This document shows, in pieces, positions 1 to 64,000 of a DNA stretch of 64,000 nt. Every line of letters begins with the position of its first letter. Within the stretch, counting starts at the first letter, position 1. Where the stretch lies: the NCBI GenBank assembly GCA_963702845.1, contig OY969763.1, positions 2,848,001-2,912,000 of the forward strand, read 5' to 3'. Origin of the DNA: an uncultured Verrucomicrobiae bacterium. GTDB lineage: Bacteria > Verrucomicrobiota > Verrucomicrobiia > Limisphaerales > Palsa-1400. The notes under the pieces were generated by a model. That model was not told where the DNA came from, did no database searches, and worked only from the letters and a program-made list of their open reading frames with translations. The position numbers were made by a program, and so were the translations under genes.

Positions 1-117
1 GCCCGCCGTATCAATGATGCAGTGCAGCTTGTAACGAAGCCGCCGCCGAACGTAAGCGAACACCGCGCCGACTTCGTCGCGGCTCAACGTCTCCGATTCC
101 AAAACAAGTGGACCGAG
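1..117 (-). pseudogene. Fragment resembling the internal part of a primase/RepB-like protein; runs off the window edge
   Basis: Manual translation of the minus strand after the prepilin stop: LGPLVLESETLSRDEVGAVFAYVRRRLRYKLHCIIDTAG. It recalls ESDTL...VDTGGKSLH primase-like proteins (from memory, not searched) and has no proper N-terminus. Confidence 0.3.
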
Positions 118-832
118 TCAGTTTGAAGCCTTCACCGCTGCGACATGCCAGTCGAAGAAAAGTTCGTTGCGTATGTTGCCGTGCGCGGGGGCAGGCGCCA
201 GATACGAGTAATAGCCGGCGATGGTGACGGCGTTCTGCTGGTCGCTATCCGTCATCGCCCAAGACGATGATGGGATGTAGATTTCGTGCAAGCGCTTTGG
301 GAGTTCGTCGGGCTTGGTATATGGTGGAGATGAGTACGGATAGCCGAACGGCCTGCTCACCACCTCGGTGTCCAGGTTGGTGACGGTTGACGCGGCTACA
401 TAGCTCAACGGCACGTGGATGGACGCCGGGTCGGGGTCCACAGACGGTTTCCATTTCAATGCTGCAGTCGGGCATCGGGAAAGCAAGTTGGTCCTCGCCG
501 TCGAAGCGGGCGCGGGCAGCCCCATGTAAGTGGCGATGTAATAGGAGAGCCGAAGCCGGTTCTGATTATCGGTACTCTTCATAAAAGCCCTGCCAGACCG
601 GACCGGGCAATTGATCCCCATGTTCATCCGCATAGAGTTGAAGCGCCAAGCCAACCTGTTTCAGATTGTTGATACATTTGGTTCGCCGCCCTTTTTCCTT
701 GGCCGCGGCTAAGACCGGCAGCAACAGGGCCGCCAGAATCGCGATGATGGCAATGACGACAAGGAGTTCAATTAACGTAAATGCGACAATACGGTGTCGC
801 CGCCCTGCCGCAAATTGTTGGAACTTCCGCAT
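118..832 (-). CDS. Prepilin-type N-terminal cleavage/methylation protein (DUF1559/SBP_bac_10-like), frameshifted near 570
   Basis: ORF 566-877 has [23 protein letters not shown]...CINNLKQ. ORF 118-654 carries the rest, ending [13 protein letters not shown] (H-X9-D motif). AGGAG precedes the ATG at 832. Paralog of 31641-32336 and 61777-62493. Confidence 0.85.
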
Positions 833-877
833 AGCTCTCCTATACAGACGTTGGCACGTTGCCAATTCGTCGCTCAA

Positions 878-909
878 TTATAGATGGCCGCCAAAGTCAA
901 AATGTGACA
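878..909 (-). promoter_or_regulatory. Putative ECF-type promoter (TGTCACATTT-N11-GCCATCTATA)
   Basis: Same motif and spacing as upstream of the extended ECF genes. 22/32 identities with the region upstream of 31242 by manual alignment. Confidence 0.5.
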
Positions 910-974
910 AAAAAAACTTTGGCCAATCTAGCAAAGGAGGGATCAATCCGAAAAGTTAACATGGACCGAGAAGA

Positions 975-1061
975 GCTTGAGCCAACGCCGGTGTGCGTTG
1001 GCAGTTCCGCTATCGCGGTTGACATCAGGTGCCCGGCGTGGCTCAGCTAGAGTTGTTAGCT
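975..1061 (+). mobile_element. attC site 1 (left end degenerate)
   Basis: GAGCCAAC...GTGGCTCAG inner boxes and core GTTAGCT at 1055-1061, immediately before an ORF. Confidence 0.7.
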
Positions 1062-1069
1062 TTCTCCCT

Positions 1070-1432
1070 ATGACCAAGAAAGAAATCCTCGGCTTGCTCG
1101 CACCCAGCATCGTGTTTCTATGGGTGACTGTATACTTGTTTATTTATGCGGACCTTTACACCCCTGGCGAAAAGGATCAACTCAGGGCGATGCAGCAGAA
1201 GAAGGTGGCTGAAATGGTTCGGAAGGTTGAAAGCGGAGAATACCCACAGAAGCTCGAAGTGATACTTGCGGCGGTGTATCACCAGGAACATGACATCCAG
1301 GACATCGAATCAAAATTCCATGCGGACAAGGCGAGATGCACCGGCTGGTACATGTTGACGGGTATCGCGGCTCAGTTTTACGTCGTCTTTCGCGTCAAAG
1401 CCGGAAGGACCCGTGCCACGGCGAAAAGCTAA
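1070..1432 (+). CDS. Gene-cassette membrane protein (2 TM), hypothetical
   Basis: ATG 9 nt after the GTTAGCT core. The stop overlaps the complementary AGCTAAC (1427-1433). Confidence 0.75.
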   Translation: MTKKEILGLLAPSIVFLWVTVYLFIYADLYTPGEKDQLRAMQQKKVAEMVRKVESGEYPQKLEVILAAVYHQEHDIQDIESKFHADKARCTGWYMLTGIAAQFYVVFRVKAGRTRATAKS

Positions 1433-1520
1433 CTATCGCGCTGCACTCGACGCGGTGGTTACCTCTGTGTTACATATTGAACGTCACAGGCGCCGCGCGA
1501 GTGAGCGCGGGGCGTTATCC
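1427..1520 (+). mobile_element. attC site 2
   Basis: AGCTAAC ... GTTATCC. Arms cgcgct(g)cactcg(a)cgcgg / ccgcgcgagtgagcgcg form a 17-bp stem with two extrahelical bases, as in canonical attC. Confidence 0.85.
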
Positions 1521-1524
1521 ACCG

Positions 1525-2133
1525 ATGCGCGCACTAATAACACCGTATACTTTGATTCGCAGAACCGGTGCAACTCTGGCGATGATCGTTACGTGGGCAA
1601 TGTTATCAGGGTGCGCGACCGGAAAGATTTCCCGTCCCCCGGCTGTGGGAGAGAATCAGCTCCGTGAGCGTGCGGTAGTTGCTCCGCCAAACCCGAGTAG
1701 TGGTGATTTAACAAACCAGCCAACGAGTGTTGCCAGCTCCGCTGCGGAAGTTGGCCAGACGCCCGCAGTCCATCGGGCGCCGCTCCAACTGCAAAGCGTG
1801 AAGGCGCGAATGATCGAGCGGTCGAATTCGGGCGCTGCCTACGACAAGGAGCTTATCAGCCGCGTGAACAAACGGTGGGACGGCCTGATTTATACAGCGT
1901 CTCCTCCTTGGCCAACAACCGGGGCGGTATCGGTCGATTTCCGGCTCTTCCCAGATGGACACGTCTCCGATCTTCAGGTGATCAATACCACGGTTGACGA
2001 CCGATTCACGACGGTCTGCAAGCAAGCTATCTTTCAAAGCGCTCCCTTTGAGCCATACCCGAAGGCGCTGTGGGGTTCCGGTTCGAGCACGAACGGCTGT
2101 CGCATGATCCATTTCGATTTCAAGTTTCAATGA
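1525..2133 (+). CDS. Gene-cassette lipoprotein with TonB/TolA C-terminal-like domain
   Basis: Lipobox LSGC, a Pro-rich linker, then YDKELISRVNKRW...GAVSVDFRLFPDGHVSDLQV...CKQAIFQSAPFEPYP. Confidence 0.7.
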   Translation: MRALITPYTLIRRTGATLAMIVTWAMLSGCATGKISRPPAVGENQLRERAVVAPPNPSSGDLTNQPTSVASSAAEVGQTPAVHRAPLQLQSVKARMIERSNSGAAYDKELISRVNKRWDGLIYTASPPWPTTGAVSVDFRLFPDGHVSDLQVINTTVDDRFTTVCKQAIFQSAPFEPYPKALWGSGSSTNGCRMIHFDFKFQ

Positions 2134-2156
2134 ACCCCGGAGAGTCAGCCAGACCG

Positions 2157-2289
2157 ACCCAACCGCGCGCCAGACATTCTTCTTTAGCAATCGCGACTCT
2201 TGGCATTTGCAACGCCTAGCGTATTCTGTTGTCACTGGCTTCGGCTACGTCCCGCTCCAGCGGCTGTTGGCTGAGCTTGTGTGTTAGGC
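2157..2289 (+). mobile_element. attC site 3 (left part degenerate)
   Basis: Right end GCTGAGCTTGTGTGTTAGGC with core at 2283-2289. Candidate ACCCAAC at 2157-2163. Confidence 0.55.
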
Positions 2290-2311
2290 CGATGAGCACA
2301 TCACATATCGC

Positions 2312-2845
2312 ATGAATCGTTCAGCCCGGTTTGTTTTAGGCGTGGCGCTTGTGGCGATACTCCCGCTGTTGCGAAGCTTCCATATTGGCGGCAGTCGCAC
2401 GATCCAATATCGCGGTGAGACGTTCGATCTGAGCAAGGCGTATTTGAGTTATGAGGATTACAAGGACGATCCGAATAACCTTGCCACAAACGAGCGTTCG
2501 AGGATTGAGAGAGCGATCACGAACGCGCCCTTTCCTTTATCCTTTGCGAGTGGCGTGGATATGGCAGGAGCCGTAGTCCATCTCAAGTTTCCTGGTTACG
2601 GCTGCGGCGGTCATGGCAGTTTTCCTCAGAGCGACGGTTCGACGTGTTCGGTTTTCTCAGTCGAGATTCCGATGTGTGACAGAGAGCGTTATTTCATCGG
2701 CCGGAATTCGGGAGGCAAGGTTGCTGTTATTGATGATTTCGTGATGGCATCGGGCACGAATGAAATTACACAGGTTCGGATTGAAGGTAGGCGCATTTTG
2801 TATTACGACGGACGTGGAGTTTTGCTCCGAGAGAAGCAGATGTGA
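2312..2845 (+). CDS. Gene-cassette exported hypothetical protein
   Basis: N-terminal hydrophobic segment. Flanked by GTTAGGCCGATG (2283) and its exact reverse complement CATCGGCCTAAC (2853-2864). Confidence 0.75.
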   Translation: MNRSARFVLGVALVAILPLLRSFHIGGSRTIQYRGETFDLSKAYLSYEDYKDDPNNLATNERSRIERAITNAPFPLSFASGVDMAGAVVHLKFPGYGCGGHGSFPQSDGSTCSVFSVEIPMCDRERYFIGRNSGGKVAVIDDFVMASGTNEITQVRIEGRRILYYDGRGVLLREKQM

Positions 2846-2857
2846 CATGAGACATCG

Positions 2858-2911
2858 GCCTAACCAGAGCGCTCAGCGACGGCGGGTTGACGCTGAGCTT
2901 CGTCGTCAAAC
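2858..2911 (+). mobile_element. attC site 4 (short, core mutated to GTCAAAC)
   Basis: GCCTAAC, stem GCTCAGCG/CGCTGAGC, then a GTC-type core at 2905. Confidence 0.65.
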
Positions 2912-3114
2912 TGCTTCGCCCTTCCCCAACGCGCTCCATTTCCAATCGCGGATCTCCGGCATGTCGTCGCCGTGCTCGCGGATGTAATGTTTGTGTTGCG
3001 CTTGATTCGCAGCGGCAGCAGAACAATAGTCTCCTCAACCAATATGAACCAACCGTTCGTCTATCAAAATTACCGCGACACCCCGTCGCATAATCAGAGT
3101 TATTTTCAGAAGCT

Positions 3115-3531
3115 ATGAATATGAGGAATATTCTCTTTTTATTGGTGCTGGCGCTACTACCAGCGTGCAGTTCGGTATCTACTTATAAGTCGAGTCCGAT
3201 TGACATCGCACGCTCACCGACTGCTCTTCTCCGAATACAAAACGACACCGAGAACCTATCAAACAACCTTTCTGAGCGGATCAAGGACTTGGGCTTTACG
3301 ACGACGAGGGATGCTGGCCGAGTTGATTATTTCGTGGATGTGGATTACACGACCTTTTTTGATGTGGTCCATCAGACATTTAATCATTTTGACATCGCCT
3401 TCGTTGATGCAAAAACCAATGAGCAAAGAATCCGATCGCGGTATGTTGGCCGGATTGGATTCAATGGCTGCAATGCCGCTCTGGATTTAGTTTTCAAGGA
3501 TCTATCTCGCAAACTGAAGAATGGAACATAA
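3115..3531 (+). CDS. Gene-cassette lipoprotein, hypothetical
   Basis: Lipobox LPAC; AT-richer than the host genes. The stop lies in ACATAAC, and a near-complementary GTTATTT is at 3099-3105. Confidence 0.75.
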   Translation: MNMRNILFLLVLALLPACSSVSTYKSSPIDIARSPTALLRIQNDTENLSNNLSERIKDLGFTTTRDAGRVDYFVDVDYTTFFDVVHQTFNHFDIAFVDAKTNEQRIRSRYVGRIGFNGCNAALDLVFKDLSRKLKNGT

Positions 3532-3652
3532 CCAGCTCACTGGAGCCAACACCCGCTGCACTGAGCAAGTCAGACGGCTATTGGAGTCACAACTCTGTGG
3601 TTGCAGCTGCGAGCGCGCCGCCAGCGGTTGTGGCTCAGTTCTGGCGTTAGGC
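3526..3652 (+). mobile_element. attC site 5
   Basis: ACATAAC...GGAGCCAAC...GTGGCTCAG...GTTAGGC; same inner boxes as attC 1. Confidence 0.85.
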
Positions 3653-3661
3653 GACTTATTA

Positions 3662-4120
3662 ATGAAACAGAACCTACGCCTTATAACCTGCTTTGCGGTC
3701 GCTCTACTTTTTGTTGGCTGCGCGTCTTGGACCATTCAAGACAGCGCCGCACGCTACGCGAATCGCGATGCTAAGGCATCGGGCAGTCCTTACCGGTACC
3801 GGGTGCGTCACACACCGCAAGGTGTCGTGCTGGAGAAGTACCGCGCGACGCCGCCTAGCGTTGTTGCGGTACCCGCGAATCTTCAACAAACGGCAGGGGA
3901 TGCGAAGCTCACGCAAGACATCCTCGCCGACATTGCGCGCCTGCAGTCAGGGTGGGGAGACACTACTGTAACTCATCTGCTCGATGTCCAGGCACTCGGC
4001 AGCACCAAGGATGGAGTTAAAGAGTCGTGGTTTATCAAGCATGGAGATGGCGCGGTGCGTTATGATGTTTCGCTTACGCAGCGTTCGACCGGTGTCGCTT
4101 TTACTATCAATGTCCCATGA
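3662..4120 (+). CDS. Gene-cassette lipoprotein, hypothetical
   Basis: Lipobox FVGC. Bounded by GTTAGGCGA and TCGCCCAAC. Confidence 0.75.
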   Translation: MKQNLRLITCFAVALLFVGCASWTIQDSAARYANRDAKASGSPYRYRVRHTPQGVVLEKYRATPPSVVAVPANLQQTAGDAKLTQDILADIARLQSGWGDTTVTHLLDVQALGSTKDGVKESWFIKHGDGAVRYDVSLTQRSTGVAFTINVP

Positions 4121-4124
4121 TTTC

Positions 4125-4217
4125 GCCCAACAACAACGCTGCAGTGGACGGCGGGACGACGCTGTATTTACAATCCTCAAGTCAGTGGCCTGCCGCCGCT
4201 GAGCTAACATGTTTGCG
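4125..4217 (+). mobile_element. attC site 6 (core degenerate, GTTTGCG)
   Basis: GCCCAAC...GCTGCAGTGGACGGCGGG / CCTGCCGCCGCTGAGC...GTT. Confidence 0.65.
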
Positions 4218-4369
4218 TCCGCTCTCGATAATTCCAACGCTGGATTCCTTTGTCCGTTTGGCATGCTGGTCTGCGATCCGATAACGCAGTTCAACGTTGT
4301 CTCTATTGACTACCTTTGATAGACCAGTGCCGCGACAGACCAAAAATAAAAAGGAAAGAAAAACAACAC

Positions 4370-4903
4370 GTGAAAACTCATACTGCATCCAAAAACCTCC
4401 GACGCGCCCTCAGTTCAGCCATGAGCATAGCCCTCCTGACGCTCTGTGGGTGTGGTACAATCATTACGAGTGGAGACGGTCGGATACCTATCGCTTCGAC
4501 TCCCAACGAAGCCAAAGTCACGATCTACGACATGAATAAAACAGTGGTCGCTATTGGCACCACCCCTGTTGAAATTAAACTTAAAAAAGGTAGCGGCTAC
4601 TTCCAAGGTGCTGATTACCGCCTGGTTGTGGAAAAAACCGGCTTCCAAACCCGTGAGTTCAAGATCACACATAAACTCAATGGCTGGTACTTCGGAAACT
4701 TTTTCCTTGGCGGCGCCATCGGCCTCCTGGCCGTCGATCCTTTGACTGGCGGCATGTGGACTCTGTATCCGGAACGAGTCAACGTGCAACTGACGCCTGC
4801 TAGCGCCAGCATTGACGGCGTCAAAATCTCCGTGCTGACAATCGCTCAACTCTCAAATGAGCAGCGATCGCATTTGTTGCCGGTCCCACGCGCACGAAAT
4901 TAA
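4370..4903 (+). CDS. PEGA-like domain lipoprotein
   Basis: Lipobox LCGC, then TIITSG..IPIASTPNEAKV..GTTP..NGWYFGN..GGAIGLLAVDPLTGGMW. The start is uncertain (GTG 4370 or ATG 4421). Confidence 0.7.
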   Translation: MKTHTASKNLRRALSSAMSIALLTLCGCGTIITSGDGRIPIASTPNEAKVTIYDMNKTVVAIGTTPVEIKLKKGSGYFQGADYRLVVEKTGFQTREFKITHKLNGWYFGNFFLGGAIGLLAVDPLTGGMWTLYPERVNVQLTPASASIDGVKISVLTIAQLSNEQRSHLLPVPRARN

Positions 4904-4919
4904 TTCGGCAATTTGGTTC

Positions 4920-4949
4920 AAGCGCTATGCTTCGGCATAGCGCTTTTTT
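4920..4949 (+). terminator. Intrinsic terminator
   Basis: AAGCGCTATGC-TTCG-GCATAGCGCTT followed by a T run. Confidence 0.85.
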
Positions 4950-5083
4950 GGTTTTGATCTCCCGCGCCAGAGATTTGCAGCCTTGGACTCCGGTCTCTTT
5001 TGCAGAAGCGCGCCACCTTTAAAACCCTTGTTCCCCTTGTAAAAATATGCGAAACGTTATCGCATATTTATTGTTAGGGCTCA

Positions 5084-5377
5084 ATGACCAGCACACTGAA
5101 ATTCAAACTCACGATTGCAGCACTCGTGGTTGCAGGGCTTGCCTTTTTGGAGGGAATGTCATTGCTGTGTTACTGCCCCGGCCCATTCATGTTCGCTTTG
5201 CCTTTCGCATGTGCAGCTATACTTCTCGGTCCTCGGTGGTCGCTTCGAGTCATCGGCATTTGTTTATGTGCTGCGAGCATCGCGATGGCCGTTCACCAAT
5301 TTCACCGCAAGCAGCACCTCGACGCGATCATTAGGGCCGCACAGGCACACGCAACGACAAACTCTATCAGCAAATGA
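5084..5377 (+). CDS. Small membrane protein (3 TM), possibly cassette-derived
   Basis: Hydrophobic ORF that starts 5 nt after GTTAGGG (5073-5079). Confidence 0.55.
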   Translation: MTSTLKFKLTIAALVVAGLAFLEGMSLLCYCPGPFMFALPFACAAILLGPRWSLRVIGICLCAASIAMAVHQFHRKQHLDAIIRAAQAHATTNSISK

Positions 5378-5399
5378 ACATGACACACTAAAACCGATG

Positions 5400-5560
5400 C
5401 AAGTGTCGGTTCTCACTATTTACACAACTTCTGTTTTTGATGGCTCTTGGGCGAGCGGATTTGACAGGCAAGTCCAACTGCCCATCTCCAGGTTCTCGGC
5501 GATCCATTTTACCCTCATTGTTGTTTCCTTCGTAATCTGCCCCCAAAAAGTATTGCACTT
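5400..5560 (-). pseudogene. Remnant 3' end of an IS200/REP-associated-type transposase
   Basis: Manual translation gives KETTMRVKWIAENLEMGSWTCLSNPL*, followed by AATAGTGAGAACCGACAC. This resembles the ETTMTLKWIAERLxMGSW C-terminus recalled for verrucomicrobial Y1 transposases. Confidence 0.5.
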
Positions 5561-5687
5561 TGGAAACGTTAAACTGCGCCATACCGGCCCCGCTAGTGAG
5601 TCGTCACCAGCGGTCGCGACGGTTGACGGTCATATCCCACGCCCCTCGATCCGGAGAGACCCATCGCGTTCTTCGCTCCCTTCGCAT

Positions 5688-6149
5688 CCTTCGCGCGAAA
5701 TCGGCTCAACTTGCAACGCTTGACACATGTCGTGACTTCATGTTAAACCTTGCAGCCGCCGGTGCATGCCGGCCGCCTGCGAAGGCGAATGTTCTTTGAA
5801 ATCACAAAACCGAGCCAAAGTGGCACTGAACACGTGTTGCCGGCGGGTGAGCCGTTTAGGAGAAACAAATGTTTCTCCAAAGTTTCTCCAAAGTTTCTCC
5901 AACCCTTCTCCGAAGTTTCTCCATGTTTCTCCAAAGAGAAACAATGGGAAGGAATGAGCAACAATGAGCAACATTTTTGAATTTTTCCCGGTTTCCGAAT
6001 TTCGACCCATTGACACCCAAAAAAGGAGAGGTAGTGAATCCGGAATCAATCACAAAAATGCGGTTCATGACGCTTTTTGACGTCTAAAACGAAATAATCG
6101 GTGGTTTGAAGCCTTCGCGCGAAATCGCGTTCAACTTGCAGCGCTTGCC
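5688..6149. repeat. Direct repeat pair (~37 bp) at 5688-5724 and 6112-6149
   Basis: ccttcgcgcgaaatcggctcaacttgcaacgcttgac versus ccttcgcgcgaaatcgcgttcaacttgcagcgcttgcc. Confidence 0.7.
5870..5935. repeat. Imperfect 11-bp tandem repeat (AAGTTTCTCCA, about 6 copies)
   Basis: Seen directly; flanked by inverted GAGAAAC copies. Confidence 0.85.
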
Positions 6150-6239
6150 CCCTTCGCGTCTACTGCAAGACCGCAAAGGTCACTGACGTTTGGACTTGTC
6201 TGCGCGGTTTCGATACCTAACGTTGTGCCCGGTCCGTTA

Positions 6240-7530
6240 ATGCGTTTGGTTTATAACATTCTGTTCCCGATTTTCTTCGTCCTCAGCGCGCCCTTTTATT
6301 TCCTGAAAATGTGGCGGCGCGGCAATTGGCAAGCGGGTTTCGGCCAGCGCTTCGGAATCTATGACGCCACCCTGCGCAGCACCAGCGGCAAACCCTGCAT
6401 CTGGTTTCACGCCGTCAGCGTCGGCGAAGTCGGCATCTGCGCTCAACTGTTGCGCGAACTCGCCCCAAAACTTCCGAACTACGAGTTTGTTGTCTCCACC
6501 ACCACTTCCACTGGCATGGGAGAACTGCAACGATTGATGCCGCCGGCCGTCCGCAAAATTTACTATCCCTCGGATTTCTACTTCTCCGTCCGCAGGGCAC
6601 TGAACACCTTTCGCCCAAGCGCCTTTGTTTTGGTCGAAGCCGAACTCTGGCCAAATTTCCTCTGGCAAACGATGGATCGCCGGCATCCCGATGTTTCTCA
6701 TCAACGCCCGTTTGTCCGACCGCTCCCTCCGCGGCTACAAACGATTCAATTTCATCTTCGGCCCCATCTTCGCCGCATTCCGCGCCGTCGGTTGCCAAAG
6801 CGACGCTGATGCCGCTCGTCTGAAAGAACTCGGCTTCCCCCCCGAACATGTCAAAGCCGTCGGCAACCTCAAATTCGACGCCGCCAAACCCGGCCCCTCG
6901 AAAATCGACGCCGCCAAACTCCTGCAACAAATCGGCGTTCCATCGAATGCAAAAATTCTCGTCGCCGGCAGCACCCATGCCGGTGAAGAAGCGATCCTCG
7001 CCGGCACCTTCGTGCAACTGCGCGAAAAATTTCCCGACCTCTTCCTCGTTCTCGTCCCGCGCCACTTCGAACGCACGAAACAGGTTTGTGTCGAACTCGA
7101 CAAACGATCACTGCGATACATCCTCCGTTCAGAAATCACCGCGCAAACAACGGCACGAGAACAAAAACCCGAGTGCCTACTGGTCAACACCACTGGCGAA
7201 CTGAAGGCCTTCTACGAAGTCGCAACGCTCGTCTTCGTCGGCAAAAGTTTAACCGCACACGGCGGCCAAAACCCGATCGAACCCGCCGCCCTCGGCAAAG
7301 CCATCGTCACCGGCCCCAACATGGAAAATTTTCGCAGCATCATGGCCGCATTTCGCGCCAACGACGCCATCGTCACTGTCCCCGATGCGGCCGCGTTGCG
7401 CGACAAATTCGCCGAGCTCCTCAAAGACGATGCAAAACGAGCACAACTCGGCAAACGAGCCCTCGCCGTCGTGGAGTCGAACAGCGGCGCAACCGCGCGA
7501 ACCGTCGACCTGATAACCACCAATCTTTGA
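6240..7530 (+). CDS. waaA: 3-deoxy-D-manno-octulosonic acid (Kdo) transferase, frameshifted near 6670
   Basis: IWFHAVSVGE, EAELWPN, GNLKFD, AGSTHAGEE, VPRHFER and GGQNPIEPA spread across two ORFs. Confidence 0.92.
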
Positions 7531-7625
7531 CGTCTGTCACGGTTTTGAATTGCCTTAAAAGAACCAACATGGCTCAATGACCATAAGATTGCCCCTGACC
7601 ACAACGTATCAACCTACCGTCCCCT

Positions 7626-9891
7626 ATGAAGCCCCAGTTCACTACACGCTGGTTCATCATCTCTTCATTAATAGCTGCGTTGGCCGCGCACGCCGGAAGT
7701 TTTCTCGGCGCAATTTTAACGACGACCAAGGGTCACTGGTCGGCTGATCACGATGCTCGACGGTGCGACCGTCGACATCACCGGCGGCCCCGACGGCAGC
7801 GGATGCATGAAAATGACTTTGGCGACGAACAACGTTGACGGAGGATTTATATTGCCGGACCTTGATCCCGGAAATCGCATCCAAAGCTTCGTAGCGACCT
7901 TCAATGCCACATGGGAAACGGCACCGCGACGCCAGCAGACGGTTTCGCATTCAACTTCGGTGCCGCTCCTGCTAACTCCACTTTCGGCCCGGCGGGAATC
8001 ATTTACGGGGCAGGTCTGACGGGAATCTCTGTCGGATTCGACACTTATGACAATGGCACCGCCGACGACCAGGAAGCGCCAGAATGCTGCGTGCGCATGT
8101 ATCTCACCCGGCAATTCGCCCCAACTCGTCGCGCGTCGCAAGCTGACAAACCAATTGAAGACAGGCGGCGGCTATGTTCCGGTCATGATCCGCATGAACG
8201 TCGGCGGAACATTGGACGTGTATTGGAACAACGTAGCCCTTTTCACCAACTTGTTTTTGACCGGGACCGAAGCAACCGGTTGGCGCTTCAGCTTCACCGC
8301 TAAAACCGGCGGCTTATATCAAGAGCATTGGATCGACGATCTAAACATCACGACAGTGCAGCAACCGTCCTATCGCCACTACGTCAAATCCGCCTATCCG
8401 ATCGGCAATAATTCCCTCGCCAACGTCACCAATGCCATCGTGCAAATTCCACTACAAAACGACGTCGATACGAATCTGACCACAATGACATTCAACGGTG
8501 TTCAAGTCCCGATCACATGGACCAGCAACGGTGCGGGCAAACCAGTTGCGACCTACGATCCGCAAGGCTTGCCCCCCGGCTCTGTCAACACCGCGACGAT
8601 GAGCATTGTCGATTCCAGCGGGCCCGCCGAAGTGATGACGTGGACCTTCAGCATCACCAACGCGCCTTTATGGACCCTTGCCCCCGGTTCGCGACCCTAT
8701 CTTAGCGCAACCAGCGAAACCACGGTCCCAAAATGCCGAAGTCTAGCCTATAATCCATTGTCAAACGTCGTCTATATCGCCAGCAGAGAAACTGCCGCCA
8801 ACGGCAACATTTATGTCCTCGATGCCAATACGGGCGCTGATTTGTTCCAATTGAACACGGCAGTCGTCACCGCCACCGGCAACCTTCCATTAAACTGTGT
8901 TGCTGTGGGCGACGATGGCACCGTTTACGCCGCCAACGAACCGACTGCAAACCAAACCGGCATGATCTATCGCTGGCGTTTTCCGGATAGCAGCACCCCC
9001 GGCGAAGTTGTCTATCAAGGTGTGATCAGTGGTAGTTACCGGACTCTGGACTGTTTTGACGTGCGCGGGAATTATACGAACGCTCTCTTCCTAACCGATG
9101 CGCAACAGGCAGCCGTCTCCTTTCTGTTTACAACGAGTGACGGAGTCAACTGGACCCCAAATTCTTTCACTCATCCTTACACCGGAACGCAAATTGGGCG
9201 GCAAATACAATTCGGACCGACCAACACTTATTTCCTCAAAAAGAAACAAGCGTCCACCAGTACGCCTGCCCTTCCGTTAGACCTGCTCACCGCCTACAAC
9301 ACCACGCCGGGCGATCAGTCGAGCGCAACAGTTTTAAGCTCCGTCGCGGATTATCATTATCAACTCGGTGCAATGGGCATCGATATCAGCAACAATATCG
9401 GCGCCGGCGTGTTCTTTTCTTCCGTTGCCGGCGATTACGACCGTCTCTATCTATATGATCTCTCAAATCTCAACAGCCCATTGATGGTCGCCACCTACAA
9501 CGCCCCACTGGCCGGCAACGGTAGCGCCCAGCAATGCTACAATTTCCCCGTCGCGCACATCGCCAACGCCAACTGGATCGCGCAAGTCGCCATCGGCGGC
9601 GGAAAGATTTTCGCCATCGATGCCAACAACGGCATCATCGCCGTTCCGGAATTCCCCCCAGCAAAAACCATCATTGTCCCTCCGCCGGCCCCAAAAATGT
9701 CGGTGGTATCCAGCAACGGTTCGGTCGTGATCTCGTGGCCGGTCACGGGCGCTGGCGAAGTTTTGCAGGCAAACCCGACACTCGCTTCCGGAAATTGGTT
9801 GAACACCGGCCTCTCGCCTGTGACTGCAAACGGCACAAACACCGTGACCATCACTCCGACCAGCGCAAATTTTTATCGCCTCGCGAAGTGA
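7626..9891 (+). CDS. Large secreted protein: lectin-like N-terminus, DUF4623-like propeller, FYRL C-terminal domain; several frameshifts in the 5' part
   Basis: Signal peptide at 7626, PADGFAFNFG...VGFDTYDN, LWTLAPGSRPYL...RSLAYNP, ending NFYRLAK. Confidence 0.7.
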
Positions 9892-9936
9892 GCTGATTTG
9901 CAATTTAGAACGAATCCTGACAACTTGATTTGAAAT

Positions 9937-10248
9937 ATGTCCAGTATTGGAAAACTGATGAAACAGGCTGCTCGCATGCAGCAGCAGATGACCGAAATCC
10001 AGGCCCAGCTCGCGGCGCGCAAAGTTGAAGGAACCAGCGGCGGCGGCGCCGTCAAGGTCACCGCCACGTGCGACGGTTCGCTCGCCTCCATCAAGATTGA
10101 TCCGCAGACGCTCAATCCGAATGACGCGCAGTTGCTCGAAGACATGATTATTGCTGCGGTGAACCAGGCGTTGGCTCAGGCGAAGGAAATCTCCAGCGCT
10201 GAAATGGGCAAAGCCACTTCCGGATTCAATATTCCAGGACTGACTTGA
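9937..10248 (+). CDS. ybaB: YbaB/EbfC nucleoid-associated protein
   Basis: MKQA..MQ, GTSGGGAVKV, LEDMIIAAVNQA; sits upstream of recR. Confidence 0.95.
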   Translation: MSSIGKLMKQAARMQQQMTEIQAQLAARKVEGTSGGGAVKVTATCDGSLASIKIDPQTLNPNDAQLLEDMIIAAVNQALAQAKEISSAEMGKATSGFNIPGLT

Positions 10249-10856
10249 TGGCCGCCTTGCCCGACGCCATCACGAACCTGATCGCCGCTCTCGGAAAACT
10301 TCCCGGCATCGGCCCGCGTTCCGCCGAACGCCTCGCTTTGTTTTTAGTCCAAAGTGAAAGCTCCGCCGTGCGCGACCTCGCTAACATGCTCGTGCAAGCG
10401 CGCGAAAAGGTGAAGCTCTGTTCAATTTGCGGAGCACTGACCGAATACGATCCTTGCGCTGTCTGTTCAGATGCGAGACGCGATGCATCAATCATTTGCA
10501 TCGTCGAACGTCCGACCGACATTCTTAGCATCGAAAAAATGGCAGGCTTTCGCGGCAAATATCACGTGCTCGGCGGGAAAATTTCTCCACTGAACGGCGT
10601 CGAACCCGAAGACTTGCGCATCGCCGAATTGGAACAGCGGATGACTCGCGAACCAATCAAAGAACTGATTCTCGCATTGAGCACCGACGTCGAAGGTGAC
10701 GCGACGAGTTTCTATCTCGCAAAACGTTGGAAGGACAAAGACATCAAAGTTTCACGAATCGCGTATGGCCTGCCCGCCGGCAGCGGCCTGGAGTTCGCCG
10801 ATGAAATCACGTTGAGCCGCGCACTGGAAGGCCGGCGCGCCATGGACCAATTGTAA
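10248..10856 (+). CDS. recR: Recombination mediator RecR
   Basis: LPGIGPRSAERLA, C4 zinc finger, YHVLGG, EGDAT. Confidence 0.97.
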   Translation: MAALPDAITNLIAALGKLPGIGPRSAERLALFLVQSESSAVRDLANMLVQAREKVKLCSICGALTEYDPCAVCSDARRDASIICIVERPTDILSIEKMAGFRGKYHVLGGKISPLNGVEPEDLRIAELEQRMTREPIKELILALSTDVEGDATSFYLAKRWKDKDIKVSRIAYGLPAGSGLEFADEITLSRALEGRRAMDQL

Positions 10857-10858
10857 GT

Positions 10859-11473
10859 ATGCCAGTTCCGTCCGTTGTAGTTTTCGATTTGGGCAAAGTC
10901 CTCGTGGATTTTGACTACGGCATTGCTTCCAGCAAAATCGCCAAAACTTGCGGCATGGAATTAGCCGCGGTGAAAAAGGTTATCGATCAATCGCCGTTGC
11001 TCTATCGCTTCGAAACCGGTCTGATTACGAACGAACAATTTTACAAAGAAATTTGTTCGCACACCGGCTTCCGAGATTCGTTCGAAATATTCTGCGGCCA
11101 TTTCGCCGACATTTTCTGGGAGATCGAACCAATGATCGCGTGGAACGCGACGCTCCGTCGCAAGGGAATTCCGACCTACATTTTTTCGAATACAAACGGT
11201 ATCGCTGTCCGCCACATCCGTGAACGCTTCCCGTTCTTTGCGAATTTCAACAGCCACATCCTGTCTTATGAGCACGGCTGCATGAAACCAGATGCCGCAA
11301 TTTATGAAGTCGTTGAGAAACAAACCGGTCGCAAAGGTGCGGATATTTTCTATATAGATGACCGTTCCGAGAACATCGAAGCAGGTCTCAAGCGCGGTTG
11401 GCAGACGCACGTTCATTCAAACCCGCAGCAGACGTTTGATGTCGCGAAAAAATTAGGCCTACCTCTGGACTAG
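10859..11473 (+). CDS. HAD-family phosphatase (YihX-like)
   Basis: FDLGKV, SNTN, KPD, IDD motifs. Confidence 0.9.
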   Translation: MPVPSVVVFDLGKVLVDFDYGIASSKIAKTCGMELAAVKKVIDQSPLLYRFETGLITNEQFYKEICSHTGFRDSFEIFCGHFADIFWEIEPMIAWNATLRRKGIPTYIFSNTNGIAVRHIRERFPFFANFNSHILSYEHGCMKPDAAIYEVVEKQTGRKGADIFYIDDRSENIEAGLKRGWQTHVHSNPQQTFDVAKKLGLPLD

Positions 11474-11515
11474 TTTCTTCTTCCGTCTTTTTGCAACATC
11501 GCTACGATTTGTCGC

Positions 11516-12268
11516 GTGCGAGCCATCATCATTGCAGCAGGTCGTGGACGGCGTTTGATGCCGACGACCGCTGATTCTCCGAAGTGTTTTGCAGAGGTAA
11601 AAGGCAAACGTTTGCTGGACTGGTCGCTGCAAGCGTTTGCGGCCAACGGCATCAAAGACGTTTGCTTCATCGGCGGATACCAGATTGAAAAAGTGCGCCG
11701 TGATTATCCGTATTTCACGTTCCGCGTTAACGACAATTGGGAAAACAACAATATCCTAGCCTCGCTCATGTATGCCGAGGACTTGATGAACGAGCCCTTC
11801 ATCTGCACGTATGCAGACGTCCTTTACACCGCCGACGTTGTCGCCCGCCTGTTGCAAGGCCGCGGGGATATTGTCCTTTCAGTCGATACGAAGTGGCTCG
11901 ATAGATACGTCCATCGCACCATGCATCCACCAACCGACGCGGAAAAAGTGACGACACAAAACGGACACGTCACGCGTGTTCATCGCGGCATCGCGACCGA
12001 AGAAGCGCACGGAGAATACACCGGCCTTGCGAAGTTTTCAGCCGCAGGCGGTGAAGCTCTGCGCAAACATTTTCATCAACGCCGCGCACAATTTTCCGGT
12101 AAGCCGTATCGTGAAGCAGCGGTTTTCGAGAAGGCTTATCTCATCCATCTCTTGCAAGACATGATCGAGAACGGCGCGAAAATGGCACACGCGGACACGC
12201 CGGGTAGTTATATGGAAGTGGACACGCAACAGGACTTCGAACTCGCAAAGCAACTTTGGCAAGGATAA
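11516..12268 (+). CDS. Phosphocholine cytidylyltransferase-family nucleotidyltransferase
   Basis: AIIIAAGRGRRL..PK, DAEKV, GEYTGL, EVDT. Confidence 0.85.
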   Translation: MRAIIIAAGRGRRLMPTTADSPKCFAEVKGKRLLDWSLQAFAANGIKDVCFIGGYQIEKVRRDYPYFTFRVNDNWENNNILASLMYAEDLMNEPFICTYADVLYTADVVARLLQGRGDIVLSVDTKWLDRYVHRTMHPPTDAEKVTTQNGHVTRVHRGIATEEAHGEYTGLAKFSAAGGEALRKHFHQRRAQFSGKPYREAAVFEKAYLIHLLQDMIENGAKMAHADTPGSYMEVDTQQDFELAKQLWQG

Positions 12269-12271
12269 CAC

Positions 12272-13336
12272 ATGGCAAAAACACTCTTCCCCACTTCGGT
12301 TGTCGGATCGATGCCGCGTTCGGCCTTCGTTCTCGACTTGATCAACGACAAACCGCCGCTCTCCCCCGAGCGTTACGAAAAGGAAATGGACGCGGCCATC
12401 CGTTACATCGTCGCGTTGCAGGAGCATGCGGGTTTGGACGTAGTGACAGATGGCGAATGGCGACGTAAATCGTATATTGGCGTCATCGCCGAATTGGCGC
12501 ACGGTTTCGAACTCGGTTACAATCCTGAAGATGGACGCCCGTGGACGATCGTCGTCGACAAGCTTTCCGCCAAAAAACCCGGCTTCATCGCCAACGAAAT
12601 CACGTTCCTAAAAAAACTCACGAATCGAACGATCAAAGCCACATTGCCCTCCCCTGCTCTATTGGGTGAACGCATGTGGCATCCGGAAAGATCGAAGAAG
12701 GCATACCCGAACCGCGATGATTTTGTCCGTGATTGCGTGCCGGTGTTGCACCGCGAATTGGAACTAATCAAAAAAGCCGGCGCTGATATCGCGCAAATCG
12801 ATGATCCGCACCTTTGCCTTTTCGTCGATCCCAAAGTACGCGCGCAATATTCGAATGCCGATGCAGCAGCGGATTTTTCCGTCGATATGGTCAATCAGCT
12901 TGTCGATGGCGTGAAAGATATCAGACTTGCCGTGCATCTTTGCCGTCGTGCCGGTGCGCGTGTCCGTGGTGAAGCGCAATTCCAAGGCGGCTACGATCCC
13001 ATTCTCTCCCAGCTAAACCGGTTGAAAGTAAATCATCTGACGATGGAATTCACCGCGCCGGGTGCTGGTGACATGGCCGTGTTCAAGAAATTGCGTGAAG
13101 ATCTCGAGATCGGCTTGGGCTGCGTCAGCGTTGCGCCCGGACAAGTGGACTCGGCAGAAACGATCGTCAAGCGTGTTGAACAGGCGCTGCAATTTCTCGC
13201 GCCGGAACGAATCACTTTGAATCCAGATTGCGGTTTCGCTCCTGGCTCAGGCGCTGTCGTGAGCATGGACGAAGCCTACCAGAAACTGCGGAACGAAGTC
13301 GCCGCCGCCGAAATCTTACGCGCGAAGCACGGCTAA
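12272..13336 (+). CDS. Cobalamin-independent methionine synthase II family (single-barrel MetE-like) protein
   Basis: TSVVGSMPR, VTDGEWRR, zinc ligands HLC and NPDCG. Confidence 0.88.
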   Translation: MAKTLFPTSVVGSMPRSAFVLDLINDKPPLSPERYEKEMDAAIRYIVALQEHAGLDVVTDGEWRRKSYIGVIAELAHGFELGYNPEDGRPWTIVVDKLSAKKPGFIANEITFLKKLTNRTIKATLPSPALLGERMWHPERSKKAYPNRDDFVRDCVPVLHRELELIKKAGADIAQIDDPHLCLFVDPKVRAQYSNADAAADFSVDMVNQLVDGVKDIRLAVHLCRRAGARVRGEAQFQGGYDPILSQLNRLKVNHLTMEFTAPGAGDMAVFKKLREDLEIGLGCVSVAPGQVDSAETIVKRVEQALQFLAPERITLNPDCGFAPGSGAVVSMDEAYQKLRNEVAAAEILRAKHG

Positions 13337-13599
13337 CCGGCGGCTTGTTTGGCCTGCACGGCTTTAGCCATCGCACTGACCGATTGCAGAGTTTCCTTTG
13401 CTTTGGCGGCGTCAGGAATTTTCAGGCCGAAGTTTTTGTCGAGAGCTACGACGAGTTGAAGGGCGTCGACGGAATCGAGGCCAAGGCTCCCGGGACCGAA
13501 AAGCGGCTGGTCGTCACCGATTTCGGCAGGAGTAATTTTGAGCATCAAGTTTTCGACCATGATTGCTTTGATCTGTTGTCGCAGTTCAGCTTCGTTCAT
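13333..13599 (-). CDS. Acyl carrier protein
   Basis: GLDSVDALQL phosphopantetheine motif. Confidence 0.93.
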   Translation of the reverse strand: MNEAELRQQIKAIMVENLMLKITPAEIGDDQPLFGPGSLGLDSVDALQLVVALDKNFGLKIPDAAKAKETLQSVSAMAKAVQAKQAAG

Positions 13600-14331
13600 T
13601 CAGACTAATCCTCCATCAATTTTCAAAACAGCACCAGTGACATAACTTGCGTCGTCACTGGCAAAAAAGAGTATTGCGCCGGTGATATCTTCCGGCTTGG
13701 CAAGGCGGCGCATCGGGATGCGCTGGCGAATGGCGTCGAGTTCCTGCGCGGCAATGCTGTTGAGGGCTTCAGTCTCAACGTAGCCGGGGCAAATCGCATT
13801 GACCGTGATGCCGATGCGGGCGACTTCTTTAGCGAGCGATTGTGTCAACGCAACGACGCCTGCTTTAGCAGCGGCATAATTGGTTTGCCCAGCGGGAGCA
13901 ACGATGGCGCTCAAGGAAGCGATGTTGATAATCCGGCCTCGGCGCTGGCCGATCATTGTCGGCAACACTGCCTGACATCCGTGGAAGACGGAATCGAGAT
14001 TGGCGTCGAGAACGCTCGTCCATGATTCCTGCGACATCGTGGCGAGAAGACTGTCATCGTGACGACCGGCGTTATTGACGAGGACGTCGATGCTCTTGCT
14101 GCGCTCGGCAATTGTGGCGACGCATTTTTTCCATGCGTCAGGTTTGGTGACGTCAAGTGTTATGCAGGCGCAGCGGTTCGGGAATTCGTTCGCGACCTGG
14201 TCTGCGTGGTCGCGTCGTTCTCGGACGGTAAGCCAGACAAAGTCTTCGGGATTGCGGCGTAAGAACGCTCGTGCCATTTCCGCGCCGAGCCGGCCATTGC
14301 CGCCGGTGATGATAATAGTGCGTTGGGCCAT
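13600..14331 (-). CDS. 3-oxoacyl-ACP reductase (FabG-like SDR)
   Basis: TGGNGRLG, NNAG, YAAAK. Confidence 0.9.
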   Translation of the reverse strand: MAQRTIIITGGNGRLGAEMARAFLRRNPEDFVWLTVRERRDHADQVANEFPNRCACITLDVTKPDAWKKCVATIAERSKSIDVLVNNAGRHDDSLLATMSQESWTSVLDANLDSVFHGCQAVLPTMIGQRRGRIINIASLSAIVAPAGQTNYAAAKAGVVALTQSLAKEVARIGITVNAICPGYVETEALNSIAAQELDAIRQRIPMRRLAKPEDITGAILFFASDDASYVTGAVLKIDGGLV

Positions 14332-15363
14332 CTATTTATTTTGCACGAAGCATGCGCCAACGGCTTGCTGGAGACAACCACCGATGCTGACGAGAGCGTT
14401 GTTTGCGGTGTTTTGTTTAAGGGCATCGACCGCGGCGACACATTGCCATGCCGAACCCGCCATCATTCCTTCACCGAGAACTGTCTTGGGAGAAATGCGC
14501 GGCTGTGACCAATCAGACCAAACAGCATCGTCCGACTTGTCGTAGTTTTTCAAACCCACGCGGCTATCGCACAATAACGAAGCCTCACTGGCGAGCGGCA
14601 TCAAATCGGCGCGCACGTGTTTTGTCGCGCCAAGTTTTTCCGCTTGGTTTGAATAGAGATGTGGGTCGGTAATGCCGGTGAGTTCAACGGCGCTGGAGCC
14701 CTCCACGCGTTGTCGGTTTGAAACATACAACGCACCAGCCCCCTCGCTACAAACAACACGGGGTGAAAACAAATGAAACGCATCCAAAATAGGCCAGTCG
14801 ATTTCCTCAGCACCGACCACGACACAACCGTCAACGAGGTCCTGATCGAGCCAATCTGCAGCGAGCGCCAAACCTTCTAAAAACCCGCTGGTGTCACCGA
14901 GCAAAGTGTAATTGATAGCGGGACTCGGAAGCACGGCGGCGACGTGACTGCTGGGAGCATTGAAAACCGTTTCGGCGAAGACGAGCGGGCTGGCGGTTGC
15001 GGGATCATGCCAGGCTTCGTGGTAAAAGCGGCGCGTAAATTGGACACATCCGGCGAGCACACAAAGGACGATGCCGATGCGTTCGGTTTTTGGATCGGCC
15101 TTGGCATCAGCAATGGCTTGCAAGGTGGCACTGGCGGCGAAACTGGTAATCGGTGTTGTCCGGCGAAGGCGCGCGTTGGCAAAAATTGCTGGAACTGGAT
15201 TCGGCGGAGGCACGCGGCGGCAGGCCAATGGTTGCAACCAACCCGGTCGCTGCACGCAGGCGTTTGCGGGAACCTGGTCGTTGGCCAATGCATTGCGCAA
15301 TGCTTCAACGCTCCAGCCAACTGGCGACACTGCACCTATTCCATTTACGAATACGCGCTTCAC
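14332..15363 (-). CDS. Non-catalytic ketosynthase homolog (chain-length-factor-like)
   Basis: KS N-terminal fold with SPLVFAETVFNA. The catalytic Cys position reads LLGDTSG. Confidence 0.8.
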   Translation of the reverse strand: MKRVFVNGIGAVSPVGWSVEALRNALANDQVPANACVQRPGWLQPLACRRVPPPNPVPAIFANARLRRTTPITSFAASATLQAIADAKADPKTERIGIVLCVLAGCVQFTRRFYHEAWHDPATASPLVFAETVFNAPSSHVAAVLPSPAINYTLLGDTSGFLEGLALAADWLDQDLVDGCVVVGAEEIDWPILDAFHLFSPRVVCSEGAGALYVSNRQRVEGSSAVELTGITDPHLYSNQAEKLGATKHVRADLMPLASEASLLCDSRVGLKNYDKSDDAVWSDWSQPRISPKTVLGEGMMAGSAWQCVAAVDALKQNTANNALVSIGGCLQQAVGACFVQNK

Positions 15364-16613
15364 TCCGCCCTCCGGAAAATGACGCTGGCATTGGCACCAC
15401 CAAAACCAAAAGAGTTGCTAAGCGCGTATTGGAGCGGCGCGTCAGTCGGTTTGAGGACCAACGGAAATTTGCAAGCGGGGTCGGCAATTTGCGTGCTGCA
15501 CATCGGCGGCAACCATTGACCTTGCAGCGCCATCAAGCAAATAGCGGCCTCGACCGCTCCCGCCGCTCCAAGCAGATGGCCGACGCTGGCTTTCGTGGAA
15601 CTCACATGCACACGCGACGCAGCTTCCCCTGCCCAGCGCGAAATCGCGGCAGCTTCGGCGGCATCGTTTAGAGTCGTTCCTGTGCCGTGCGCATTGATGT
15701 ATTTGATCTGTTCGGTTTTCAACCCAGCCGATGCACACGCTGCAGACATCGATGCCAAGGCAGCGTTTCCTTCAGGTTGAGGCTGCGTCAGGTGGTGGCA
15801 ATCCGTCGCTGCTCCGTAACCGACGATTTCACCGATAGATTTTGCACCGCGCGCTTGAGCGTGCTCGGCGGATTCAAAAATAAAAACTGCGGCCCCTTCA
15901 CCCAAAGCCAAGCCATTGCGATTCGCATCGAATGGACGGCATTGTGTCGGCGACAGTGCTTGGAGCGAATCGAAACCAGTGAAAACCATTTCGCAAAGCG
16001 CATCATACCCGCCGGTCACCACAACGTCCGCCTGGCGATTGCGCACCATTTCAAACGCGTGCCCGACGGCGTTGGAACCGGACGCGCAGGCGTTGGCGAT
16101 GGTGATGGTTTGTCCAGCGATTCCAAGGGCCTCGGCGAGCGTTGCGATTTGGGTTTGTGCGAGATACTGCAGGACGCGCGTAGCTTGTTTTGTTTTTGCA
16201 AGCGGTTGTTCGATGGCCGTTCGATAATAGGACTGCCCCATGGTCATGCCGCCACTCGTCGTTCCGAGAACGATAGGCGTTTTGTGCAATGACGCCGCGC
16301 TCAGATCCAGTTTGGATTGGCCCAGCGCTTCATCAGCAGCGGTGAGCAAAAGTTCCGCGGCGCGATCAAGGCGGTGCGTGGCGCGCGAGTGCAACTTCAT
16401 TGTTGGGACATCGGACGGGATGTCCGCTTCCGCAGCGACTTTGGTGCGATGCTTTGACACATCAAACAAAGTCACGCCACGAAAAGCGCGGCGTCCGGTG
16501 CGAAAACCTTCCGCGTTTTGATTCCAGCCCCGCCCCAGAGACGTAATGATGCCGACGCCGGTAATCACGACGCGAGCAGATGACGATGAGCCCCTTGGAC
16601 GCGGAAAAAGCAC
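15360..16613 (-). CDS. Beta-ketoacyl-ACP synthase II (FabF/aryl-polyene-type KS)
   Basis: NACASG, NAHGTGT, VGHLLGAAG, SNSFGFGG. Confidence 0.92.
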   Translation of the reverse strand: MLFPRPRGSSSSARVVITGVGIITSLGRGWNQNAEGFRTGRRAFRGVTLFDVSKHRTKVAAEADIPSDVPTMKLHSRATHRLDRAAELLLTAADEALGQSKLDLSAASLHKTPIVLGTTSGGMTMGQSYYRTAIEQPLAKTKQATRVLQYLAQTQIATLAEALGIAGQTITIANACASGSNAVGHAFEMVRNRQADVVVTGGYDALCEMVFTGFDSLQALSPTQCRPFDANRNGLALGEGAAVFIFESAEHAQARGAKSIGEIVGYGAATDCHHLTQPQPEGNAALASMSAACASAGLKTEQIKYINAHGTGTTLNDAAEAAAISRWAGEAASRVHVSSTKASVGHLLGAAGAVEAAICLMALQGQWLPPMCSTQIADPACKFPLVLKPTDAPLQYALSNSFGFGGANASVIFRRAE

Positions 16614-16827
16614 TGCGTAAAGAAGTCTTAAACGCTATGTGTTTTCAAGGTTAAACGTGTGTTTTGCGGGCATTACATTTTGAATGTGGCCATTCCGTTC
16701 TGAACTATTGGGCATTGCCTCCAACATCGTTTTGCTGTTTTGGACGAACACACCAACATCTAGCCACATGCTAGCATCGCACTGGCGAGTATCTGATAAG
16801 GGGAAACCGCCAAACATGTATCCGAAA

Positions 16828-17955
16828 TTATTCCGACTTCGCCAATCTGCCATCGCTTCGAACGCGCAAACGTTGGCCGCGCCAAATGACGGTGTTGCCG
16901 ACAAACGAAAGAGCCCAAACGGCAACTCCCAAAAGATCGCTGACCGGCGCCAGCCAGAAACAGCTGAGATGTTTGTTCGATTGCGTCAGCCTGCTCTGCA
17001 GATGGATCGCAGTGATCATGCGAAAGAACAAAAAGCCAGCGGCACAGAGCGCGGCTTCTGGATCAATGATCATCCAAAGCACAGGCCACACCGAGGCGTT
17101 GTTCAGGATGCTCATAAAATATGGCAACGGTTGGCAGATGCGGATAGTGCGCGCCCAACGTAATTGATGCGCCCAAACTTTTCCCCATGATTGCTGCGCT
17201 TCGTAGCAATCAACGGCGATTGTTGAGAACTCGATACGCTTTCCGGATTTGGCAACGCGGCGGCCAAGTTCGTAATCGTCGGCGAGATAATCAGCCAGTG
17301 CTTTGAAGCCGCCGATTTTTTTAAGCTGCGCCTTCGGCAAGGCCATGACAGCGCCGAGAGCAAACTCAACTTTCTGAATGCTACGCGATTGCAGGACCTG
17401 GCTCCAAAAATCGGCGTTCACAGCCACCGCTTCCCAGCGCATCGCGAGCGTGCTCGGATTAGCGAGACGGTAAAAACAATTCACTAGACCGATCGTTGCG
17501 TCTTCAAACATTGGCACCACGTTCGCCAAAAACTCAAATGGGACGAACACATCGGAATCGCTAACAATGACCAACTCGTGCGCGATTGCCGGTTCCAGTT
17601 GGGCAAGGCTGGAAACTTTTCCGTTCGTGCCGATCGTCTGGTCGCAGATTATCAATTCGGCGTTACACTTCGGGTGCTCAGCCATTAGCTCGCTGACGAC
17701 GGTGCAAACCGGGTCGTCAGGTGACGCGACACCGAAGAGAATCTGCACAGGCCCGGCATGCTGTTGAGTCATCCAGCTTTTAAGGCAGCGTTTGGTTTCG
17801 GCATCGCACCCGCGTAAAGGTTTTAAAACCGTGACACCCTTTGACGAAGGCGGCGCGAGACTTCGGCGATGTAACGGAAAACGGCACGCCACGGCCCAGC
17901 GCCAAAACGTCAGCGCCAAACTTAAGTAGGCCAATATGGCAAACGCCAGTTTCAA
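16828..17955 (-). CDS. hpnI: HpnI/ceramide glucosyltransferase-like GT21 glycosyltransferase
   Basis: VLKPLRG, NGKV, SDSD, LADDYELG, HQLRWARTIR. The start is probably TTG at 17955. Confidence 0.8.
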   Translation of the reverse strand: MKLAFAILAYLSLALTFWRWAVACRFPLHRRSLAPPSSKGVTVLKPLRGCDAETKRCLKSWMTQQHAGPVQILFGVASPDDPVCTVVSELMAEHPKCNAELIICDQTIGTNGKVSSLAQLEPAIAHELVIVSDSDVFVPFEFLANVVPMFEDATIGLVNCFYRLANPSTLAMRWEAVAVNADFWSQVLQSRSIQKVEFALGAVMALPKAQLKKIGGFKALADYLADDYELGRRVAKSGKRIEFSTIAVDCYEAQQSWGKVWAHQLRWARTIRICQPLPYFMSILNNASVWPVLWMIIDPEAALCAAGFLFFRMITAIHLQSRLTQSNKHLSCFWLAPVSDLLGVAVWALSFVGNTVIWRGQRLRVRSDGRLAKSE

Positions 17956-17962
17956 GGTGGAG

Positions 17963-18051
17963 ACACTAAACAGACGCGGTCGCGTCAGCAAGCGGCTTGA
18001 GGCATGGCGCAGATACAAACCGCTTGCTGACGCGCCCGGCTCTGCTAGCCT
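17963..18051. promoter_or_regulatory. Mirror-image divergent promoters within a 15-bp inverted repeat
   Basis: CGCGTCAGCAAGCGG (17981-17995) / CCGCTTGCTGACGCG (18020-18034). Each arm gives TTGCTG, then TAGTGT (17-nt spacer, minus strand) or TAGCCT (16-nt spacer, plus strand). Confidence 0.6.
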
Positions 18052-18059
18052 GCCGCGCG

Positions 18060-19463
18060 ATGAGTTCGCTTCTGATCACCGGCGGCCGTGTTATTGATCC
18101 GGCAAATCATTTCGACGCTGTTGCTGATGTGCTTGTCGAAAACGGGAAGATTTCTGCATCGGGCACCGACGCGGCACTGAAAGCTCCCAAGAAAATCGAG
18201 CGCTTCGATGCCAAGGGTTTGATCGTGTGTCCGGGCCTCATTGATATTCATGCACACCTGCGCGAACCGGGGCAATCGTCCAAAGAAACAATCGCGACCG
18301 GCTCGGCTTCAGCCGCACGCGGCGGATTCACTTCTGTCGTGTGCATGCCGAATACTTCGCCTGCGATTGATAACGCCGGAACCGTCGCCCTTATTCGCGA
18401 AAAGGCCGCGCGCGAAGCTTCCATTAACATTTTCGTCGCCGGTGCGATCACGAAAAACATCGCCGGTGAAGAACTCGCGCCGATTGGCTCACTGAAAAAG
18501 GCTGGGGTCATTGCGATCACAGACGATGGCCATTGCATCCAAAATCACGAATTGATGCGGCGCGCTCTGGAATATGCCGGAATGTTTGACCTCATCGTCA
18601 TGGATCATTGCCAGGATTACTCGATGGTTTCCGACGGTGTCGTCCATGAAGGTTATTGGAGTGCGGCTTTGGGTTTGCGCGGTTGGCCGGCGCTAGGTGA
18701 AGAATTGATCGTGGAAAGAAACATTCGATTGGCCGAGCTAACTGGCACGCACATCCACTGCCAACATTTGAGTTCGGCGCGAAGTGTCGACCTGATTCGC
18801 GAAGCTAAAAAGAAGGGCATTCCAATTTCTGGAGAAGCTTGCCCGCACCATTTCACCCTGACCGATACGACGATCGCCGGAAGCGACAAGTTTTGGAACA
18901 GCGACGGCAAAGAGCTCATTGCGGGCGGTGGCGAGTTACCGCAATGGCCGGTGTATGACACAAATTTCAAAATGAATCCGCCGTTGCGAACCGCTGCCGA
19001 TCGCGCTGCGCTGATTGAAGGATTGGCCGATGGAACGATCGAAATCATCTCCAGCGACCACGCGCCGCATTGTGATTACGAAAAGGAAGTGGAGTTTGAC
19101 TATGCGCCGTTCGGCATTACCGGTTTTGAAACCGAGCTACCGCTGTCATTGATGCAACTTTATCACACCAGCAAGCTCTCCCTGCCCGCTTTGATCGAGA
19201 AGTTTACCAGCGCCCCAGCGCGTCTGCTGAAACTGAACAAAGGCAATCTCAGCAACGGTATGGATGCTGATATCACGATCATTGATCCCGATAAGAGTTG
19301 GCTGTTCAAAGCTGACGAGACCGCCAGCAAGAGCAAGAACACGCCCTTTCATAATTGGCCGATGCGCGGCAAAGCCGTTGCGACAGTGGTCGCCGGAAAA
19401 ATCGTCTGGAAGGAATCGGATTCTGTGTTAGTGTCAAATACTAGTGCAGCAATGACAGAATAA
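18060..19463 (+). CDS. pyrC: Dihydroorotase
   Basis: DIHAHLREPG, MPNT, TDDG, KMNPPLR, SDHAPH. Confidence 0.95.
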   Translation: MSSLLITGGRVIDPANHFDAVADVLVENGKISASGTDAALKAPKKIERFDAKGLIVCPGLIDIHAHLREPGQSSKETIATGSASAARGGFTSVVCMPNTSPAIDNAGTVALIREKAAREASINIFVAGAITKNIAGEELAPIGSLKKAGVIAITDDGHCIQNHELMRRALEYAGMFDLIVMDHCQDYSMVSDGVVHEGYWSAALGLRGWPALGEELIVERNIRLAELTGTHIHCQHLSSARSVDLIREAKKKGIPISGEACPHHFTLTDTTIAGSDKFWNSDGKELIAGGGELPQWPVYDTNFKMNPPLRTAADRAALIEGLADGTIEIISSDHAPHCDYEKEVEFDYAPFGITGFETELPLSLMQLYHTSKLSLPALIEKFTSAPARLLKLNKGNLSNGMDADITIIDPDKSWLFKADETASKSKNTPFHNWPMRGKAVATVVAGKIVWKESDSVLVSNTSAAMTE

Positions 19464-19494
19464 CCGCCACTCACCCGGCAATATCTATACACCC

Positions 19495-19941
19495 ATGAAA
19501 AAAGTTATCGTCGCTCTACTCGCCTGTTGGGCCGCTTTCCAAGTCGCCGCGGCTGACAAACTCGACTGGCAAACGGACCTTACGAAAGCTCAGGCGCAGG
19601 CCAAAAAAGAAAAGAAACTCGTCCTGCTCAACTTCACCGGTTCGGACTGGTGCGGATGGTGCATCAAACTGAACCACGACACGTTTTCCAAACCAGAATG
19701 GGCGACCTACGCCAAGACGAACCTGGTTCTCGTCGAAGTGGATTTTCCCCACTCCAAAGAACTGCCGGAATCATTAAAAAACGCGAACGACGCCTTGCAG
19801 AAGAAATATAAGGTGGAAGGATTTCCGACTATCGTTGTGGTAAAGCCGGATGGCACCGTGGTTTGGACTAATGAAGGCTATCTCGCTGACGGACCGAAAG
19901 CCATGATCGACGAAATCGAGAAAGCAAAAAAAGGAGCCTAG
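19495..19941 (+). CDS. Exported thioredoxin-family protein
   Basis: Signal peptide, FTGSDWCGWC, GFPT. Confidence 0.9.
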   Translation: MKKVIVALLACWAAFQVAAADKLDWQTDLTKAQAQAKKEKKLVLLNFTGSDWCGWCIKLNHDTFSKPEWATYAKTNLVLVEVDFPHSKELPESLKNANDALQKKYKVEGFPTIVVVKPDGTVVWTNEGYLADGPKAMIDEIEKAKKGA

Positions 19942-19967
19942 TTGCTTAAAAACAATTTTAATATTGC

Positions 19968-19997
19968 AAGCGTGGCTGAATCAGCCACGCTTTTTTC
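19968..19997 (+). terminator. Terminator-like hairpin just upstream of carA
   Basis: AAGCGTGGCTGA-A-TCAGCCACGCTT followed by a T run. Confidence 0.7.
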
Positions 19998-20007
19998 TCA
20001 ATAAATA

Positions 20008-21165
20008 ATGAATCGTCCCGCTGTTATCGCTCTTGAAGATGGATCTGTTTTTCGCGGCACCGCCTTTGGCGCCAGCGCTGAAGCTTGTGGTGAAGTGTGC
20101 TTCAACACTTCGATGACGGGTTATCAGGAAATTCTCACCGACCCGTCCTACAAAGGCCAAATCGTTGCGATGACTTACCCGCTCATCGGCAACTACGGCG
20201 TGAACACACACGACGTCGAGTCGTGGCAACCGCACGTGGCTGGTTTTATCGTGCGTGAGCTTTCGCCCATCGTGAGCAATTGGCGCGCAGACATGTCGCT
20301 GCCGACGTATTTGGGAAAGAATGGTATCCCCGGAATTCAAGGAATCGATACACGGGCGTTGACCAAGAAATTGCGCGTGCGCGGTGCGTTGAATGGTTTC
20401 ATTACCACAAAAGAAATTTCAGACGCGGAAGCCATCGATCGTGCGAAGAATTGGCCCGGATTGGTCGGTGTCGATTACGTGAAGGAAGTCACACACAAGA
20501 AGCCGTTCCTGTGGGATGAAAAAGATGAGCAAAGCGGCGATTTTACGCTGCCCGTTGGCAACACCACTCGCGCTATCTTCGGACCGTTGCCGACTGCCGA
20601 TATTCCGATTGTCGCCTATGACTTCGGAATGAAATACAATATTTTGCGGCGTTTGCGTCAGCTTGGATTCAAACCCCAGGTGGTGCCGGCAACGACGCCT
20701 GCCGAGGAAGCCCTGAAATACAAACCTGCTGGAATCTTCCTTTCCAATGGCCCCGGCGATCCGGCGGCGCTTGGTTACGCTGTGCAAGCGGTTTCTCATT
20801 TGGTGAAGAGCGGCGTCCCGATTTTTGGGATCTGTCTTGGGCATCAGATTCTCGGACAAGCATTCGGCGGCAAGACTTTCAAACTCAAGTTCGGTCATCG
20901 CGGCGCCAATCAACCGGTCAAAGACTTGAATTCAGGTAAAGTCGAAATCACTTCGCAGAATCATGGTTTCGCCGTAGATGCAGCCTCTCTGCCAAAAGAC
21001 GTGCAGGTCGATCGCATCAATTTAAACGACCAAACGGTTGAAGGCATGCGCCACAAAACGAAGCCGATATTCTGCGTGCAATATCACCCAGAAGCTTCCC
21101 CTGGACCGCACGATTCAACGCCGCTGTTTGCTGAGTTTCGGCAGTTGATCGAGAAGAAGGGTTAA
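20008..21165 (+). CDS. carA: Carbamoyl-phosphate synthase small subunit
   Basis: FNTSMTGYQEILTDPSY, SNGPGDP, GICLGHQ, QYHPEA. Confidence 0.97.
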   Translation: MNRPAVIALEDGSVFRGTAFGASAEACGEVCFNTSMTGYQEILTDPSYKGQIVAMTYPLIGNYGVNTHDVESWQPHVAGFIVRELSPIVSNWRADMSLPTYLGKNGIPGIQGIDTRALTKKLRVRGALNGFITTKEISDAEAIDRAKNWPGLVGVDYVKEVTHKKPFLWDEKDEQSGDFTLPVGNTTRAIFGPLPTADIPIVAYDFGMKYNILRRLRQLGFKPQVVPATTPAEEALKYKPAGIFLSNGPGDPAALGYAVQAVSHLVKSGVPIFGICLGHQILGQAFGGKTFKLKFGHRGANQPVKDLNSGKVEITSQNHGFAVDAASLPKDVQVDRINLNDQTVEGMRHKTKPIFCVQYHPEASPGPHDSTPLFAEFRQLIEKKG

Positions 21166-21216
21166 CTGAAAACGCTTCTACGCGTCGGCGACTGAACCCT
21201 CCACTCGCTCGTAGAT

Positions 21217-21690
21217 TTATTTGCTCTCTTTCGAACCACGTTCGATCAGGCGCTTCGTTAAAAACACCAGACCGCCCATTTGGATCCATTCAGACACGAT
21301 ATTACCGACGACCTGGCCCCATTTAGAATTTGCGTCCATGCGAAAGTAGAGAATCGCCCAGCCAATCCCCGTGATCGAAAGGAAGATCAGCAGCGAATGG
21401 CACATCAAGAAGTTAAAGATTCGATTCGAATAATGGCCCCGAAACGGTCTGCTCTCCGCTGACCCAATCTCAATAAGAAATTTAGTCCCTAAAATAATGA
21501 CGACCGATCCGCTCCAATCCGCTATCGCATTACCATAAAACGCTCCCATGTGCGTCGTCGGGTCAGAGTTACAATAAAGTCCAATCCACAAAGCCAGTAG
21601 CGCGATCGCCACGATGCTGAGCGAGTGTTTGTGAATAAAGCGCGCCAATGGTGAACGATGTTTTTTCCAGGCGGGTTGGTCGGATTTCAT
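21217..21690 (-). CDS. Hypothetical membrane protein (4 TM, internal duplication)
   Basis: The HSL...W...G(T/L)K.LIE.GS.ES unit occurs twice. ATG at 21690 overlaps the upstream stop. Confidence 0.75.
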   Translation of the reverse strand: MKSDQPAWKKHRSPLARFIHKHSLSIVAIALLALWIGLYCNSDPTTHMGAFYGNAIADWSGSVVIILGTKFLIEIGSAESRPFRGHYSNRIFNFLMCHSLLIFLSITGIGWAILYFRMDANSKWGQVVGNIVSEWIQMGGLVFLTKRLIERGSKESK

Positions 21691-22568
21691 TTGTCTCGTT
21701 TCAGTGTTTGCGCGAGAAAGGCGAGCACGCGCTGCTCGTATTGTCCCTTCACAAATGCATGCAGATTGACGTGCCCTGCCCCTTCCACTGCCCAAAATTG
21801 CTTTGGCTCAACCGCGGCGGCAAACAACTCATTGGCTTCAACAAGTGTTGTTTGATGATCCTCCGTTCCCGCCAGGAAATATTTTGGAACCGATACTTTG
21901 CTCACGCCATCGATTGGTCGGAGTTGGTTGGGACTGATATCAAGGCGCAGACCCAACTGACACGTCAAAAGCGGTGTGAAAATTTTTCCGACCGGCCCGA
22001 GTCGCATCACCATGCGATCTTCAGTTGCGCGCACGATATCGGGATAAACGCTTTCCAGAATCATCGCATCGACTTGTAACGGTGGATTCGCAAGCAGCGC
22101 GGCGGCTCCTCCCATTGAAACACCGATGAGACCGATTTTTGCCTTCGGGTTCCTTGTTCTCGTAAACTCCACTACTGCTTGTGCATCTCTGCTTTCCAGA
22201 TAGCCGAAAGTGATTTGTTTTCCCGGACTTTCACCATGTGCTTGAAAATCGAACAGCAAAGTTCCGTAGCCAGCTTCGTGTAAGAACCGCGCGCGGCCCA
22301 TCATATCGCCGCGACAACCCCGGACACCGTGCATCAGAATGATGACCGGCGCGTTGGAGTCGGGCGACGCAAAGAACCATCCGCTCAAGTCCGAACCGGA
22401 CGCGCTTTGAATCTTCACCGTTTCTGCGCGTAAATCTGAGGGCAATGGACCGGATTGGCGTCTGGAAGGCGCGGTGAGAAAGCCACCTACCAGCCACGTG
22501 ATGGATAATCCTGTCAGGAATAGGACCAAAATCGATATCGATAAAACCTTTTTGCGGACAAATGTCAT
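21687..22568 (-). CDS. Alpha/beta hydrolase (membrane-anchored)
   Basis: HG, DFQAHGES, GVSMGG nucleophile elbow, GAGH. Confidence 0.9.
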   Translation of the reverse strand: MTFVRKKVLSISILVLFLTGLSITWLVGGFLTAPSRRQSGPLPSDLRAETVKIQSASGSDLSGWFFASPDSNAPVIILMHGVRGCRGDMMGRARFLHEAGYGTLLFDFQAHGESPGKQITFGYLESRDAQAVVEFTRTRNPKAKIGLIGVSMGGAAALLANPPLQVDAMILESVYPDIVRATEDRMVMRLGPVGKIFTPLLTCQLGLRLDISPNQLRPIDGVSKVSVPKYFLAGTEDHQTTLVEANELFAAAVEPKQFWAVEGAGHVNLHAFVKGQYEQRVLAFLAQTLKRDK

Positions 22569-22756
22569 CGCTGCCTCAAAATTTTTATTTGCAAAAGCCA
22601 GAACTCCATACGAGGTTTCCGCTAGATAGAGGGGCATTGTCAAGATTCCATTGCGTGGTAAATCTTCAGGTGAACTCAGTTCGATGATGATTTGAAACCC
22701 GGTAGTCGGGAACAGCGACGGAAGCCAGCAAGCCGTCTCGCCAAAGTAGTAGTTGC

Positions 22757-23134
22757 ATGAACACTAGATTGTACGTGGGGAATCTTTCCTTCGACACGAC
22801 GGAAAATGATCTCCAGGACCTGTTTGGTCAGTTTGGTCCAGTTTCGGACGTTAACCTGATTACCGATCGCATGAGCGGGCGCTCCCGTGGATTTGCGTTT
22901 GTGACCATGGGCACCCCGGAAGCAGCGCAGGCCGCCATTCAAGGAGTGAGCGGTAAAGATATTGGTGGTCGCGCGATCACCGTCAACGAAGCCCGTCCGA
23001 AGGAAGAAGGCGGTGGCGGCGGTGGCGGCGGCGGCCGTGGAGGTGGCGGTGGTTACCGTGGCGGCGGCGGCGGCGGTGGTGGTGGTGGTGGCCGTGGCGG
23101 TGGTGGCGGCGGACGCCGGGAATACTCACGCTAA
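22757..23134 (+). CDS. RRM RNA-binding protein with Gly/Arg-rich tail
   Basis: RNP2 LYVGNL, RNP1 RGFAFV, poly-Gly tail. Confidence 0.95.
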
Positions 23135-23147
23135 GGTTTGTTTTTCA

Positions 23148-23178
23148 CGCGGCGGGCGTAACACCCCGCCGCGCTTTT
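23148..23178 (+). terminator. Intrinsic terminator
   Basis: CGCGGCGGG...CCCGCCGCG followed by TTTT. Confidence 0.7.
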
Positions 23179-23221
23179 AATTCTTCTTTCGCGATTTCGC
23201 GAACCGAAGCAACTTAGTCTC

Positions 23222-24229
23222 ATGAGACAAGCTTGCTGCGTCCTTTTAATTTTTTCGTTTGCCGCATTCTCGCGCGCTGCTGAGAAGGATTTGCCACGCG
23301 GTGTCGAAGCCAAGCAATACACCGGCTGGGAAGAATGCGTTTTTCTCAATGCCTCTGAAACACCCGTTCAGGCGATCATTGTTCCCGCGATTGGCGGTCG
23401 CATCATCAACTTCAGTTACGACAACGACAACATCCTCTTTGAGAATGCCGCTTCCGCCGGCAGAACTGTTGCCGATAACAAAGGACCGTTCTGGGCCAGC
23501 GGTTATCAATGCGACATCGGTCCCGAAATCGGGCATATCCCGCCACACGATCAACTTTGGATCGGGGCCAATACCTGGAAAGCGCCTCACGATTACAATG
23601 TGAACCTAACCAGTCAAACGGATACAAACCTCGGCATTGCCATCGATAAACAAATCGTAATGGCACCCGACACCGGGGAGCTCGGGATCGTGCAGCGATT
23701 GCGCAACGAATCGAGCAGCGCGAAATCCTATTGCCTATGGGATCGCAGCTTGTGCAAAGGCGGTGGCTACGCCTTTTTCCCGCTGAACAAACATAGTCAC
23801 TTCAAGCATGGGTGGTCAGTCCGCGCGAGAGTCGAAAATAATTACGTTTACGACAGCGAGAACCCTAGCCTGCCCCAGGTCCAAATTCTCGACGGTGTGC
23901 TCGTCACTGAAACATTTGGGGAACCGAGCAAGATCGGCGCGGACAGCGACGCAGGTTGGGTCGCTTATGTGCGCGGCAAATTACTTTTCGTGAAATATTT
24001 TCCGTACAATCGGAAGGGCAAATACACGGATGGCGGCAACTCTGTTGAAGTCTATTTCGATCAACGCGTCGCCGAAATTGAACCGCTCAGTCCCGAAACA
24101 AAACTCGAGCCCGGCCAAAACTTCAGCTTCCCCGAGAAATGGGTGCTGATTCCGTTGAAGAAGGAAGTCACCACCGTGCAACAAGCACGCGATTTGGTGA
24201 AACGAATTCCCCCGTCGCCTTTCAAATAA
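23222..24229 (+). CDS. Exported galactose-mutarotase-like (DUF4380-like) protein
   Basis: Signal peptide, VPAIGGRI, SVEVY..EIEPLSP...E.W. Confidence 0.6.
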   Translation: MRQACCVLLIFSFAAFSRAAEKDLPRGVEAKQYTGWEECVFLNASETPVQAIIVPAIGGRIINFSYDNDNILFENAASAGRTVADNKGPFWASGYQCDIGPEIGHIPPHDQLWIGANTWKAPHDYNVNLTSQTDTNLGIAIDKQIVMAPDTGELGIVQRLRNESSSAKSYCLWDRSLCKGGGYAFFPLNKHSHFKHGWSVRARVENNYVYDSENPSLPQVQILDGVLVTETFGEPSKIGADSDAGWVAYVRGKLLFVKYFPYNRKGKYTDGGNSVEVYFDQRVAEIEPLSPETKLEPGQNFSFPEKWVLIPLKKEVTTVQQARDLVKRIPPSPFK

Positions 24230-24233
24230 CTTT

Positions 24234-24270
24234 GTAGCAGCCGACGTGAGGAGGCTCTGACTGATTTCGA
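24234..24270. repeat. REP-like element
   Basis: GTAGCAGCCGACGTGAGGAGGCT between convergent genes; the GTAG start is typical of REPs. Confidence 0.45.
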
Positions 24271-24280
24271 ATTCCGCGAG

Positions 24281-25033
24281 CTACCGGTCCCACATCGCTC
24301 TGTCATCACCTCGCGGATACTGCCAGCCGAGCGAACTGGATTTCAGGGCTTTGGCGTGTCCATCTACGAATGCGCAATTCGCCAGTCCATTATGCCGATT
24401 AAAGACGCGCACCGGATTGCGATGCCATTGATCATTGCGCGCCGCAGGCGTCAAAAAAAGCCACACCCCATATCCTTCCCAGTAGTTTTCTCGATTAATA
24501 GAAGCAATCCAGAGATCCGCATTTGTCTCCTTTACGTTGTCGATATAGGCGGAATCCGCAAACATCACCGTCTCTGACGGTCTTCTGACCGACGACACTT
24601 TGACAAATGGACCCGTGGCCGGGTCGACGTTTTCCGGAAACACACCGAGTTCGTTGAAATTCATGCCGATGCCATAAAGGTTCGTCAACGTCACACCAGC
24701 TTGTGTTGGGAACACATCTGGACAGCTATAAAGCTTCGGACCGCCCTTGGTGTAAGGCCGCAATATATCCGGCCACCACAAATAATCTTGATACGGGATC
24801 AGCCGGTCGGACGGCAACGGATTCACCACGCACGCAATCGGAACAATAATATCCCGAAACTCCCCCGTGTAGAGCGTGCTCGCAATTCCGATCTGGTGCA
24901 TGTTGTTGAGACACGTTGTCGCCCGCGCCTTTTCTTTCGCGCGAGACAACACCGGCAAAAGGAGCGCCGCCAAAATCGCAATGATTGCGATCGCCACCAA
25001 CAGCTCGGTCAACGTGAATGCTTGTTGTCGCAC
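24281..25033 (-). CDS. Prepilin-type N-terminal cleavage/H-X9-DG protein (DUF1559-like)
   Basis: [38 protein letters not shown]. Starts 8 nt after the ECF stop. Confidence 0.9.
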
Positions 25034-25041
25034 GGAATATT

Positions 25042-26652
25042 CTATTCAACTGTCAGCCCAACCATAAAGGGAACACTAATTGTTTTATCCGAGACATAAT
25101 CGATCGTCGACAGCGTTAGGTTTGAATGGGGATTGATAAAAGTTGTCCGATACAACACCAGCGATTCGTCGGGCTGCATCCTTTTAATCATCGGGTTCAT
25201 TCCAACCCAGGCTGGTTCGGTCAACGAATCCGTTTTGAGATTCAATGAATTCACACCCGTCTTGAACAACGGAGCCCACCAGTCCCAAACGTTTACCCCA
25301 GGAACAATGCGTAGTTCACTTTTACTGCCATCAGAAAAATGAAGGACCAACTGCCCGATCGGCTGTCCAGCCATCTCGAACGAAATGAGTCCCGCGCCAT
25401 GAAGAATATGAATCTTGCTGCACTGTCGATCGATCCGGATGTCCTTCACCCTCGCTGGATAATCATTTCCCTTCTTATAATGATCAAGCCACCCGCCAGT
25501 AAGATATACAGCTCCCTCAACGTCAAATGGCACACCTCCGAAAATGTGCGTTCCAGTCGGTAACTGCGCCAAATTATCCGAATTATCGCCTTTGTCCCCC
25601 AACGGCCCGTCAGCCAACTTCGTGTTAACGTATGGCTTCAAATCAATCGTCACTGCATCCGTCGTGTCGTTGACTTGTTGCCTCGCCTTGATCTCTTCCT
25701 CCCTCGCCCGTTTTTCACCCGGCCAAACTTCCGCACGAAGTTTTAAGATTTCTGCTCGGTGCGGACTCTTTTTAAACACGCGGTTCATCGAATTATCGAG
25801 GACAGAACCGGGTATGGAAGCAAACCGCTGCCGAAGAGCCGCTTTTTCTGCAGCTTGCCGCTTCGCCGCCACGCTCTTCAAAATCACCGTTGCGGTCCCT
25901 GCCAATAACAAGACAACCGCCGCGCCGATTACCGTTTTCGTTTTTGACCAAGCCATGAATTTTATTGCTCCTTTTACGAGGGTTAAAGTCGAACTACTCA
26001 CGACGACCCCGTGGATCGCCGTGGTAGTTACCGTTCCTGCCAAGCCGATCGGCGCGGCCTGCACCGAGTTTCCCGAAATCGCAGCCACGAGGATGACTGA
26101 GGTAAGCGTGACTCCTTGTTTGCTGAAGAACCGTCGAAGTTTGTCGACCGCGCGCGTCGTTCGTTTGTGCGCTGCCCATTCGCCGATTCCCAAGACGCTG
26201 GCTGTTTCCGATGCCGATTTGTTCTCGAAAAACCGCATCGCCAAAATGGCGCGCTCATTAGAGGTCAGGTTTTCCATCGCTTGCTCTAGAAACGGCGCGA
26301 GTCGGGCCCATGCCTCCTCAGGGCCAAGTTCAGAATTCAACGTCTGCATAGCTGCATCTCGTTCTCGGATTTCCCGGCGAAGTCTCGACCTTAACAGTCT
26401 TTTCGAAGTAAACCGTGTCGTTTCATACAACCAACCCACGAGAACCGTACGCGGGCTCAATCGGTTCGCCTTGCGCGCCAGAATCAGGAAGACCACTTGC
26501 GCCACCTCCTCGGCGTCACGTGCATCACCGACGCGACGCAACGCCGCGGAATACACCATATTCAGATGGCGTTTAACCAGCTCGGCAAAAGCCGATTCCG
26601 AGCCATTATCGGCAAACTCTCGCAATAGCTCCATGTCATCTGGCTCGGCCAT
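25042..26652 (-). CDS. Extended ECF sigma factor 1 (sigma2/4, TM, jelly-roll/carbohydrate-binding-like domain)
   Basis: [30 protein letters not shown], sigma4, Ala-rich linker, TM, then [20 protein letters not shown]. Confidence 0.9.
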
Positions 26653-26743
26653 CTAAATAAGTAATCCCCGACCGCGGCGAAATTGGACATCTATTTTCAC
26701 AAATGTCTCCGCCACGACCGGGGATGATGCCCACCCGCACCTC

Positions 26744-28354
26744 CTACTTGAAATCCGCCGCTGAAAAATTCTGGTTCACCTGAATATTTTCCTGCGTTTG
26801 CGTGTAGATAAACTCACCCGACTTCATTGCTTTGGTCGTGTTCTTCATCATCGAATCCATTCTAGCGCGCACCTCCGCTATCGCCTCCGGAGTCACCGGT
26901 TTTTTTTGTACCCGAAGCATCTCGGAAAGGTCGGCATCGGATAGCTTTATTTCAGCCGAACTCATCGTAACGGAAGTTCGGGTGCGCCGGATCAAGTGGT
27001 CCTGTTTGCCAATCCAAAATGTGTTTTTAAGTTTCCCAACTCGCGAAGCCATTTTGCCTGCGAGACCAGCTTGTTTGGGAATTGCACTTGTATCCAACTC
27101 CATCGTGATCACGAAGCAATCCGCTTCGCCAACCTTCTCATCCTTTCCTTTTGTCTGACGCGAACTCCCACTCTTCGCGGAACTCAACATATTTCCCCAA
27201 CCCTGGTTGAAAAACACGGACGGTATCATCGAGGCCGCCAGCGACGACACGCCAGTCGCCGAACCAATTGCCAACTGCATATTCTGAAATTTCTGCACTT
27301 TCCCTTGCACGCCGCCCGCACCAGTCATCTGAAAATAGTCCCCCGTCCCGTCGTTCCAAGTCGCACCTGTGCTGGTAAACGCACCACCGGTTTGTGTCCA
27401 ATCGACGTGATACAATTGCGGGCGTTGCAACCGAATGTTGAATGCTGTTTCCGTGTTTGCACCACCCCCACTCACAAGGACCGTTCCGCTGCTGCTGTAA
27501 CTCGATAGCGCCGCATACGCGTCCATCGTGCCTTTCACGATTTGTTGCGCTGCCGCGTCGCTTCCATTCGCTGTTTTCGAAATCGCCACCGTCGCCACAC
27601 CGCCAATGAATAAAGCTGCTACGCCCACACCGATTGCTGTTTTCGCCTTTGACCATGCCATAAGTTTAAGTGCTCCTTTAACTAGGGTTATTGTTGAACT
27701 GCTGACGGCGGCCCCCTTGGCCGCCGTCGCAGTTACCGTTCCTGCCAAGCCAATCGGTGCTGCCTGCACCGAGTTGCCCGAAATCGCTGCTCCGATGATC
27801 GCGGTCGTAGAAACCACGCCACGCTTGCTAAATAATTTCCGCAGCTTCTCCAACGCGCGGGCAGTCCGTTTATGCGCCGCCTGCTCATTGATGTTCATCA
27901 ACGCCGCCGCTTGCGCCGCGCTTTTGTTTTCATAGAAACGCAAAGCCAACAGCGCCCGATCCTTTTCACCCAATCGCGACATCGCCGTTTCAAGATGTGG
28001 CGCAAGTTGAGGCCAAACACCTTCGTCGTCGGATTGGTTCAAGTGCGATTGCATATACGCTTCCTGTTCCCGCGATCGGCGGCGCGACTGTGCCCGCAAA
28101 AATCCGGCTGCGGTGAACCGCGTAGTTTCGTAAAACCAACCAGTTAACACAGTGCGATCGCCCAATTTGGCTGCTTTTTTTGCGAAGATAACGAAGACAG
28201 CTTGCGTGACGTCGTGGGCCTCGGCATCGCCGGTCAGACGCAACGCCACGGAATACACCAGATTGATGTGACGCCGAACCAGCTCAGAAAACGCTGGTTC
28301 TGATTCCTGGTGCACAAATTGCCCCATCAATTCCATGTCGCTGACATCCTGCAT
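26744..28354 (-). CDS. Extended ECF sigma factor 2 (C-terminal LolA-like/DUF2092-like domain)
   Basis: Same N-terminal architecture. The C-terminus has YAALSSYSSSG..IRLQRP..FWIGKQDHLIRR..VNQNFSAADF. Confidence 0.88.
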   Translation of the reverse strand: MQDVSDMELMGQFVHQESEPAFSELVRRHINLVYSVALRLTGDAEAHDVTQAVFVIFAKKAAKLGDRTVLTGWFYETTRFTAAGFLRAQSRRRSREQEAYMQSHLNQSDDEGVWPQLAPHLETAMSRLGEKDRALLALRFYENKSAAQAAALMNINEQAAHKRTARALEKLRKLFSKRGVVSTTAIIGAAISGNSVQAAPIGLAGTVTATAAKGAAVSSSTITLVKGALKLMAWSKAKTAIGVGVAALFIGGVATVAISKTANGSDAAAQQIVKGTMDAYAALSSYSSSGTVLVSGGGANTETAFNIRLQRPQLYHVDWTQTGGAFTSTGATWNDGTGDYFQMTGAGGVQGKVQKFQNMQLAIGSATGVSSLAASMIPSVFFNQGWGNMLSSAKSGSSRQTKGKDEKVGEADCFVITMELDTSAIPKQAGLAGKMASRVGKLKNTFWIGKQDHLIRRTRTSVTMSSAEIKLSDADLSEMLRVQKKPVTPEAIAEVRARMDSMMKNTTKAMKSGEFIYTQTQENIQVNQNFSAADFK

Positions 28355-28452
28355 CTACATAGTATTGGCCGGTCAGCGTTGGAACTGGACATTTTATTTG
28401 AACGCCCCAGCGGCGTCAGCCAACCTCAGGCAGCGAACGGCTAGGCCCAGGT

Positions 28453-29877
28453 TCACGCCTTCGGTCGAGAGAAGACGTCGTCGGCCACCGCCTCATTGCG
28501 TTTGACCTCGGTGAACTTAAGCGTCCAGTGTTCCGCTCCGCTCTGGCGCAAAACGAACGGCAATACTAACCCGTCAATCTCCCGATAATCCTCACCATCC
28601 ATTTGATACTGCTGAGCCCCGATTGCGTAATTGATCCGAACCAACAACCCTGTCTGCGTATCGAACCACAATTGCGGCGATTGGTCCTGTAACTTCACTT
28701 CAACAACATAGGCCGAACGTTTGCCGATCGGTTCCTTACCTTTGAGGCTGGCCTTCGGAAGCAGCGCGGCGAGAGAATCACCTCGATAAGCACCCAAAAT
28801 AATTCCCGTCACGAGCGCGTTAACCGGATCCAAATCAGGACCTCCCCATGGAGAGACTTCCCACCCAGCCACTCCATCGAACCCGCGACGGAAAACCGGG
28901 TTACCTCCCGCCTTGAGCACCTCAAGCCAACGATCTGGCGCCTTGACTATCGCCGCGGCGTCCAGCGTTCCTAACCCATCTCCACTTTCGAAAACGCCCT
29001 TCATCGTCAGCGTCGTCGTCTTGTCTGCGCCGGCCATCGGACCTTTGCTTTTCGTGTAGCGCGCAAAAATTTCGGCAACCGTTGGCGATGAAGAAACATT
29101 CTTCGAGACCACCGTTACCGTTCCTGCGGCAAGCAAAACTGCCACACTCGCGATGATACCGACTTTTACCTTTGACCATGCCATAAGTTTGATTGCTCCT
29201 TTTACGAGGGTTGATGTTGAACTGCCGATGGCCGCTCCTTTAGCCGCCGTCGCAGTAACCGTTCCTGCCAAGCCAATCGGCGCTGCCTGCACCGAATTAC
29301 CCGAAATTGCCGTCGCAATGATCGCCGTCGTCGAAACCACACCGCGTTTGCTGTAAAACTTGCGCAATTTATCCAAAGCCCGTGACACGCGTTTTTGCGC
29401 AGTATCCGGGTCAACGCCTAGAATGTTTCCAACTTCGTTGAGCGGTTTTTGCTGGTAGAACCGCAAAACGATTGCGCTACGATCACGCTCGTTGAGTTGG
29501 GCCACCGCTTCGTCGAGCAGCGGCGACATTTGCGCCCATGCTTTCGCATCGGGTTCATTCAAGAGCGATTGCATATACGCCTCCTGTTCGCGGTGCAGCC
29601 GTCGATATTCCGTCCTCCGGGTATTGCGCGCTACGAAATGCGCAGTGCGACAAAGCCAGCCGGCGAGCACCGTCGTATCACTCAGCTTCCCGGCTTTTTG
29701 AGCGAGGATTATAAAAACAGCCTGCGCGACTTCCTGGGCCTGCTCTGGATTCTGAACTTGTCGCAATGCGGCGGAATAGACGAGAGCGATATATCGCTCC
29801 ACCAGCATGGAAAAGGCTTCTTCCGATTGCCGGGAGGCGTAAGCAGACAATAATTCCGCGTCATCCAACTCGCTCAT
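28453..29877 (-). CDS. Extended ECF sigma factor 3 (C-terminal LolA-like domain)
   Basis: C-terminus has KAPDR..GFDG..LWFDTQTGLLVR..DYREIDGLVLPF..NEAVADDVF. Confidence 0.88.
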   Translation of the reverse strand: MSELDDAELLSAYASRQSEEAFSMLVERYIALVYSAALRQVQNPEQAQEVAQAVFIILAQKAGKLSDTTVLAGWLCRTAHFVARNTRRTEYRRLHREQEAYMQSLLNEPDAKAWAQMSPLLDEAVAQLNERDRSAIVLRFYQQKPLNEVGNILGVDPDTAQKRVSRALDKLRKFYSKRGVVSTTAIIATAISGNSVQAAPIGLAGTVTATAAKGAAIGSSTSTLVKGAIKLMAWSKVKVGIIASVAVLLAAGTVTVVSKNVSSSPTVAEIFARYTKSKGPMAGADKTTTLTMKGVFESGDGLGTLDAAAIVKAPDRWLEVLKAGGNPVFRRGFDGVAGWEVSPWGGPDLDPVNALVTGIILGAYRGDSLAALLPKASLKGKEPIGKRSAYVVEVKLQDQSPQLWFDTQTGLLVRINYAIGAQQYQMDGEDYREIDGLVLPFVLRQSGAEHWTLKFTEVKRNEAVADDVFSRPKA

Positions 29878-29940
29878 TACCTATAATTGTCTGCCCGCGA
29901 AAGAATCCGACAATTTAATTTGCGAGAAGCCTGGCGCAGG

Positions 29941-31242
29941 TCACTTCAATCGTGAGACATAGACAAACACCAGCAGGGTTTCCGGCGCGTCCCCCTCGAT
30001 TTTGCTGTTTAAAACAACCGTCTGCCCGGAAGCGACCGCCAAAGTCTGTTCTTTTATGTTGGTTACGCGAATCGAAGGCGACGGCCCATCCACCAAGTCC
30101 CGCAATTCAGCTTCAACCTTCAACGCAATCCTCGAATCCCGCTCAACTACAGGTGTCACACTCAGGGTGGTTCCGACAAACGCGTTTGTGCCGATGGCCT
30201 CGACCGTTTTCTGCATTGAACCCGTCGCTCCCATACCAGTGGCGGTGGTAATACCGGGCGCATCATATAAAGTGACACCCGGGTGTTTATTGATAAGCGC
30301 GCGAAATGCCTTCGTGCTGGGGTCGACAGGAATCACTGGCTTTGCGAACTCCTCGAGAATGGCGCTGACATTCCCGGTTGGAGTTCTGACGAACAAGCCT
30401 TTGATCAAGACCTGCGCTTTTTTGCCGGAATTATTTTTGCTACCGAAGGGGGTTGCCGTCCCTTTGTCAGACAGCGCTACTGTGGCCACGCCACCCGCCA
30501 ATAAAATTCCTGCGGCGATACCGAATGCCAATTTGAGTTTTGCGTAGGTCATAATCTTGAGCGTTCCTTTCACTAGGGTTGAGGTTGAACCGTTGATTGC
30601 TGCGCCACTGACAACAGATCCTGAAATTGTTTGGGCCAAAGAAATCGGGGCGGCCTGCACCGAATTACCCGAAATTGCCGTCGCAATAATTGCGGTCGTG
30701 GAAACCACACCGTGTTTGCTGAAATACCTGCGCAACTTTTCAAGGCTGCGATTGACACGCATCTTGGACGCATCCTCACTTGCGCCCATCGCTGCGCCGA
30801 CGTCCTTAAAATTCTTATCTTGATAGAACCGGAGCACGATTGCGTCTTGTTCCTTCTCGCCCAATCCGGCAATCGCGGTTTCAAGCAGCGGCGAGAGTTG
30901 AGCCCACGCGTCAATTTCTGGTTCATGGCTGCTAGATTGCATGTAAGCCTCCTGTTCGCGTGCAAGCCGGCGGCGCTGTTGTTTCAACGCGTCAGCCGAA
31001 GCAAATCGTGCGGTGCGACAAAGCCACCCGGGAAGAATCGTCTTACTGCTGAGCGAACCCGCCTTGCGCGCAAGAACGATGAACACCGCTTGTGTGACAT
31101 CCTGCGCCAGGTCTGCGTCCGTCACTTGTCGCAGTGCAACGGAATAGACGAGATTAACGTGCCGCGCGACGATCGAGGCAAAAGCCTCCTCGGAGCCCGT
31201 CTCCGCATACCTTCGCACCAAATCCATGTCGTCACTCGTCAT
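29941..31242 (-). CDS. Extended ECF sigma factor 4 (C-terminal secretin-like domain)
   Basis: C-terminus has [41 protein letters not shown]. Confidence 0.85.
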
Positions 31243-31316
31243 CTCGCCTATATATGGACGCCCAAGCAGAAAAGTAACTGACTATTTCGCAACCCTAACC
31301 CGCGAAGCCACTCCGA

Positions 31317-31425
31317 AGCCCCGTAGGGCGACATAATTATAGCCCAGGGTGAAAGCGCGGCCTTGAGGGCCCACGCGAAGCGTCCTCGTAATAACTTGTT
31401 CTGATGTGCGCCGCAACCCTGGGTA
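31317..31425. repeat. REP-like palindromic element
   Basis: AGCCCCGTAGGGCG..ATAGCCCAGGGT...AACCCTGGGT. Confidence 0.5.
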
Positions 31426-31562
31426 AACCGCCTCAATCGCAGATTCACTTTGCCGAAGGCGCGACGAAGGAGTTAAAAACCCATCTTCAGCAAGTGCCGC
31501 CAAACCTGCGCACCCCCAAAAAACCTGTTTGGATATCAATTGCTAGGCCACACTACACGCCC

Positions 31563-31640
31563 GTGCATTCCAAGCTAAGTATCTTGGCGCTGTGCCTGCT
31601 GATCGCAGGTTGTTCGTCCGTCGACTCTAAAACGACCTGA
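31563..31640 (+). pseudogene. Truncated lipoprotein (signal peptide only)
   Basis: GTG-HSKLSILALCLLIAGCSSVDSKTT*; the stop abuts the prepilin stop. Confidence 0.45.
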
Positions 31641-32336
31641 TCATTGTGGCGTCGCGGCTACGTGTGAATCGAAATAGAGTTGATTGCGAACGTTCCCGTG
31701 GGCCGGATTGATCGGCTGATACCAAAAATATTGCGCCGCGGGAAAACCGTTTTGCTGGTCCACATCCGTAAGCGCCCATGACAGGGCCGGATTGTAGATT
31801 TCGCGCAAACGTTTCGGAGCCTCATCCGCGTTCGTAAACGGCGGGGTCTGCGAATGGGGGTAGCCAAACGGTCGGGTCACAACACCTGAATTAATATTGG
31901 TGACAACAGGATTGGCCATGTAGCTCAACGGCATGGTCAACGCCATCAAGGGCGTTCCAGGATCAGCCGAAAACCAATGCCGCGCCGCCGAAGGACATCT
32001 GGCCAGGAGCATGTTCTGCGGAGTGGATCGAGGTGCCGGCAGTCCCATGTAGGTCGCGATGTAATACGGCAGCCGGGTGGCATCCTGATTGTCGTAATTC
32101 TCATAAAACCCCAACCAGACCGGCCCCGGCAATCGATCGTCGTGCTCGCTGGCGTACAATTGGAACGCAACGGCAATTTGTTTCAAATTATTGCCACATT
32201 GCGTGCGACACGTCTTTTCTTTCGCCCGGGCCAAAACTGGCAGCAGAAGCGCGGCAAGGATCGCAATCACACCAATGACGATCATCAACTCGACCAGCGT
32301 AAACGCGCTCTCACTTTTTTTCATCGTGGGCCTCAT
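31641..32336 (-). CDS. Prepilin-type protein (DUF1559-like, H-X9-DS variant)
   Basis: AFTLVELMIVIGVIAIL, CGNNLKQ, HGNVRNQLYFDSH. Confidence 0.9.
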   Translation of the reverse strand: MRPTMKKSESAFTLVELMIVIGVIAILAALLLPVLARAKEKTCRTQCGNNLKQIAVAFQLYASEHDDRLPGPVWLGFYENYDNQDATRLPYYIATYMGLPAPRSTPQNMLLARCPSAARHWFSADPGTPLMALTMPLSYMANPVVTNINSGVVTRPFGYPHSQTPPFTNADEAPKRLREIYNPALSWALTDVDQQNGFPAAQYFWYQPINPAHGNVRNQLYFDSHVAATPQ

Positions 32337-32359
32337 CGTGTAAAGGAAGTTTTTCAAAT

Positions 32360-33901
32360 TTACTTTACACGCGCAAAAGTCATCGAGATGACTCGCTCGC
32401 CCTGCCGCCATTTGCCGATAATTTGGGTGTCATCCTTGTTCAATGTGCCTTGAAACGCACCGTTCCGCGGTCCAAAGGGAGCAAGCTTTACAGTGGTTCC
32501 TTCATAAGTCACCAGCGTCGACTGGCGAAAGTACCCTCCCTCGACACAATAAAAGTCGGCGCGAAACTTTCCGGCAGACGGCTCGGCAATATTTACATTG
32601 AAGTGCAATACACCTTTGCCGGCTTTTATCTCACCCGTCCAGGAACTCTGCAAATCCGAACCGGCCCTTCCGGCAAATTCGCTTTTAGCCAGAGATGGAA
32701 ATCTTGCATACGTCTCCCCGAAGTGTTCTTCGTCGATTACACTGCGCCAATTTCCATCCATGTTGGTCATGGTAATGATCTCGTAACCATCTTGTGGCAA
32801 ACCGTCAAAGCGCAATTCGAGTGATACCTGGCCATCTGGAAGAACGGCCTTCTTCTCGATACGCATAGCGCTGATAGGCTTTATAGTTTCAACGAGGATC
32901 TGCGACCTGTCCTGATCAGTCTTCGTGTTTCTAAAAAGCAAACCTCCGAATTCTCGCGCCAGTTCAGGTGTTAAAGCGGCAAAAAAGGCTTCCGAATTGC
33001 CGGTGCTCTTGGCCCAGATAGACGATTCAATGGCGGCTTCGGGCGTGGCATATCCCCTGAAAGCCCACGAGCCTCTTGGAAGAACCGCCACCGGTTTATG
33101 CCAGTCAAAAAAGTGTCCTTTGTAGACTTCTGTCCCACCTGCCGCAGCAAGCAGGACTCCCGCACCGGCGATGACCGCAAATTTCATTTTCGTCCATGCC
33201 ATAAGTTTCAACGATCCTTTGACCAGACCCACCGTTGACCCCGGGGCTGCGGCTCCCTTCGCCAGCGCCGTCGCCATAACGGAAGCTGTCAACGCCGCGG
33301 GTGCCGCTTTCGCGGCGTTAGCCGAGAGGACAATCCCGATCACCGCAGTGGTCGTAGTGACATCACGTTTCAGGAAATGCCGCCGTAATTTTTCGAGCGC
33401 TCGATGCACCCGACTCTGCGCCGCCGCTGGGGAAATATTCAGCGCTGCTGCCACATCGGGCAGATTTTTTTCTCCGAAAAAGCGAAGCACCACAGCGTCG
33501 CGATCTTTTTTTGCCAACCTCGACATCGCGTCATCAAGGAGTGGTGCGAGTTGCTCCCAAACTGAAGCGTCCGTCGTCGACTGCAGGGTGGATTGCATAT
33601 AAGCCTCTTGTTCGCGGTTTTGACGTCTCCGCTCCCCGCGCAGAAAACTTAACGACGTCAGCCGGGTCGTTTCGTAGAGCCAGCTTTCCAAAACGATGTC
33701 CTTGCGCAAAGTCGATGCTTTGTGCGTCAGAATAAGAAAGACCGCCTGCGTGATCTCTTCAGCATGCGCGGCAATTCCAACGTGTCGCATGGCCGCAGAA
33801 TGGACGAGCCCGATATGCCGCCGGACCAACTCGGCAAACGCTTCCTCCGACCCGTGTCGGCTATAATCCTGGATCAGTTCAATGTCGTTCACATCGCCCA
33901 T
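32360..33901 (-). CDS. Extended ECF sigma factor 5 (two extracytoplasmic domains)
   Basis: Same N-terminus and TM, a GYATPEAAIES domain, then a small beta domain (WTGEI..FQGTLN..GKWRQG). Confidence 0.88.
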   Translation of the reverse strand: MGDVNDIELIQDYSRHGSEEAFAELVRRHIGLVHSAAMRHVGIAAHAEEITQAVFLILTHKASTLRKDIVLESWLYETTRLTSLSFLRGERRRQNREQEAYMQSTLQSTTDASVWEQLAPLLDDAMSRLAKKDRDAVVLRFFGEKNLPDVAAALNISPAAAQSRVHRALEKLRRHFLKRDVTTTTAVIGIVLSANAAKAAPAALTASVMATALAKGAAAPGSTVGLVKGSLKLMAWTKMKFAVIAGAGVLLAAAGGTEVYKGHFFDWHKPVAVLPRGSWAFRGYATPEAAIESSIWAKSTGNSEAFFAALTPELAREFGGLLFRNTKTDQDRSQILVETIKPISAMRIEKKAVLPDGQVSLELRFDGLPQDGYEIITMTNMDGNWRSVIDEEHFGETYARFPSLAKSEFAGRAGSDLQSSWTGEIKAGKGVLHFNVNIAEPSAGKFRADFYCVEGGYFRQSTLVTYEGTTVKLAPFGPRNGAFQGTLNKDDTQIIGKWRQGERVISMTFARVK

Positions 33902-34215
33902 CTATCTGTTTATGGCCGTGGAAATGCAAAATCAGGCAATTCTTTTTAACTTTTTTACGGCGAGAGTGACGATCGCATTTCCAGTTTCCAGTGTCGGTTC
34001 TCACTATTTATTACAAACCAGCAATAAACTCCCCCTTCAAGGGCGAGGACTACTTAAACCAATTCGGCTCGGACCTTTCCGCAATGCCGTCTTGCTTCCC
34101 TCAACTCTCAACCAAACCGTCCGAGAGCGCGCAACGCAGAAAAGTGACTGACTATTTTACAGAAAAACCGTCAAACACCTACACCGCAACCACTTCCTCC
34201 AAAAACAAAAAATTC

Positions 34216-34240
34216 CACTTGGACAGCCTTTGTCCAAGTG
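34216..34240. promoter_or_regulatory. Perfect palindrome, operator-like
   Basis: CACTTGGACA-N5-TGTCCAAGTG, followed by TACACT. Confidence 0.5.
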
Positions 34241-34449
34241 ACCTTGCTACACTCCTCGTCAATATGAAGATTGTTTCAACCGGACTGCGGAGTTCAGCCC
34301 CTTTTCAATTTGACTGTGTCGGACCGTGTCGGAGCCCGCAGCCCCACATCGCCCCAAAAACCGACGAGTTCCCGTATTCGATTATCGTTTGCGATATGCG
34401 ATTTGCAATTCTTCGACCGACGATCTCCTGCAGTTTACCCAAATTTCCA

Positions 34450-34698
34450 CGAGTTAACCGTTATTAACCCTTATTAACCTTTATTTACCCAAAACAAAAA
34501 GATGTTATGCAATCCAAACAGAACGATCTGCGAATTAAACTTTATAAAACTTATTTAAACTTCTTTAACCCTAAAAAAAGGAATCCTTTATTTTTCCATG
34601 TTCCACGTTCCACGTTCCATGTTCCATTTCCGTTCAGTATGTCGCCTGCGGACACCTGCGGACACCTGCGGACACCTCTGGACACTTCCAGACACCAA
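34450..34698. repeat. Cluster of short tandem repeats (10, 11, 7 and 10 bp units)
   Basis: TTATTAACC(N) x4, AAACTT-containing units, TTCCA(C/T)G x5, GGACACCTGC x4-5. Confidence 0.8.
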
Positions 34699-34745
34699 AA
34701 AAAGGATTCTTTTTTTTCGTCAACTTATGCTGAAATGAATTTCCC

Positions 34746-36147
34746 ATGATTGCGTCAGACTCAACCTTGCTCGCCGGCGTCGCCCGCCGTTGCACCAATC
34801 CGCCCCCAAACATTGCCCACGGCGGCTGGGGCGCGCAAAAACACGAGCAAGCCGAAGGCATCGACTTGGATTTGTGGACAACGGCCTTGGCGCTGTCTGA
34901 CGGCAAAACAACTGCCATCATTCTCGACCTCGATATCCAAATCCTGACCAACGAACGTGCTGACGGAATTCGTCAGGCCGTCAGTAAAGCCACTGGGGTC
35001 CCGATTGAAAACATTCGCGCCGCAGCGACGCATACCCACACCGGCCCAGTTCCCTACAAGAGCTGGATCGAAAAAGGCTATGAGATGGTCGCGCCGTGGT
35101 TTGAAAATGTTTATCGCTGGTGCACAGAAGCCGCCGTTGAAGCCATCGCGAACATGCAACCGGTCACCGTTCGCGCAGGTCGCGGCCAGTGCCACATCAA
35201 CGCCAATCGTCGCGCCACTTCGCCGAAAGGTGAAAAATTCCTCGGTGTAAATCCTGAAGGTTCGTGCGATCGCGAAGTCGCTGTCTTGCGATTCGACGCC
35301 AACGAAAACGCGCCATTAGCTACTGTTGCGAACTACGCCTGCCACGCCACCATCATGGGGCCGCCAGACAAGCTGATCACTCCCGACTACCCCGGCGCGA
35401 TGAAGCGGGTCGTCGAACAGGCGCTTGGCGGCAAATGCCTTTTCATTCAAGGCTGCGCTGGTGACCAGGGACCCATGCAAGGCTTTCACGCCAACACCAA
35501 AGCCTACCACCAACTCGGCGCAATTTTGGGTCATGAAGTCGCCAAGGTAGCACTGGGCCTGACGAATATTCCGTCGTCATTAAAATTCGCCGAAATCATT
35601 CCATCCGGCGCGCCCCTCGGAAAATACGAGCTAGAATTCGCAGCCGTCCGTTCAACCCCGCTACGCGTCATCTCCAAAGAGATCCAGGTTCCGTTACGCG
35701 AAGGCTTGCCCAAAAAAGACGAAGCCTCGGCGAAGCTCGACCACTGGAAAAACAAACTGAAGCAAGCCCGCGAAGAAAAGAACGACGCCGCCATCACCGA
35801 AGCCACTTACATGGCGCGCCGTGCCGATATCCAATTGCGTATGGCCGACGATTTCGGCGGTAAAACCAACGCCGGTGTTCGCACCCACATCATTACTTTC
35901 GGCGACGTCGCCATCATCGGCTGCAACATCGAGCCCTTCTGCGAAACCGGCATGTATGTGAAAAAACATTCGCCCTTTCCATTCACGATCATGGGCGGTT
36001 ACACCAACGGTCGCATGGCCTACATGGCCGACACCTGACGAATGGCCAAAGGGCGGCTACGAAGTCGACAACTCGCCCTTCGGTGAGCGCGCATCGATAA
36101 AACTACAGGATGAAATCATTGCCACACTAAAGGAATTACGTGCATAA
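34746..36147 (+). CDS. Neutral/alkaline ceramidase N-terminal-domain family protein, frameshifted near 36026
   Basis: ATHTHTGP, NYACH, DYPG, QGCAGD. The reading continues MPTPDEWPKGGYEV in the shifted frame to TAA at 36145-36147. Confidence 0.8.
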
Positions 36148-37580
36148 AAACTTTTTCAAAATTTTCTGTGTAATAGCAATCGGCGCATGTTCGACGTGGG
36201 TCGTTCGCGCAAATCCCGTATTTCGCGCGGGAGCAGCCACCAGCGACATCTCGCCCTGGATGGGGTTGTCCATCAACGGCAACATGCACAACCACGTCGG
36301 CACGAACCTGCACGACCAACTGCATGCGCGCGCGCTCGTGCTCGATGATGGCACCAACAAATTGGCGATCGTCGTTGCGGACAGCTGCATGATTTATCGC
36401 GAGATTTTCGACAACGCGAAAAAGATCGTTCATGAGAAGAGCGGCTTTCCCGTGGAGAACATTCTGATGTCCGCGACCCACGCTCATTCCGCCCCGGCCT
36501 CCGTCGGCATCTTCCAAACCGATGCCGACAAAGAATACCAACAATTCCTCACCAGGAGACTCGCCGACGCTGCTCTGCAAGCGATCAACAATTTACAACC
36601 CGCCAAAATCGGCTGGTCGGTCGAACGCGATCCGCGTCACGTTTCCAATCGCCGCTGGCACATGAAACCCGGCGTCATCAACAAAGACATGTTCGGCGGA
36701 ACAAACGATCAAGTCCGCATGAACCCACGTCCCGGCAGTCCCGATCTGCTCGAACCCGCGGGCCCGACCGATCCAGACGTTTCTGTCCTCGTCGTCAAAT
36801 CACTCGACGACAATCCGATCGCATTACTTGCAAATTATTCCATGCACTACGTCGGCGACGTTGGCGGCGACGGCATCTATTCAGCCGACTACTTCGGCGC
36901 GTTCTGTGCTGCCGCCCAACATCGTTTAGATCCGGAAGGCACCAACGGCTTTGTCGCAATACTTTCCAACGGTACCAGCGGCGATTGCAGTTCAACCGAT
37001 TTTCTGCACGCACCGACACCCGAGCCTCCATTTACAAAAATCAACGCGCGTCGCAAACGACATCGCCAACGACGCATTGAAATGTTTCGCACGCGCGGAA
37101 TACCACGACTGGGTTCCCTTGAAAGTGGCTCAAAAAGAAATCACGCTCGGTGTCCGTCGCGGCGCTGCCAAAGAGGTCGAAGCCGCCAAAAATCGCCTCG
37201 CAAAAGCACCACACATCAAAAATGGCCAACTCTACCCATGGAGCCCGGACACCTATGCTCGCGAAACCGTTTTGCTCGATGCCTTTCCGTCTCAAGTGCC
37301 AGTGCCGCTGCAAGCAATCCGCATCGGCGAACTCGGCATCGTCGCCATCCCTTGCGAAGTTTTCGCCGAAATCGGCTTGGGAATAAAAGCCCACTCGCCG
37401 ATGAAACAAACCTTCACCATCGAATTGGCGAACGCCTATCACGGCTATCTGCCCACCCCCGCCCAACACAAACTTGGTGGTTACGAAACGTGGCGGGCGC
37501 GTTCGAGCTACCTTGAAGTCGAAGCCGCTCCAAAGATTGTGACTGCGGTCATGAATTTGTTAGAACAAGTCAGGCAGTGA
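36140..37580 (+). CDS. Exported ceramidase-like amidohydrolase, frameshifted near 37050
   Basis: LHARALVLD, ATHAHSAP, NYSMHY, PCEVF, GYLPT..GGYETW. Confidence 0.8.
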
Positions 37581-37595
37581 TATTTTGAAACGTCA

Positions 37596-38983
37596 ATGAA
37601 CCCAATCGATTCTTTTTTAATAGCGCCGAAAATTGTACCGCCGCTCGATCCGGCTTTCCGACCCGCCGCTCTCGCAACGCGCGCGTTCGCGAAAGCGGCG
37701 CAAGGTGCCGGCGCTGTTCCCGTGCAAATCGCACTCGAACAAGGCGATGGCTCGGTGACGCACTACCGGACAGAAGTTCTACCACCGTCACACAAAGATG
37801 CTGCCGCGAATTTCACACACATTGAGCGCCTCGTGAAATTTCTCCTCTGGTCGCGCGGAGGCTTTCGAGTTCATTTCGTCGGCCCGACCGATTTGGGCAA
37901 GCGGCTTCAGAATCATTTCGTTACAACCGCCACGGGCAAATTCGACGCCAACATCATGGGTGAGAGAATTTATGAAAAGCCCTTCGAAGTGGTCCTCTCC
38001 CCTGCTCTGCCGACGGAACGCAGTCGCACCAGCGCTCTCGGTCGCCACACCGACGTCTATCGCATTGGCTTTGATCTCGGCGCGAGCGATCGCAAAGCCG
38101 CCGCCGTTATCGACGGCAAAGTCGTCTTCAGCGAGGAATGCCTCTGGAATCCGGTTCAACAAACCGACCCCGAATGGCACTTCAACGAGATCATGGATTC
38201 GCTCAAACGCGCTGCCGCACACCTGCCGCGCGTTGACGCCATCGGTGGCAGTTCAGCCGGCGTGTATGTAAACAACCGCGTCATGGTCGCCTCCTTGTTC
38301 CGCGGCGTCCCGACCGATGTTTTCAATTCCAAGTCAAAGACCTGTTCCTCCGCATCAAAAAAGCCTGGAACAACATCCCATTCGAAATCGTCAACGATGG
38401 CGAAGTCACGGCGTTGGCCGGATCCATGTCACTCAACGAAAACGCCGTGCTCGGCGTAGCCATGGGCTCCAGCGAAGCCGCAGGATTCGTCACACCCGAA
38501 GGCCGCATCACAACGTGGTTGAACGAACTGGCATTCGTGCCAGTCGATTACAATCCCCATGCCCCCGCCGATGAATGGTCCGGCGACCGCGGTGTCGGCG
38601 CCCAGTATTTTTCCCAACAATGCGTCGGGCGCCTCATCCCTGTCGCCGGAATTGAGGTCGATTCAAAAGATGGTCTGCCGGAAAAACTAAAACACGTGCA
38701 AGCGTTGATGGACAAAGACGACGAACGCGCACGTAAAATTTACGAAACCATCGGTATCTACCTCGGCTACGGCACTGCACATTACGCGAGCTTCTATGCC
38801 TGCAAACACGTGCTGGTATTAGGCCGCGTCACCACGGGCATCGGCGGAACGATCATCGTCGACAACGCGAGGCGTGTGCTCCGTGAAGAATTTCCGGAGC
38901 TCGACATCCAGTTCCACGTGCCGGACGAAAAAGAAAAACGTCACGGCCAGGCCATCGCCGCCGCCAGTTTGCCGAAGGTATGA
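37596..38983 (+). CDS. ROK-family sugar kinase-like protein, frameshifted near 38335
   Basis: GFDLGASDRK, NDGEV, GSSEAAG, NELAF. Confidence 0.85.
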
Positions 38984-38992
38984 TTCCTTCGC

Positions 38993-41900
38993 CTACTTCA
39001 TGATCCGCTGGAACTCTGGCGAACTTCGCAATGACATCGAAGTTATGATCGTTTTTGTTGTAAGTGCGTAAATCCTGTGAAGCGGGATGGCTGTCGTTGA
39101 CTTGCATTGCTTTCTTCAACGTCTCGAGCGCTTCGTTCGTTTTATGTTGGGCGGATTGCAGGCTGGCGAGGTTGTACCAGGTCTCCGCCGAATCAGGTGC
39201 TACGCTGAGCATCTTTTTCATGATGCGTTCCGAGCCAGACAGATCGCCCATTTGAACGTAGGCGCTGGCAACGCTCATCAACACCGTCGGATCCGATCCG
39301 TATTGACCTGAGAGCGTCTCGAGCATGTGCGCGGCTTCGTTCGTCTGCCGAGCCTGGATGAAACGTTCGATTTGGACCATGACATTACGGGCGCCTTCCA
39401 ATGAGACTTGATGCCTGCTGTTTTCAAGTTGCTCGATCAAGCTCGTGATTTGGCCATTGAACGGATCGAGTTTTTGGCACGTCTTCGCGATGTGGATAGC
39501 GTCGTCGACGCGACCCATCTTTAGCAAAAGCTGGACGAACCGATACACCGCTTCAGGGCTGTAGGGGCAGTAAGCAAACGCCTGCTTGAACGCAAACTCA
39601 GCTTCTTTGCGGCAACGGGCCTGTTCGGCGCCAGTGCGGTAATCAGAACGCCATTGATAAATGCCGCCAATGGAGCTGCGCAATTTTGAAAATGCCTTCT
39701 GCCCATCGTCGTCACGGACGAACTTGGGATCACCGGTGAAACCGCTGTAGTCGTGATGATAATAGACCTTCTCGGCCCAATTACAGACCTGTTCGACCGT
39801 TGTGTCATACGTGATCCAGTTGCCCGTGAGCCGGTCCGAGAATTGCTCCAGAAGTCGTGGTCGCGAGCGACGACTTCATCGGTGATTTCTACCGGCTGCC
39901 GGTTGATTTTCATGATGACTCCAAACGGCGACAGATACGGATACATCCAGTCGAGCGGGAAGCTTTCTTCGACGTAGAATTCGTGATCCGGATTCTTATC
40001 GAAGATTACTTTGGTCAACAACCCGTTGATAGCCATGACAGCAACCTGACCGGAAACCTGGACGTGGCCAGAGTTGTCGAAGTGAACGTCTTCGCCTTGC
40101 CTGATCTGGCGAGGTTCATTTTGAGAACGGGCGTCGTGTTCGGCGCGTTTCGTCGCGTCCGTGATGTATTCGTTGAAGCACGCTGCGGAGTCTTCAACAG
40201 TTGCACTGCGAATTTCCGTGTCGGGATACACACCGCCCAGACTTCTCACGATGTCCAACGGATACGATTCTTCCAGCATGCGACGATTCAAACGCACTGA
40301 CGTATTTGCCCATGCAGTCAAAGGTGTCGGCTTGCCCTCGGGAGCACCTTGGACGGTGTGGAGGATCAGAATAGGCAGCTTCACATTTTGGAAACGATCA
40401 GCGCTATAGATCGAGCCATTTTGCAGGATCTCGTTCAAATCCTTAACGAGCGCACGTTTCAAGGCACTCTCGTCGGATTTATTATCCAGGAGCGCCTGCG
40501 TTTCCTTACTGCAGTTGTCGTAGAGATATTTTCCGAGCGCGTCGGAGCTGTTCTTTTGCATCTTCGATGCCAGGTCTTTGACGTTCAGGAAATCGCTTTC
40601 CTTGAACCAGGACGTGCCGCAACGGCGGCTGCGCTCGATCTTTGCTCCAAGTCCTTCGAAGATGTCATCGAGCCACGCCAATGCGCGTGTATCGTTATGG
40701 AATGTATTTGGGAATTCCGTCGGTAAGAACTTCTGGAAGAACGGCGGATCAATCTGCAGGCTGCGATTGTAATGGGCGCGGATGTATGCGAGGTAGGTAT
40801 TATCCGCTAACGCATTCTGCGTGATGATATAGACGTCGCGACGATCAAAATTCGGATCACGACGGCAGCTCGGCGGGATAAAGCTTTCGTCGAAAATCAT
40901 GTAAGTCGGGCAGAACCGGCCAGGGTCGGTGCCGCCGTATAGCACCGCGTCGCGGTCCATTTCAGGATAGATCAATTTGGCCTTGGCGGGATCCTTCATC
41001 ATTTCTGCCCGGAGTTTCGGATCATAGGTAAGCTTGCCATCCGTGCCAGTGAATGGAGGTGTGAACATATCATGACCGAAATAAAATCCGAACAAGTGTC
41101 CGCGTTGCTCGTTTTCTGCCCAGTGCGAAATCACCGACACCAACGGCATCAGCGCAAAAATGGTCAGCAAAACCTTCAGGTTCACCCGATCTCGCGAGAA
41201 AAGGACAAGGCCCAGGAATGCAATCACCAGCACAACAACCCACAGCGCGCCCCAAATCGGCAACGAACCCAATCCGCGACTCACTAGATGTTGCATTGCG
41301 TAAATGAGCGCTTTCGGCGCTGCCATTATACCCGTCGCACCGGGGATATCTCCATACGTCGTGATCGTCGCCCAATACAAACCCATGAACGCCGCCAGCC
41401 CCGCAACCGCGCCGCCTATCACCACCCAAAAGCGCGTGCGCTGAAACTGCGTCAACATCCACGCCGCCGTGAGCGTTATACCATAACCAATCCACAACGA
41501 AACCGGCACATACGATGCTGTGAAAAACACCTTAACCAAAGACTTCGTTTGCCGGTCGGGCGACGGATTCAGCAACACCATCAGCAAGAACCCGAGGCAA
41601 ATATAGATGCCGAACAATCCAATCATCCACGCCTTCTCGCGCCGTTGCATGCGCATGAAGAAAATGAACGGAACAATTGCGAACAATAGGTAGACCAACG
41701 TGAATTCGTCGACCGCGCCTTGGAAATACATCACGACCTGGCTGATAAACCGACCCGGGTCATGAATAAAATCCGTTGGATTGGTTCGCTCGTATTGACC
41801 ACGCGAGAGCGCATGGAAAAAGCCTTCCACAGTGCGCGGATAACCCCAGTTCATCGGCGGATTACTCATCGAGGCAATCGGCATGTAGAAATAGAACGCG

Positions 41901-42889
41901 ACGCCGAGAGCCCACAGCAGTCCGATGAAAAGGACCGTCTTCCATTCCGTCAAAAGTGACTGCGTCTTGATAATCAACCACGCCAATGCGGCGGCTGATG
42001 AAATACCGACCAGGTTGAAAATGTTGAACACCATGTTGTGCTTGCCGGCCATGTCTTTGAAAGCACCCGGGTCGATGATCAAACCCGCCAACCAGCACAA
42101 ACAGTTGATCACCAGCAAATCGCGCCCGACCTTCGGGTTTGCCGCGATGATTGCGATTTCCAAGCCCATCGCAGCTACAATCAGCGTCTGGTGGTTCGTG
42201 ATGCAAATCCCGAACAGGAACGCCGCCCAATATATATAGCGACGCTGATGCGGCGCATACATCCAACGCAACAGACAAGCCAACACGCCCAGAAGTGACA
42301 AGACGCTGAACGGATACACTTCCACGATGACCGCCTGGCTCCACATGAAGCCGTTGTAAGCGAGTAACATTGCCGAAACAAAACCAGCAACGACGCAAAT
42401 GGCGTTTTCCGAACGACGTTCAATGCCCTTCAGTTCCGCGATGCTCTCAATAATCATGCTGCTGCCGCGCGATGTGAGCAGAGCGAGCAAACCGCACGCG
42501 AGCGACGCGGCCACAGCCGATGCCACACTCACGCGCCAGGCGATGTTAGAGAACGGGAGAATCTTGGTGAAAATCCACGTGAACACGGTCCAAACCGGAT
42601 ATCCAGGAGGGTGTGGCACGCCGGCATACATCGAGCCGACGGCGAGTTCACCTGAATCTTCCAAGGTGAGGTCCGGCGACAGTGTCAGCATGTAACCGAC
42701 GAAAATCACCAGTGTAGTGATACCGAACGTGAGCCAGTCGACGCGCCGGTAGAGCGGCGGTGTCTTTGCTGGTTGGGCCACGGTTGTCTTGCTGGAGGCA
42801 GCGCCCGCCGACTGAGTCGTAGCGTTCGAAGCGTTGCCTTTTCGTGGTGGCGTCGGTTGTTGAGGTGAAGCTGGAGTCTCGGGATTCAT
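38993..42889 (-). CDS. DUF2723/TMEM260-like GT-C membrane glycosyltransferase with C-terminal TPRs; frameshifts near 39845 and 39030
   Basis: EDSGEL..GVPHPPGYP, AVIVEVY, NHQT, many TM segments, TPR motifs. The likely true end is LRSSPEFQRIMK* at 38993. Confidence 0.85.
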
Positions 42890-42892
42890 CGT

Positions 42893-43339
42893 TTAAGGGT
42901 AAATTCCATTTATGGAGTTGGACGCGGGTCGCAACTCGTGTTGTGCAGAGCTAAAATTTGTTGTTCGCCATGTGGCATGGGGCCAAACGTTCCATTCTAT
43001 GTTTTCGTCGGCCTTGCTCAATGCAAATGTTTGGGAAGAAATGTTCGACGACGAGGCGTCGACCATGAGCGTGGCAAAAAAAGTCGCGTTATCGCGGGAG
43101 GGATATGGCAGAGGGCGTCGGGAATTGCCGCTGCAAAGCACTACCACGGTAAGGCAGCACGCCGCCACCGGCGTCAACCAATTCCAAAGCTCGATGCCGC
43201 GCCAATGATGCGGCGCGTCGGTTTGGGCGCGCGGTTTAGCCGCAGCACCGCCCTCGAACAATACTCTCGAAATTTTATCCGAGGGCTGGCGAGGATTCCA
43301 GGATTGCAACCGTTTCTCCAAAATATCCGGATTGCTCAT
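42893..43339 (-). CDS. Putative anti-sigma factor (single TM)
   Basis: LEKRLQSWNPRQPS N-terminus plus a TM segment; overlaps the 3' end of the ECF gene. Confidence 0.65.
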   Translation of the reverse strand: MSNPDILEKRLQSWNPRQPSDKISRVLFEGGAAAKPRAQTDAPHHWRGIELWNWLTPVAACCLTVVVLCSGNSRRPLPYPSRDNATFFATLMVDASSSNISSQTFALSKADENIEWNVWPHATWRTTNFSSAQHELRPASNSINGIYP

Positions 43340-43820
43340 AATCAATTCCTTTCAAACGAACTTTCAATTTACTGATGCCGTAGCGATAACGGCCTGCCAC
43401 GGTGTTCGGCGATGCTTCCAGCACTTCGCCGATTTCCTCAAAAGTGAATCCGTGCCAAATCTTCAGAACGATGACCTCGCGCTGTTCCGCTGGAAGCTTT
43501 TCCAAGCAGCGCATCGCCGCCATCTCCGCGTCGGTCGTTTCACTTGAAACATCAAACCACCGTTTCGATTCCACCTCGCGCGCAAACCTCCGCCACAAAG
43601 TTCGGCGATAATTCACCGCCCGATTGCGAAACGCACGCAGACAATAGCGCTCGGGCTGTTCCGGTTCGCGGGGTAAATTTAGCAGCGCCAGGAATGTCTC
43701 TTGTAGGACGTCCTCGGCCTCACTGTGACTCAGCCCCAGCGCCCTGCCGTAGAGCAGCAGACCGGCCGCTTTACTTTCGTAAAGCTCCTTGCACCAGCAG
43801 TTAAGCTCTGAGTTGTTCAC
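43275..43820 (-). CDS. Canonical short ECF sigma factor
   Basis: AEDVLQETF, LPAEQREVIVLKIW..TFEEIG..NTVAGRYRY. Confidence 0.92.
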   Translation of the reverse strand: MNNSELNCWCKELYESKAAGLLLYGRALGLSHSEAEDVLQETFLALLNLPREPEQPERYCLRAFRNRAVNYRRTLWRRFAREVESKRWFDVSSETTDAEMAAMRCLEKLPAEQREVIVLKIWHGFTFEEIGEVLEASPNTVAGRYRYGISKLKVRLKGIDYEQSGYFGETVAILESSPALG

Positions 43821-44208
43821 TTTATTTGCACCCGAACAATGCGTTTTTTACCGCGCTTTCATTGAATAGACACCGGTGGCGTCGAATTTGTATAAAATAA
43901 TTCTATTCGGAACCGAACGCTGCTATACGGAACTTCAGACCTCTCTGGACGAGATGGAAAATGCACCGATTAAGGGCCTTTGCAAGCCGCAACTCGAGCA
44001 TTTGATCACAAGGGCGGATGACAAAATCGCCTTCGTTTCCTTTGTTTGCTTGGTGTAGAAGCTGGACAGGAAGATTGAACAGAAGCAAACGAAGGGAACG
44101 AAGCAAACCAGGATATATGAAAGCCTATATACACTCTGCCATGAGAACCGTCGGAAAAACGGGTCTGTGCAGAATTGTGTCCTGCACCGAATAACGAACC
44201 ACAACACC

Positions 44209-45360
44209 TTAGCGCTTGCCGCGAACCTTTCTCTTAGGGGTGGCTCCCGGTTCGGCGGTATCGGCGAACTTCTGCATCGCTTCTTCCTGCTGCTCGATCG
44301 ATTCGACCAGCTTAAACTGCGTCCTTGCGCGATCGAGGTTGTGGCTGGGACGATGAATTCGGAAGTAGGTGTCACCGGCTAAATGGTCGGTGAGAAAGCG
44401 GAGGCCGATGGTGAACGTGATCAATTTACCCGCAAACGCGATATACGACTTTTCTGCTTTGGTCAAAAACTGTCCGGCAGTCGACAAGTAGCCTTCCGCC
44501 AGCTTCTTGAACATCGGCATCTGCATCCGCACCTTCGACAAATCGCGCTCGTCTTCAAGAGTCGGGCTGGTTGTAGTGCGGACCATATCGCCGAAATCGT
44601 AAAGCGCGCATCCCGGCATGACAGTGTCGAGATCAACGACGCACATCGCTTCGCCCGATTCCACATCGAGCATCACGTTGTTGAATTTCGTGTCGTTGTG
44701 CGTAACGCGTTCGGGAATTTTTTTCTTTGCGAGCGCATTAAGAATCACATCCACGACAGCTTCATGCTTGAGCGCGAAATCAATTTCCTTTTTCGCGGCT
44801 TCCGCTCGGTTCAAGTGATCGTCCTCAACTGCTTTCTGCAACGCGGCGAAACGTTTGCGGGCGTTGTGGAAATCGGGAATCGTTTCGACAAGCCGTTCAC
44901 CCGGTAAATCCACCAGCAAACTTTGGAAATGGCCAAATGCCTTGCCGGCTTCAAACGCTTGCGGCGGCGTCTGCACGCATTCAAATGTCTGGACGCCCTC
45001 CACAAAAACGAACGTCCGCCAGCATTCGCCATTGCCGTTTCGGTAAAATGAATCGCCTTTGCGTGTGGGCACAATCGTGAGGCACCGGCGCGTGATGTCG
45101 GTGGCGTTTAGTTGCTCGAGTTTTTGGCGGATGTGTCGCGTGACGCGCACGACATTGGACATCAGACAAATCGGATCGCGGAAGACGGTTTGGTTGATCT
45201 TCTGATGAATGTAGCGGACCTTTGTGCCGCCTTGCCTGTAGGTGGCCGAATAGGTTTCGTTGATGTGCCCAATCTTACAGGTTTCAGCGTGCAAGATTTC
45301 GCCGTAAATCTGGAACTGTTTCGAGATTTCCTGAAGCTGCTCTTCTTTATATATCGCCAT
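44209..45360 (-). CDS. APH-family kinase (N-acetylhexosamine 1-kinase-like)
   Basis: GHINET, THNDTKFNN, DLDTVMPG, DFGD, GLRFLTD. Confidence 0.88.
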   Translation of the reverse strand: MAIYKEEQLQEISKQFQIYGEILHAETCKIGHINETYSATYRQGGTKVRYIHQKINQTVFRDPICLMSNVVRVTRHIRQKLEQLNATDITRRCLTIVPTRKGDSFYRNGNGECWRTFVFVEGVQTFECVQTPPQAFEAGKAFGHFQSLLVDLPGERLVETIPDFHNARKRFAALQKAVEDDHLNRAEAAKKEIDFALKHEAVVDVILNALAKKKIPERVTHNDTKFNNVMLDVESGEAMCVVDLDTVMPGCALYDFGDMVRTTTSPTLEDERDLSKVRMQMPMFKKLAEGYLSTAGQFLTKAEKSYIAFAGKLITFTIGLRFLTDHLAGDTYFRIHRPSHNLDRARTQFKLVESIEQQEEAMQKFADTAEPGATPKRKVRGKR

Positions 45361-45434
45361 GGGCGTATGGAGTGCGTCGCCCTTGGTTCAGCAAATCGAC
45401 CTACGATTGCTGCGCCCGTGGGGCGCACTCCGAC

Positions 45435-46790
45435 TTAGGTTTTGGCGGATTCTACGGGAACGTTTTCTGCGATGCCAGTACCTTTGCGCCGTCTCTTCGG
45501 ATAATCCGGCACCATATTATATAGGTCGTCGGGAAGGCTCCATTTCAAGAGAGGCCCCGTCATGGCTGTAGTCAGTAGAGCCATAATGATGAACATTGAG
45601 AACAGTTCCTTGGGCAACAATTTTAGTTCGTAACCGACGTTGATGGCCACGAGCGCCATCAATGCTCGCGTGTTCATTAGTGCGGCAATACAGATTGAGT
45701 CACGCGTCGATTGACCGCTGAGTTTGGCGACGATCCCGCAACCGGCGAGTTTGCCAATCGCGGCTACGGCGAAAATTGCGCCGCACGCCAACCAGGCTAT
45801 GCTCGAATTAATAGATCCAATTTCAGTGCGCAGTCCGGTATTGGTAAAGAAAATCGGCACCAAAGCGACCAGCACGAAATTCGCGAATTGGTCGCGCCAG
45901 GATTTGACCAGATCCACCTGATCATGAATCGCAACGCCAAACATGAATGCGCCGAACAGGGAAAACACTTTCAAATAACTGGCCGTCTCACACGCCGCAA
46001 AAAGCGTAATGAGAAGGACGGCCAGAAACGTTGGCGGCATTCTGCCCGGAGCCGAATTGGGCGACGTTCCATCACCGCCTTTCGTCACGCTCTTACGCCA
46101 ATACCATTTGATGATCGGCCCGACAACTTTACGCAGGAAAATGAAGAACGTAATCACGCCAGCGGTTTGCAACGTGACTTTGAACCAATCGAAATTCGAT
46201 GTGGCGAGAGAAGTAATGACCGCCAGACCAATCCAGCCAACCACGTCATCAATTGCCGCTGCGCTAATACCGAGAGCACCCAGGGGTGTGCGCTCGAGTT
46301 TCATTTCCAATAGAATGCGGCCCATGATCGGAAGCGCGGTGATGGAGAGCGCGATACAGACGAACAGTTGGAATCCGACATAGTTTGTTTCCGGTGCGAA
46401 CGTCGCGTGCAACCATTTTCCAATGAGCAGCCCACCGAGCATCGGTGCGACAATCCCGGCAATGGAAACGCCAATCACCGTCTTCGATCGCGAACGTAAA
46501 TGTCCGTAATCGAACTCCATCCCCACCTGGAACAAGAGCAGGATAAGACCAATTTTGCCAAGAAGCTGAAGCGATTGTTGCGTTTCGTTCGGAAACAGAG
46601 GCGCCCAGTCGTGCGGCCAAATTAATCCCAGCGCCGACGGACCGAGTAACAGACCCGCGAAGATTTCACCAACGGCCAATGGTTGGCCGAGTTTTTTACC
46701 AAGCCGTCCGAAAATCCAGGCAACTGCGATAATAATGCCCCATTGGAGCATAACCATGCGCAGGTGACCTTCGATCGCTGTTGGATTCAT
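45435..46790 (-). CDS. Cation:proton antiporter (CPA2)
   Basis: GQPLAVGEI, SITALP, AIDD, MNTRAL; many TM segments. Confidence 0.9.
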   Translation of the reverse strand: MNPTAIEGHLRMVMLQWGIIIAVAWIFGRLGKKLGQPLAVGEIFAGLLLGPSALGLIWPHDWAPLFPNETQQSLQLLGKIGLILLLFQVGMEFDYGHLRSRSKTVIGVSIAGIVAPMLGGLLIGKWLHATFAPETNYVGFQLFVCIALSITALPIMGRILLEMKLERTPLGALGISAAAIDDVVGWIGLAVITSLATSNFDWFKVTLQTAGVITFFIFLRKVVGPIIKWYWRKSVTKGGDGTSPNSAPGRMPPTFLAVLLITLFAACETASYLKVFSLFGAFMFGVAIHDQVDLVKSWRDQFANFVLVALVPIFFTNTGLRTEIGSINSSIAWLACGAIFAVAAIGKLAGCGIVAKLSGQSTRDSICIAALMNTRALMALVAINVGYELKLLPKELFSMFIIMALLTTAMTGPLLKWSLPDDLYNMVPDYPKRRRKGTGIAENVPVESAKT

Positions 46791-46908
46791 GCGCGGGTAA
46801 TTGAACTGAAACACTTCCTGTTGTCAGTAAAGATGTTCTAAGGAAATGCCTGATTCGCCTGTAATTGCACGCTTCACAATCGTCGAACGTTTTCGCATTG
46901 TTACGGGT

Positions 46909-47844
46909 ATGCGAACCGTTTATGCCACCTTTGCCGCGCTTGGGTTGCTCATGAATAATTCCAGCGCCGAAACGCTTTCGGAAAAATATGCAGCTTACGG
47001 CAACTTGATTGTCACGCCGTTTACGACCGCTCCGTTCCCCCACCCTGACCGCGCGAATGGGCACTCTTACCACACCAATTTTCTTTCGGCGAAGGAACAT
47101 TACAGCGATAGCACGGTGGCAATGTTTGTGCCGAAAGGTTTTCATGCCGGCAAAACGATCGACTTCGTTGTGCATTTTCACGGCTGGGGCAACAACGTCA
47201 CGCGCGCGTTCAACCACTATCATCTGATTGAACAGTTCTCCGCGAGCGAGCGGAACGCGATTTTGATTGTGCCGCAAGGGCCATTCGATGCGCAGGATTC
47301 TTTCGATGGAAAACTCGAAGATACCAACGGTTTCGCCCGCTTCATGAACGAGGCAGTCAATGTTCTCGAGAAAAAAAGCGTCATCCGGCATGCAAGGCTC
47401 GGCAAGATCATCCTGTCCGGCCACAGCGGCGGCTACGAAGTAATCTCATCCATACTGGAGCGCGGCGGCCTTAACGATCACGTCCGCGAGGTTTGGTTGT
47501 TTGATGCACTTTACGGACGCACTGAAAAATTCGTGAACTGGTGGTTCTCCAACGAAAGTCGCACCCGCTTTATCGACATCTACACCGAGCACGGCGGCAC
47601 AAAAGAAGAAACCGAAAATCTGATGGCCGACCTAAAGAAGAACACCGTCCCGTTTTACTTTGCAAAAGAACCAGCAGCGTCTACGGAAGCGATTACAAAA
47701 AACAAATTAGTCTTTCTATTCACCGACAACTCGCACGACGTTGTGATGCAAAATAACAATACTTTTCTAAATTTCCTGCGAACGAGCCAGTTAAGTTCTA
47801 TGCATACTGACTCCATTCGAAGCCCGCGATTGAGTTCGAAATAG
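46909..47844 (+). CDS. Exported alpha/beta hydrolase-like protein
   Basis: HFHGW, SGHSGG, LFDALY. Confidence 0.7.
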   Translation: MRTVYATFAALGLLMNNSSAETLSEKYAAYGNLIVTPFTTAPFPHPDRANGHSYHTNFLSAKEHYSDSTVAMFVPKGFHAGKTIDFVVHFHGWGNNVTRAFNHYHLIEQFSASERNAILIVPQGPFDAQDSFDGKLEDTNGFARFMNEAVNVLEKKSVIRHARLGKIILSGHSGGYEVISSILERGGLNDHVREVWLFDALYGRTEKFVNWWFSNESRTRFIDIYTEHGGTKEETENLMADLKKNTVPFYFAKEPAASTEAITKNKLVFLFTDNSHDVVMQNNNTFLNFLRTSQLSSMHTDSIRSPRLSSK

Positions 47845-47848
47845 GCGA

Positions 47849-49237
47849 ATGACCCGTCCCATCACACAGCGTTTCCGGCTGCTGATTGCGATTGGCTGTC
47901 TGCTCGCAATTTGGAATGTCCAAGGTGCGCAATCGCATTTTCCAGACCTGACGGTCGCGCCGTTAGATGAGCTGCGCGATGAAATGACGGTGACGATCCA
48001 CTCGACGAAACCCGATTACGTCGCGTTTATCCCTCGTGTCAACGACGCGAACGTCAACGATACGGGCAATGAACATTTCCTCGTTTTCGATGGGCCGGAT
48101 GGATCGTTGAAGGCGATCTGGACGCAAAGCTCCGGTGAAGGCAATCCCGACCAACATATCGTTTTCGCGCAGAGCAACGACGACGGCAAGAACTGGTCGA
48201 CGCCCAAGGTGATCTGTGGTCCGGCAAAACCGGGGCAAGGTTTTATCGCAAGCTGGGCATACCCAATGGTGAGCAAATCCGGTCGCATTTACGTGCTCTA
48301 CAGTCAGCACGTCGGCCGCGTAGATTCATTTTTTCACACGACTGGTTTGCTCACTGGAAAATATAGCGACGACTCCGGCAAAACATGGTCGCAACCGCAA
48401 TCGATCGTGATGCCGCGCACCAGCCACGACAACCCTGACCCGACGATGCCGCCGAATTGCATCACGTGGCAGAAGCCTCTGCGGCTGACTAAAGACGGCC
48501 GATATCTCGTCGGACTCACCCGCTGGATGAGTAAAACAGTTGCTAAGAATCCAACCAAGTCATGGACGTCTTACCCCGCGGTTGTTGAGTTCATGCGCTT
48601 TGAAAACCTCGATGACAATCCTGAACCCTCGAAACTAAAAATCTCGTGGCTGGCGTTCGACACGAACGCTTTGAAGGTGCCTTATCCAGGCTATCCTGAA
48701 ACTAGCGTTTGCCAGGAACCGTCCATTGTGAAACTTCCGGATGGACGTTTGTTCTGCGTGGTTCGAACATCGGCTGGCAGCCCGTATTGGAGCATGAGCG
48801 CGAACGATGGCGACACGTGGACAAAACCGATACCGCTCTTGCGCAAAGACGGTGGCGAACCGCTAAAGCATCCGTTGTCGCCCTGCCCCATTTTTGATCT
48901 CGGCGGCGGCGCGGCCGGAAGCGGTCGTTACGCGCTGTTCATCCACAATCACGATGGACATTACCAAGGCTACGGACCTTCCGACGCGAACTTTCACCGG
49001 CGTCCTGTCTATCAAGTTAATGGCCATTTTGAACCCAACGCGGAGCAACCAATCTGGTTTGATGAACCGAATTTCTTCATGGATAACGACGGCATTTTGC
49101 TCGGTGCTCCCGGCAAACACGGTCGAATTGACCTCGCACTTTATTCGAGCGTTATTGTCCGTAAGGGCAAAACGATTCTTTGGTATCCAGATCGAAAATT
49201 TTTTCTGCTGGGCAAAATCATCGCCGACAGGCAATAA
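47849..49237 (+). CDS. Sialidase-family (BNR/Asp-box) protein
   Basis: Asp boxes SNDDGKNW, SDDSGKTW, SANDGDTW; QEPSIV. Confidence 0.85.
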   Translation: MTRPITQRFRLLIAIGCLLAIWNVQGAQSHFPDLTVAPLDELRDEMTVTIHSTKPDYVAFIPRVNDANVNDTGNEHFLVFDGPDGSLKAIWTQSSGEGNPDQHIVFAQSNDDGKNWSTPKVICGPAKPGQGFIASWAYPMVSKSGRIYVLYSQHVGRVDSFFHTTGLLTGKYSDDSGKTWSQPQSIVMPRTSHDNPDPTMPPNCITWQKPLRLTKDGRYLVGLTRWMSKTVAKNPTKSWTSYPAVVEFMRFENLDDNPEPSKLKISWLAFDTNALKVPYPGYPETSVCQEPSIVKLPDGRLFCVVRTSAGSPYWSMSANDGDTWTKPIPLLRKDGGEPLKHPLSPCPIFDLGGGAAGSGRYALFIHNHDGHYQGYGPSDANFHRRPVYQVNGHFEPNAEQPIWFDEPNFFMDNDGILLGAPGKHGRIDLALYSSVIVRKGKTILWYPDRKFFLLGKIIADRQ

Positions 49238-49276
49238 AAGATTCGTCGTTGCAGCGAAGCTTTTAATTCAAAATCT

Positions 49277-50443
49277 ATGAGCAAGATTCGTGTACTCGTC
49301 GGCACGCGCAAAGGTGCGTTCATTCTAACCTCAGACGGCACCCGCAAGAACTGGGATGTGAGCGGACCGCACTTTGCCGGTTGGGAAATTTACCACGCCA
49401 AAGGTTCGCCGGTTGATCCCAACAAGATTTACGTTTCACAGTCAAGCGGCTGGTTCGGCCAAATTATACAACGCTCCGATGACGGCGGCAAAACGTGGAA
49501 TCCGCCCGGCAGCAAACCGGAAGAATTGGTCGGCCCCGGTGGTATGCCGCACGGTGAAAGCAATAAGTTCGTCTACGAAGGCGAGGTCGGCACACACAAA
49601 TGGTATGACGGCACGCAGCATCCCTGGGAATTCAAACGCGTGTGGCATCTGGAACCTTCCTTCACCGATCCCGACACCGTCTACGCGGGTGTCGAAGATG
49701 CCGCGATGTTCAAGACGACCGATGGCGGTAAGACCTGGCATGAGTTGGCGGGACTGCGCAAAGCCAAAGGCGAACTCTGGCAACCTGGTGCCGGCGGCAT
49801 GGCAGTTCACACAATTATTTTGGACCGAAAAAATCCGAAACGCATGTTCATCGCAATTTCTGCTGCGGGTGCCTTCCGAACGGATGATGGCGGCGCGACG
49901 TGGAAGCCCATTAATAAAGGTTTGAAGTCGCCCTACGAACTGCCAGATCCGGATGCGGAAGTCGGCCATTGTGTCCATCGCATCGCCATGCACCCGTCGC
50001 GCCCAGACGTTCTGTTCATGCAGAAGCATTGGGACGTGATGCGCAGCGATAACGCGGGTGATATGTGGACGGAGGTCAGCGGAAATTTACCGAGCGATTT
50101 CGGCTTTCCAATCGACGTTCACGCGCACGAACCGAACACGATTTACGTCGTGCCCATCAAGAGCGATTCCGAACATTTCCCGCCCGACGGCAAGCTGCGC
50201 GTTTATCGCAGTCGCAACGGCGGCAACGAATGGGAAGCGATGACCAAAGGGCTTCCGCAAAAAGATTGTTACGTCAATGTGCTGCGCGATGCGATGTGCG
50301 TCGACTCCCTTGAACCGTGCGGAATTTATTTCGGCACCACCGGCGGACAGGTTTATGCGTCGGCCGATAGCGGCAATACCTGGAACCCGATTGTGCGCGA
50401 TTTACCTGCGGTATTGTCCGTGGAAGTGCAGATGCTGCCATGA
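49277..50443 (+). CDS. Cytoplasmic BNR-repeat beta-propeller protein
   Basis: Multiple SxDGGxTW repeats; no signal peptide. Confidence 0.88.
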
Positions 50444-50736
50444 TTCGAATCGTTCTGCCATTTCATTTGCGCAATCTCGCACGCACCGGAACGGAAGTGC
50501 AGGTGGATGTTCCAGCGCCCGTAACACTCGGTGGGGCGTTAACAGCGCTGGAAGCACAATATCCAGTTCTCCGCGGAACGATTCGCGAATACGGCACGAA
50601 CAAACGCCGTTCACTTGTCAGGTTTTTTGCGTGCAAGGAAGATCTGTCAAACGAACCGTCGGATACGCAGCTTCCCGAAGACGTGATCAACGGAAAAGAG
50701 CCGCTGATGATTATCGGCGCGATAGCTGGCGGCTGA
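50440..50736 (+). CDS. MoaD/ThiS ubiquitin-like protein
   Basis: Beta-grasp size, ends AIAGG, ATGA overlap with the BNR gene. Confidence 0.9.
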
Positions 50737-50862
50737 TTCAAGCGCGGATGGTCACGTCCGCAGAGGCACGATTCTACTGCGACTCGCGGAGGTGACTATC
50801 CGCGCCTCCGAGCATTACTTGATTTCCGGCGTGGGTAAATTACCCTCAACAAACGATTTAAT

Positions 50863-52011
50863 ATGCAATTGAACAATGACGAGATACGCCGGTATTCACG
50901 GCACCTGATTCTTCCAGAAGTCGGATTGGCAGGACAAAAGAAGATTTGCTCCACCACCGTCCTGTGCATCGGCGCAGGCGGCCTCGGTTCTCCGATCGCG
51001 ATGTATCTCGCCGCCGCTGGTATCGGCAAAATCGGGATTGTTGATTTCGATACGGTCGATTTTTCCAATCTTCAGCGCCAGATCATCCACGGCACAAGCG
51101 ACGTTGGTCGACCAAAAGCGGAATCTGCCAAGGAAACGATCAACAGCATCAATCCAAATGTTGAAGTCGTCATTCACAACACTCGCATCAGCAGCGAAAA
51201 TGCGATCGATTTGATTTCCGGCTACGACATTGTCGTCGACGGCACGGACAACTTCCCGACTCGATATCTGACCAACGACGCCTGTGTGCTTTTGAAAAAG
51301 CCGAATGTTTACGGGTCGATTTTCCGGTTCGAAGGACAAGCGAGCGTTTTCGCCCCGCATCTTGGCGGTCCCTGCTATCGCTGCTTGTATCCGGAACCGC
51401 CACCGCCCGGAATGGTCCCAAGTTGCGCCGAAGGTGGCGTGCTGGGAGTTCTGCCAGGCATCGTCGGAACGATTCAAGCAACGGAAATTCTTAAATTGGC
51501 TTTGGGCAAAGGCAGCTCACTCATCGGCCGCCTGCTATTGTTCAACGCGCTGGACATGAAGTTCCGCGAAGTGAAACTGCGTCGCGATCCGCAATGTCCT
51601 TTGTGCGGCGATAATCCCACGATCACCAAGCTGATCGATTACGAAATGTTCTGCGGCATTCAACCTGAACCGCTTGAGCCGACGAAGCATCCTGACGAAG
51701 TTACGGTGCAAGAAATGAAGAAAGCTTTGGACGACCCGAAACTCGGAATACGTATAATTGATGTTCGCGAACAAGACGAACACGAGATCGCGCACATCAA
51801 AGGCGTTCCTCTGGTTCCGTTGAGCCAGTTGCATGAGCGTTTTACCGAACTCAATCCGAACGAGCAGATTTACATTCACTGCAAGAGCGGCGTGCGCTCG
51901 CTCAATGCGTTGAGATTCCTGCGCGAGCAAGGATTTAAATACGTGAAGAGCGTCAAAGGTGGTATTTCGGCGTGGTCAGACGAAATCGATCACAACGTAC
52001 CGAAATATTAA
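50863..52011 (+). CDS. moeB: MoeB/MoeZ E1-like adenylyltransferase with rhodanese domain
   Basis: RYSRH, GAGGLG, SNLQRQ, CYRC/CPLC, CKSGVRS. Confidence 0.93.
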   Translation: MQLNNDEIRRYSRHLILPEVGLAGQKKICSTTVLCIGAGGLGSPIAMYLAAAGIGKIGIVDFDTVDFSNLQRQIIHGTSDVGRPKAESAKETINSINPNVEVVIHNTRISSENAIDLISGYDIVVDGTDNFPTRYLTNDACVLLKKPNVYGSIFRFEGQASVFAPHLGGPCYRCLYPEPPPPGMVPSCAEGGVLGVLPGIVGTIQATEILKLALGKGSSLIGRLLLFNALDMKFREVKLRRDPQCPLCGDNPTITKLIDYEMFCGIQPEPLEPTKHPDEVTVQEMKKALDDPKLGIRIIDVREQDEHEIAHIKGVPLVPLSQLHERFTELNPNEQIYIHCKSGVRSLNALRFLREQGFKYVKSVKGGISAWSDEIDHNVPKY

Positions 52012-52026
52012 CCTCTGTTTCGAATA

Positions 52027-52067
52027 GAAAAACGGCCCGGGCAGTTACGCCTGGGCCGTTTTCTTTT
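52027..52067 (+). terminator. Intrinsic terminator
   Basis: AAAACGGCCCGGGC...GCCTGGGCCGTTTT followed by T's. Confidence 0.75.
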
Positions 52068-52425
52068 GGGTTTTGTGGTTAGTGCCCTGAAATTCTCCAG
52101 ACCCGGACACACTTCGCCTGCCGCACTTTTTCGTGTGTGAACGCGTTCGTAATAGTCAACGTTCAGCACCAAGTCAAACGCATAAGCATCCGACTTATTA
52201 ACACACTTACAACGCAATGCCGGAGGCACTGACTAGCGGCAACCACTCACCAAAAATCAGGGTCGACGTGGCACGAAATTTCGAAGTGCAGCCGCTGTGC
52301 CAAGCGCTCGCAAAAAGTTTTCATTTTAGAAAATAAAGTTGCCGTCGAAATATTGACCTTCATTTTCGTCGTGCGCATCATGTTCTTCCAATTCGCTTTA
52401 ACAACAGCCAAAGCACAGATTTTTT

Positions 52426-54231
52426 ATGGCCAAGACATCGGTGAAGAAAATTTCAGCAGCCCGCAAACCAAAAACCAACGGTCACATCAATAACGGAGAG
52501 ATAAAAAACACAGCCATAGCAGCAACCAACGGTGCATTAGCAGGCACGCGTTTGGACATCGCCGCAGGCCGTGATTTCGCCGCCGGCGCCACGATGATGA
52601 AGAGTTCGAGCGGTATTGATTTGACGGAAAAAATCAAAGAGTTACTCCGGCTCGCGCAGGAACAGGGTTATCTCACTTACAACGATATCAACGAAGCATT
52701 GCCCGACGGAGTTGTCGCGGATGACTTAGACGAGATATATAGCAAGCTGCGCAATCTCGAAGTTGAGATCGTCGACCAGGCCGAAGTTGATCGCGTCAAA
52801 CAACCGGAACCCGAGGAAGAAGAAGACAAAGTTCGCCTCGATATTCTCGATGACCCGGTCCGCATGTATCTCAAGCAGATGGGCCAGGTCCCATTGCTCA
52901 CGCGCGAACAGGAAGTTGAAATTTCCAAGCGCATCGAAGACGCGGAAAATGAAGTTAAGCGCATCATCTACAGCTTCGGTTTCGCCGGCAAAGAGCACAT
53001 CGCCCTGGCGGAAAAATTGATTTCAGAACCGCCCAAGGAACGTTTCGACCGCGTCATCGTCGATAAAAAAATCGAAGGTCGCGAAAACCATCTTAAAGAG
53101 CTGCGCAAGCTGGTGAAAGATCGTTCGCGTCCTCGACGAAACCGTCGACGAAAAATACAGCGAAGCGCTCGAAACCAGCAAGACCGACGAGGACGAAGCC
53201 GGTCAAAGGAATTTCGAAAAGCCGACGAAAAACTGCAGAAGTCGTTTCCGAAGTTCTACTACAAGCAAAAGGTCATCGAAGAAATGGGTTTGGTCGCTGA
53301 GAACATTCACGACAAAATCCAGGTCAGCCTGCGGACGATCGCCGAACTGGAAGCGCAACGCAAATCGCCGGCACAGCAAAACATCATCCAGGCGAAGAGC
53401 GCAAAATTCAGGCGCTCGAAATTTTCGTCCGCATGCAGCACCAGGATTACATCAAGTCCTATCAGCAGTTGCAGTATTTCAGCCGCAAGGCTATCCAGGC
53501 GAAAACAGAAATGGTCGAAGCCAATCTGCGCCTCGTCATTTCCATCGCCAAAAAATACACCAACCGCGGCCTGTCGTTCCTGGACCTGATTCAGGAAGGC
53601 AACATGGGCTTGATGAAGGCGGTCGAAAAATTCGAATATCGCCGCGGCTATAAATTTTCGACTTACGCCACGTGGTGGATTCGCCAGGCGATCACCCGTT
53701 CCATCGCCGACCAGGCGCGCACCATTCGTATCCCGGTGCACATGATTGAAACGATCAACAAGCTGATGCGCGTGCAGAAGCAGTTGATCCAGGATTTCGG
53801 TCGCGAACCTTCTCCGGACGAAATCGCGGACGAAATGCAGATGCCGGTCGAGCGCGTCCGCGCCGTCCTGAAGATGGCGCAACAGCCGATCTCCCTGCAG
53901 TCTCCTGTCGGCGACAGCGAAGATACCAATTTCGGTGATTTCATCGAAGACAAGTCCGCCGAGAATCCGTCCGACATGACCAGCTACAGCTTGTTGAAAG
54001 ACAAGCTGGGAGACGTGCTCTCCAGCTTGACTGAACGTGAACGCAAAGTTTTGGAACTGCGCTTCGGTCTCGGCGACGGATATTCGCCGCACGTTGGAAG
54101 AAGTCGGCAAACAATTCAAAGTGACGCGCGAACGCATTCGTCAGATCGAAGCGAAAGCGTTGCGCAAGATGCGTCATCCAACCCGTATTCGCCAACTATC
54201 CGGCTTCCTGGAAACCGAAGAACCGGTTTAA
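52426..54231 (+). CDS. rpoD: RNA polymerase primary sigma factor, several frameshifts
   Basis: [32 protein letters not shown] and [16 protein letters not shown] across three ORFs. Confidence 0.95.
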
Positions 54232-54309
54232 ACAACTTTCCCGCCCTAGCGGCGGCCTCCAGTGAGTCGTTATTGCAATCAAACGCGCGAAGCATAAACT
54301 TCGCGCGTT

Positions 54310-54738
54310 ATGTTTTTCCGCAAACTCGCCCTCATCGTTGTTGCTGCTTGCACACTGAACACATTCGCCGCTGAACCGGCGTCGCCTTCGCTGGCGCCAG
54401 ACTCGCGCTGCTTTGAAATGCGCACTTATTTCGCTGCGCCTGACAAATTGGAAGCGCTTCATGCGCGCTTTCGCGATCACACCTGCAAATTGTTCATCAA
54501 ACACGGCATGCAACTCGTTGGCTTCTGGGTTCCGATGGACAAGAATAAAAAATACGAAAATAAATTGGTCTACATCCTCGGCTTCCCCAGCCGCGAAGCG
54601 CGCGACAAGGCTTTCAAGGAATTTGGTCAGGACCCTGAATGGATCAAAGCTCGCGACGAATCAGAGAAGAACGGCAAAATCGTAGAGAAAGTCGAATCCG
54701 TTTTCATGACCGCAACCGACTATTCACCTATTAAATAG
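54310..54738 (+). CDS. Exported NIPSNAP-family protein
   Basis: [24 protein letters not shown]. Confidence 0.88.
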
Positions 54739-54930
54739 GCGCCAAATATCCGCAGTAAACCAAAAGCAGTCGCTCGCGTTAACGAGCAACCGCATCGTCC
54801 TGTCCATGTCGTCCATAGCTCGCATGTTGTAACATTGATGAACGCCGGCACTCGGAATGCGACGTCAATGGTTTCTCAATTGAATTTCGAGCCTCAATCG
54901 GTGTAAACTACCGCTCCACAGTCACCACCA

Positions 54931-57900
54931 TTGAGAGTTGTGAGATTCAGATTTATCCCAAAAAGCGCGGTTTGGATTGCTGCCATTCTTGTGCTTGCGG
55001 GGACGTCGCGCGTGCATGCGCTTTCAGGCACCAACCAGATTTCTGCAGCGAACATCAACGTCGTTCAAAACGATACCAGTAATAACGCCACATCGGTAAC
55101 GCTCTCCACCCCCGTTTCCATCAACGATTTTCGGGTCATCAGCGGAACGCAAAGCAGTCGTGGCGATTATTTTGTGCAGATCGGCGCGAGCGCCACAGAT
55201 GACGTCACGAATGGAATTTTAATCTCATGCATTGACCAGAATGGCCGCGACAACGGGGAAACCGGCGATTATTACGGCGTGAATTTCGGGACGAGCGCGA
55301 TCGACAGTGGCGCCTCCACTTCTCCCGGCTCCAGTGGCCAGTGGTGGATACCGGTTTTTCAGGCACCGCAAAATGGAGAATATAACTTCAACGTCGCCGC
55401 TGCCTATTTTCCCTATTCGGAAGGTTGGCTCGGAGGCTGGCTGAGCAATAACAAGGGAACTAACGGCGGCGCGAACAATCATCTCATCGGAAACCCCAGC
55501 TTGCAGATTGGCATCCACGTTATCGATCTGGGTGGCGGCCAGACTACGGTGGATTTGCGTTCATTCGACCTGGACGCACGCAGCAACGCGGTGTTGCTGG
55601 TAGTCGGCGGCAAGAACGAAGCAAACTTTGCGCTGGCCGGGAACAATACGAACGGCACGTGGACGGTTTATTGCCACGATGACAATGGTGGAAACGAGCA
55701 GGATTACGTCGGCTTTGTTTGCGTGCCGTTGACGAACCATACTGTGGTGTCGGGAAGATTTCGTGGAAACGCGGCCATCGCGTTAAAGAGCGAGTCGTTC
55801 ACGGTGACCAGCGTCGGCGTCGGCACGTATCATCTGAGCATTCCGGGAGTGAATCCCGCCAACGGCGTCCTGATTGTGTCGGCTGAAGGCGGCGATGCGA
55901 TCAATGTCGACAATATGGTCAGCTATCAGATGAACGGCGACGGCTGGGACATCCAGACGCGCGATATCACCGCAGGTTACCCGCCCGCATTGCAACAGCT
56001 TCCCGATACTAACGATGTCGCGTCCTTCGTTTTTATCCCTGCCCCGCCGCCACGTTCCCTGACTTGGGTCGGCTCGCCACAAACGACTTGGAGCCTGACC
56101 GGCGGCAATGTCTGGCGTCAAACCGGCAGCAGCACGGCGGATACTTATGCAGATGGCAACTTGGTGATCTTTGACGACTTGGCGTCAAACTTCATAGTTA
56201 CGGTGACGGGAACCGTTTCTCCGAACACTGTCACGGTGTCGAACATCCTGCACAGTTATTCCTTGAGTGGCTCAGGGACAATCTCTGGCGCGACAGGCTT
56301 CACCAAACAGGGTAACGGAACTCTCGTTCTTGGCACGGTCAACAATTACTCAGGCGATACCGCGCTTCTGCAGGGCAGACTCGTGCTGGGCGCATCCGGG
56401 GCGATTCCCGGTGGCGATAATGCGGGCAGCGTTTTGTTGAACGGCATCCTGGACCTCGCGGGGTTCAACACCACACTCAACAATCTCTCTGGCAACGGTG
56501 CGCTATATAATAATGGCAGCGCGGTGACGTTGACTGTGAACGCCGCAACCAACTCGACGTTTTCCGGGACGCTGGGAAATAGCGGTTTCATCAATCTGGT
56601 CGCCACCGGTGGCGGTTCGCTGACCCTGACCGGCAATGATGTTTTCACGGGCGATGCAATCGTCAGCAACGCCACACTCGCGATCAACGGCACGCTGAGC
56701 GCTAATCGCCTCACGGTGCGAAACGGCAGCACGCTTGCCGGAACTGGCGTAGTCAACTGCCCGGTGATTTGCGAGGCCGGCAGTTCGCTTGCTCTCTCGC
56801 CTGCCGACGCGTTGAGCATCAATTCGTCGCTCACACTGAATGGCGAAGTGAATGTTATGGTTGCGGGCAACATCTCGCTGACAAACACTGCGCAATACCT
56901 GCTGCTGAATCACGGCGCAGAAACTGGCTCTGGATTCTTCACGCTCACACAGCCGGCGGGGCTGCAATGCAACGGTTTAAAAGCGTTGCTCGTCGATTCT
57001 GCCGGACAGCTCAAGTTGGTCGTCACCAATGCGCCTCTGAACGGCACTATCAGCGATGTACGCCATGTCGTTTTGCTGATGAACGAGAATCGGTCGTACG
57101 ACCATTACTTCGGGACACTGCACGGCGGACGCGGCTTCGACGATCGCAATGCAATGTTGTTGACCACTGGCCTCAATGCGTTCCACCAGCCGACCGGCTC
57201 GGAGATCCGCCTATGAACTACCTTTCCATTCCAGCGAGCAGTGCCTCACCGATTTGAACCATAGCTGGCCGGTGACGCACACCACCTTCAATAACGGGAG
57301 AAGCGACCAATGGGTACCGAACAAGACACCGGAGACGATGATGTTTTATACGCGCAATGATCTTCCCTTTTATTACCAACTGGTCGACGCCTTCACCATC
57401 TGTGACGAGTATCATGCCTCGGTGATTTCTTCCACGTTCCCGAACCGATTCACGTACATGACTGGCATGATCGATCCGCATAGCACCGGCGGCGGCCCGG
57501 AGATCGACAATTCTACGCCACCCAACGGTTTCACGTGGAAGACGTATCCCGAAATGCTGCAAGACGCGGGCGTGAGCTGGAAAATTTATCAAGTCAACAG
57601 TGACGACGGCGACAACATCACGAAGCAGTTTGCCGCTTACAAAAATGCAAAGCCCGGCAATCCACTCTACGACCGCGGGATGGTCCTTTCGGCCAACGTC
57701 ACTGCCATGGTGAATTTGTTCCAGGGCGACGTGACCGGCAACAAGCTGCCAAGCGTTTCGTGGATCATTGGCCCGAGCGATTACTCGGAGCATCCGCCCC
57801 ATTCGCCCGCCAACGGCGAGATACTCACGAAAGCGATCCTCGATGCGATTGCGTCGAATCCCGCAGTGTACAATTCCACCGTGTTCATCGTGAACTACGA

Positions 57901-59087
57901 TGAGAACGATGGGTTTTTCGATCACGCCATGCCGATTCTTCCACCGCAACCAACAGCCGATGAGTTTGTCGGCAATATGCCGATCGGACTTGGCGTTCGT
58001 GTGCCGTGTCATCCTGGTGTCTCCATGGTCGCGCGGCGGACGTGTCTGTTCACAGGTGTTCGACCATACTTCGACACTGCGGTTTCTCGAAGAGTGGACC
58101 GGCGTCAGATGTCCGAACATCAGCGCGTGGCGTCGCCAGGTTTGCGGCGATCTCACGAGCGCGTTTGATTTCGCGCATCCGGACTTTGTTTATCCAGGCG
58201 GCTCGTTCACCAATCTGACCACCGTTAGTTGTCCTTCGGGCAACACGGTTTCGCCGCCGCTCACGCAAACGGTCCCGACACAGGAACCGGGCACGCTCAC
58301 ACCCGTGCCGTTGCCGTATCAGCCGAATGCATTCTGCACGCTGAATTCCAGCGCGAGCACGCTGACTGTTACGATGACAAACTCCGGCAAGGCGTCTGTT
58401 CACTTTGGGGTTTACCCAAATACTTACAGCACTGCCGACCCGCAACCGTTCGATGTTCCACACGCGACCTCGATTAACACGACGTTCAGCCTTTCGGCAA
58501 CGGCAGGCAAATATGATTTTAGCTGCTATGGCCCGGACGGTTTCCAGCGGCGGTTCGCCGGGAATCTTGCTTCCGACTTCAACAAGATTGAGGCCGTTTC
58601 TATTCTGAATCCGACCAATGGCGCGACCGCGATTGCGCTCGAAAATCTTTCGAGTTCAACGGTGACGTTCGGTCTGACCAATGGCTACACGCTACAGACT
58701 GCGAGTTATGTCTTGCCCGCCCACAGCACAAATATGATCAACGTCGGCGGTGAAACGAACAACGGGCTGTATGACGTGACTGTCACCTCGACCGCGGACA
58801 GCTTCTTTCTCCGTCGTTTCCTTGGCCGGGCTCAGATCATCCCCACCACCCTGCCCCCGACACCGATTGTTTTATCCAACCCGACAGTGGCGAGTGGCAA
58901 CGTTCAGTTTAATTTCATCGGACCCGCCGGACAATCATACCAAGTGCTAGTCACGACGGATGTCGCCGACAGCAACAGTTGGCAGATCATCTCGTCGGGA
59001 GTCTTCGGGAATACCATTGAGACGTTCAATGATCCGAGCAGTGTCAGTAGCCATACGACGCGTTTCTATCGAGTGGTTTCACCCTGA
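54931..59087 (+). CDS. Large secreted fusion: unknown N-terminal domain, autotransporter-associated beta-strand repeats, phosphoesterase/phospholipase C, DUF756-like domains, FYRV tail; frameshifts near 57205 and 58008
   Basis: TKQGNGTLVL..NNYSG repeats; ENRSYDHYFG, TFPNR, SEHP, YDENDGFFDH, FDHTS. Confidence 0.8.
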
Positions 59088-59115
59088 GCCCTAGGTTGAG
59101 GGTCGGAAGTGATGG

Positions 59116-59136
59116 GCCGCCTAAAGGCGGGACTTC
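59116..59136. repeat. REP-like palindrome
   Basis: CCGCCTAAAGGCGG hairpin. Confidence 0.4.
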
Positions 59137-59337
59137 TTACTGCCCGAAATCGCTCTTTTTTTACTTAACCTACCGTTGGTTACCTTTGCTTACCGATGGT
59201 TACCGAATCGAATCCAGCAAAACGCAATCGAGTGCACCTAACACGCGTCTTCGCTTCTGATTGCATCAGTTTAGGCGAAGTGTATTCTTTTCAAGATCCT
59301 CAAAAGTTTGAGCGTTCGGGATTGTCTTATTTGGCGT

Positions 59338-61500
59338 ATGAAACAGTTGACTGGCTGGAAAATAGTCGCGGCGCTGGCGTTGATCTTCAGCATGCCAGAA
59401 ATTAACGCACAATCACTGCAAGCTGCAGACGCATCGTTCGCGTGGGTGAATTCCTTGACCGGCGCCGACGGGAACATGCCGAACTTCGATTTCGATACCA
59501 ACGGAAACTGTTACGCCGTCTGCCATTTTCATTCGACCAATGCGGTTATCAACGGAATCACCCTGACGAACAGCGGAACCGGCTATGACACGGTGGTGAT
59601 CAAGTATAACAATCAAGGGCAAGTGCAGTGGTTCAAGCAGGCAACCGGCGCCGCCAGCGACTTCGGCCTCGCAGTGGCAGTGGACCCGGCCGGCCCGGTT
59701 TATGTGGTGGGAAGTTTTTATTCTGCCGTGATGACTCTCGGCGGCTTTTCGGTGACCAATTCGACTGGCACAAGCTCGTCGGATATTTTCGTCGCTAAAT
59801 TCGATACCAACGGGAACGTGCAGTGGTTGCGATGGGGTGGGAGCAGCGGAATCGATACTTGTTATCATGCGCGGGTGGATCACGATGGAAACCTGATGAT
59901 CCTGGGGACGTTCGCCGCAAGTAGCATCAAGTTCGACACCACTACGCTCTCAGCAACCGCCAATAATAATCTCTTTTTGATGAAAGTTGATCCAGCGGGA
60001 CACGTAATCTGGGCGCAATGGGCCGGAGGTGCTAACGGAGCCGCGGGATACCGGATGGCTGTGGATTCTTCGGATGATTACTACATAACCGGCCCTTTCA
60101 GCGGGACTGTGTCGTTCGGCAGTCACACTGTTGTGTCGGCCGGGAAGCATGATGTTTTCGTCGCGAAATATGATACGGACGGAAATGTTTTGTGGGCGAT
60201 CAGTGGCGGGGGAAGCGCGGAAGACGAAGCATTCGGAATCGGAATTGATCCGTCGGGAAATTGTTATGTTTCGGGCTATATTGCTTCAGCCACGGCAACG
60301 TTTGGAACGAATACCCTGCACACAGCAGGAGGCAACGATATTTTCGTAGCCAAGATTTCTCCGTCGGGATCGTTTCTTTGGGCTCGAAGTGCGGGCGGCC
60401 CCGGCGACGATCGGGCTCAACCCGTGGTCTTCGATTCCCAAGGGAACGTTTACCTGGGCTGCCATTATTCAGGGAACGCGACCTTCGGCAACGTCACCTT
60501 GACCAACGCCGGAGGGGAAGATATCGCAGTCGTTAAATACGATCCGAACGGAAATTTTCAATGGGTGATTTCAGCAGGAGGCTCCACTGACGACGAAGCG
60601 AGTGCCATTGAGTTCGATCCTTCCGGCCATTTGTTTATTTCGGGATACTGTTCCTCGAACTGTGTTTTCGGAAATCTTGTCGTCACCAACACAGTCAGCA
60701 ACGGCATTTACCTCGCGCGCCTGGACTTTTCTGTGCCGTCGGCCGTCAATATCATTAATTTTTCGACGACCAATGCTTCAGGATGGCTTGCAACGGCGGG
60801 TGGGGCTGTCGACGCGATTCCGTATCACGACGCGAGTACTATCACCATCACGAGCAACGCTTTCAGCAACGGCACTTTCCTGCAAGGCGGCAGTCTCGCC
60901 AATTTTGACGGCTTCTGGACGGCAAAATACGTTTTCACCCTGCCCTACGGCGCGACCAACATCGTTTTGGTTTATTCCAACCTTCTCTCAGACGACCGCG
61001 TCGTCTTTGAATTAAACGGCACAGCCATCGGCGCAACCGGCGGTCAAACAACATCCGGGCTTACCTCCGGAAAAATGGTCTTTACTGAAGGCGGCCCATC
61101 GCAAAGCTATTTCTTCAGCGGGCCGAATGGCGCAGTCAGCAACACGGTAACCGGCGGTTTCATCGTTCCTGGAACCAATGTTCTATATGCCATCGTTAAT
61201 AACACCGGCAGCGGAATTGGAGGCGACTTAAAGACTCTCACAGGCGGCCAAGGTGGCGACGGCACAACCTTCGGTGTGAAAGGCACAATTGAATATTCAA
61301 TCACACCGCCCGTCCTAACTGGAATAACATCCAATGCGAATTACCTAGTCAGTTGGCCAATCGGCTACACCGACTACCGTCTGCAAACATCCACTAACCT
61401 GGGCGACTCGACCAATTGGACGGACATCACAACAGTGAGCAATTCCCTACAGACAAACTCCACCGACGCCGCGCGTTTCTTCAGGCTGATAAAACCCTGA
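59338..61500 (+). CDS. Secreted SBBP-type beta-propeller protein with FFRL tail
   Basis: Repeats of DxxGNxYV.G..DIFVAKYD.NG..W; signal peptide. Confidence 0.85.
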   Translation: MKQLTGWKIVAALALIFSMPEINAQSLQAADASFAWVNSLTGADGNMPNFDFDTNGNCYAVCHFHSTNAVINGITLTNSGTGYDTVVIKYNNQGQVQWFKQATGAASDFGLAVAVDPAGPVYVVGSFYSAVMTLGGFSVTNSTGTSSSDIFVAKFDTNGNVQWLRWGGSSGIDTCYHARVDHDGNLMILGTFAASSIKFDTTTLSATANNNLFLMKVDPAGHVIWAQWAGGANGAAGYRMAVDSSDDYYITGPFSGTVSFGSHTVVSAGKHDVFVAKYDTDGNVLWAISGGGSAEDEAFGIGIDPSGNCYVSGYIASATATFGTNTLHTAGGNDIFVAKISPSGSFLWARSAGGPGDDRAQPVVFDSQGNVYLGCHYSGNATFGNVTLTNAGGEDIAVVKYDPNGNFQWVISAGGSTDDEASAIEFDPSGHLFISGYCSSNCVFGNLVVTNTVSNGIYLARLDFSVPSAVNIINFSTTNASGWLATAGGAVDAIPYHDASTITITSNAFSNGTFLQGGSLANFDGFWTAKYVFTLPYGATNIVLVYSNLLSDDRVVFELNGTAIGATGGQTTSGLTSGKMVFTEGGPSQSYFFSGPNGAVSNTVTGGFIVPGTNVLYAIVNNTGSGIGGDLKTLTGGQGGDGTTFGVKGTIEYSITPPVLTGITSNANYLVSWPIGYTDYRLQTSTNLGDSTNWTDITTVSNSLQTNSTDAARFFRLIKP

Positions 61501-61750
61501 ACGCACTCATCACTCGCCCCCGCAACACCGCCGTCACCGCATAATGATCCGACGGAAATCTTCCTTCCGCCGATTTCGTCCGGTCTATCGTCGCCGAGAT
61601 CGCGTGCAGTTCGGGCGTGTGCAGAATGAAATCAATCCGCGAGCCGTGCACCGTTCCTTTGAACCCATGAAAACTGGCCTCGTCGGGCGAGCGTTTCGGG
61701 TAGACCTCGCGGTAGCTGTCACTGAAGTGCGCCATGTCCGGCTCCGACAC
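61481..61750 (-). pseudogene. C-terminal fragment of an endonuclease/exonuclease/phosphatase-family gene
   Basis: FHGFKG..RIDFIL..PSDHYAV, with the N-terminal and GDFN motifs missing. Confidence 0.7.
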
Positions 61751-61776
61751 ACGGGTTCGGTTCTTAGTATTGACAA

Positions 61777-62493
61777 CTAATCAGATCGCACCGTCGCGAC
61801 GTGCCAGTCGAAGAAAAGTTCGTTGCGCACGGTTTTATGAGCGGGGCCTGCCGGCAGGAAGTCAAAATAATAGGCGGCTGGCTTTCCATTTTCCTGATCC
61901 ACATCTGTCAACGCCCAGGACAGGGACGGATTGTAGATATCGCCGATATGTTTCGGCGGCTCGTTGGTCCCTGTATTATATGGCGGCTTGGTGTAGGGGT
62001 ATCCGAACGGACGGCTAACCGTGCCCGAAGTCACATTGGTGATTTCGAGAGCGGCCATGTAACTCAGCGGCACATAATTGGACATCAGGGGCGTGTCTGC
62101 CGAAACCGACTTCCAATGCTGGGCAGCCGATGGGCAGCGCGCGAGCGGAGCGTCGTGAGGTGTCACCGATGGCGCGGGTAATCCCATGTATGGGGCAAGG
62201 TAATATGGCAGACGCGTAAAATCAAGGTTGTCGTACTCTGCATAGAGGCCGAGCCAGGCCGGGCCGGGCAATTGATTAGCGTGATCGCCGGCGTATAATT
62301 CGATGGCGATGCCCAGTTGCTTCAAATTATTGACACATTGCGTCCGAGCACTTCTTTCCTTGGCCACGGATAATGCGGGCAGCAAGAGCGCCGCCAGAAT
62401 CGCGATGATGCCGATCACGACCAGCAGTTCCACGAGTGTAAAGGCTGGGGTTTGTTTCCCGGTCAATAAGATCTTGGGTTTGGTGATAAACAT
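61777..62493 (-). CDS. Prepilin-type protein (DUF1559-like, H-X9-DW variant)
   Basis: [39 protein letters not shown]; starts 8 nt after the ECF stop. Confidence 0.9.
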
Positions 62494-62501
62494 ATTTCTC
62501 C

Positions 62502-63977
62502 TCATTTCATTAGTCCCGACCGGCCAACCGTCATCGCTATGATCAACGCCGCGGATTGGTTTTTGCAAGAAAACCAATCCATGCTCGTAACTGTTACGGA
62601 CGGATTGGGATTGGCGATCGCGGTCAGACAGAAACGCACCGGCCGGTTTTGCCCGCGGGTGCGGGTCCCACCCACCCAGACCGCTTTGGAATTGGAGCCG
62701 GTTGGATCATTCATCGTCTTGGATTTCGGTCCAGTCGGAGTGTTTGCTTTTTTACCAGATCTGGCGGCCCACTCGACGATTTCCGAGCCGTAAAGCAATT
62801 GATTCGTCGCCGTCGATCCGTCGTCATAATGAAAGACGACCTGACAAACGGGCGTGTTATCGGGCGAGGGGAAGAAAGCGCTATTATACACGTAGAGCGT
62901 CTCAAACTTCTGGTTCACGTCGATGCCAAGGGCCTTTTCTGGAAAAACCGCACCACCTGCGGCATTCATAGCTCCCCAAAGAAAAATCGTTCCATCGATC
63001 TGGAGCGGCACATGCTCGAAAACTTGAAACCCCACGGGAGCAACCGCCACGGGAGCATTCCCCGAAACAGGATACTGCGTTATCGTATCAAAAAAGGAAA
63101 CCGGCTCAGAGTAGTGGGCCGTTAGATCAATCGGCGTGGCAGTATGATTTGCAATGGCGCGTTTGCCGGCAGCGAGTGCGATGCTGTGTTGGATTGGTTC
63201 TCGCAAGACGACCACTGTGGCAATGGACGCTGTCAGCAAAGCGCATGCGCCCGCTACAAGCCCGGTCTTGGTTTTTGTCCACGCCATAATCTTTAGTGCT
63301 CCTTTGATGAAAATTGAGATCGATGCTGCGGAGTGCGCCGCGGACAAGGCGGCGGACGTGGCGGATGCGGCCAGGCCCGTGGGGGCGGCGTGCGCGGAAA
63401 GTGCAAAGAGAGGCGCGCCAGCGGTGAGAGACGGTGTCGCGAAACCACGGCTGCGGAAGAATTGGGTCAGTTGATCCAAAGAACGGCTGACCCGTTTGCG
63501 CGCGGCATCTTCGCCCACGCCAAGGGCCGAACCGACTTCCCGGAAAGTCTGGCCTTCCATGAAATGCATGATGACGGCCGAACGGTCGGGATCGCGCAAT
63601 CGCAATAGCGCTTCATCCAGCATCGGCACCAGTGCCGACCAGACGGAATCGCCTTCCGCGCCAGCTAATTCCTGGCTGACTGCAACTTGTTCGCGATTGC
63701 GGCGGCGTAATTCGGAACGCAGCCAGTCACGGGATTTGTTCAGTGTCGTTTGATGGAGCCAGCCGGCGATGGTTGGATGGGAACGCAATTTGCCGGAGGA
63801 TTGCGCCAACGCGACAAAAACGTTTTGGGTGATTTCTTCAGCGGCGCTCCGATCGCCAACCTGTCGGAAAGCGGTGCCGAATACCAAATTAACGTGATGG
63901 CGCACCAGCGCGGCAAAGGCCTCTTCGCTGCGCCGGGCGTCGAATTCTGCGATCCATTGTTTGTCCTGTTCCGACAT
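62502..63977 (-). CDS. Extended ECF sigma factor 6 (same C-terminal domain family as ECF1)
   Basis: [15 protein letters not shown], sigma4, linker, TM, then PIDL..VPLQIDG..FHYDDGS..ANPNP. Confidence 0.9.
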
Positions 63978-64000
63978 GTAGTTTCTATCAGTAGATTGCC

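Follow-up and report, generated by a model that had tools for sequence, protein, structure and literature searches.

Membrane-tethered ECF sigma factor genes of a Verrucomicrobiae bacterium with a putative internal start for an exported, sigma-less product

We analyzed a 64,000-nt stretch of DNA from an uncultured Verrucomicrobiae bacterium (GCA_963702845.1 OY969763.1:2848001-2912000; hereafter, the window), which carries six genes for ECF sigma factors fused to a membrane helix and an outer domain. Each of these genes likely encodes, judging from its sequence, a second product that is exported and lacks the sigma region, given that a Shine-Dalgarno (SD) block is conserved at the DNA level inside the gene, that a local AT bias is lost together with the internal Met, and that sigma-less genes starting at the same ATG exist.

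Results

Architecture and distribution of the genes

The six ORFs listed in an earlier note on this DNA were all recovered on the minus strand (Table 1). The array that the note described as five tandem genes is real; however, it is not contiguous, ECF5 and ECF4 being separated by a prepilin-like gene (31641-32411). Pfam matches to both sigma2 and sigma4, as claimed, and none to sigma3 were obtained for all six products, which is the composition of a group-4 ECF factor, and TIGR02937 scored above its cut-off in all six. The top matches of the predicted structure model were SigE, SigW, AlgU and further ECF structures, and over their N-terminal 265 aa the products share 36-56% identity with ECF2. 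The Ala/Thr linker and the KG-x-x-K-x-M motif were likewise found in six of six. Each product has a single strong hydrophobic stretch at aa ~240-258 (Kyte-Doolittle 19-mer, 1.71-2.42), in agreement with the one TM segment reported; lesser peaks (1.3-1.6) occur in the Ala-rich linker of ECF1, ECF5 and ECF6 and at aa 355 of ECF3. Architecture and helix both support membrane tethering, and the absence of anti-sigma genes between the array members was also reproduced. Across 232 family genes, the net charge falls from +2.9 ahead of the helix to +0.3 behind it, consistent with an N-in/C-out topology. The C-terminal domains likely lie outside the cytoplasm, as had been proposed, given that stand-alone homologues have a signal peptide or a lipobox, or are located behind kinase membrane helices.

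Table 1. Positions of genes and sequence elements in the window
Feature	Position	Strand	Description
ECF1	25042..26652	-	sigma2-sigma4, linker, TM, ~190-aa outer domain in common with ECF6
ECF2	26744..28354	-	sigma, linker, TM, LolA/RseB-fold outer domain
ECF3	28453..29877	-	sigma, linker, TM, unnamed 212-aa outer domain
ECF4	29941..31242	-	sigma, linker, TM, secretin-like outer domain
ECF5	32360..33901	-	sigma, linker, TM, two small outer domains
ECF6	62502..63977	-	sigma, linker, TM, ECF1-type outer domain
ECF1 membrane helix / signal segment	25879..25935	-	aa 240-258
ECF2 membrane helix / signal segment	27581..27637	-	
ECF3 membrane helix / signal segment	29107..29163	-	
ECF4 membrane helix / signal segment	30472..30528	-	
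ECF5 membrane helix / signal segment	33125..33181	-	
ECF6 membrane helix / signal segment	63204..63260	-	
ECF1 internal site	25954..25974	-	SD-like AAAGGAG, 11 nt, in-frame ATG (Met233); predicted short product 304 aa
ECF2 internal site	27659..27679	-	SD + ATG (Met232); predicted short product 305 aa
ECF3 internal site	29182..29202	-	SD + ATG (Met232); predicted short product 243 aa
ECF4 internal site	30550..30570	-	AAAGGA + ATG (Met231); predicted short product 203 aa
ECF5 internal site	33200..33220	-	AAAGGA + ATG (Met234); predicted short product 280 aa
ECF6 internal site	63285..63305	-	SD + ATG (Met231); predicted short product 261 aa
ECF1 family promoter	26660..26698	-	A-tract, TGTC-n3-TTT, GCGG-n-CAT; score 24.6
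ECF2 family promoter	28362..28400	-	score 20.2
ECF3 family promoter	29883..29921	-	score 27.2
ECF4 family promoter	31250..31288	-	score 25.3
ECF5 family promoter	33909..33947	-	score 23.9
ECF6 family promoter			extends beyond window end (window position 64030, genome coordinates)
Prepilin-like gene	24281..25033	-	N_methyl + DUF1559; begins 9 nt past ECF1 stop
Prepilin-like gene behind ECF5	31641..32411	-	true start probably Met near 32330
Prepilin-like gene behind ECF6	61777..62577	-	57% identical to the one behind ECF5
Stand-alone prepilin-like gene	118..918	-	frameshifted in this assembly

The source genome holds 20 such genes, and our family set comprises 232 genes from 99 assemblies; since these are related to each other, the counts given below are not independent. 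The named closest loci (n = 76) are mostly titled Verrucomicrobia, Limisphaerales or Pedosphaera, with no Planctomycetes among them. We also fetched a second set of distant, ECF57-type genes, about 28% identical, in such a way that all third positions were left free. This set has Cys at the two columns of the ECF57 Cys pair in 52/55 and 50/55 genes, and in the tree the Verrucomicrobia-type genes form one clade (support 0.63) beside it.

A probable internal start ahead of the membrane helix

The KGxxKxM block was originally read as a protein motif of a simple one-component sensor. This reading had to be revised, as the block appears to be mainly an internal start at the DNA level, so that these are likely two-product genes. 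The Gly at position -5 is encoded by GGA in all 15 own-genome paralogs having Gly (20 examined), while genome GGA use is 17%. Across 84 assemblies, GGA was found in 155 of 162 family genes, whereas its share at nine further conserved Gly columns is 6-49%; in the sigma region, synonymous identity has nearly reached saturation (0.41-0.44). In the distant set the residues are E-G-V, yet the DNA again reads AAGGAG 11 nt ahead of the same ATG, with GGA in 100/106 genes (background 13.8%), GAA in 96/106 (41%) and GTC in only 3/106 (41%).

The ATG itself shows features of a translation start. Of 232 family genes, 219 have a Met no more than 16 aa ahead of the helix, compared with 29 of 77 control single-helix proteins. 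GC3 drops from 0.70 to 0.26 in the 156 genes with both Gly and Met and to 0.39 in the 63 genes with Met only, whereas it stays at 0.70 in nine genes that lost the Met and are dispersed over the tree. A drop of more than 0.15 was seen in 197/219 Met-bearing genes and in 1/9 Met-less genes, and no GC3 dip was seen in the control single-helix proteins. Compared with synonymous resamples, folding of the mRNA at the site is weaker by ~3 kcal/mol (60 of the 156 and 63 of the 63 genes tested), an effect absent in the nine Met-less genes. Duplexes with the anti-SD had a median value of -9.5 at the internal ATG, compared with -4.4 for the sigma start and -3.8 for random Mets. In addition, sigma-less genes that start at the internal ATG were found (G000 4565340 and L094), and many ECF2-type database proteins start with the same segment, some with a lipobox. 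Taken together, these sequence-level signals make translation from the internal ATG quite probable.

Several observations fit this less well. AGGAG and ATG are 11 nt apart, whereas the spacing of start-like sites in this genome is most often 5-8 nt (nine sites at 11 nt vs 21 at 5 nt). A strong SD precedes only about 15% of the signal-peptide gene starts of the genome, and 63 of the 219 genes with a Met do not belong to the Gly-Met (SD) group. Where Met is replaced, there was no preference for GTG or TTG (one GTG among 11). The signal segment of the 156 genes contains a strict A-x-A in 16 and a lipobox in one. We found no report in the literature of an internal start in this sigma family.

One could return to the single-product receptor of the earlier note, in which the motif would be kept for helix packing or as a cleavage site and no short form would be made. 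Architecture, topology and domain swapping agree with this, the nine genes without Met retain open frames, and AlphaFold models one continuous low-confidence helix (pLDDT 54-63) through the motif and the adjoining membrane segment, so that a protein-level constraint is also possible. Given that synonymous positions are fixed in both gene sets, that amino acids vary between clades while the DNA stays constant, and that the AT bias is gone where the Met is gone, we regard a single product as improbable. The block might instead be another RNA signal, such as an SD-like elongation pause before the helix, an RNase site or a CsrA-like GGA site; the spacing is long for this genome, and the block is unstructured and AU-rich. 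This would explain poorly why the AT bias is centred on the ATG and runs downstream, as at true N-termini, why it disappears with the Met and why genes start at this ATG. As csrA was also not found in this 89.8% complete genome, we give this alternative little credence.

Exchange of outer domains through the linker

The six window genes bear five kinds of outer domains. That of ECF2 is LolA-like, as noted previously (AlphaFold pLDDT 91.7; VIA Z 15.1, rmsd 2.9, 171 aligned to 4mxt; Foldseek E about 1e-7 to LolA), and also matches RseB (VIA Z 12.4), with an open beta half-barrel and a helical lid. The secretin-like assignment of ECF4 is supported by Pfam PF00263 (28.8 bits vs a cut-off of 27.5). 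ECF1 and ECF6, for which the earlier note suggested a jelly-roll-like fold, have one domain in common by sequence comparison, with no Pfam match and no PDB sequence match. The LolA-like fold suggested for ECF3 was not confirmed, as its domain gave an hhalign probability of 0.2 against the ECF2 profile (sequence profiles only) and falls in unnamed Atlas clusters, plus one with DUF620 in 12% of members. ECF5 has two parts, each with its own homologues. Elsewhere in the family we found HlyD adaptors, a fucosidase-like domain, propellers and DUF1559, and outer domains of the family also occur on Ser/Thr kinases and BlaR1-type proteins; 220 outer domains formed at least 74 sequence clusters.

The proposed modular swapping of these domains was borne out, as sigma and outer-domain relationships disagree and crossovers lie in the linker. 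The nearest sigma to ECF4 (75%) bears an ECF2-type domain and the nearest to ECF6 (80%) a DUF3738-cluster domain, and sequence identity in the swapped pairs stops at the helix. Linker DNA of ECF1-4 is 67-87% identical, including a 35-nt identical run, compared with a mean of 51% and a maximum of 67% in pairs with a gene outside the six; despite their similar linkers, the ECF1-4 sigma domains are not sisters in the tree. These comparisons support the idea that new head/tail pairings arise by linker recombination, visible in tandem ECF1-4. Domain swapping itself has already been published for Planctomycete ECFs (PMC7671368).

Such recombination tracts, together with the published fusion origin of Planctomycete extensions (in the available text of PMC7671368), might suggest that the conserved block survives from an ancient fusion, or is a recombination hotspot kept uniform by gene conversion, and that it now has no part in translation. 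We consider this very improbable, because synonymous identity of the block is equal within and between genomes (0.57 and 0.56) and AAGGAG persists across clades at 28% protein identity, for which selection is needed.

A common promoter motif and prepilin-like genes

A two-block promoter motif was found in 198 of the 208 upstream regions of relatives on which our model was trained. It sits 36-37 nt ahead of the sigma ATG, implying a near-leaderless transcript. The model recovered 18 of 20 own-genome family genes at scores >17. As all paralogs have the same motif, their many inputs seem to converge on a single common regulon rather than to form separate circuits. The family promoter could be read by one other sigma factor.

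The suggested link to prepilin-like genes was supported: they lie directly behind 38/194 family genes vs 12/1500 background ORFs, and some have a family promoter. The four best non-family promoter matches are each ahead of prepilin-like genes or operons, and 8/51 prepilin genes in relatives' loci scored >20 (0/255 shuffles). The stand-alone prepilin-like gene of the window, 54-56% identical to those behind ECF5 and ECF6, has its own family promoter (880-918, score 28.5) and is a predicted regulon member. Within this genome, the promoter lies within 420 nt of only 3/63 prepilin-like genes.

Discussion

We propose, at slightly better than even confidence in the whole, that these genes specify a tethered sigma receptor together with a free, sigma-less exported copy that would bind the receptor's ligand and damp its signal. 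The proposed receptor is an ECF sigma joined through the conserved linker and one helix to a predicted extracytoplasmic domain; this architecture, the family size and the exchange of domains are all observed. The internal SD, the unstructured AT-rich region and the ATG just ahead of the helix would provide the second start, and the helix would double as signal or anchor of the short product. It is fairly probable that the family promoter is read by these sigmas themselves and gives a near-leaderless long-form mRNA without an SD, in which case the short form would be more abundant. Linker aa 180-240 may fold back onto the sigma core as a cis anti-sigma. The predicted linker-sigma binding score was 0.54 vs 0.01 for the best control (own alignment), a mark reached by 116/157 solved complexes and 2/215 mismatches, although at ≤0.60 it was reached by only 18 of the 157 complexes and by both mismatches. 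At least 93% of contacts agreed between runs (partner pLDDT ≥71), and the models lend weak support to such binding. A cue at the outer domain would trigger trimming, followed by RseP-type cleavage that frees the sigma; by analogy to IutY, proteolytic release is somewhat probable, and an RseP-like M50 protease gene is present in the genome. The freed sigma would switch on all paralogs, through their common promoter, and a subset of prepilin-like DUF1559 genes. The induced short form would then handle or sequester the ligand, giving negative feedback. Similar logic operates in sigmaV-RsiV of Bacillus subtilis, where the induced membrane sensor also sequesters its ligand; RsiV is an anti-sigma with a gene of its own, for which neither a fusion nor a second start is known.

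The short form may also act as a partner or protector that pairs with the long form by way of the helix or the outer domain, in an RseB-like manner, rather than as a sink; in a variant, the long form would monitor the export and folding of its own cargo, and the short form would be a functional envelope protein. All internal-start evidence applies equally here. The RseB/MucB and LolA fold of the ECF2 domain (VIA Z 12.4-15.1), the HlyD, fucosidase-like, propeller and DUF1559 domains and the retention of sigma-less derivatives as genes fit such a role, and the HlyD adaptor and fucosidase-like domains in particular resemble working proteins rather than decoys. However, one common pairing mode is unlikely for so many domain clusters, the presence of the same domains on Ser/Thr kinases and BlaR1-type proteins fits ligand sensing, and no RND pump gene was found in ~350 nt behind two HlyD fusions. 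Thus, we consider this alternative unlikely and prefer the damping copy.

The window genes are relatives of ECF57 but, by its defining Cys pair, not members. According to the supplement of Casas-Pastor et al. (PMC7826278), ECF57 occurs only in Planctomycetes and has one Cys each in sigma2 and sigma4; the available text describes a TM-bearing C-terminal extension (about two helices on average), variable domains and a target promoter that is 'not conserved' (PMC7826278). The window genes also have an extension, with one strong helix, weak linker peaks and, family-wide, 74 domain clusters. In contrast, they have Ala and Arg/His at the Cys-pair columns (6/6), Verrucomicrobia as nearest named relatives and a conserved promoter motif. 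Their linker aligns as homologous with that of the Cys-pair set we fetched, and the linker, internal AAGGAG-11-ATG and helix are common to both. ECF57 and the duplicated Planctomycete ECFs are likewise multi-copy with a membrane-spanning C-extension and unrelated outer domains; incongruent sigma and extension trees are described for the latter (available text of PMC7671368), and membrane release is proposed. There, only sigma2-sigma4 is said to be duplicated and inserted by chance (PMC7671368), whereas the mobile unit here includes promoter, linker, internal start and signal segment. The supplement of PMC7826278 and the available text of PMC7671368 say nothing of an internal start.

IutY of Pseudomonas putida (ECF243) is likewise a single membrane-spanning polypeptide that unites sigma and regulator. 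It is released by Prc and RseP and offers the best model for long-form action (available text of PMC5411451, which does not mention an internal start). It differs in its cell-surface-signalling anti-sigma domain, which works with a TonB-dependent receptor (PMC5411451); a FecR domain gave no Pfam match in 76 outer-domain representatives, including all six window genes. ECF48, ECF52 and ECF53 (e.g., SCO4117) are similar in having sigma, TM helices, an extracytoplasmic domain and expected proteolytic activation, but come from actinobacteria and contain an anti-sigma domain of the zinc-finger (ZAS) type (available text of PMC8999054). The family sigma region has no conserved Cys (at most 33/235 at any column), and the linker consensus has neither Cys nor His, so that a ZAS zinc finger is not seen. 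As in SpaO-L/S and CheA-L/S, where translation from a second in-frame start yields a C-terminal product that has a role of its own, the family sequences contain an internal start codon that is in frame and whose own initiation signals are under selection. Those pairs are cytoplasmic, as far as the available text of PMC13515050 describes, whereas in the present genes the second start would uncover a signal segment, and the short product would reach the envelope free of the transcription factor.

More tentatively, and at less than even confidence, the ECF57-like fusions of Verrucomicrobia and Planctomycetes may be one-gene, two-protein cassettes, in which a portable unit, made up of its own promoter, the sigma, a cis anti-sigma linker, an internal ribosome site and a signal segment, captures any exported protein through recombination, and ~20 receptors feed one regulon. 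One gene would then make a membrane receptor and the free counterpart of its domain. If this is true, a captured exported protein becomes a membrane receptor and an inducible free copy simultaneously, and the shared regulon of about 20 receptors per genome would include the unexplained DUF1559 prepilin-like genes.

Architecture and distribution of the array

The array is real. The six ORFs described in the earlier note, ECF1 to ECF6, are present at the positions listed in the table, and each of them contains Pfam matches to sigma2 and sigma4 and none to sigma3, followed by the Ala/Thr-rich linker, the KG-x-x-K-x-M motif and one strong hydrophobic segment at about aa 240-258, in agreement with the single membrane helix that had been described. 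Read along the minus strand, the array runs ECF5, a prepilin-like gene, ECF4, ECF3, ECF2, ECF1 and another prepilin-like gene; ECF6, together with a third gene of the prepilin-like kind, sits 29 kb from the rest of the array. Anti-sigma genes had been reported as missing, and indeed we found none among the array genes.

We found 20 family genes, that is, relatives of ECF1-6, in the organism's own genome (G000). Family matches at E <= 1e-40 were present in 25 of the 31 related genomes searched, and matches at E <= 1e-45 in at least 7 of 121 genomes of a phylum-wide sample, with up to 21 candidates scored per genome. The nearest named loci mostly bear the titles Verrucomicrobia, Limisphaerales or Pedosphaera. 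Six records (L032, L033, L059, L065, L067 and L073) are titled 'uncultured Bifidobacteriaceae' or 'Bifidobacterium', yet bear Verrucomicrobia-type family genes, which suggests that they are mislabelled. A tandem layout is common, given that 32 of 194 family genes directly precede another family gene. A plasmid tblastn search for Planctomycete relatives returned no match. For the analyses below, 12 partial matches and 3 duplicates were removed from 250 sequences, together with 3 more that lacked a usable helix region, leaving 232; one truncated row was also excluded from alignment A2. The table includes three genes in the window, rpoD among them, that are split over frames, which suggests indel errors in the assembly.

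Positions of the genes and sites discussed in the text
Feature	Position	Strand	Observation
ECF1-ECF5	window 24281..33901	-	Sigma fusion genes; range includes two prepilin-like genes
ECF6	window 62502..63977	-	Sigma fusion gene
Prepilin-like gene with family promoter	window 118-832	-	Frameshift mid-gene
Family promoter	window 880-918		Upstream of a prepilin-like gene
TMEM260-like/TPR gene	window 38853-42889	-	Split over overlapping frames
ECF sigma factor	window 43275-43820	-	Short, soluble; no kinship to the array
rpoD (primary sigma factor)	window 52426-54374	+	Split over two frames, r1.1/r1.2 and r2-r4
Phospholipase C-like gene	window 54931-59087	+	Split over overlapping frames
Family gene	G000 C1:2650363-2651575	+	Sigma part out of frame; internal SD and ATG intact
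Family gene	L100:6056-7395	+	Sigma part out of frame; internal SD and ATG intact; part of sigma4 and linker missing
Long ECF	G000 C1:3938878-3940539		Hydrophobic C-terminal part; other lineage; without KGxxKxM
Long ECF	G000 C1:4741029-4742654		Hydrophobic C-terminal part; other lineage; without KGxxKxM
Promoter match	G000 C1:4192386	-	Fifth-best non-family match (25.1); upstream of a small membrane protein gene, not prepilin-like
Sigma-less gene	G000 C1:4565340-4566162	+	Opens with the family signal segment, directly behind a family gene; intergenic DNA retains a decayed copy of the upstream signal

Outer domains

The post-helix parts of 220 complete genes fell into 74 sequence clusters. Pfam named few of 76 outer-domain representatives (DUF3738, RCC1, TPR, HEAT, secretin-like, CarboxypepD_reg, fucosidase-like and others); it agreed with the earlier description of the ECF4 domain as secretin-like. 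The ECF2 domain, previously called LolA-like, was predicted with a confident fold (pLDDT 91.7) that matches the LolA/RseB fold (VIA Z 15.1, rmsd 2.9, 171 aligned). PDB sequence searches with the ECF1 and ECF2 outer domains gave nothing significant, and Pfam scans of their domain alignments were uninformative. The domain shared by ECF1 and ECF6 has 4085 homologues at E <= 0.001, some of which reside on Ser/Thr kinases and BlaR1-type proteins, and no sequence match gave its fold a name. An Atlas search with the outer part of ECF5 gave leads (SnoaL/DUF4440) that were all under 0.9; neither this part nor the ECF3 outer domain received an assignment. Because stand-alone homologues of the outer domains bear signal peptides, lipoboxes or membrane helices, and because the charge bias across the helix is N-in/C-out, the outer domains are likely to be extracytoplasmic.

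A probable internal start in the linker motif

Codon choice in the KG-x-x-K-x-M motif was strongly biased. Of 20 family genes examined in the own genome, 15 have Gly at position -5 relative to the conserved Met, and all 15 encode it by GGA (genome use 17%); the Lys at -6 is AAA in 14 of 14. Across the 232 genes, which come from 99 assemblies, GGA encodes this Gly in 155 of 162 cases, and its use in nine other Gly columns is 6-49%. These codons spell AAAGGA(G), which is complementary to the 16S tail of the own genome, 11 nt upstream of an in-frame ATG; the residues that follow are Lys-rich and then hydrophobic, resembling a signal peptide. Four controls support the idea that the motif is a DNA signal for internal initiation, so that a sigma-less short form would be made in addition to the long form, the whole sigma fusion.

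A Met occurs at this place in 219 of the 232 family genes, as compared with 29 of 77 other single-helix proteins of the genome. From the 13 rows scored as Met-less, four were set aside, three having a Met just inside the helix window and one being cut short by part of a transposase. Within six codons of the Met, GC3 drops from 0.70 to 0.26 in the 156 Gly-Met genes and to 0.39 in the 63 genes outside this group, and remains at 0.70 in the nine genes without the Met; the drop exceeds 0.15 in 197 of 219 Met-bearing genes versus one of nine Met-less genes, and the 77 control proteins show no dip. In both Met groups (60 of the 156 and all 63 genes tested), folding of the mRNA in this region is weaker than in synonymous resamples by about 3 kcal/mol, an effect absent from Met-less genes. 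The median anti-SD energy is -9.5 at the internal ATG versus -4.4 at the sigma start, which seldom has an SD upstream (AGGA/GGAG at -11 in 3 of 227).

We also scanned metagenomes with a degenerate motif, every third position being left free. The 120 matches included 14 duplicates, and 94 of the 106 unique sequences match the family profile. As the pattern demanded the Met, this distant set tests codon choice only. At 28% protein identity, it has the residues E-G-V in place of K-G-A, encoded by GAA in 96 of 106 (background 41%), GGA in 100 of 106 (13.8%) and GTC in 3 of 106 (41%), which places AAGGAG at the same distance from the ATG as in window-type genes. Gene conversion was considered as the sole cause of the block and rejected, since the block is equally alike between genomes (0.56) and within them (0.57).

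Many ECF2-type database proteins have the family signal segment at their start, and some of them bear a lipobox; these were seen as proteins, outside their gene context. Most sigma-less ECF2-type loci are plain signal-peptide, lipoprotein, zinc-ribbon or kinase genes, or contig-end fragments, so that only two genes verified in DNA start at the internal ATG, one in the own genome (G000 4565340) and one in L094. The sigma part is out of frame in two family genes, one in the own genome and one in L100; thus, only the short form could be made from them. The frameshift in the former may be a sequencing error.

Three observations speak against initiation: the 11-nt gap is wider than the 5-8 nt at which start-like sites of the own genome peak, 63 genes lie outside the Gly-Met (SD) group, and the Met column shows no bias to GTG/TTG. 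According to PMC13009471, suboptimal SD spacing lowers initiation modestly if no rival start is nearby.

Other signals were also tried and rejected. For an internal sigma-70 promoter, ECF1 offered one weak match, with 2 nt between the -10 box and the ATG, and totals resembled those of shuffles (8 vs 6.6). No internal site scored above 17 as a copy of the family promoter, no conserved heptamer marked a slippery frameshift site, and the second Arg of a Tat signal at the sigma4 end was not conserved.

Exchange of outer domains

Traced along the sigma tree, the outer-domain label switches 110 times (minimum 62, shuffled mean 131); the ECF2-type and the ECF1-type domains are each scattered (8/8 and 6/6 separate, respectively). 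The nearest sigma to that of ECF4 (75%) bears an ECF2-type domain, and identity stops at the helix. The earlier note's reading of the sensors as interchangeable, which congruent sigma and sensor phylogenies without swapping would have refuted, therefore passed this test. Incongruent trees of this sort had been published before for Planctomycete ECFs (PMC7671368).

DNA identity among ECF1-4 is 67-87% in the first linker block, versus a mean of 51% (maximum 67%) in pairs that include a gene other than the six, and ECF3 and ECF4 share an identical run of 35 nt in the linker. The sigma domains of ECF1-4 are not sisters on the tree. This combination suggests that outer domains are exchanged through recombination in the linker. 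Other rearranged forms were also seen: in the family gene of L145 the tail is swapped for a DDE transposase fragment straight after the linker motif, and in the database proteins P0003 and P0008 a partial sigma2 is joined straight to the linker, sigma4 being deleted and the outer domain retained.

Family promoter and prepilin-like genes

The family promoter, found upstream of the sigma ATG, has two blocks: an A-tract with TGTC-n3-TTT, then GCGG-n-CAT. The TGT sits 36-37 nt upstream of the ATG in 132 of 198 cases, which implies a predicted leader of 0-5 nt. A model trained without the own genome recovered 18 of its 20 family genes at a score above 17, and the scan gave 26 sites above 20 versus 3 in reversed sequence. 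The best four non-family sites all lie upstream of prepilin-like genes or operons; the gene behind the one in the window shares 54-56% identity with the prepilin-like genes that follow ECF5 and ECF6. In addition, a prepilin-like gene stands directly behind 38 of 194 family genes versus 12 of 1500 background ORFs, and in the relatives' loci 8 of 51 prepilin-like genes bear the motif themselves versus 0 of 255 shuffles. The link to prepilin-like genes suggested earlier was thus supported. Only 3 of the 63 prepilin-like genes of the own genome have the motif within 420 nt, so the regulon would be a subset. Given that ECFs usually autoregulate, the family sigmas probably read this promoter, and the one motif common to all paralogs implies that they may cross-activate.

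Comparison with known systems

By definition (PMC7826278), ECF57 is confined to Planctomycetes, carries a Cys pair and about two TM helices, and lacks a conserved promoter. The distant set appears to behave as ECF57, judging from its Cys pair (52/55 and 50/55) and its WD40, CarboxypepD and ankyrin tails. In contrast, the window genes have Ala and Arg/His at the Cys-pair columns and form a separate clade beside the distant set (support 0.63). None of ten passages naming Verrucomicrobia in the supplement of PMC7826278 describes this architecture, nor does ECF262. We infer that the window genes are kin of ECF57, may work like IutY and belong to neither. Among the papers listed by full-text searches, none on an internal start in these genes was found, and Planctomycete ECF-group papers may bear on novelty.

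Some ECF57-type sigmas have unusual extensions. L253 and L257 carry DUF1559, the domain of the family-linked prepilin-like genes, inside the extension, and L269 and L280 are fused to an HlyD/CusB membrane-fusion domain, with no pump gene within about 350 nt downstream.

Proposed mechanism and significance

AlphaFold predicted the sigma core and linker helices 184-194 and 203-212 confidently, and one low-confidence helix spanning the motif and the membrane segment. Two-chain prediction of linker 180-240 with sigma 1-177 scored 0.54 (best control 0.01). Of 157 solved complexes, 116 attained this mark, as did 2 of 215 mismatches, but only 18 of the 157 complexes did so with a score of 0.60 or under, as against both mismatches. 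Contacts agreed in at least 93% between runs, with partner pLDDT of at least 71 (custom alignment). This two-chain result hints that the linker may bind the sigma part.

In the most likely mechanism, the long form is a membrane-tethered sigma factor. The own genome has an M50 protease gene, and a cue at the outer domain might trigger RseP-type cleavage, by analogy to IutY (PMC5411451, PMC8999054). Once freed, the sigma would increase transcription of every paralog and of the prepilin subset. The short form has the stronger ribosome site; it would build up in the envelope and weaken the signal by binding the same ligand, a logic that can be likened to that of sigmaV-RsiV. Alternatively, the short form might be a protector or the true working protein instead of a damper, which would suit the HlyD, fucosidase-like and DUF1559 tails.

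Of the new features, those with the best support are an internal start that two clades conserve, a family promoter with prepilin-like targets, and recombination in the linker. ECF57-type sigmas rank with the most expanded regulators in PVC bacteria. PMC7671368, on their evolution, leaves open whether extended sigmas function and whether their extensions regulate anything; with the conserved internal start, the defined promoter and the candidate targets, both questions could be addressed with two point mutations and a reporter. These same features provide a first handle on how the abundant DUF1559 prepilin-like genes are regulated. If the proposal is true, a single gene would yield a trans-envelope receptor as well as a free copy of its outer domain, a sigma-factor design that we have not found described.

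Follow-up and report, generated by a model that had tools for sequence, protein, structure and literature searches.

Candidate in-frame internal translation starts in genes for putatively membrane-anchored ECF sigma factors of a Verrucomicrobiae bacterium

Six genes for extended ECF sigma factors are located on the minus strand of the window, which is the complete 64,000-nucleotide stretch of DNA analysed here. Gene 1 (positions 25042–26652) encodes 536 residues, gene 2 (26744–28354) 536, gene 3 (28453–29877) 474, gene 4 (29941–31242) 433, gene 5 (32360–33901) 513, and gene 6 (62502–63977) 491; the assignments are based on open reading frames and Pfam matches. The order of elements is the same in all six: an ECF sigma factor with regions 2 and 4, a linker, the motif K-G-x-h-K-h-M-A-W-x-K-x-K, a hydrophobic helix that would form the membrane anchor, and a variable C-terminal domain. 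Each protein matches Pfam Sigma70_r2 together with Sigma70_r4 or r4_2 and scores above the cut-off of NCBIfam TIGR02937, and none of the six has a Pfam match to r3 or r1. The window proteins are therefore ECF (group 4) members of the sigma-70 family, with regions 2 and 4 and without region 1.1 or region 3. The ECF-anchor family to which they belong contains 3918 cluster representatives at E ≤ 0.001; it is uncharacterised and, among Verrucomicrobiota of soil and peat, dominates the repertoire of sigma factors. Verrucomicrobia are not mentioned in the main text of the 2021 ECF classification (PMC7826278). The linker between sigma4 and the anchor is about 50 residues long and forms two short helices in an AlphaFold2 model (pLDDT 54–80). 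The predicted membrane segment has a lysine-rich flank followed by about 20 hydrophobic residues; it is modelled as a helix at residues 221–257, but with pLDDT below 50. No Pfam anti-sigma domain of the FecR, zf-HC2 or RskA type is present between sigma4 and the membrane helix of the six proteins at E ≤ 0.01. The C-terminal domains are highly diverse behind the constant N-terminal module: the part of the gene 1 product that follows the internal Met has no Pfam match, and the C-terminal part of the gene 4 product weakly matches the Secretin family.

ECF sigma factors are among the principal signal-transduction routes of bacteria, and in the accepted schemes they are controlled either by a distinct anti-sigma protein or by a regulatory extension fused to them. 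In their predicted layout the window proteins resemble IutY of Pseudomonas putida, an ECF243 sigma/anti-sigma hybrid in which a segment across the membrane links an N-terminal ECF sigma domain to a C-terminal part in the periplasm, and which is thought to be activated via regulated proteolysis (PMC8999054). Unlike IutY, they lack a FecR-type or any other Pfam anti-sigma domain, have the short linker described above, and carry many unrelated outer domains; the consulted parts of the same article mention no internal start in IutY. The actinobacterial groups ECF48, ECF52 and ECF53 (SCO4117) also combine an ECF core with a transmembrane extension and an extracytoplasmic domain, and their proteolytic release has been proposed (PMC8999054). 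However, these proteins belong to another phylum and contain a zinc-finger anti-sigma-like domain that is missing from the window proteins, and co-produced short isoforms of them are unreported in the consulted parts of that source (PMC8999054).

The candidate internal start region of gene 1 (25945–25995, minus strand) consists of a G-poor tract, the sequence AAAGGAG (25968–25974), an 11-nt spacer, an ATG (25954–25956), and the first codons of MAWSK. The corresponding regions, all on the minus strand, are at 27650–27700 in gene 2 (AAAGGAG 27673–27679, ATG 27659–27661), 29173–29223 in gene 3 (AAAGGAG 29196–29202, ATG 29182–29184), 30541–30591 in gene 4 (AAAGGAA 30564–30570, ATG 30550–30552, MTYAK), 33191–33241 in gene 5 (AAAGGAT 33214–33220, ATG 33200–33202), and 63276–63326 in gene 6 (AAAGGAG 63299–63305, ATG 63285–63287). 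The original prediction, that all six genes encode Lys-Gly as AAA-GGA shortly before an in-frame ATG, agrees with the sequence: the first bases of the ATGs are 25956, 27661, 29184, 30552, 33202 and 63287, corresponding to residues 231–234, and AAA-GGA is found 18 nt 5' of each of them, as AAAGGAG in four genes, AAAGGAA in 29941–31242 and AAAGGAT in 32360–33901. The three example strings that it quoted are exact, and the downstream peptide is as described: it opens with MAWSK or MAWTK, or with MTYAK in a single gene, and continues into about 20 hydrophobic residues. The 16S rRNA tail of the genome is canonical, and in all six window genes a sequence complementary to this tail precedes the internal ATG within the 4–13 nt range, either as AAAGGAG-N11-ATG or in a closely similar version. 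The 11 nt that follow GGAG make a spacer close to the upper limit of what is usual, which counts against initiation. Among 3297 long open reading frames of the genome, in-frame AGGAG-N4-12-ATG occurs at 93 sites, 15 of which are inside the 19 genes of the ECF family. The internal AAAGGA...ATG pattern of the extended ECF genes is far beyond chance.

A second arrangement of this kind, AGGAGG-N5-ATG, is likewise conserved in the linker between sigma2 and sigma4 of most family members. In gene 3 it is located at 29572–29589 on the minus strand (CAGGAGG, a 5-nt spacer, and ATG 29572–29574 encoding Met102), and its duplex with the 16S tail has a predicted energy of −10.3 kcal/mol. In gene 4 it is at 30940–30957 on the same strand (CAGGAGG, a 5-nt spacer, and ATG 30940–30942 encoding Met101), and gene 6 has no Met at the linker site.

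Among the 16 paralogs of the genome, the Gly codon before the internal Met is GGA in 15 of 15 cases and the Lys codon is AAA in 14 of 14, whereas the genome backgrounds, calculated from long open reading frames as a proxy for gene-caller output, are 17% and 61%. The preference for GGC and GGT that was claimed for Gly in neighbouring genes holds genome-wide (GGC 48%, GGT 22%, GGA 17%, GGG 12%; 2104 long open reading frames). In 3279 open reading frames outside the family, AAA-GGA encodes 9.7% of 3759 K-G dipeptides, and AAAGGAG occurs in 7.4% (42) of 569 K-G-[AV] tripeptides. In other Verrucomicrobiota assemblies GGA is used in 77 of 78 instances, which come from 74 of 79 loci, and it is retained even where Gln, Asn, Arg or Asp replaces the Lys; these homologs are related to one another and were retrieved by peptide patterns containing K-G and M-A-W, a pre-selection that affects the amino acids but not the codons. 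The five strongest codon biases among 154 conserved columns of 84 sequences are all positioned 3–12 codons 5' of the Met: TTA (80% compared with a background of 6%), GGA (99% of 81 Gly compared with a family background of 22%), TCA (81% compared with 14%), GCA (92% compared with 17%), and TTG (81% compared with 26%). The departure of Gly codon choice from background in homologs, proposed as a test in the original prediction, is thus observed.

Synonymous change has been evaluated across 129 sequences, from which 64 independent pairs of nearest neighbours were drawn. In the nine codons that precede the Met there are 77 synonymous differences, compared with 182 expected, and the ratio of 0.42–0.52 is the deepest trough in the gene. 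Elsewhere synonymous change is approximately as expected (ratio of about 1), with a second trough of 0.72–0.75 at the linker Met. Family-wide, the constraint around the internal ATG spans positions −39 to +12. It is highly improbable that this tract lacks a present translational role and is either the leftover ribosome-binding site of a fused two-gene operon, encoding a sigma factor and an anchored protein, or a homology tract for the recombination of C-terminal cassettes. Such an origin would fit the variety of domains attached to the constant module and the existence of standalone and split forms; however, a relic would not hold silent sites at so low a fraction of expectation across many lineages. 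The boundary to the variable part lies roughly 30 codons further 3', behind the anchor helix; silent sites at that boundary change as often as expected or more often, which places the constrained tract away from the domain-exchange junction. Furthermore, the second SD and ATG are flanked on both sides by constant sigma domains, a part of the gene that is not exchanged.

Part of the nucleotide conservation is protein-driven, because the 19-residue peptide around the Met is extremely conserved, with G and M each present in 150 of 150 cluster representatives and W in 149 of 150. The Met is also conserved without an SD in seven distant homologs that belong to a different family within the class and in four divergent paralogs of the genome. 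Therefore, the invariance of the Met alone is no evidence for a start codon, and the comparison of these sequences suggests that the residue may serve a protein-level role older than the SD.

The two strongest conserved anti-SD sites in 860 nt of the gene are at −19 from the internal ATG, with a mean duplex energy of −8.3 kcal/mol, and some 13 nt 5' of the linker ATG, with −6.7 kcal/mol, compared with a background of −1.35 ± 1.33. Duplexes of −6 kcal/mol or stronger are formed by 90% of 84 sequences at the internal ATG and 82.5% of 80 at the linker ATG, but by 13.8% of 19,636 control codons. The predicted folding of the mRNA is weakest at the internal ATG (−2.5 kcal/mol per 39 nt compared with about −9 for the gene), and the second minimum of predicted structure coincides with the linker ATG. 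We consider it quite improbable that the 50 constrained nucleotides are a different embedded element that resembles a ribosome-binding site, such as an internal promoter, a target of a small RNA or RNA-binding protein, or a site that governs the processing or stability of RNA. An element of this type would account for the extension of the constraint to about −39 (TCA ACC TTA ACC CTC), past a minimal SD, and for the preference for particular codons and not merely A/T-rich ones, and a sigma-70 consensus scan of gene 1 identifies TTAACC-16-TAAAAT across the site. However, matches in the promoter scan are no commoner than in shuffled sequence (6 compared with 5.9), and the strongest constraint (GGA GCA) would lie in the spacer of such a promoter, with the transcript starting 3' of the ATG. 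The complementarity to the 16S tail would be left unexplained, as would the recurrence of the same anatomy with another sequence, AGGAGG-N5-ATG, at the second in-frame Met.

The annotated 5' starts of the six genes lack an SD, as had been claimed, with the best duplexes with the 16S tail ranging from −1.7 to −5.7 kcal/mol. However, SD-less starts are the norm in this genome and thus nothing special to the six ECF genes: duplexes of −6 kcal/mol or stronger precede 11.9% of 901 clear genome starts and 11.1% of internal Met controls, and the S10 gene and the next long open reading frames downstream have no SD. Real starts thus hardly use the SD in the organism, which weighs against SD-led initiation. 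A promoter-like region upstream of gene 1 (26653–26700, minus strand), at a fixed distance from the 5' ATG, contains an A-tract, TGTCC, and then a TA-rich hexamer 5–6 nt before this codon. Similar regions are present ahead of genes 2–5, and the motif is conserved at fixed spacing in 110 upstream regions of homologs. Since the SD-less ATG lies directly behind this conserved motif, a leaderless mRNA is the probable template for the full-length form.

That the anti-SD engages mRNA in the organism is shown by its prfB, which carries the classical GGAGG-TTT-CTT-TGA frameshift cassette. The ECF site resembles this cassette in being a conserved SD-like sequence within a coding region that can pair with the anti-SD of a translating ribosome. 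A prfB-type +1 frameshift site was nevertheless rejected: the 0-frame is open in the six genes, the one codon that could be slippery is overlapped by the SD-like sequence, which should be 3 nt upstream of it, and an in-frame ATG is found in place of the 0-frame stop. The SD-like sequences could still act on elongating instead of initiating ribosomes, slowing or repositioning them at two domain boundaries and thereby timing the folding of the sigma domains or the membrane targeting of the anchor helix, or stimulating recoding, in which a +1 slip at AAA-G onto a conserved +1-frame stop would release soluble sigma. Both sites are near domain boundaries in the AlphaFold2 model, rare-looking A-ending codons cluster directly before the anchor helix, and prfB demonstrates anti-SD pairing during elongation in an organism whose real starts rarely use it. 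We nonetheless regard an effect on elongation as unlikely. In 116 of 129 sequences the +1-frame stop is located exactly three codons after the Lys codon, 7 nt short of the ATG, but three of the six window genes do not have it. Conserved in-frame ATGs 5 and 11 nt after the SD-like sites would be superfluous for a pause element, whereas the minima of mRNA structure centred on the ATGs and the G-poor upstream tract suit initiation. The pausing of ribosomes by SD-like sequences is, moreover, disputed in the literature.

Internal initiation is the reading that we favour, with a probability of approximately 0.57: in-frame internal starts, as judged from the sequences, would yield a sigma-less isoform composed of the anchor and sensor. 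Each gene would encode a membrane-tethered ECF sigma factor, with sigma2 and sigma4 joined through the 50-residue linker to a single anchor helix, behind which a variable domain faces outward. The putative initiation region would comprise the G-poor tract, AAAGGAG paired with the 16S rRNA 3' tail of the same organism, the 11-nt A/U-rich spacer, and the ATG. Loading of 30S subunits at this site would produce a second protein that starts with MAWxKxK and contains only the anchor helix and outer domain, and the linker site of most members would give a third form with sigma4, linker, anchor and sensor. The short form may tune or partner the tethered sigma factor, as a decoy or co-receptor for a signal or protease, or may itself be the working periplasmic protein. 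The original interpretation, a co-produced exported sensor isoform that may act as an anti-sigma partner, decoy or effector, is upheld in part. It is consistent with the sequence hallmarks of 16S complementarity, the synonymous trough, the mRNA-structure minimum, the domain-boundary position, and the existence of sigma-less genes; by contrast, a classical anti-sigma domain would have no room in the approximately seven cytoplasmic residues of the short form.

Initiation in frame inside a gene, at a domain boundary and with an SD-like sequence and locally conserved synonymous sites, is established in bacteria, and the cases described in the consulted parts of one study include ArcB-C of E. coli as well as ClpB, IF2 and MrcB (bioRxiv 10.1101/520783). 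The ECF genes share with ArcB/ArcB-C an SD-like sequence and in-frame start at a domain boundary of a signalling gene, from which an N-terminally truncated isoform would originate. Unlike ArcB-C, the putative short form would represent the opposite case, keeping the anchor and sensor and losing the sigma output domain. The ECF-family site also differs in its conservation over thousands of cluster representatives, in its occurrence in a genome that otherwise hardly uses the SD, and perhaps in its two nested starts.

A tentative and rather doubtful extension of internal initiation is that each gene constitutes a self-contained feedback module, in which up to three nested proteins are produced from one frame and the full-length copy activates its own gene after proteolysis. 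The leaderless, SD-less 5' start would supply small amounts of full-length tethered sigma factor, and the only strong SD sites of an otherwise SD-free genome would supply larger amounts of the two shorter forms, namely a sigma-less anchored periplasmic effector or co-receptor and, in most members, a tethered form with sigma4 only. The full-length copy, being rare, would report on the state of the outer domain that it shares with these forms, and its proteolytic release would increase transcription of the gene that encodes it. Any periplasmic domain placed behind the cassette of sigma, linker, ribosome-binding site and anchor would gain a dedicated sensor, which would explain the spread of the cassette with many unrelated outer domains. 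If internal initiation takes place, one gene supplies a regulator together with its competitor, partner or effector, and the production of a sigma-less sensor copy from an internal start would be a mode undescribed for sigma factors in the literature searched. The family offers a clean natural test of whether initiation makes use of the conserved anti-SD in a lineage that has abandoned the SD at ordinary genes.

A few sigma-less relatives begin exactly at MAWTK. A 273-residue sigma-less gene at genome position 4565341 begins at the conserved Met, as do three sigma-less or split relatives (L159, L086 and L105). In a further locus (L139) the sigma reading frame is cut short by a 1-nt shift, and its TGA stop is 7 nt 5' of the ATG. 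The two internal sites also mislead gene callers; among the 120 matches of one database search, 37 begin at MAWTK and 18 at the linker Met.

Six genes of the window, all on the minus strand, encode extended ECF sigma factors: gene 1 at 25042–26652, gene 2 at 26744–28354, gene 3 at 28453–29877, gene 4 at 29941–31242, gene 5 at 32360–33901, and gene 6 at 62502–63977. The N-terminal part of each protein is an ECF sigma core with Pfam matches to Sigma70_r2 and Sigma70_r4 and none to r3 or r1, and all six score over the TIGR02937 cut-off. The core is followed by a linker some 50 residues long, the peptide K-G-x-h-K-h-M-A-W-x-K-x-K, about 20 hydrophobic residues regarded as the anchor helix, and a gene-specific C-terminal part of 200–300 residues, which has no Pfam match in five of the genes and a weak match to Secretin in one. 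In their mode of action the tethered sigma factors may be likened to hybrids of sigma and anti-sigma factors, of which IutY and the ECF52 type of actinobacteria are examples (PMC8999054); however, they are not classed as such hybrids, because Pfam recognizes no anti-sigma domain in the six proteins.

The peptide in front of the anchor helix contains a methionine, the anchor Met, whose in-frame ATG codons start at positions 25956, 27661, 29184, 30552, 33202, and 63287. AAAGGA begins 18 nucleotides 5′ of the ATG in all six genes and is extended to AAAGGAG in four, in agreement with every detail of the original prediction, which regarded the arrangement as an internal ribosome-binding site and start codon. 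Internal initiation at the anchor Met would yield a protein that lacks the sigma domains and consists of the anchor and the sensor. We consider this reading somewhat better than an even bet, with a probability of about 0.57.

In the codon test that the original prediction had named as able to refute it, the suspicion that the glycine codon at the site does not follow the usage of the genome is borne out. Among 16 of the 19 family open reading frames (ORFs) of the source genome, the glycine is encoded by GGA in 15 of 15 cases, compared with 17% of the glycine codons in 2104 long ORFs, and the preceding lysine by AAA in 14 of 14, compared with a background of 61%. AAA-GGA accounts for 9.7% of background K-G dipeptides (n = 3759), and AAAGGAG for 7.4% (42/569) of background K-G-[AV] tripeptides. 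The preference for GGA extends to 77 of the 78 instances found in 79 loci of other genomes, five of which were left out by the motif search, and GGA-G is kept at loci where the lysine is replaced by Gln, Asn, Arg, or Asp.

The constraint is not restricted to these two codons. Codons were aligned for 84 sequences, and among the 154 well-conserved columns the five whose codon usage deviates most are all positioned 3–12 codons 5′ of the anchor Met. The favored codons are TTA (80% versus 6% in the family background), GGA (99% versus 22%), TCA (81% versus 14%), GCA (92% versus 17%), and TTG (81% versus 26%). This is not mere A/T richness, as ACC and CTC are favored too; together the favored codons form a nearly G-free tract of about 20 nucleotides 5′ of the Shine-Dalgarno (SD) sequence. 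Shared ancestry was controlled for by dividing 129 unique sequences into 64 nearest-neighbor pairs and scaling synonymous differences to the average of the respective pair. The resulting ratio is 0.42–0.52 over the nine codons before the anchor Met (77 differences observed versus 182 expected), about 1 for most of the gene, and above 1 from the anchor helix onward. A fusion relic or a recombination tract is contradicted by these data, since the silent-site constraint spans lineages. Furthermore, the variable part of the genes begins only after the anchor helix, so a recombination junction does not account for the constraint and was rejected.

The 16S rRNA of the source genome has a canonical 3′ end, CCTCCTTTCT. 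When a 9-nucleotide window was moved along 860 nucleotides of 84 genes, the strongest mean pairing with this anti-SD tail (−8.3 kcal/mol) was located 19 nucleotides before the anchor ATG. The second-strongest (−6.7 kcal/mol; background −1.35 ± 1.33) is about 13 nucleotides before another in-frame ATG, which encodes the linker Met at approximately residue 102, between the sigma2 and sigma4 domains. A duplex of −6 kcal/mol or stronger is found before 90% of the anchor Met codons (84 sequences) and 82.5% of the linker Met codons (80 sequences), compared with 13.8% of 19,636 other codon positions. The sequence of the linker site, GAA CAG GAG GCT TAT ATG, provides AGGAGG and a 5-nucleotide spacer before the ATG. 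Its first glutamate is encoded by GAA in 76 of 83 sequences, the glutamate two codons on by GAG in 71 of 79, and the synonymous ratio around the linker Met is 0.72–0.75. This second SD and ATG are conserved in most family members. In the window, they are strong in genes 3 (29572–29589, minus strand) and 4 (30940–30957, minus) and weaker in genes 2 (28052–28069, minus) and 5 (33596–33613, minus); gene 1 lacks the SD site, and no methionine is encoded at that position in gene 6. A start at the linker Met would yield a tethered protein with sigma4 only.

Predicted folding of the mRNA in 39-nucleotide windows reaches the minimum of the whole gene at the anchor ATG (−2.5 versus about −9 kcal/mol), and the second-lowest structure is at the linker ATG. 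A conserved RNA hairpin at the anchor site was considered and rejected, as the consensus fold contains only 3 + 4 base pairs in the region of the gene with the weakest structure. In an AlphaFold2 model of residues 1–265 (mean pLDDT 77), the linker Met is at the end of the last sigma2 helix and the anchor Met is where the long terminal helix begins, so that both are predicted domain boundaries. AGGAG is scarcer in long ORFs than base composition predicts (4.2e-4 versus 1.05e-3 per nucleotide), and 15 of the 93 in-frame AGGAG-N4-12-ATG sites of the genome are inside the 19 genes of the family.

An embedded promoter or RNA-binding site could account for the constraint, which reaches out to position −39; however, it leaves the complementarity to 16S rRNA and the second site unexplained. 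In a scan for an internal promoter, sigma consensus matches were no more frequent than in shuffled sequences.

Ordinary genes of the source genome do not use SD sequences. Duplexes of −6 kcal/mol or stronger precede 11.9% of 901 ORFs with an unambiguous first ATG and 11.1% of internal Met controls, the positional enrichment of GGAG ahead of first ATGs is small, and no SD was found at the S10 gene (identified by Pfam) or the next long ORFs of its cluster in the region G000:C1:1104588-1107872. That SD-level pairing at ordinary first ATGs is scarcely higher than in controls leaves SD-led initiation in this organism presumptive, which counts against the internal start. The original prediction had also pointed out that the six genes have no obvious SD at their 5′ ends; the absence is real, but it is no anomaly, because ordinary genes here lack one too. 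The 5′ starts are preceded by an upstream motif common to 110 homologs at a fixed spacing from the ATG: an A-tract, TTGTCC, TTT, and a TA-rich hexamer ending about 7 nucleotides before the ATG. Ahead of genes 1–5 the promoter-like regions are at 26653–26700, 28355–28400, 29878–29925, 31243–31290, and 33902–33950 (minus strand). The motif suggests that the full-length protein is translated from a leaderless or nearly leaderless mRNA, and it is perhaps a common promoter recognized by the sigma factors themselves.

The gene prfB (G000:C1:4811100-4811520) keeps the classical +1 frameshift cassette, with GGAGG three nucleotides before CTT TGA. The anti-SD must therefore be functional in some sense, as the cassette is SD-stimulated, and the lineage is SD-poor yet has a conserved, active anti-SD. 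This precedent in the same genome fits an SD-like element that acts on elongating ribosomes, by pausing or recoding, although such an effect leaves unexplained both the two conserved in-frame ATGs at proper spacing and the minima of mRNA structure. A stop codon in the +1 frame exactly three codons past the lysine codon, 7 nucleotides before the ATG, is present in 116 of 129 family sequences (compared loci L014–L172) and in three of the six window genes, for example at 25963–25965. A +1 frameshift, which this stop brought into consideration, was rejected because cassette features are missing; the stop may be a by-product of TTG-AAA.

Other observations also count against the anchor Met as a start codon. 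It is kept without an SD in seven distant homologs of another family and in four divergent paralogs of the source genome (-_2230252_529 is among the paralogs inspected), and it probably has a role in the protein that is older than the SD. Few parts of the protein are as conserved as the surrounding peptide: of 150 representatives, all have the G and the M and 149 have the W, and an alignment of 116 sequences has 14 invariant columns, M232 among them. The 11-nucleotide spacing between the SD and the ATG is long. A search for sequencing runs with 8.9 kb of the gene array listed none. On balance, codon choice, silent sites, anti-SD pairing, and mRNA structure lend partial support, at the level of sequence, to the predicted internal start, whereas the roles proposed for the short protein are conjectural.

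Some relatives lack the sigma part or carry it in a separate gene. A standalone 273-residue ORF (G000:C1:4565341-4566162) starts with MAWTKTKK and a hydrophobic stretch, begins 19 nucleotides past the stop of an extended ECF paralog, and has a stop codon two codons 5′ of it; its product weakly matches a family with a beta-galactosidase trimerisation/ThuA-like fold. Locus L159 and the second gene of L086 have no sigma sequence 5′ of the ORF and keep a remnant of the pre-ATG tract (AGAGGAG in L086). In L105 the sigma domains have been lost, but the linker, AAAGGAG, and an uninterrupted ORF of 253 residues remain; in L139 a 1-nucleotide shift ends the sigma-linker ORF at the +1-frame TGA 7 nucleotides before the ATG, producing two genes. 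The 57 instances recognized in 80 metagenomic loci (23 were left out by the motif search) comprise 43 full fusions, 10 cut by the locus edge, and four sigma-less or split forms. These variants show that the MAWTK peptide can be the N-terminus of a protein and that the region can precede a gene, though their number is small and pseudogenes or assembly errors may be among them.

Gene calls in 120 database matches begin at MAWTK in 37 and at the linker Met in 18; for the most part, this reflects the good ribosome-binding sites that gene callers detect at both places. The MAWTK-start proteins were rejected as proof of split forms, as they are mostly from contigs of about 1 kb and indistinguishable from calls of truncated genes; only P0187 and P0194 were traced to compared loci. 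Single frameshifts between sigma4 and the linker occur in L118 and in the paralog L006 (G000:C1:2650073-2651575), which is intact from the internal Met on and was either split recently or misassembled. Both were discounted as natural variants, because other split genes in the assembly make indel errors likely. In the window, the primary, rpoD-like sigma factor (52426–54374, plus strand) is divided into an ORF with regions 1.1/1.2 and an overlapping one with regions 2–4, and a phospholipase C-type phosphoesterase (54931–59087, plus) into three overlapping ORFs; these frameshifts are probably assembly indel errors (completeness 89.8%).

The source genome is a single contig of 6.03 Mb, of which the window is G000:C1:2848001-2912000, and 19 of its ORFs match a profile of the linker-anchor segment. 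Among 1.84 billion proteins, the profile matches 3918 cluster representatives at E ≤ 0.001 and 1468 at E ≤ 1e-10. The DNA of the relatives comes from assemblies labeled Verrucomicrobiota, Verrucomicrobiia, Limisphaerales, or subdivision 3, as well as from metagenomes of peat and soil. When 401 genomes were sampled evenly across the phylum, seven, including the source genome, had matches at E ≤ 1e-8; one of them belongs to the same order, and five, with distant matches, to one other family of the class.

The features of the anchor site are those used at the sequence level for in-frame internal starts of bacteria such as ArcB-C (bioRxiv 10.1101/520783, in part). Internal initiation itself is known; its application to membrane-tethered sigma factors would be new. 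In the open-access papers searched, no report was found of an ECF gene with an internal start or of this Verrucomicrobial family. Verrucomicrobia are not mentioned in the main text of the paper that reclassified ECF sigma factors (PMC7826278, in part); the supplements may give this family a group number.

Gene 2 contains a 172-codon ORF in another frame (27138–27656, minus), opened by the second ATG of ATGGCATGG; none of the remaining window copies conserves this ORF, which is probably due to chance. Genes with a prepilin-type N-terminal methylation motif are located directly 3′ of genes 1 (24281–25033, minus) and 5 (31641–32411, minus) and may be members of the regulon. One of the two also carries DUF1559, and the one at 31641–32411 shares about 50 nucleotides with the end of gene 5, overlapping its stop. 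By contrast, a conventional ECF layout is found at 43275–43820 (minus), where a short ECF sigma factor of 181 residues is followed by a 150-residue ORF (42893–43345, minus) and a 1122-residue TMEM260-like protein (39521–42889, minus).
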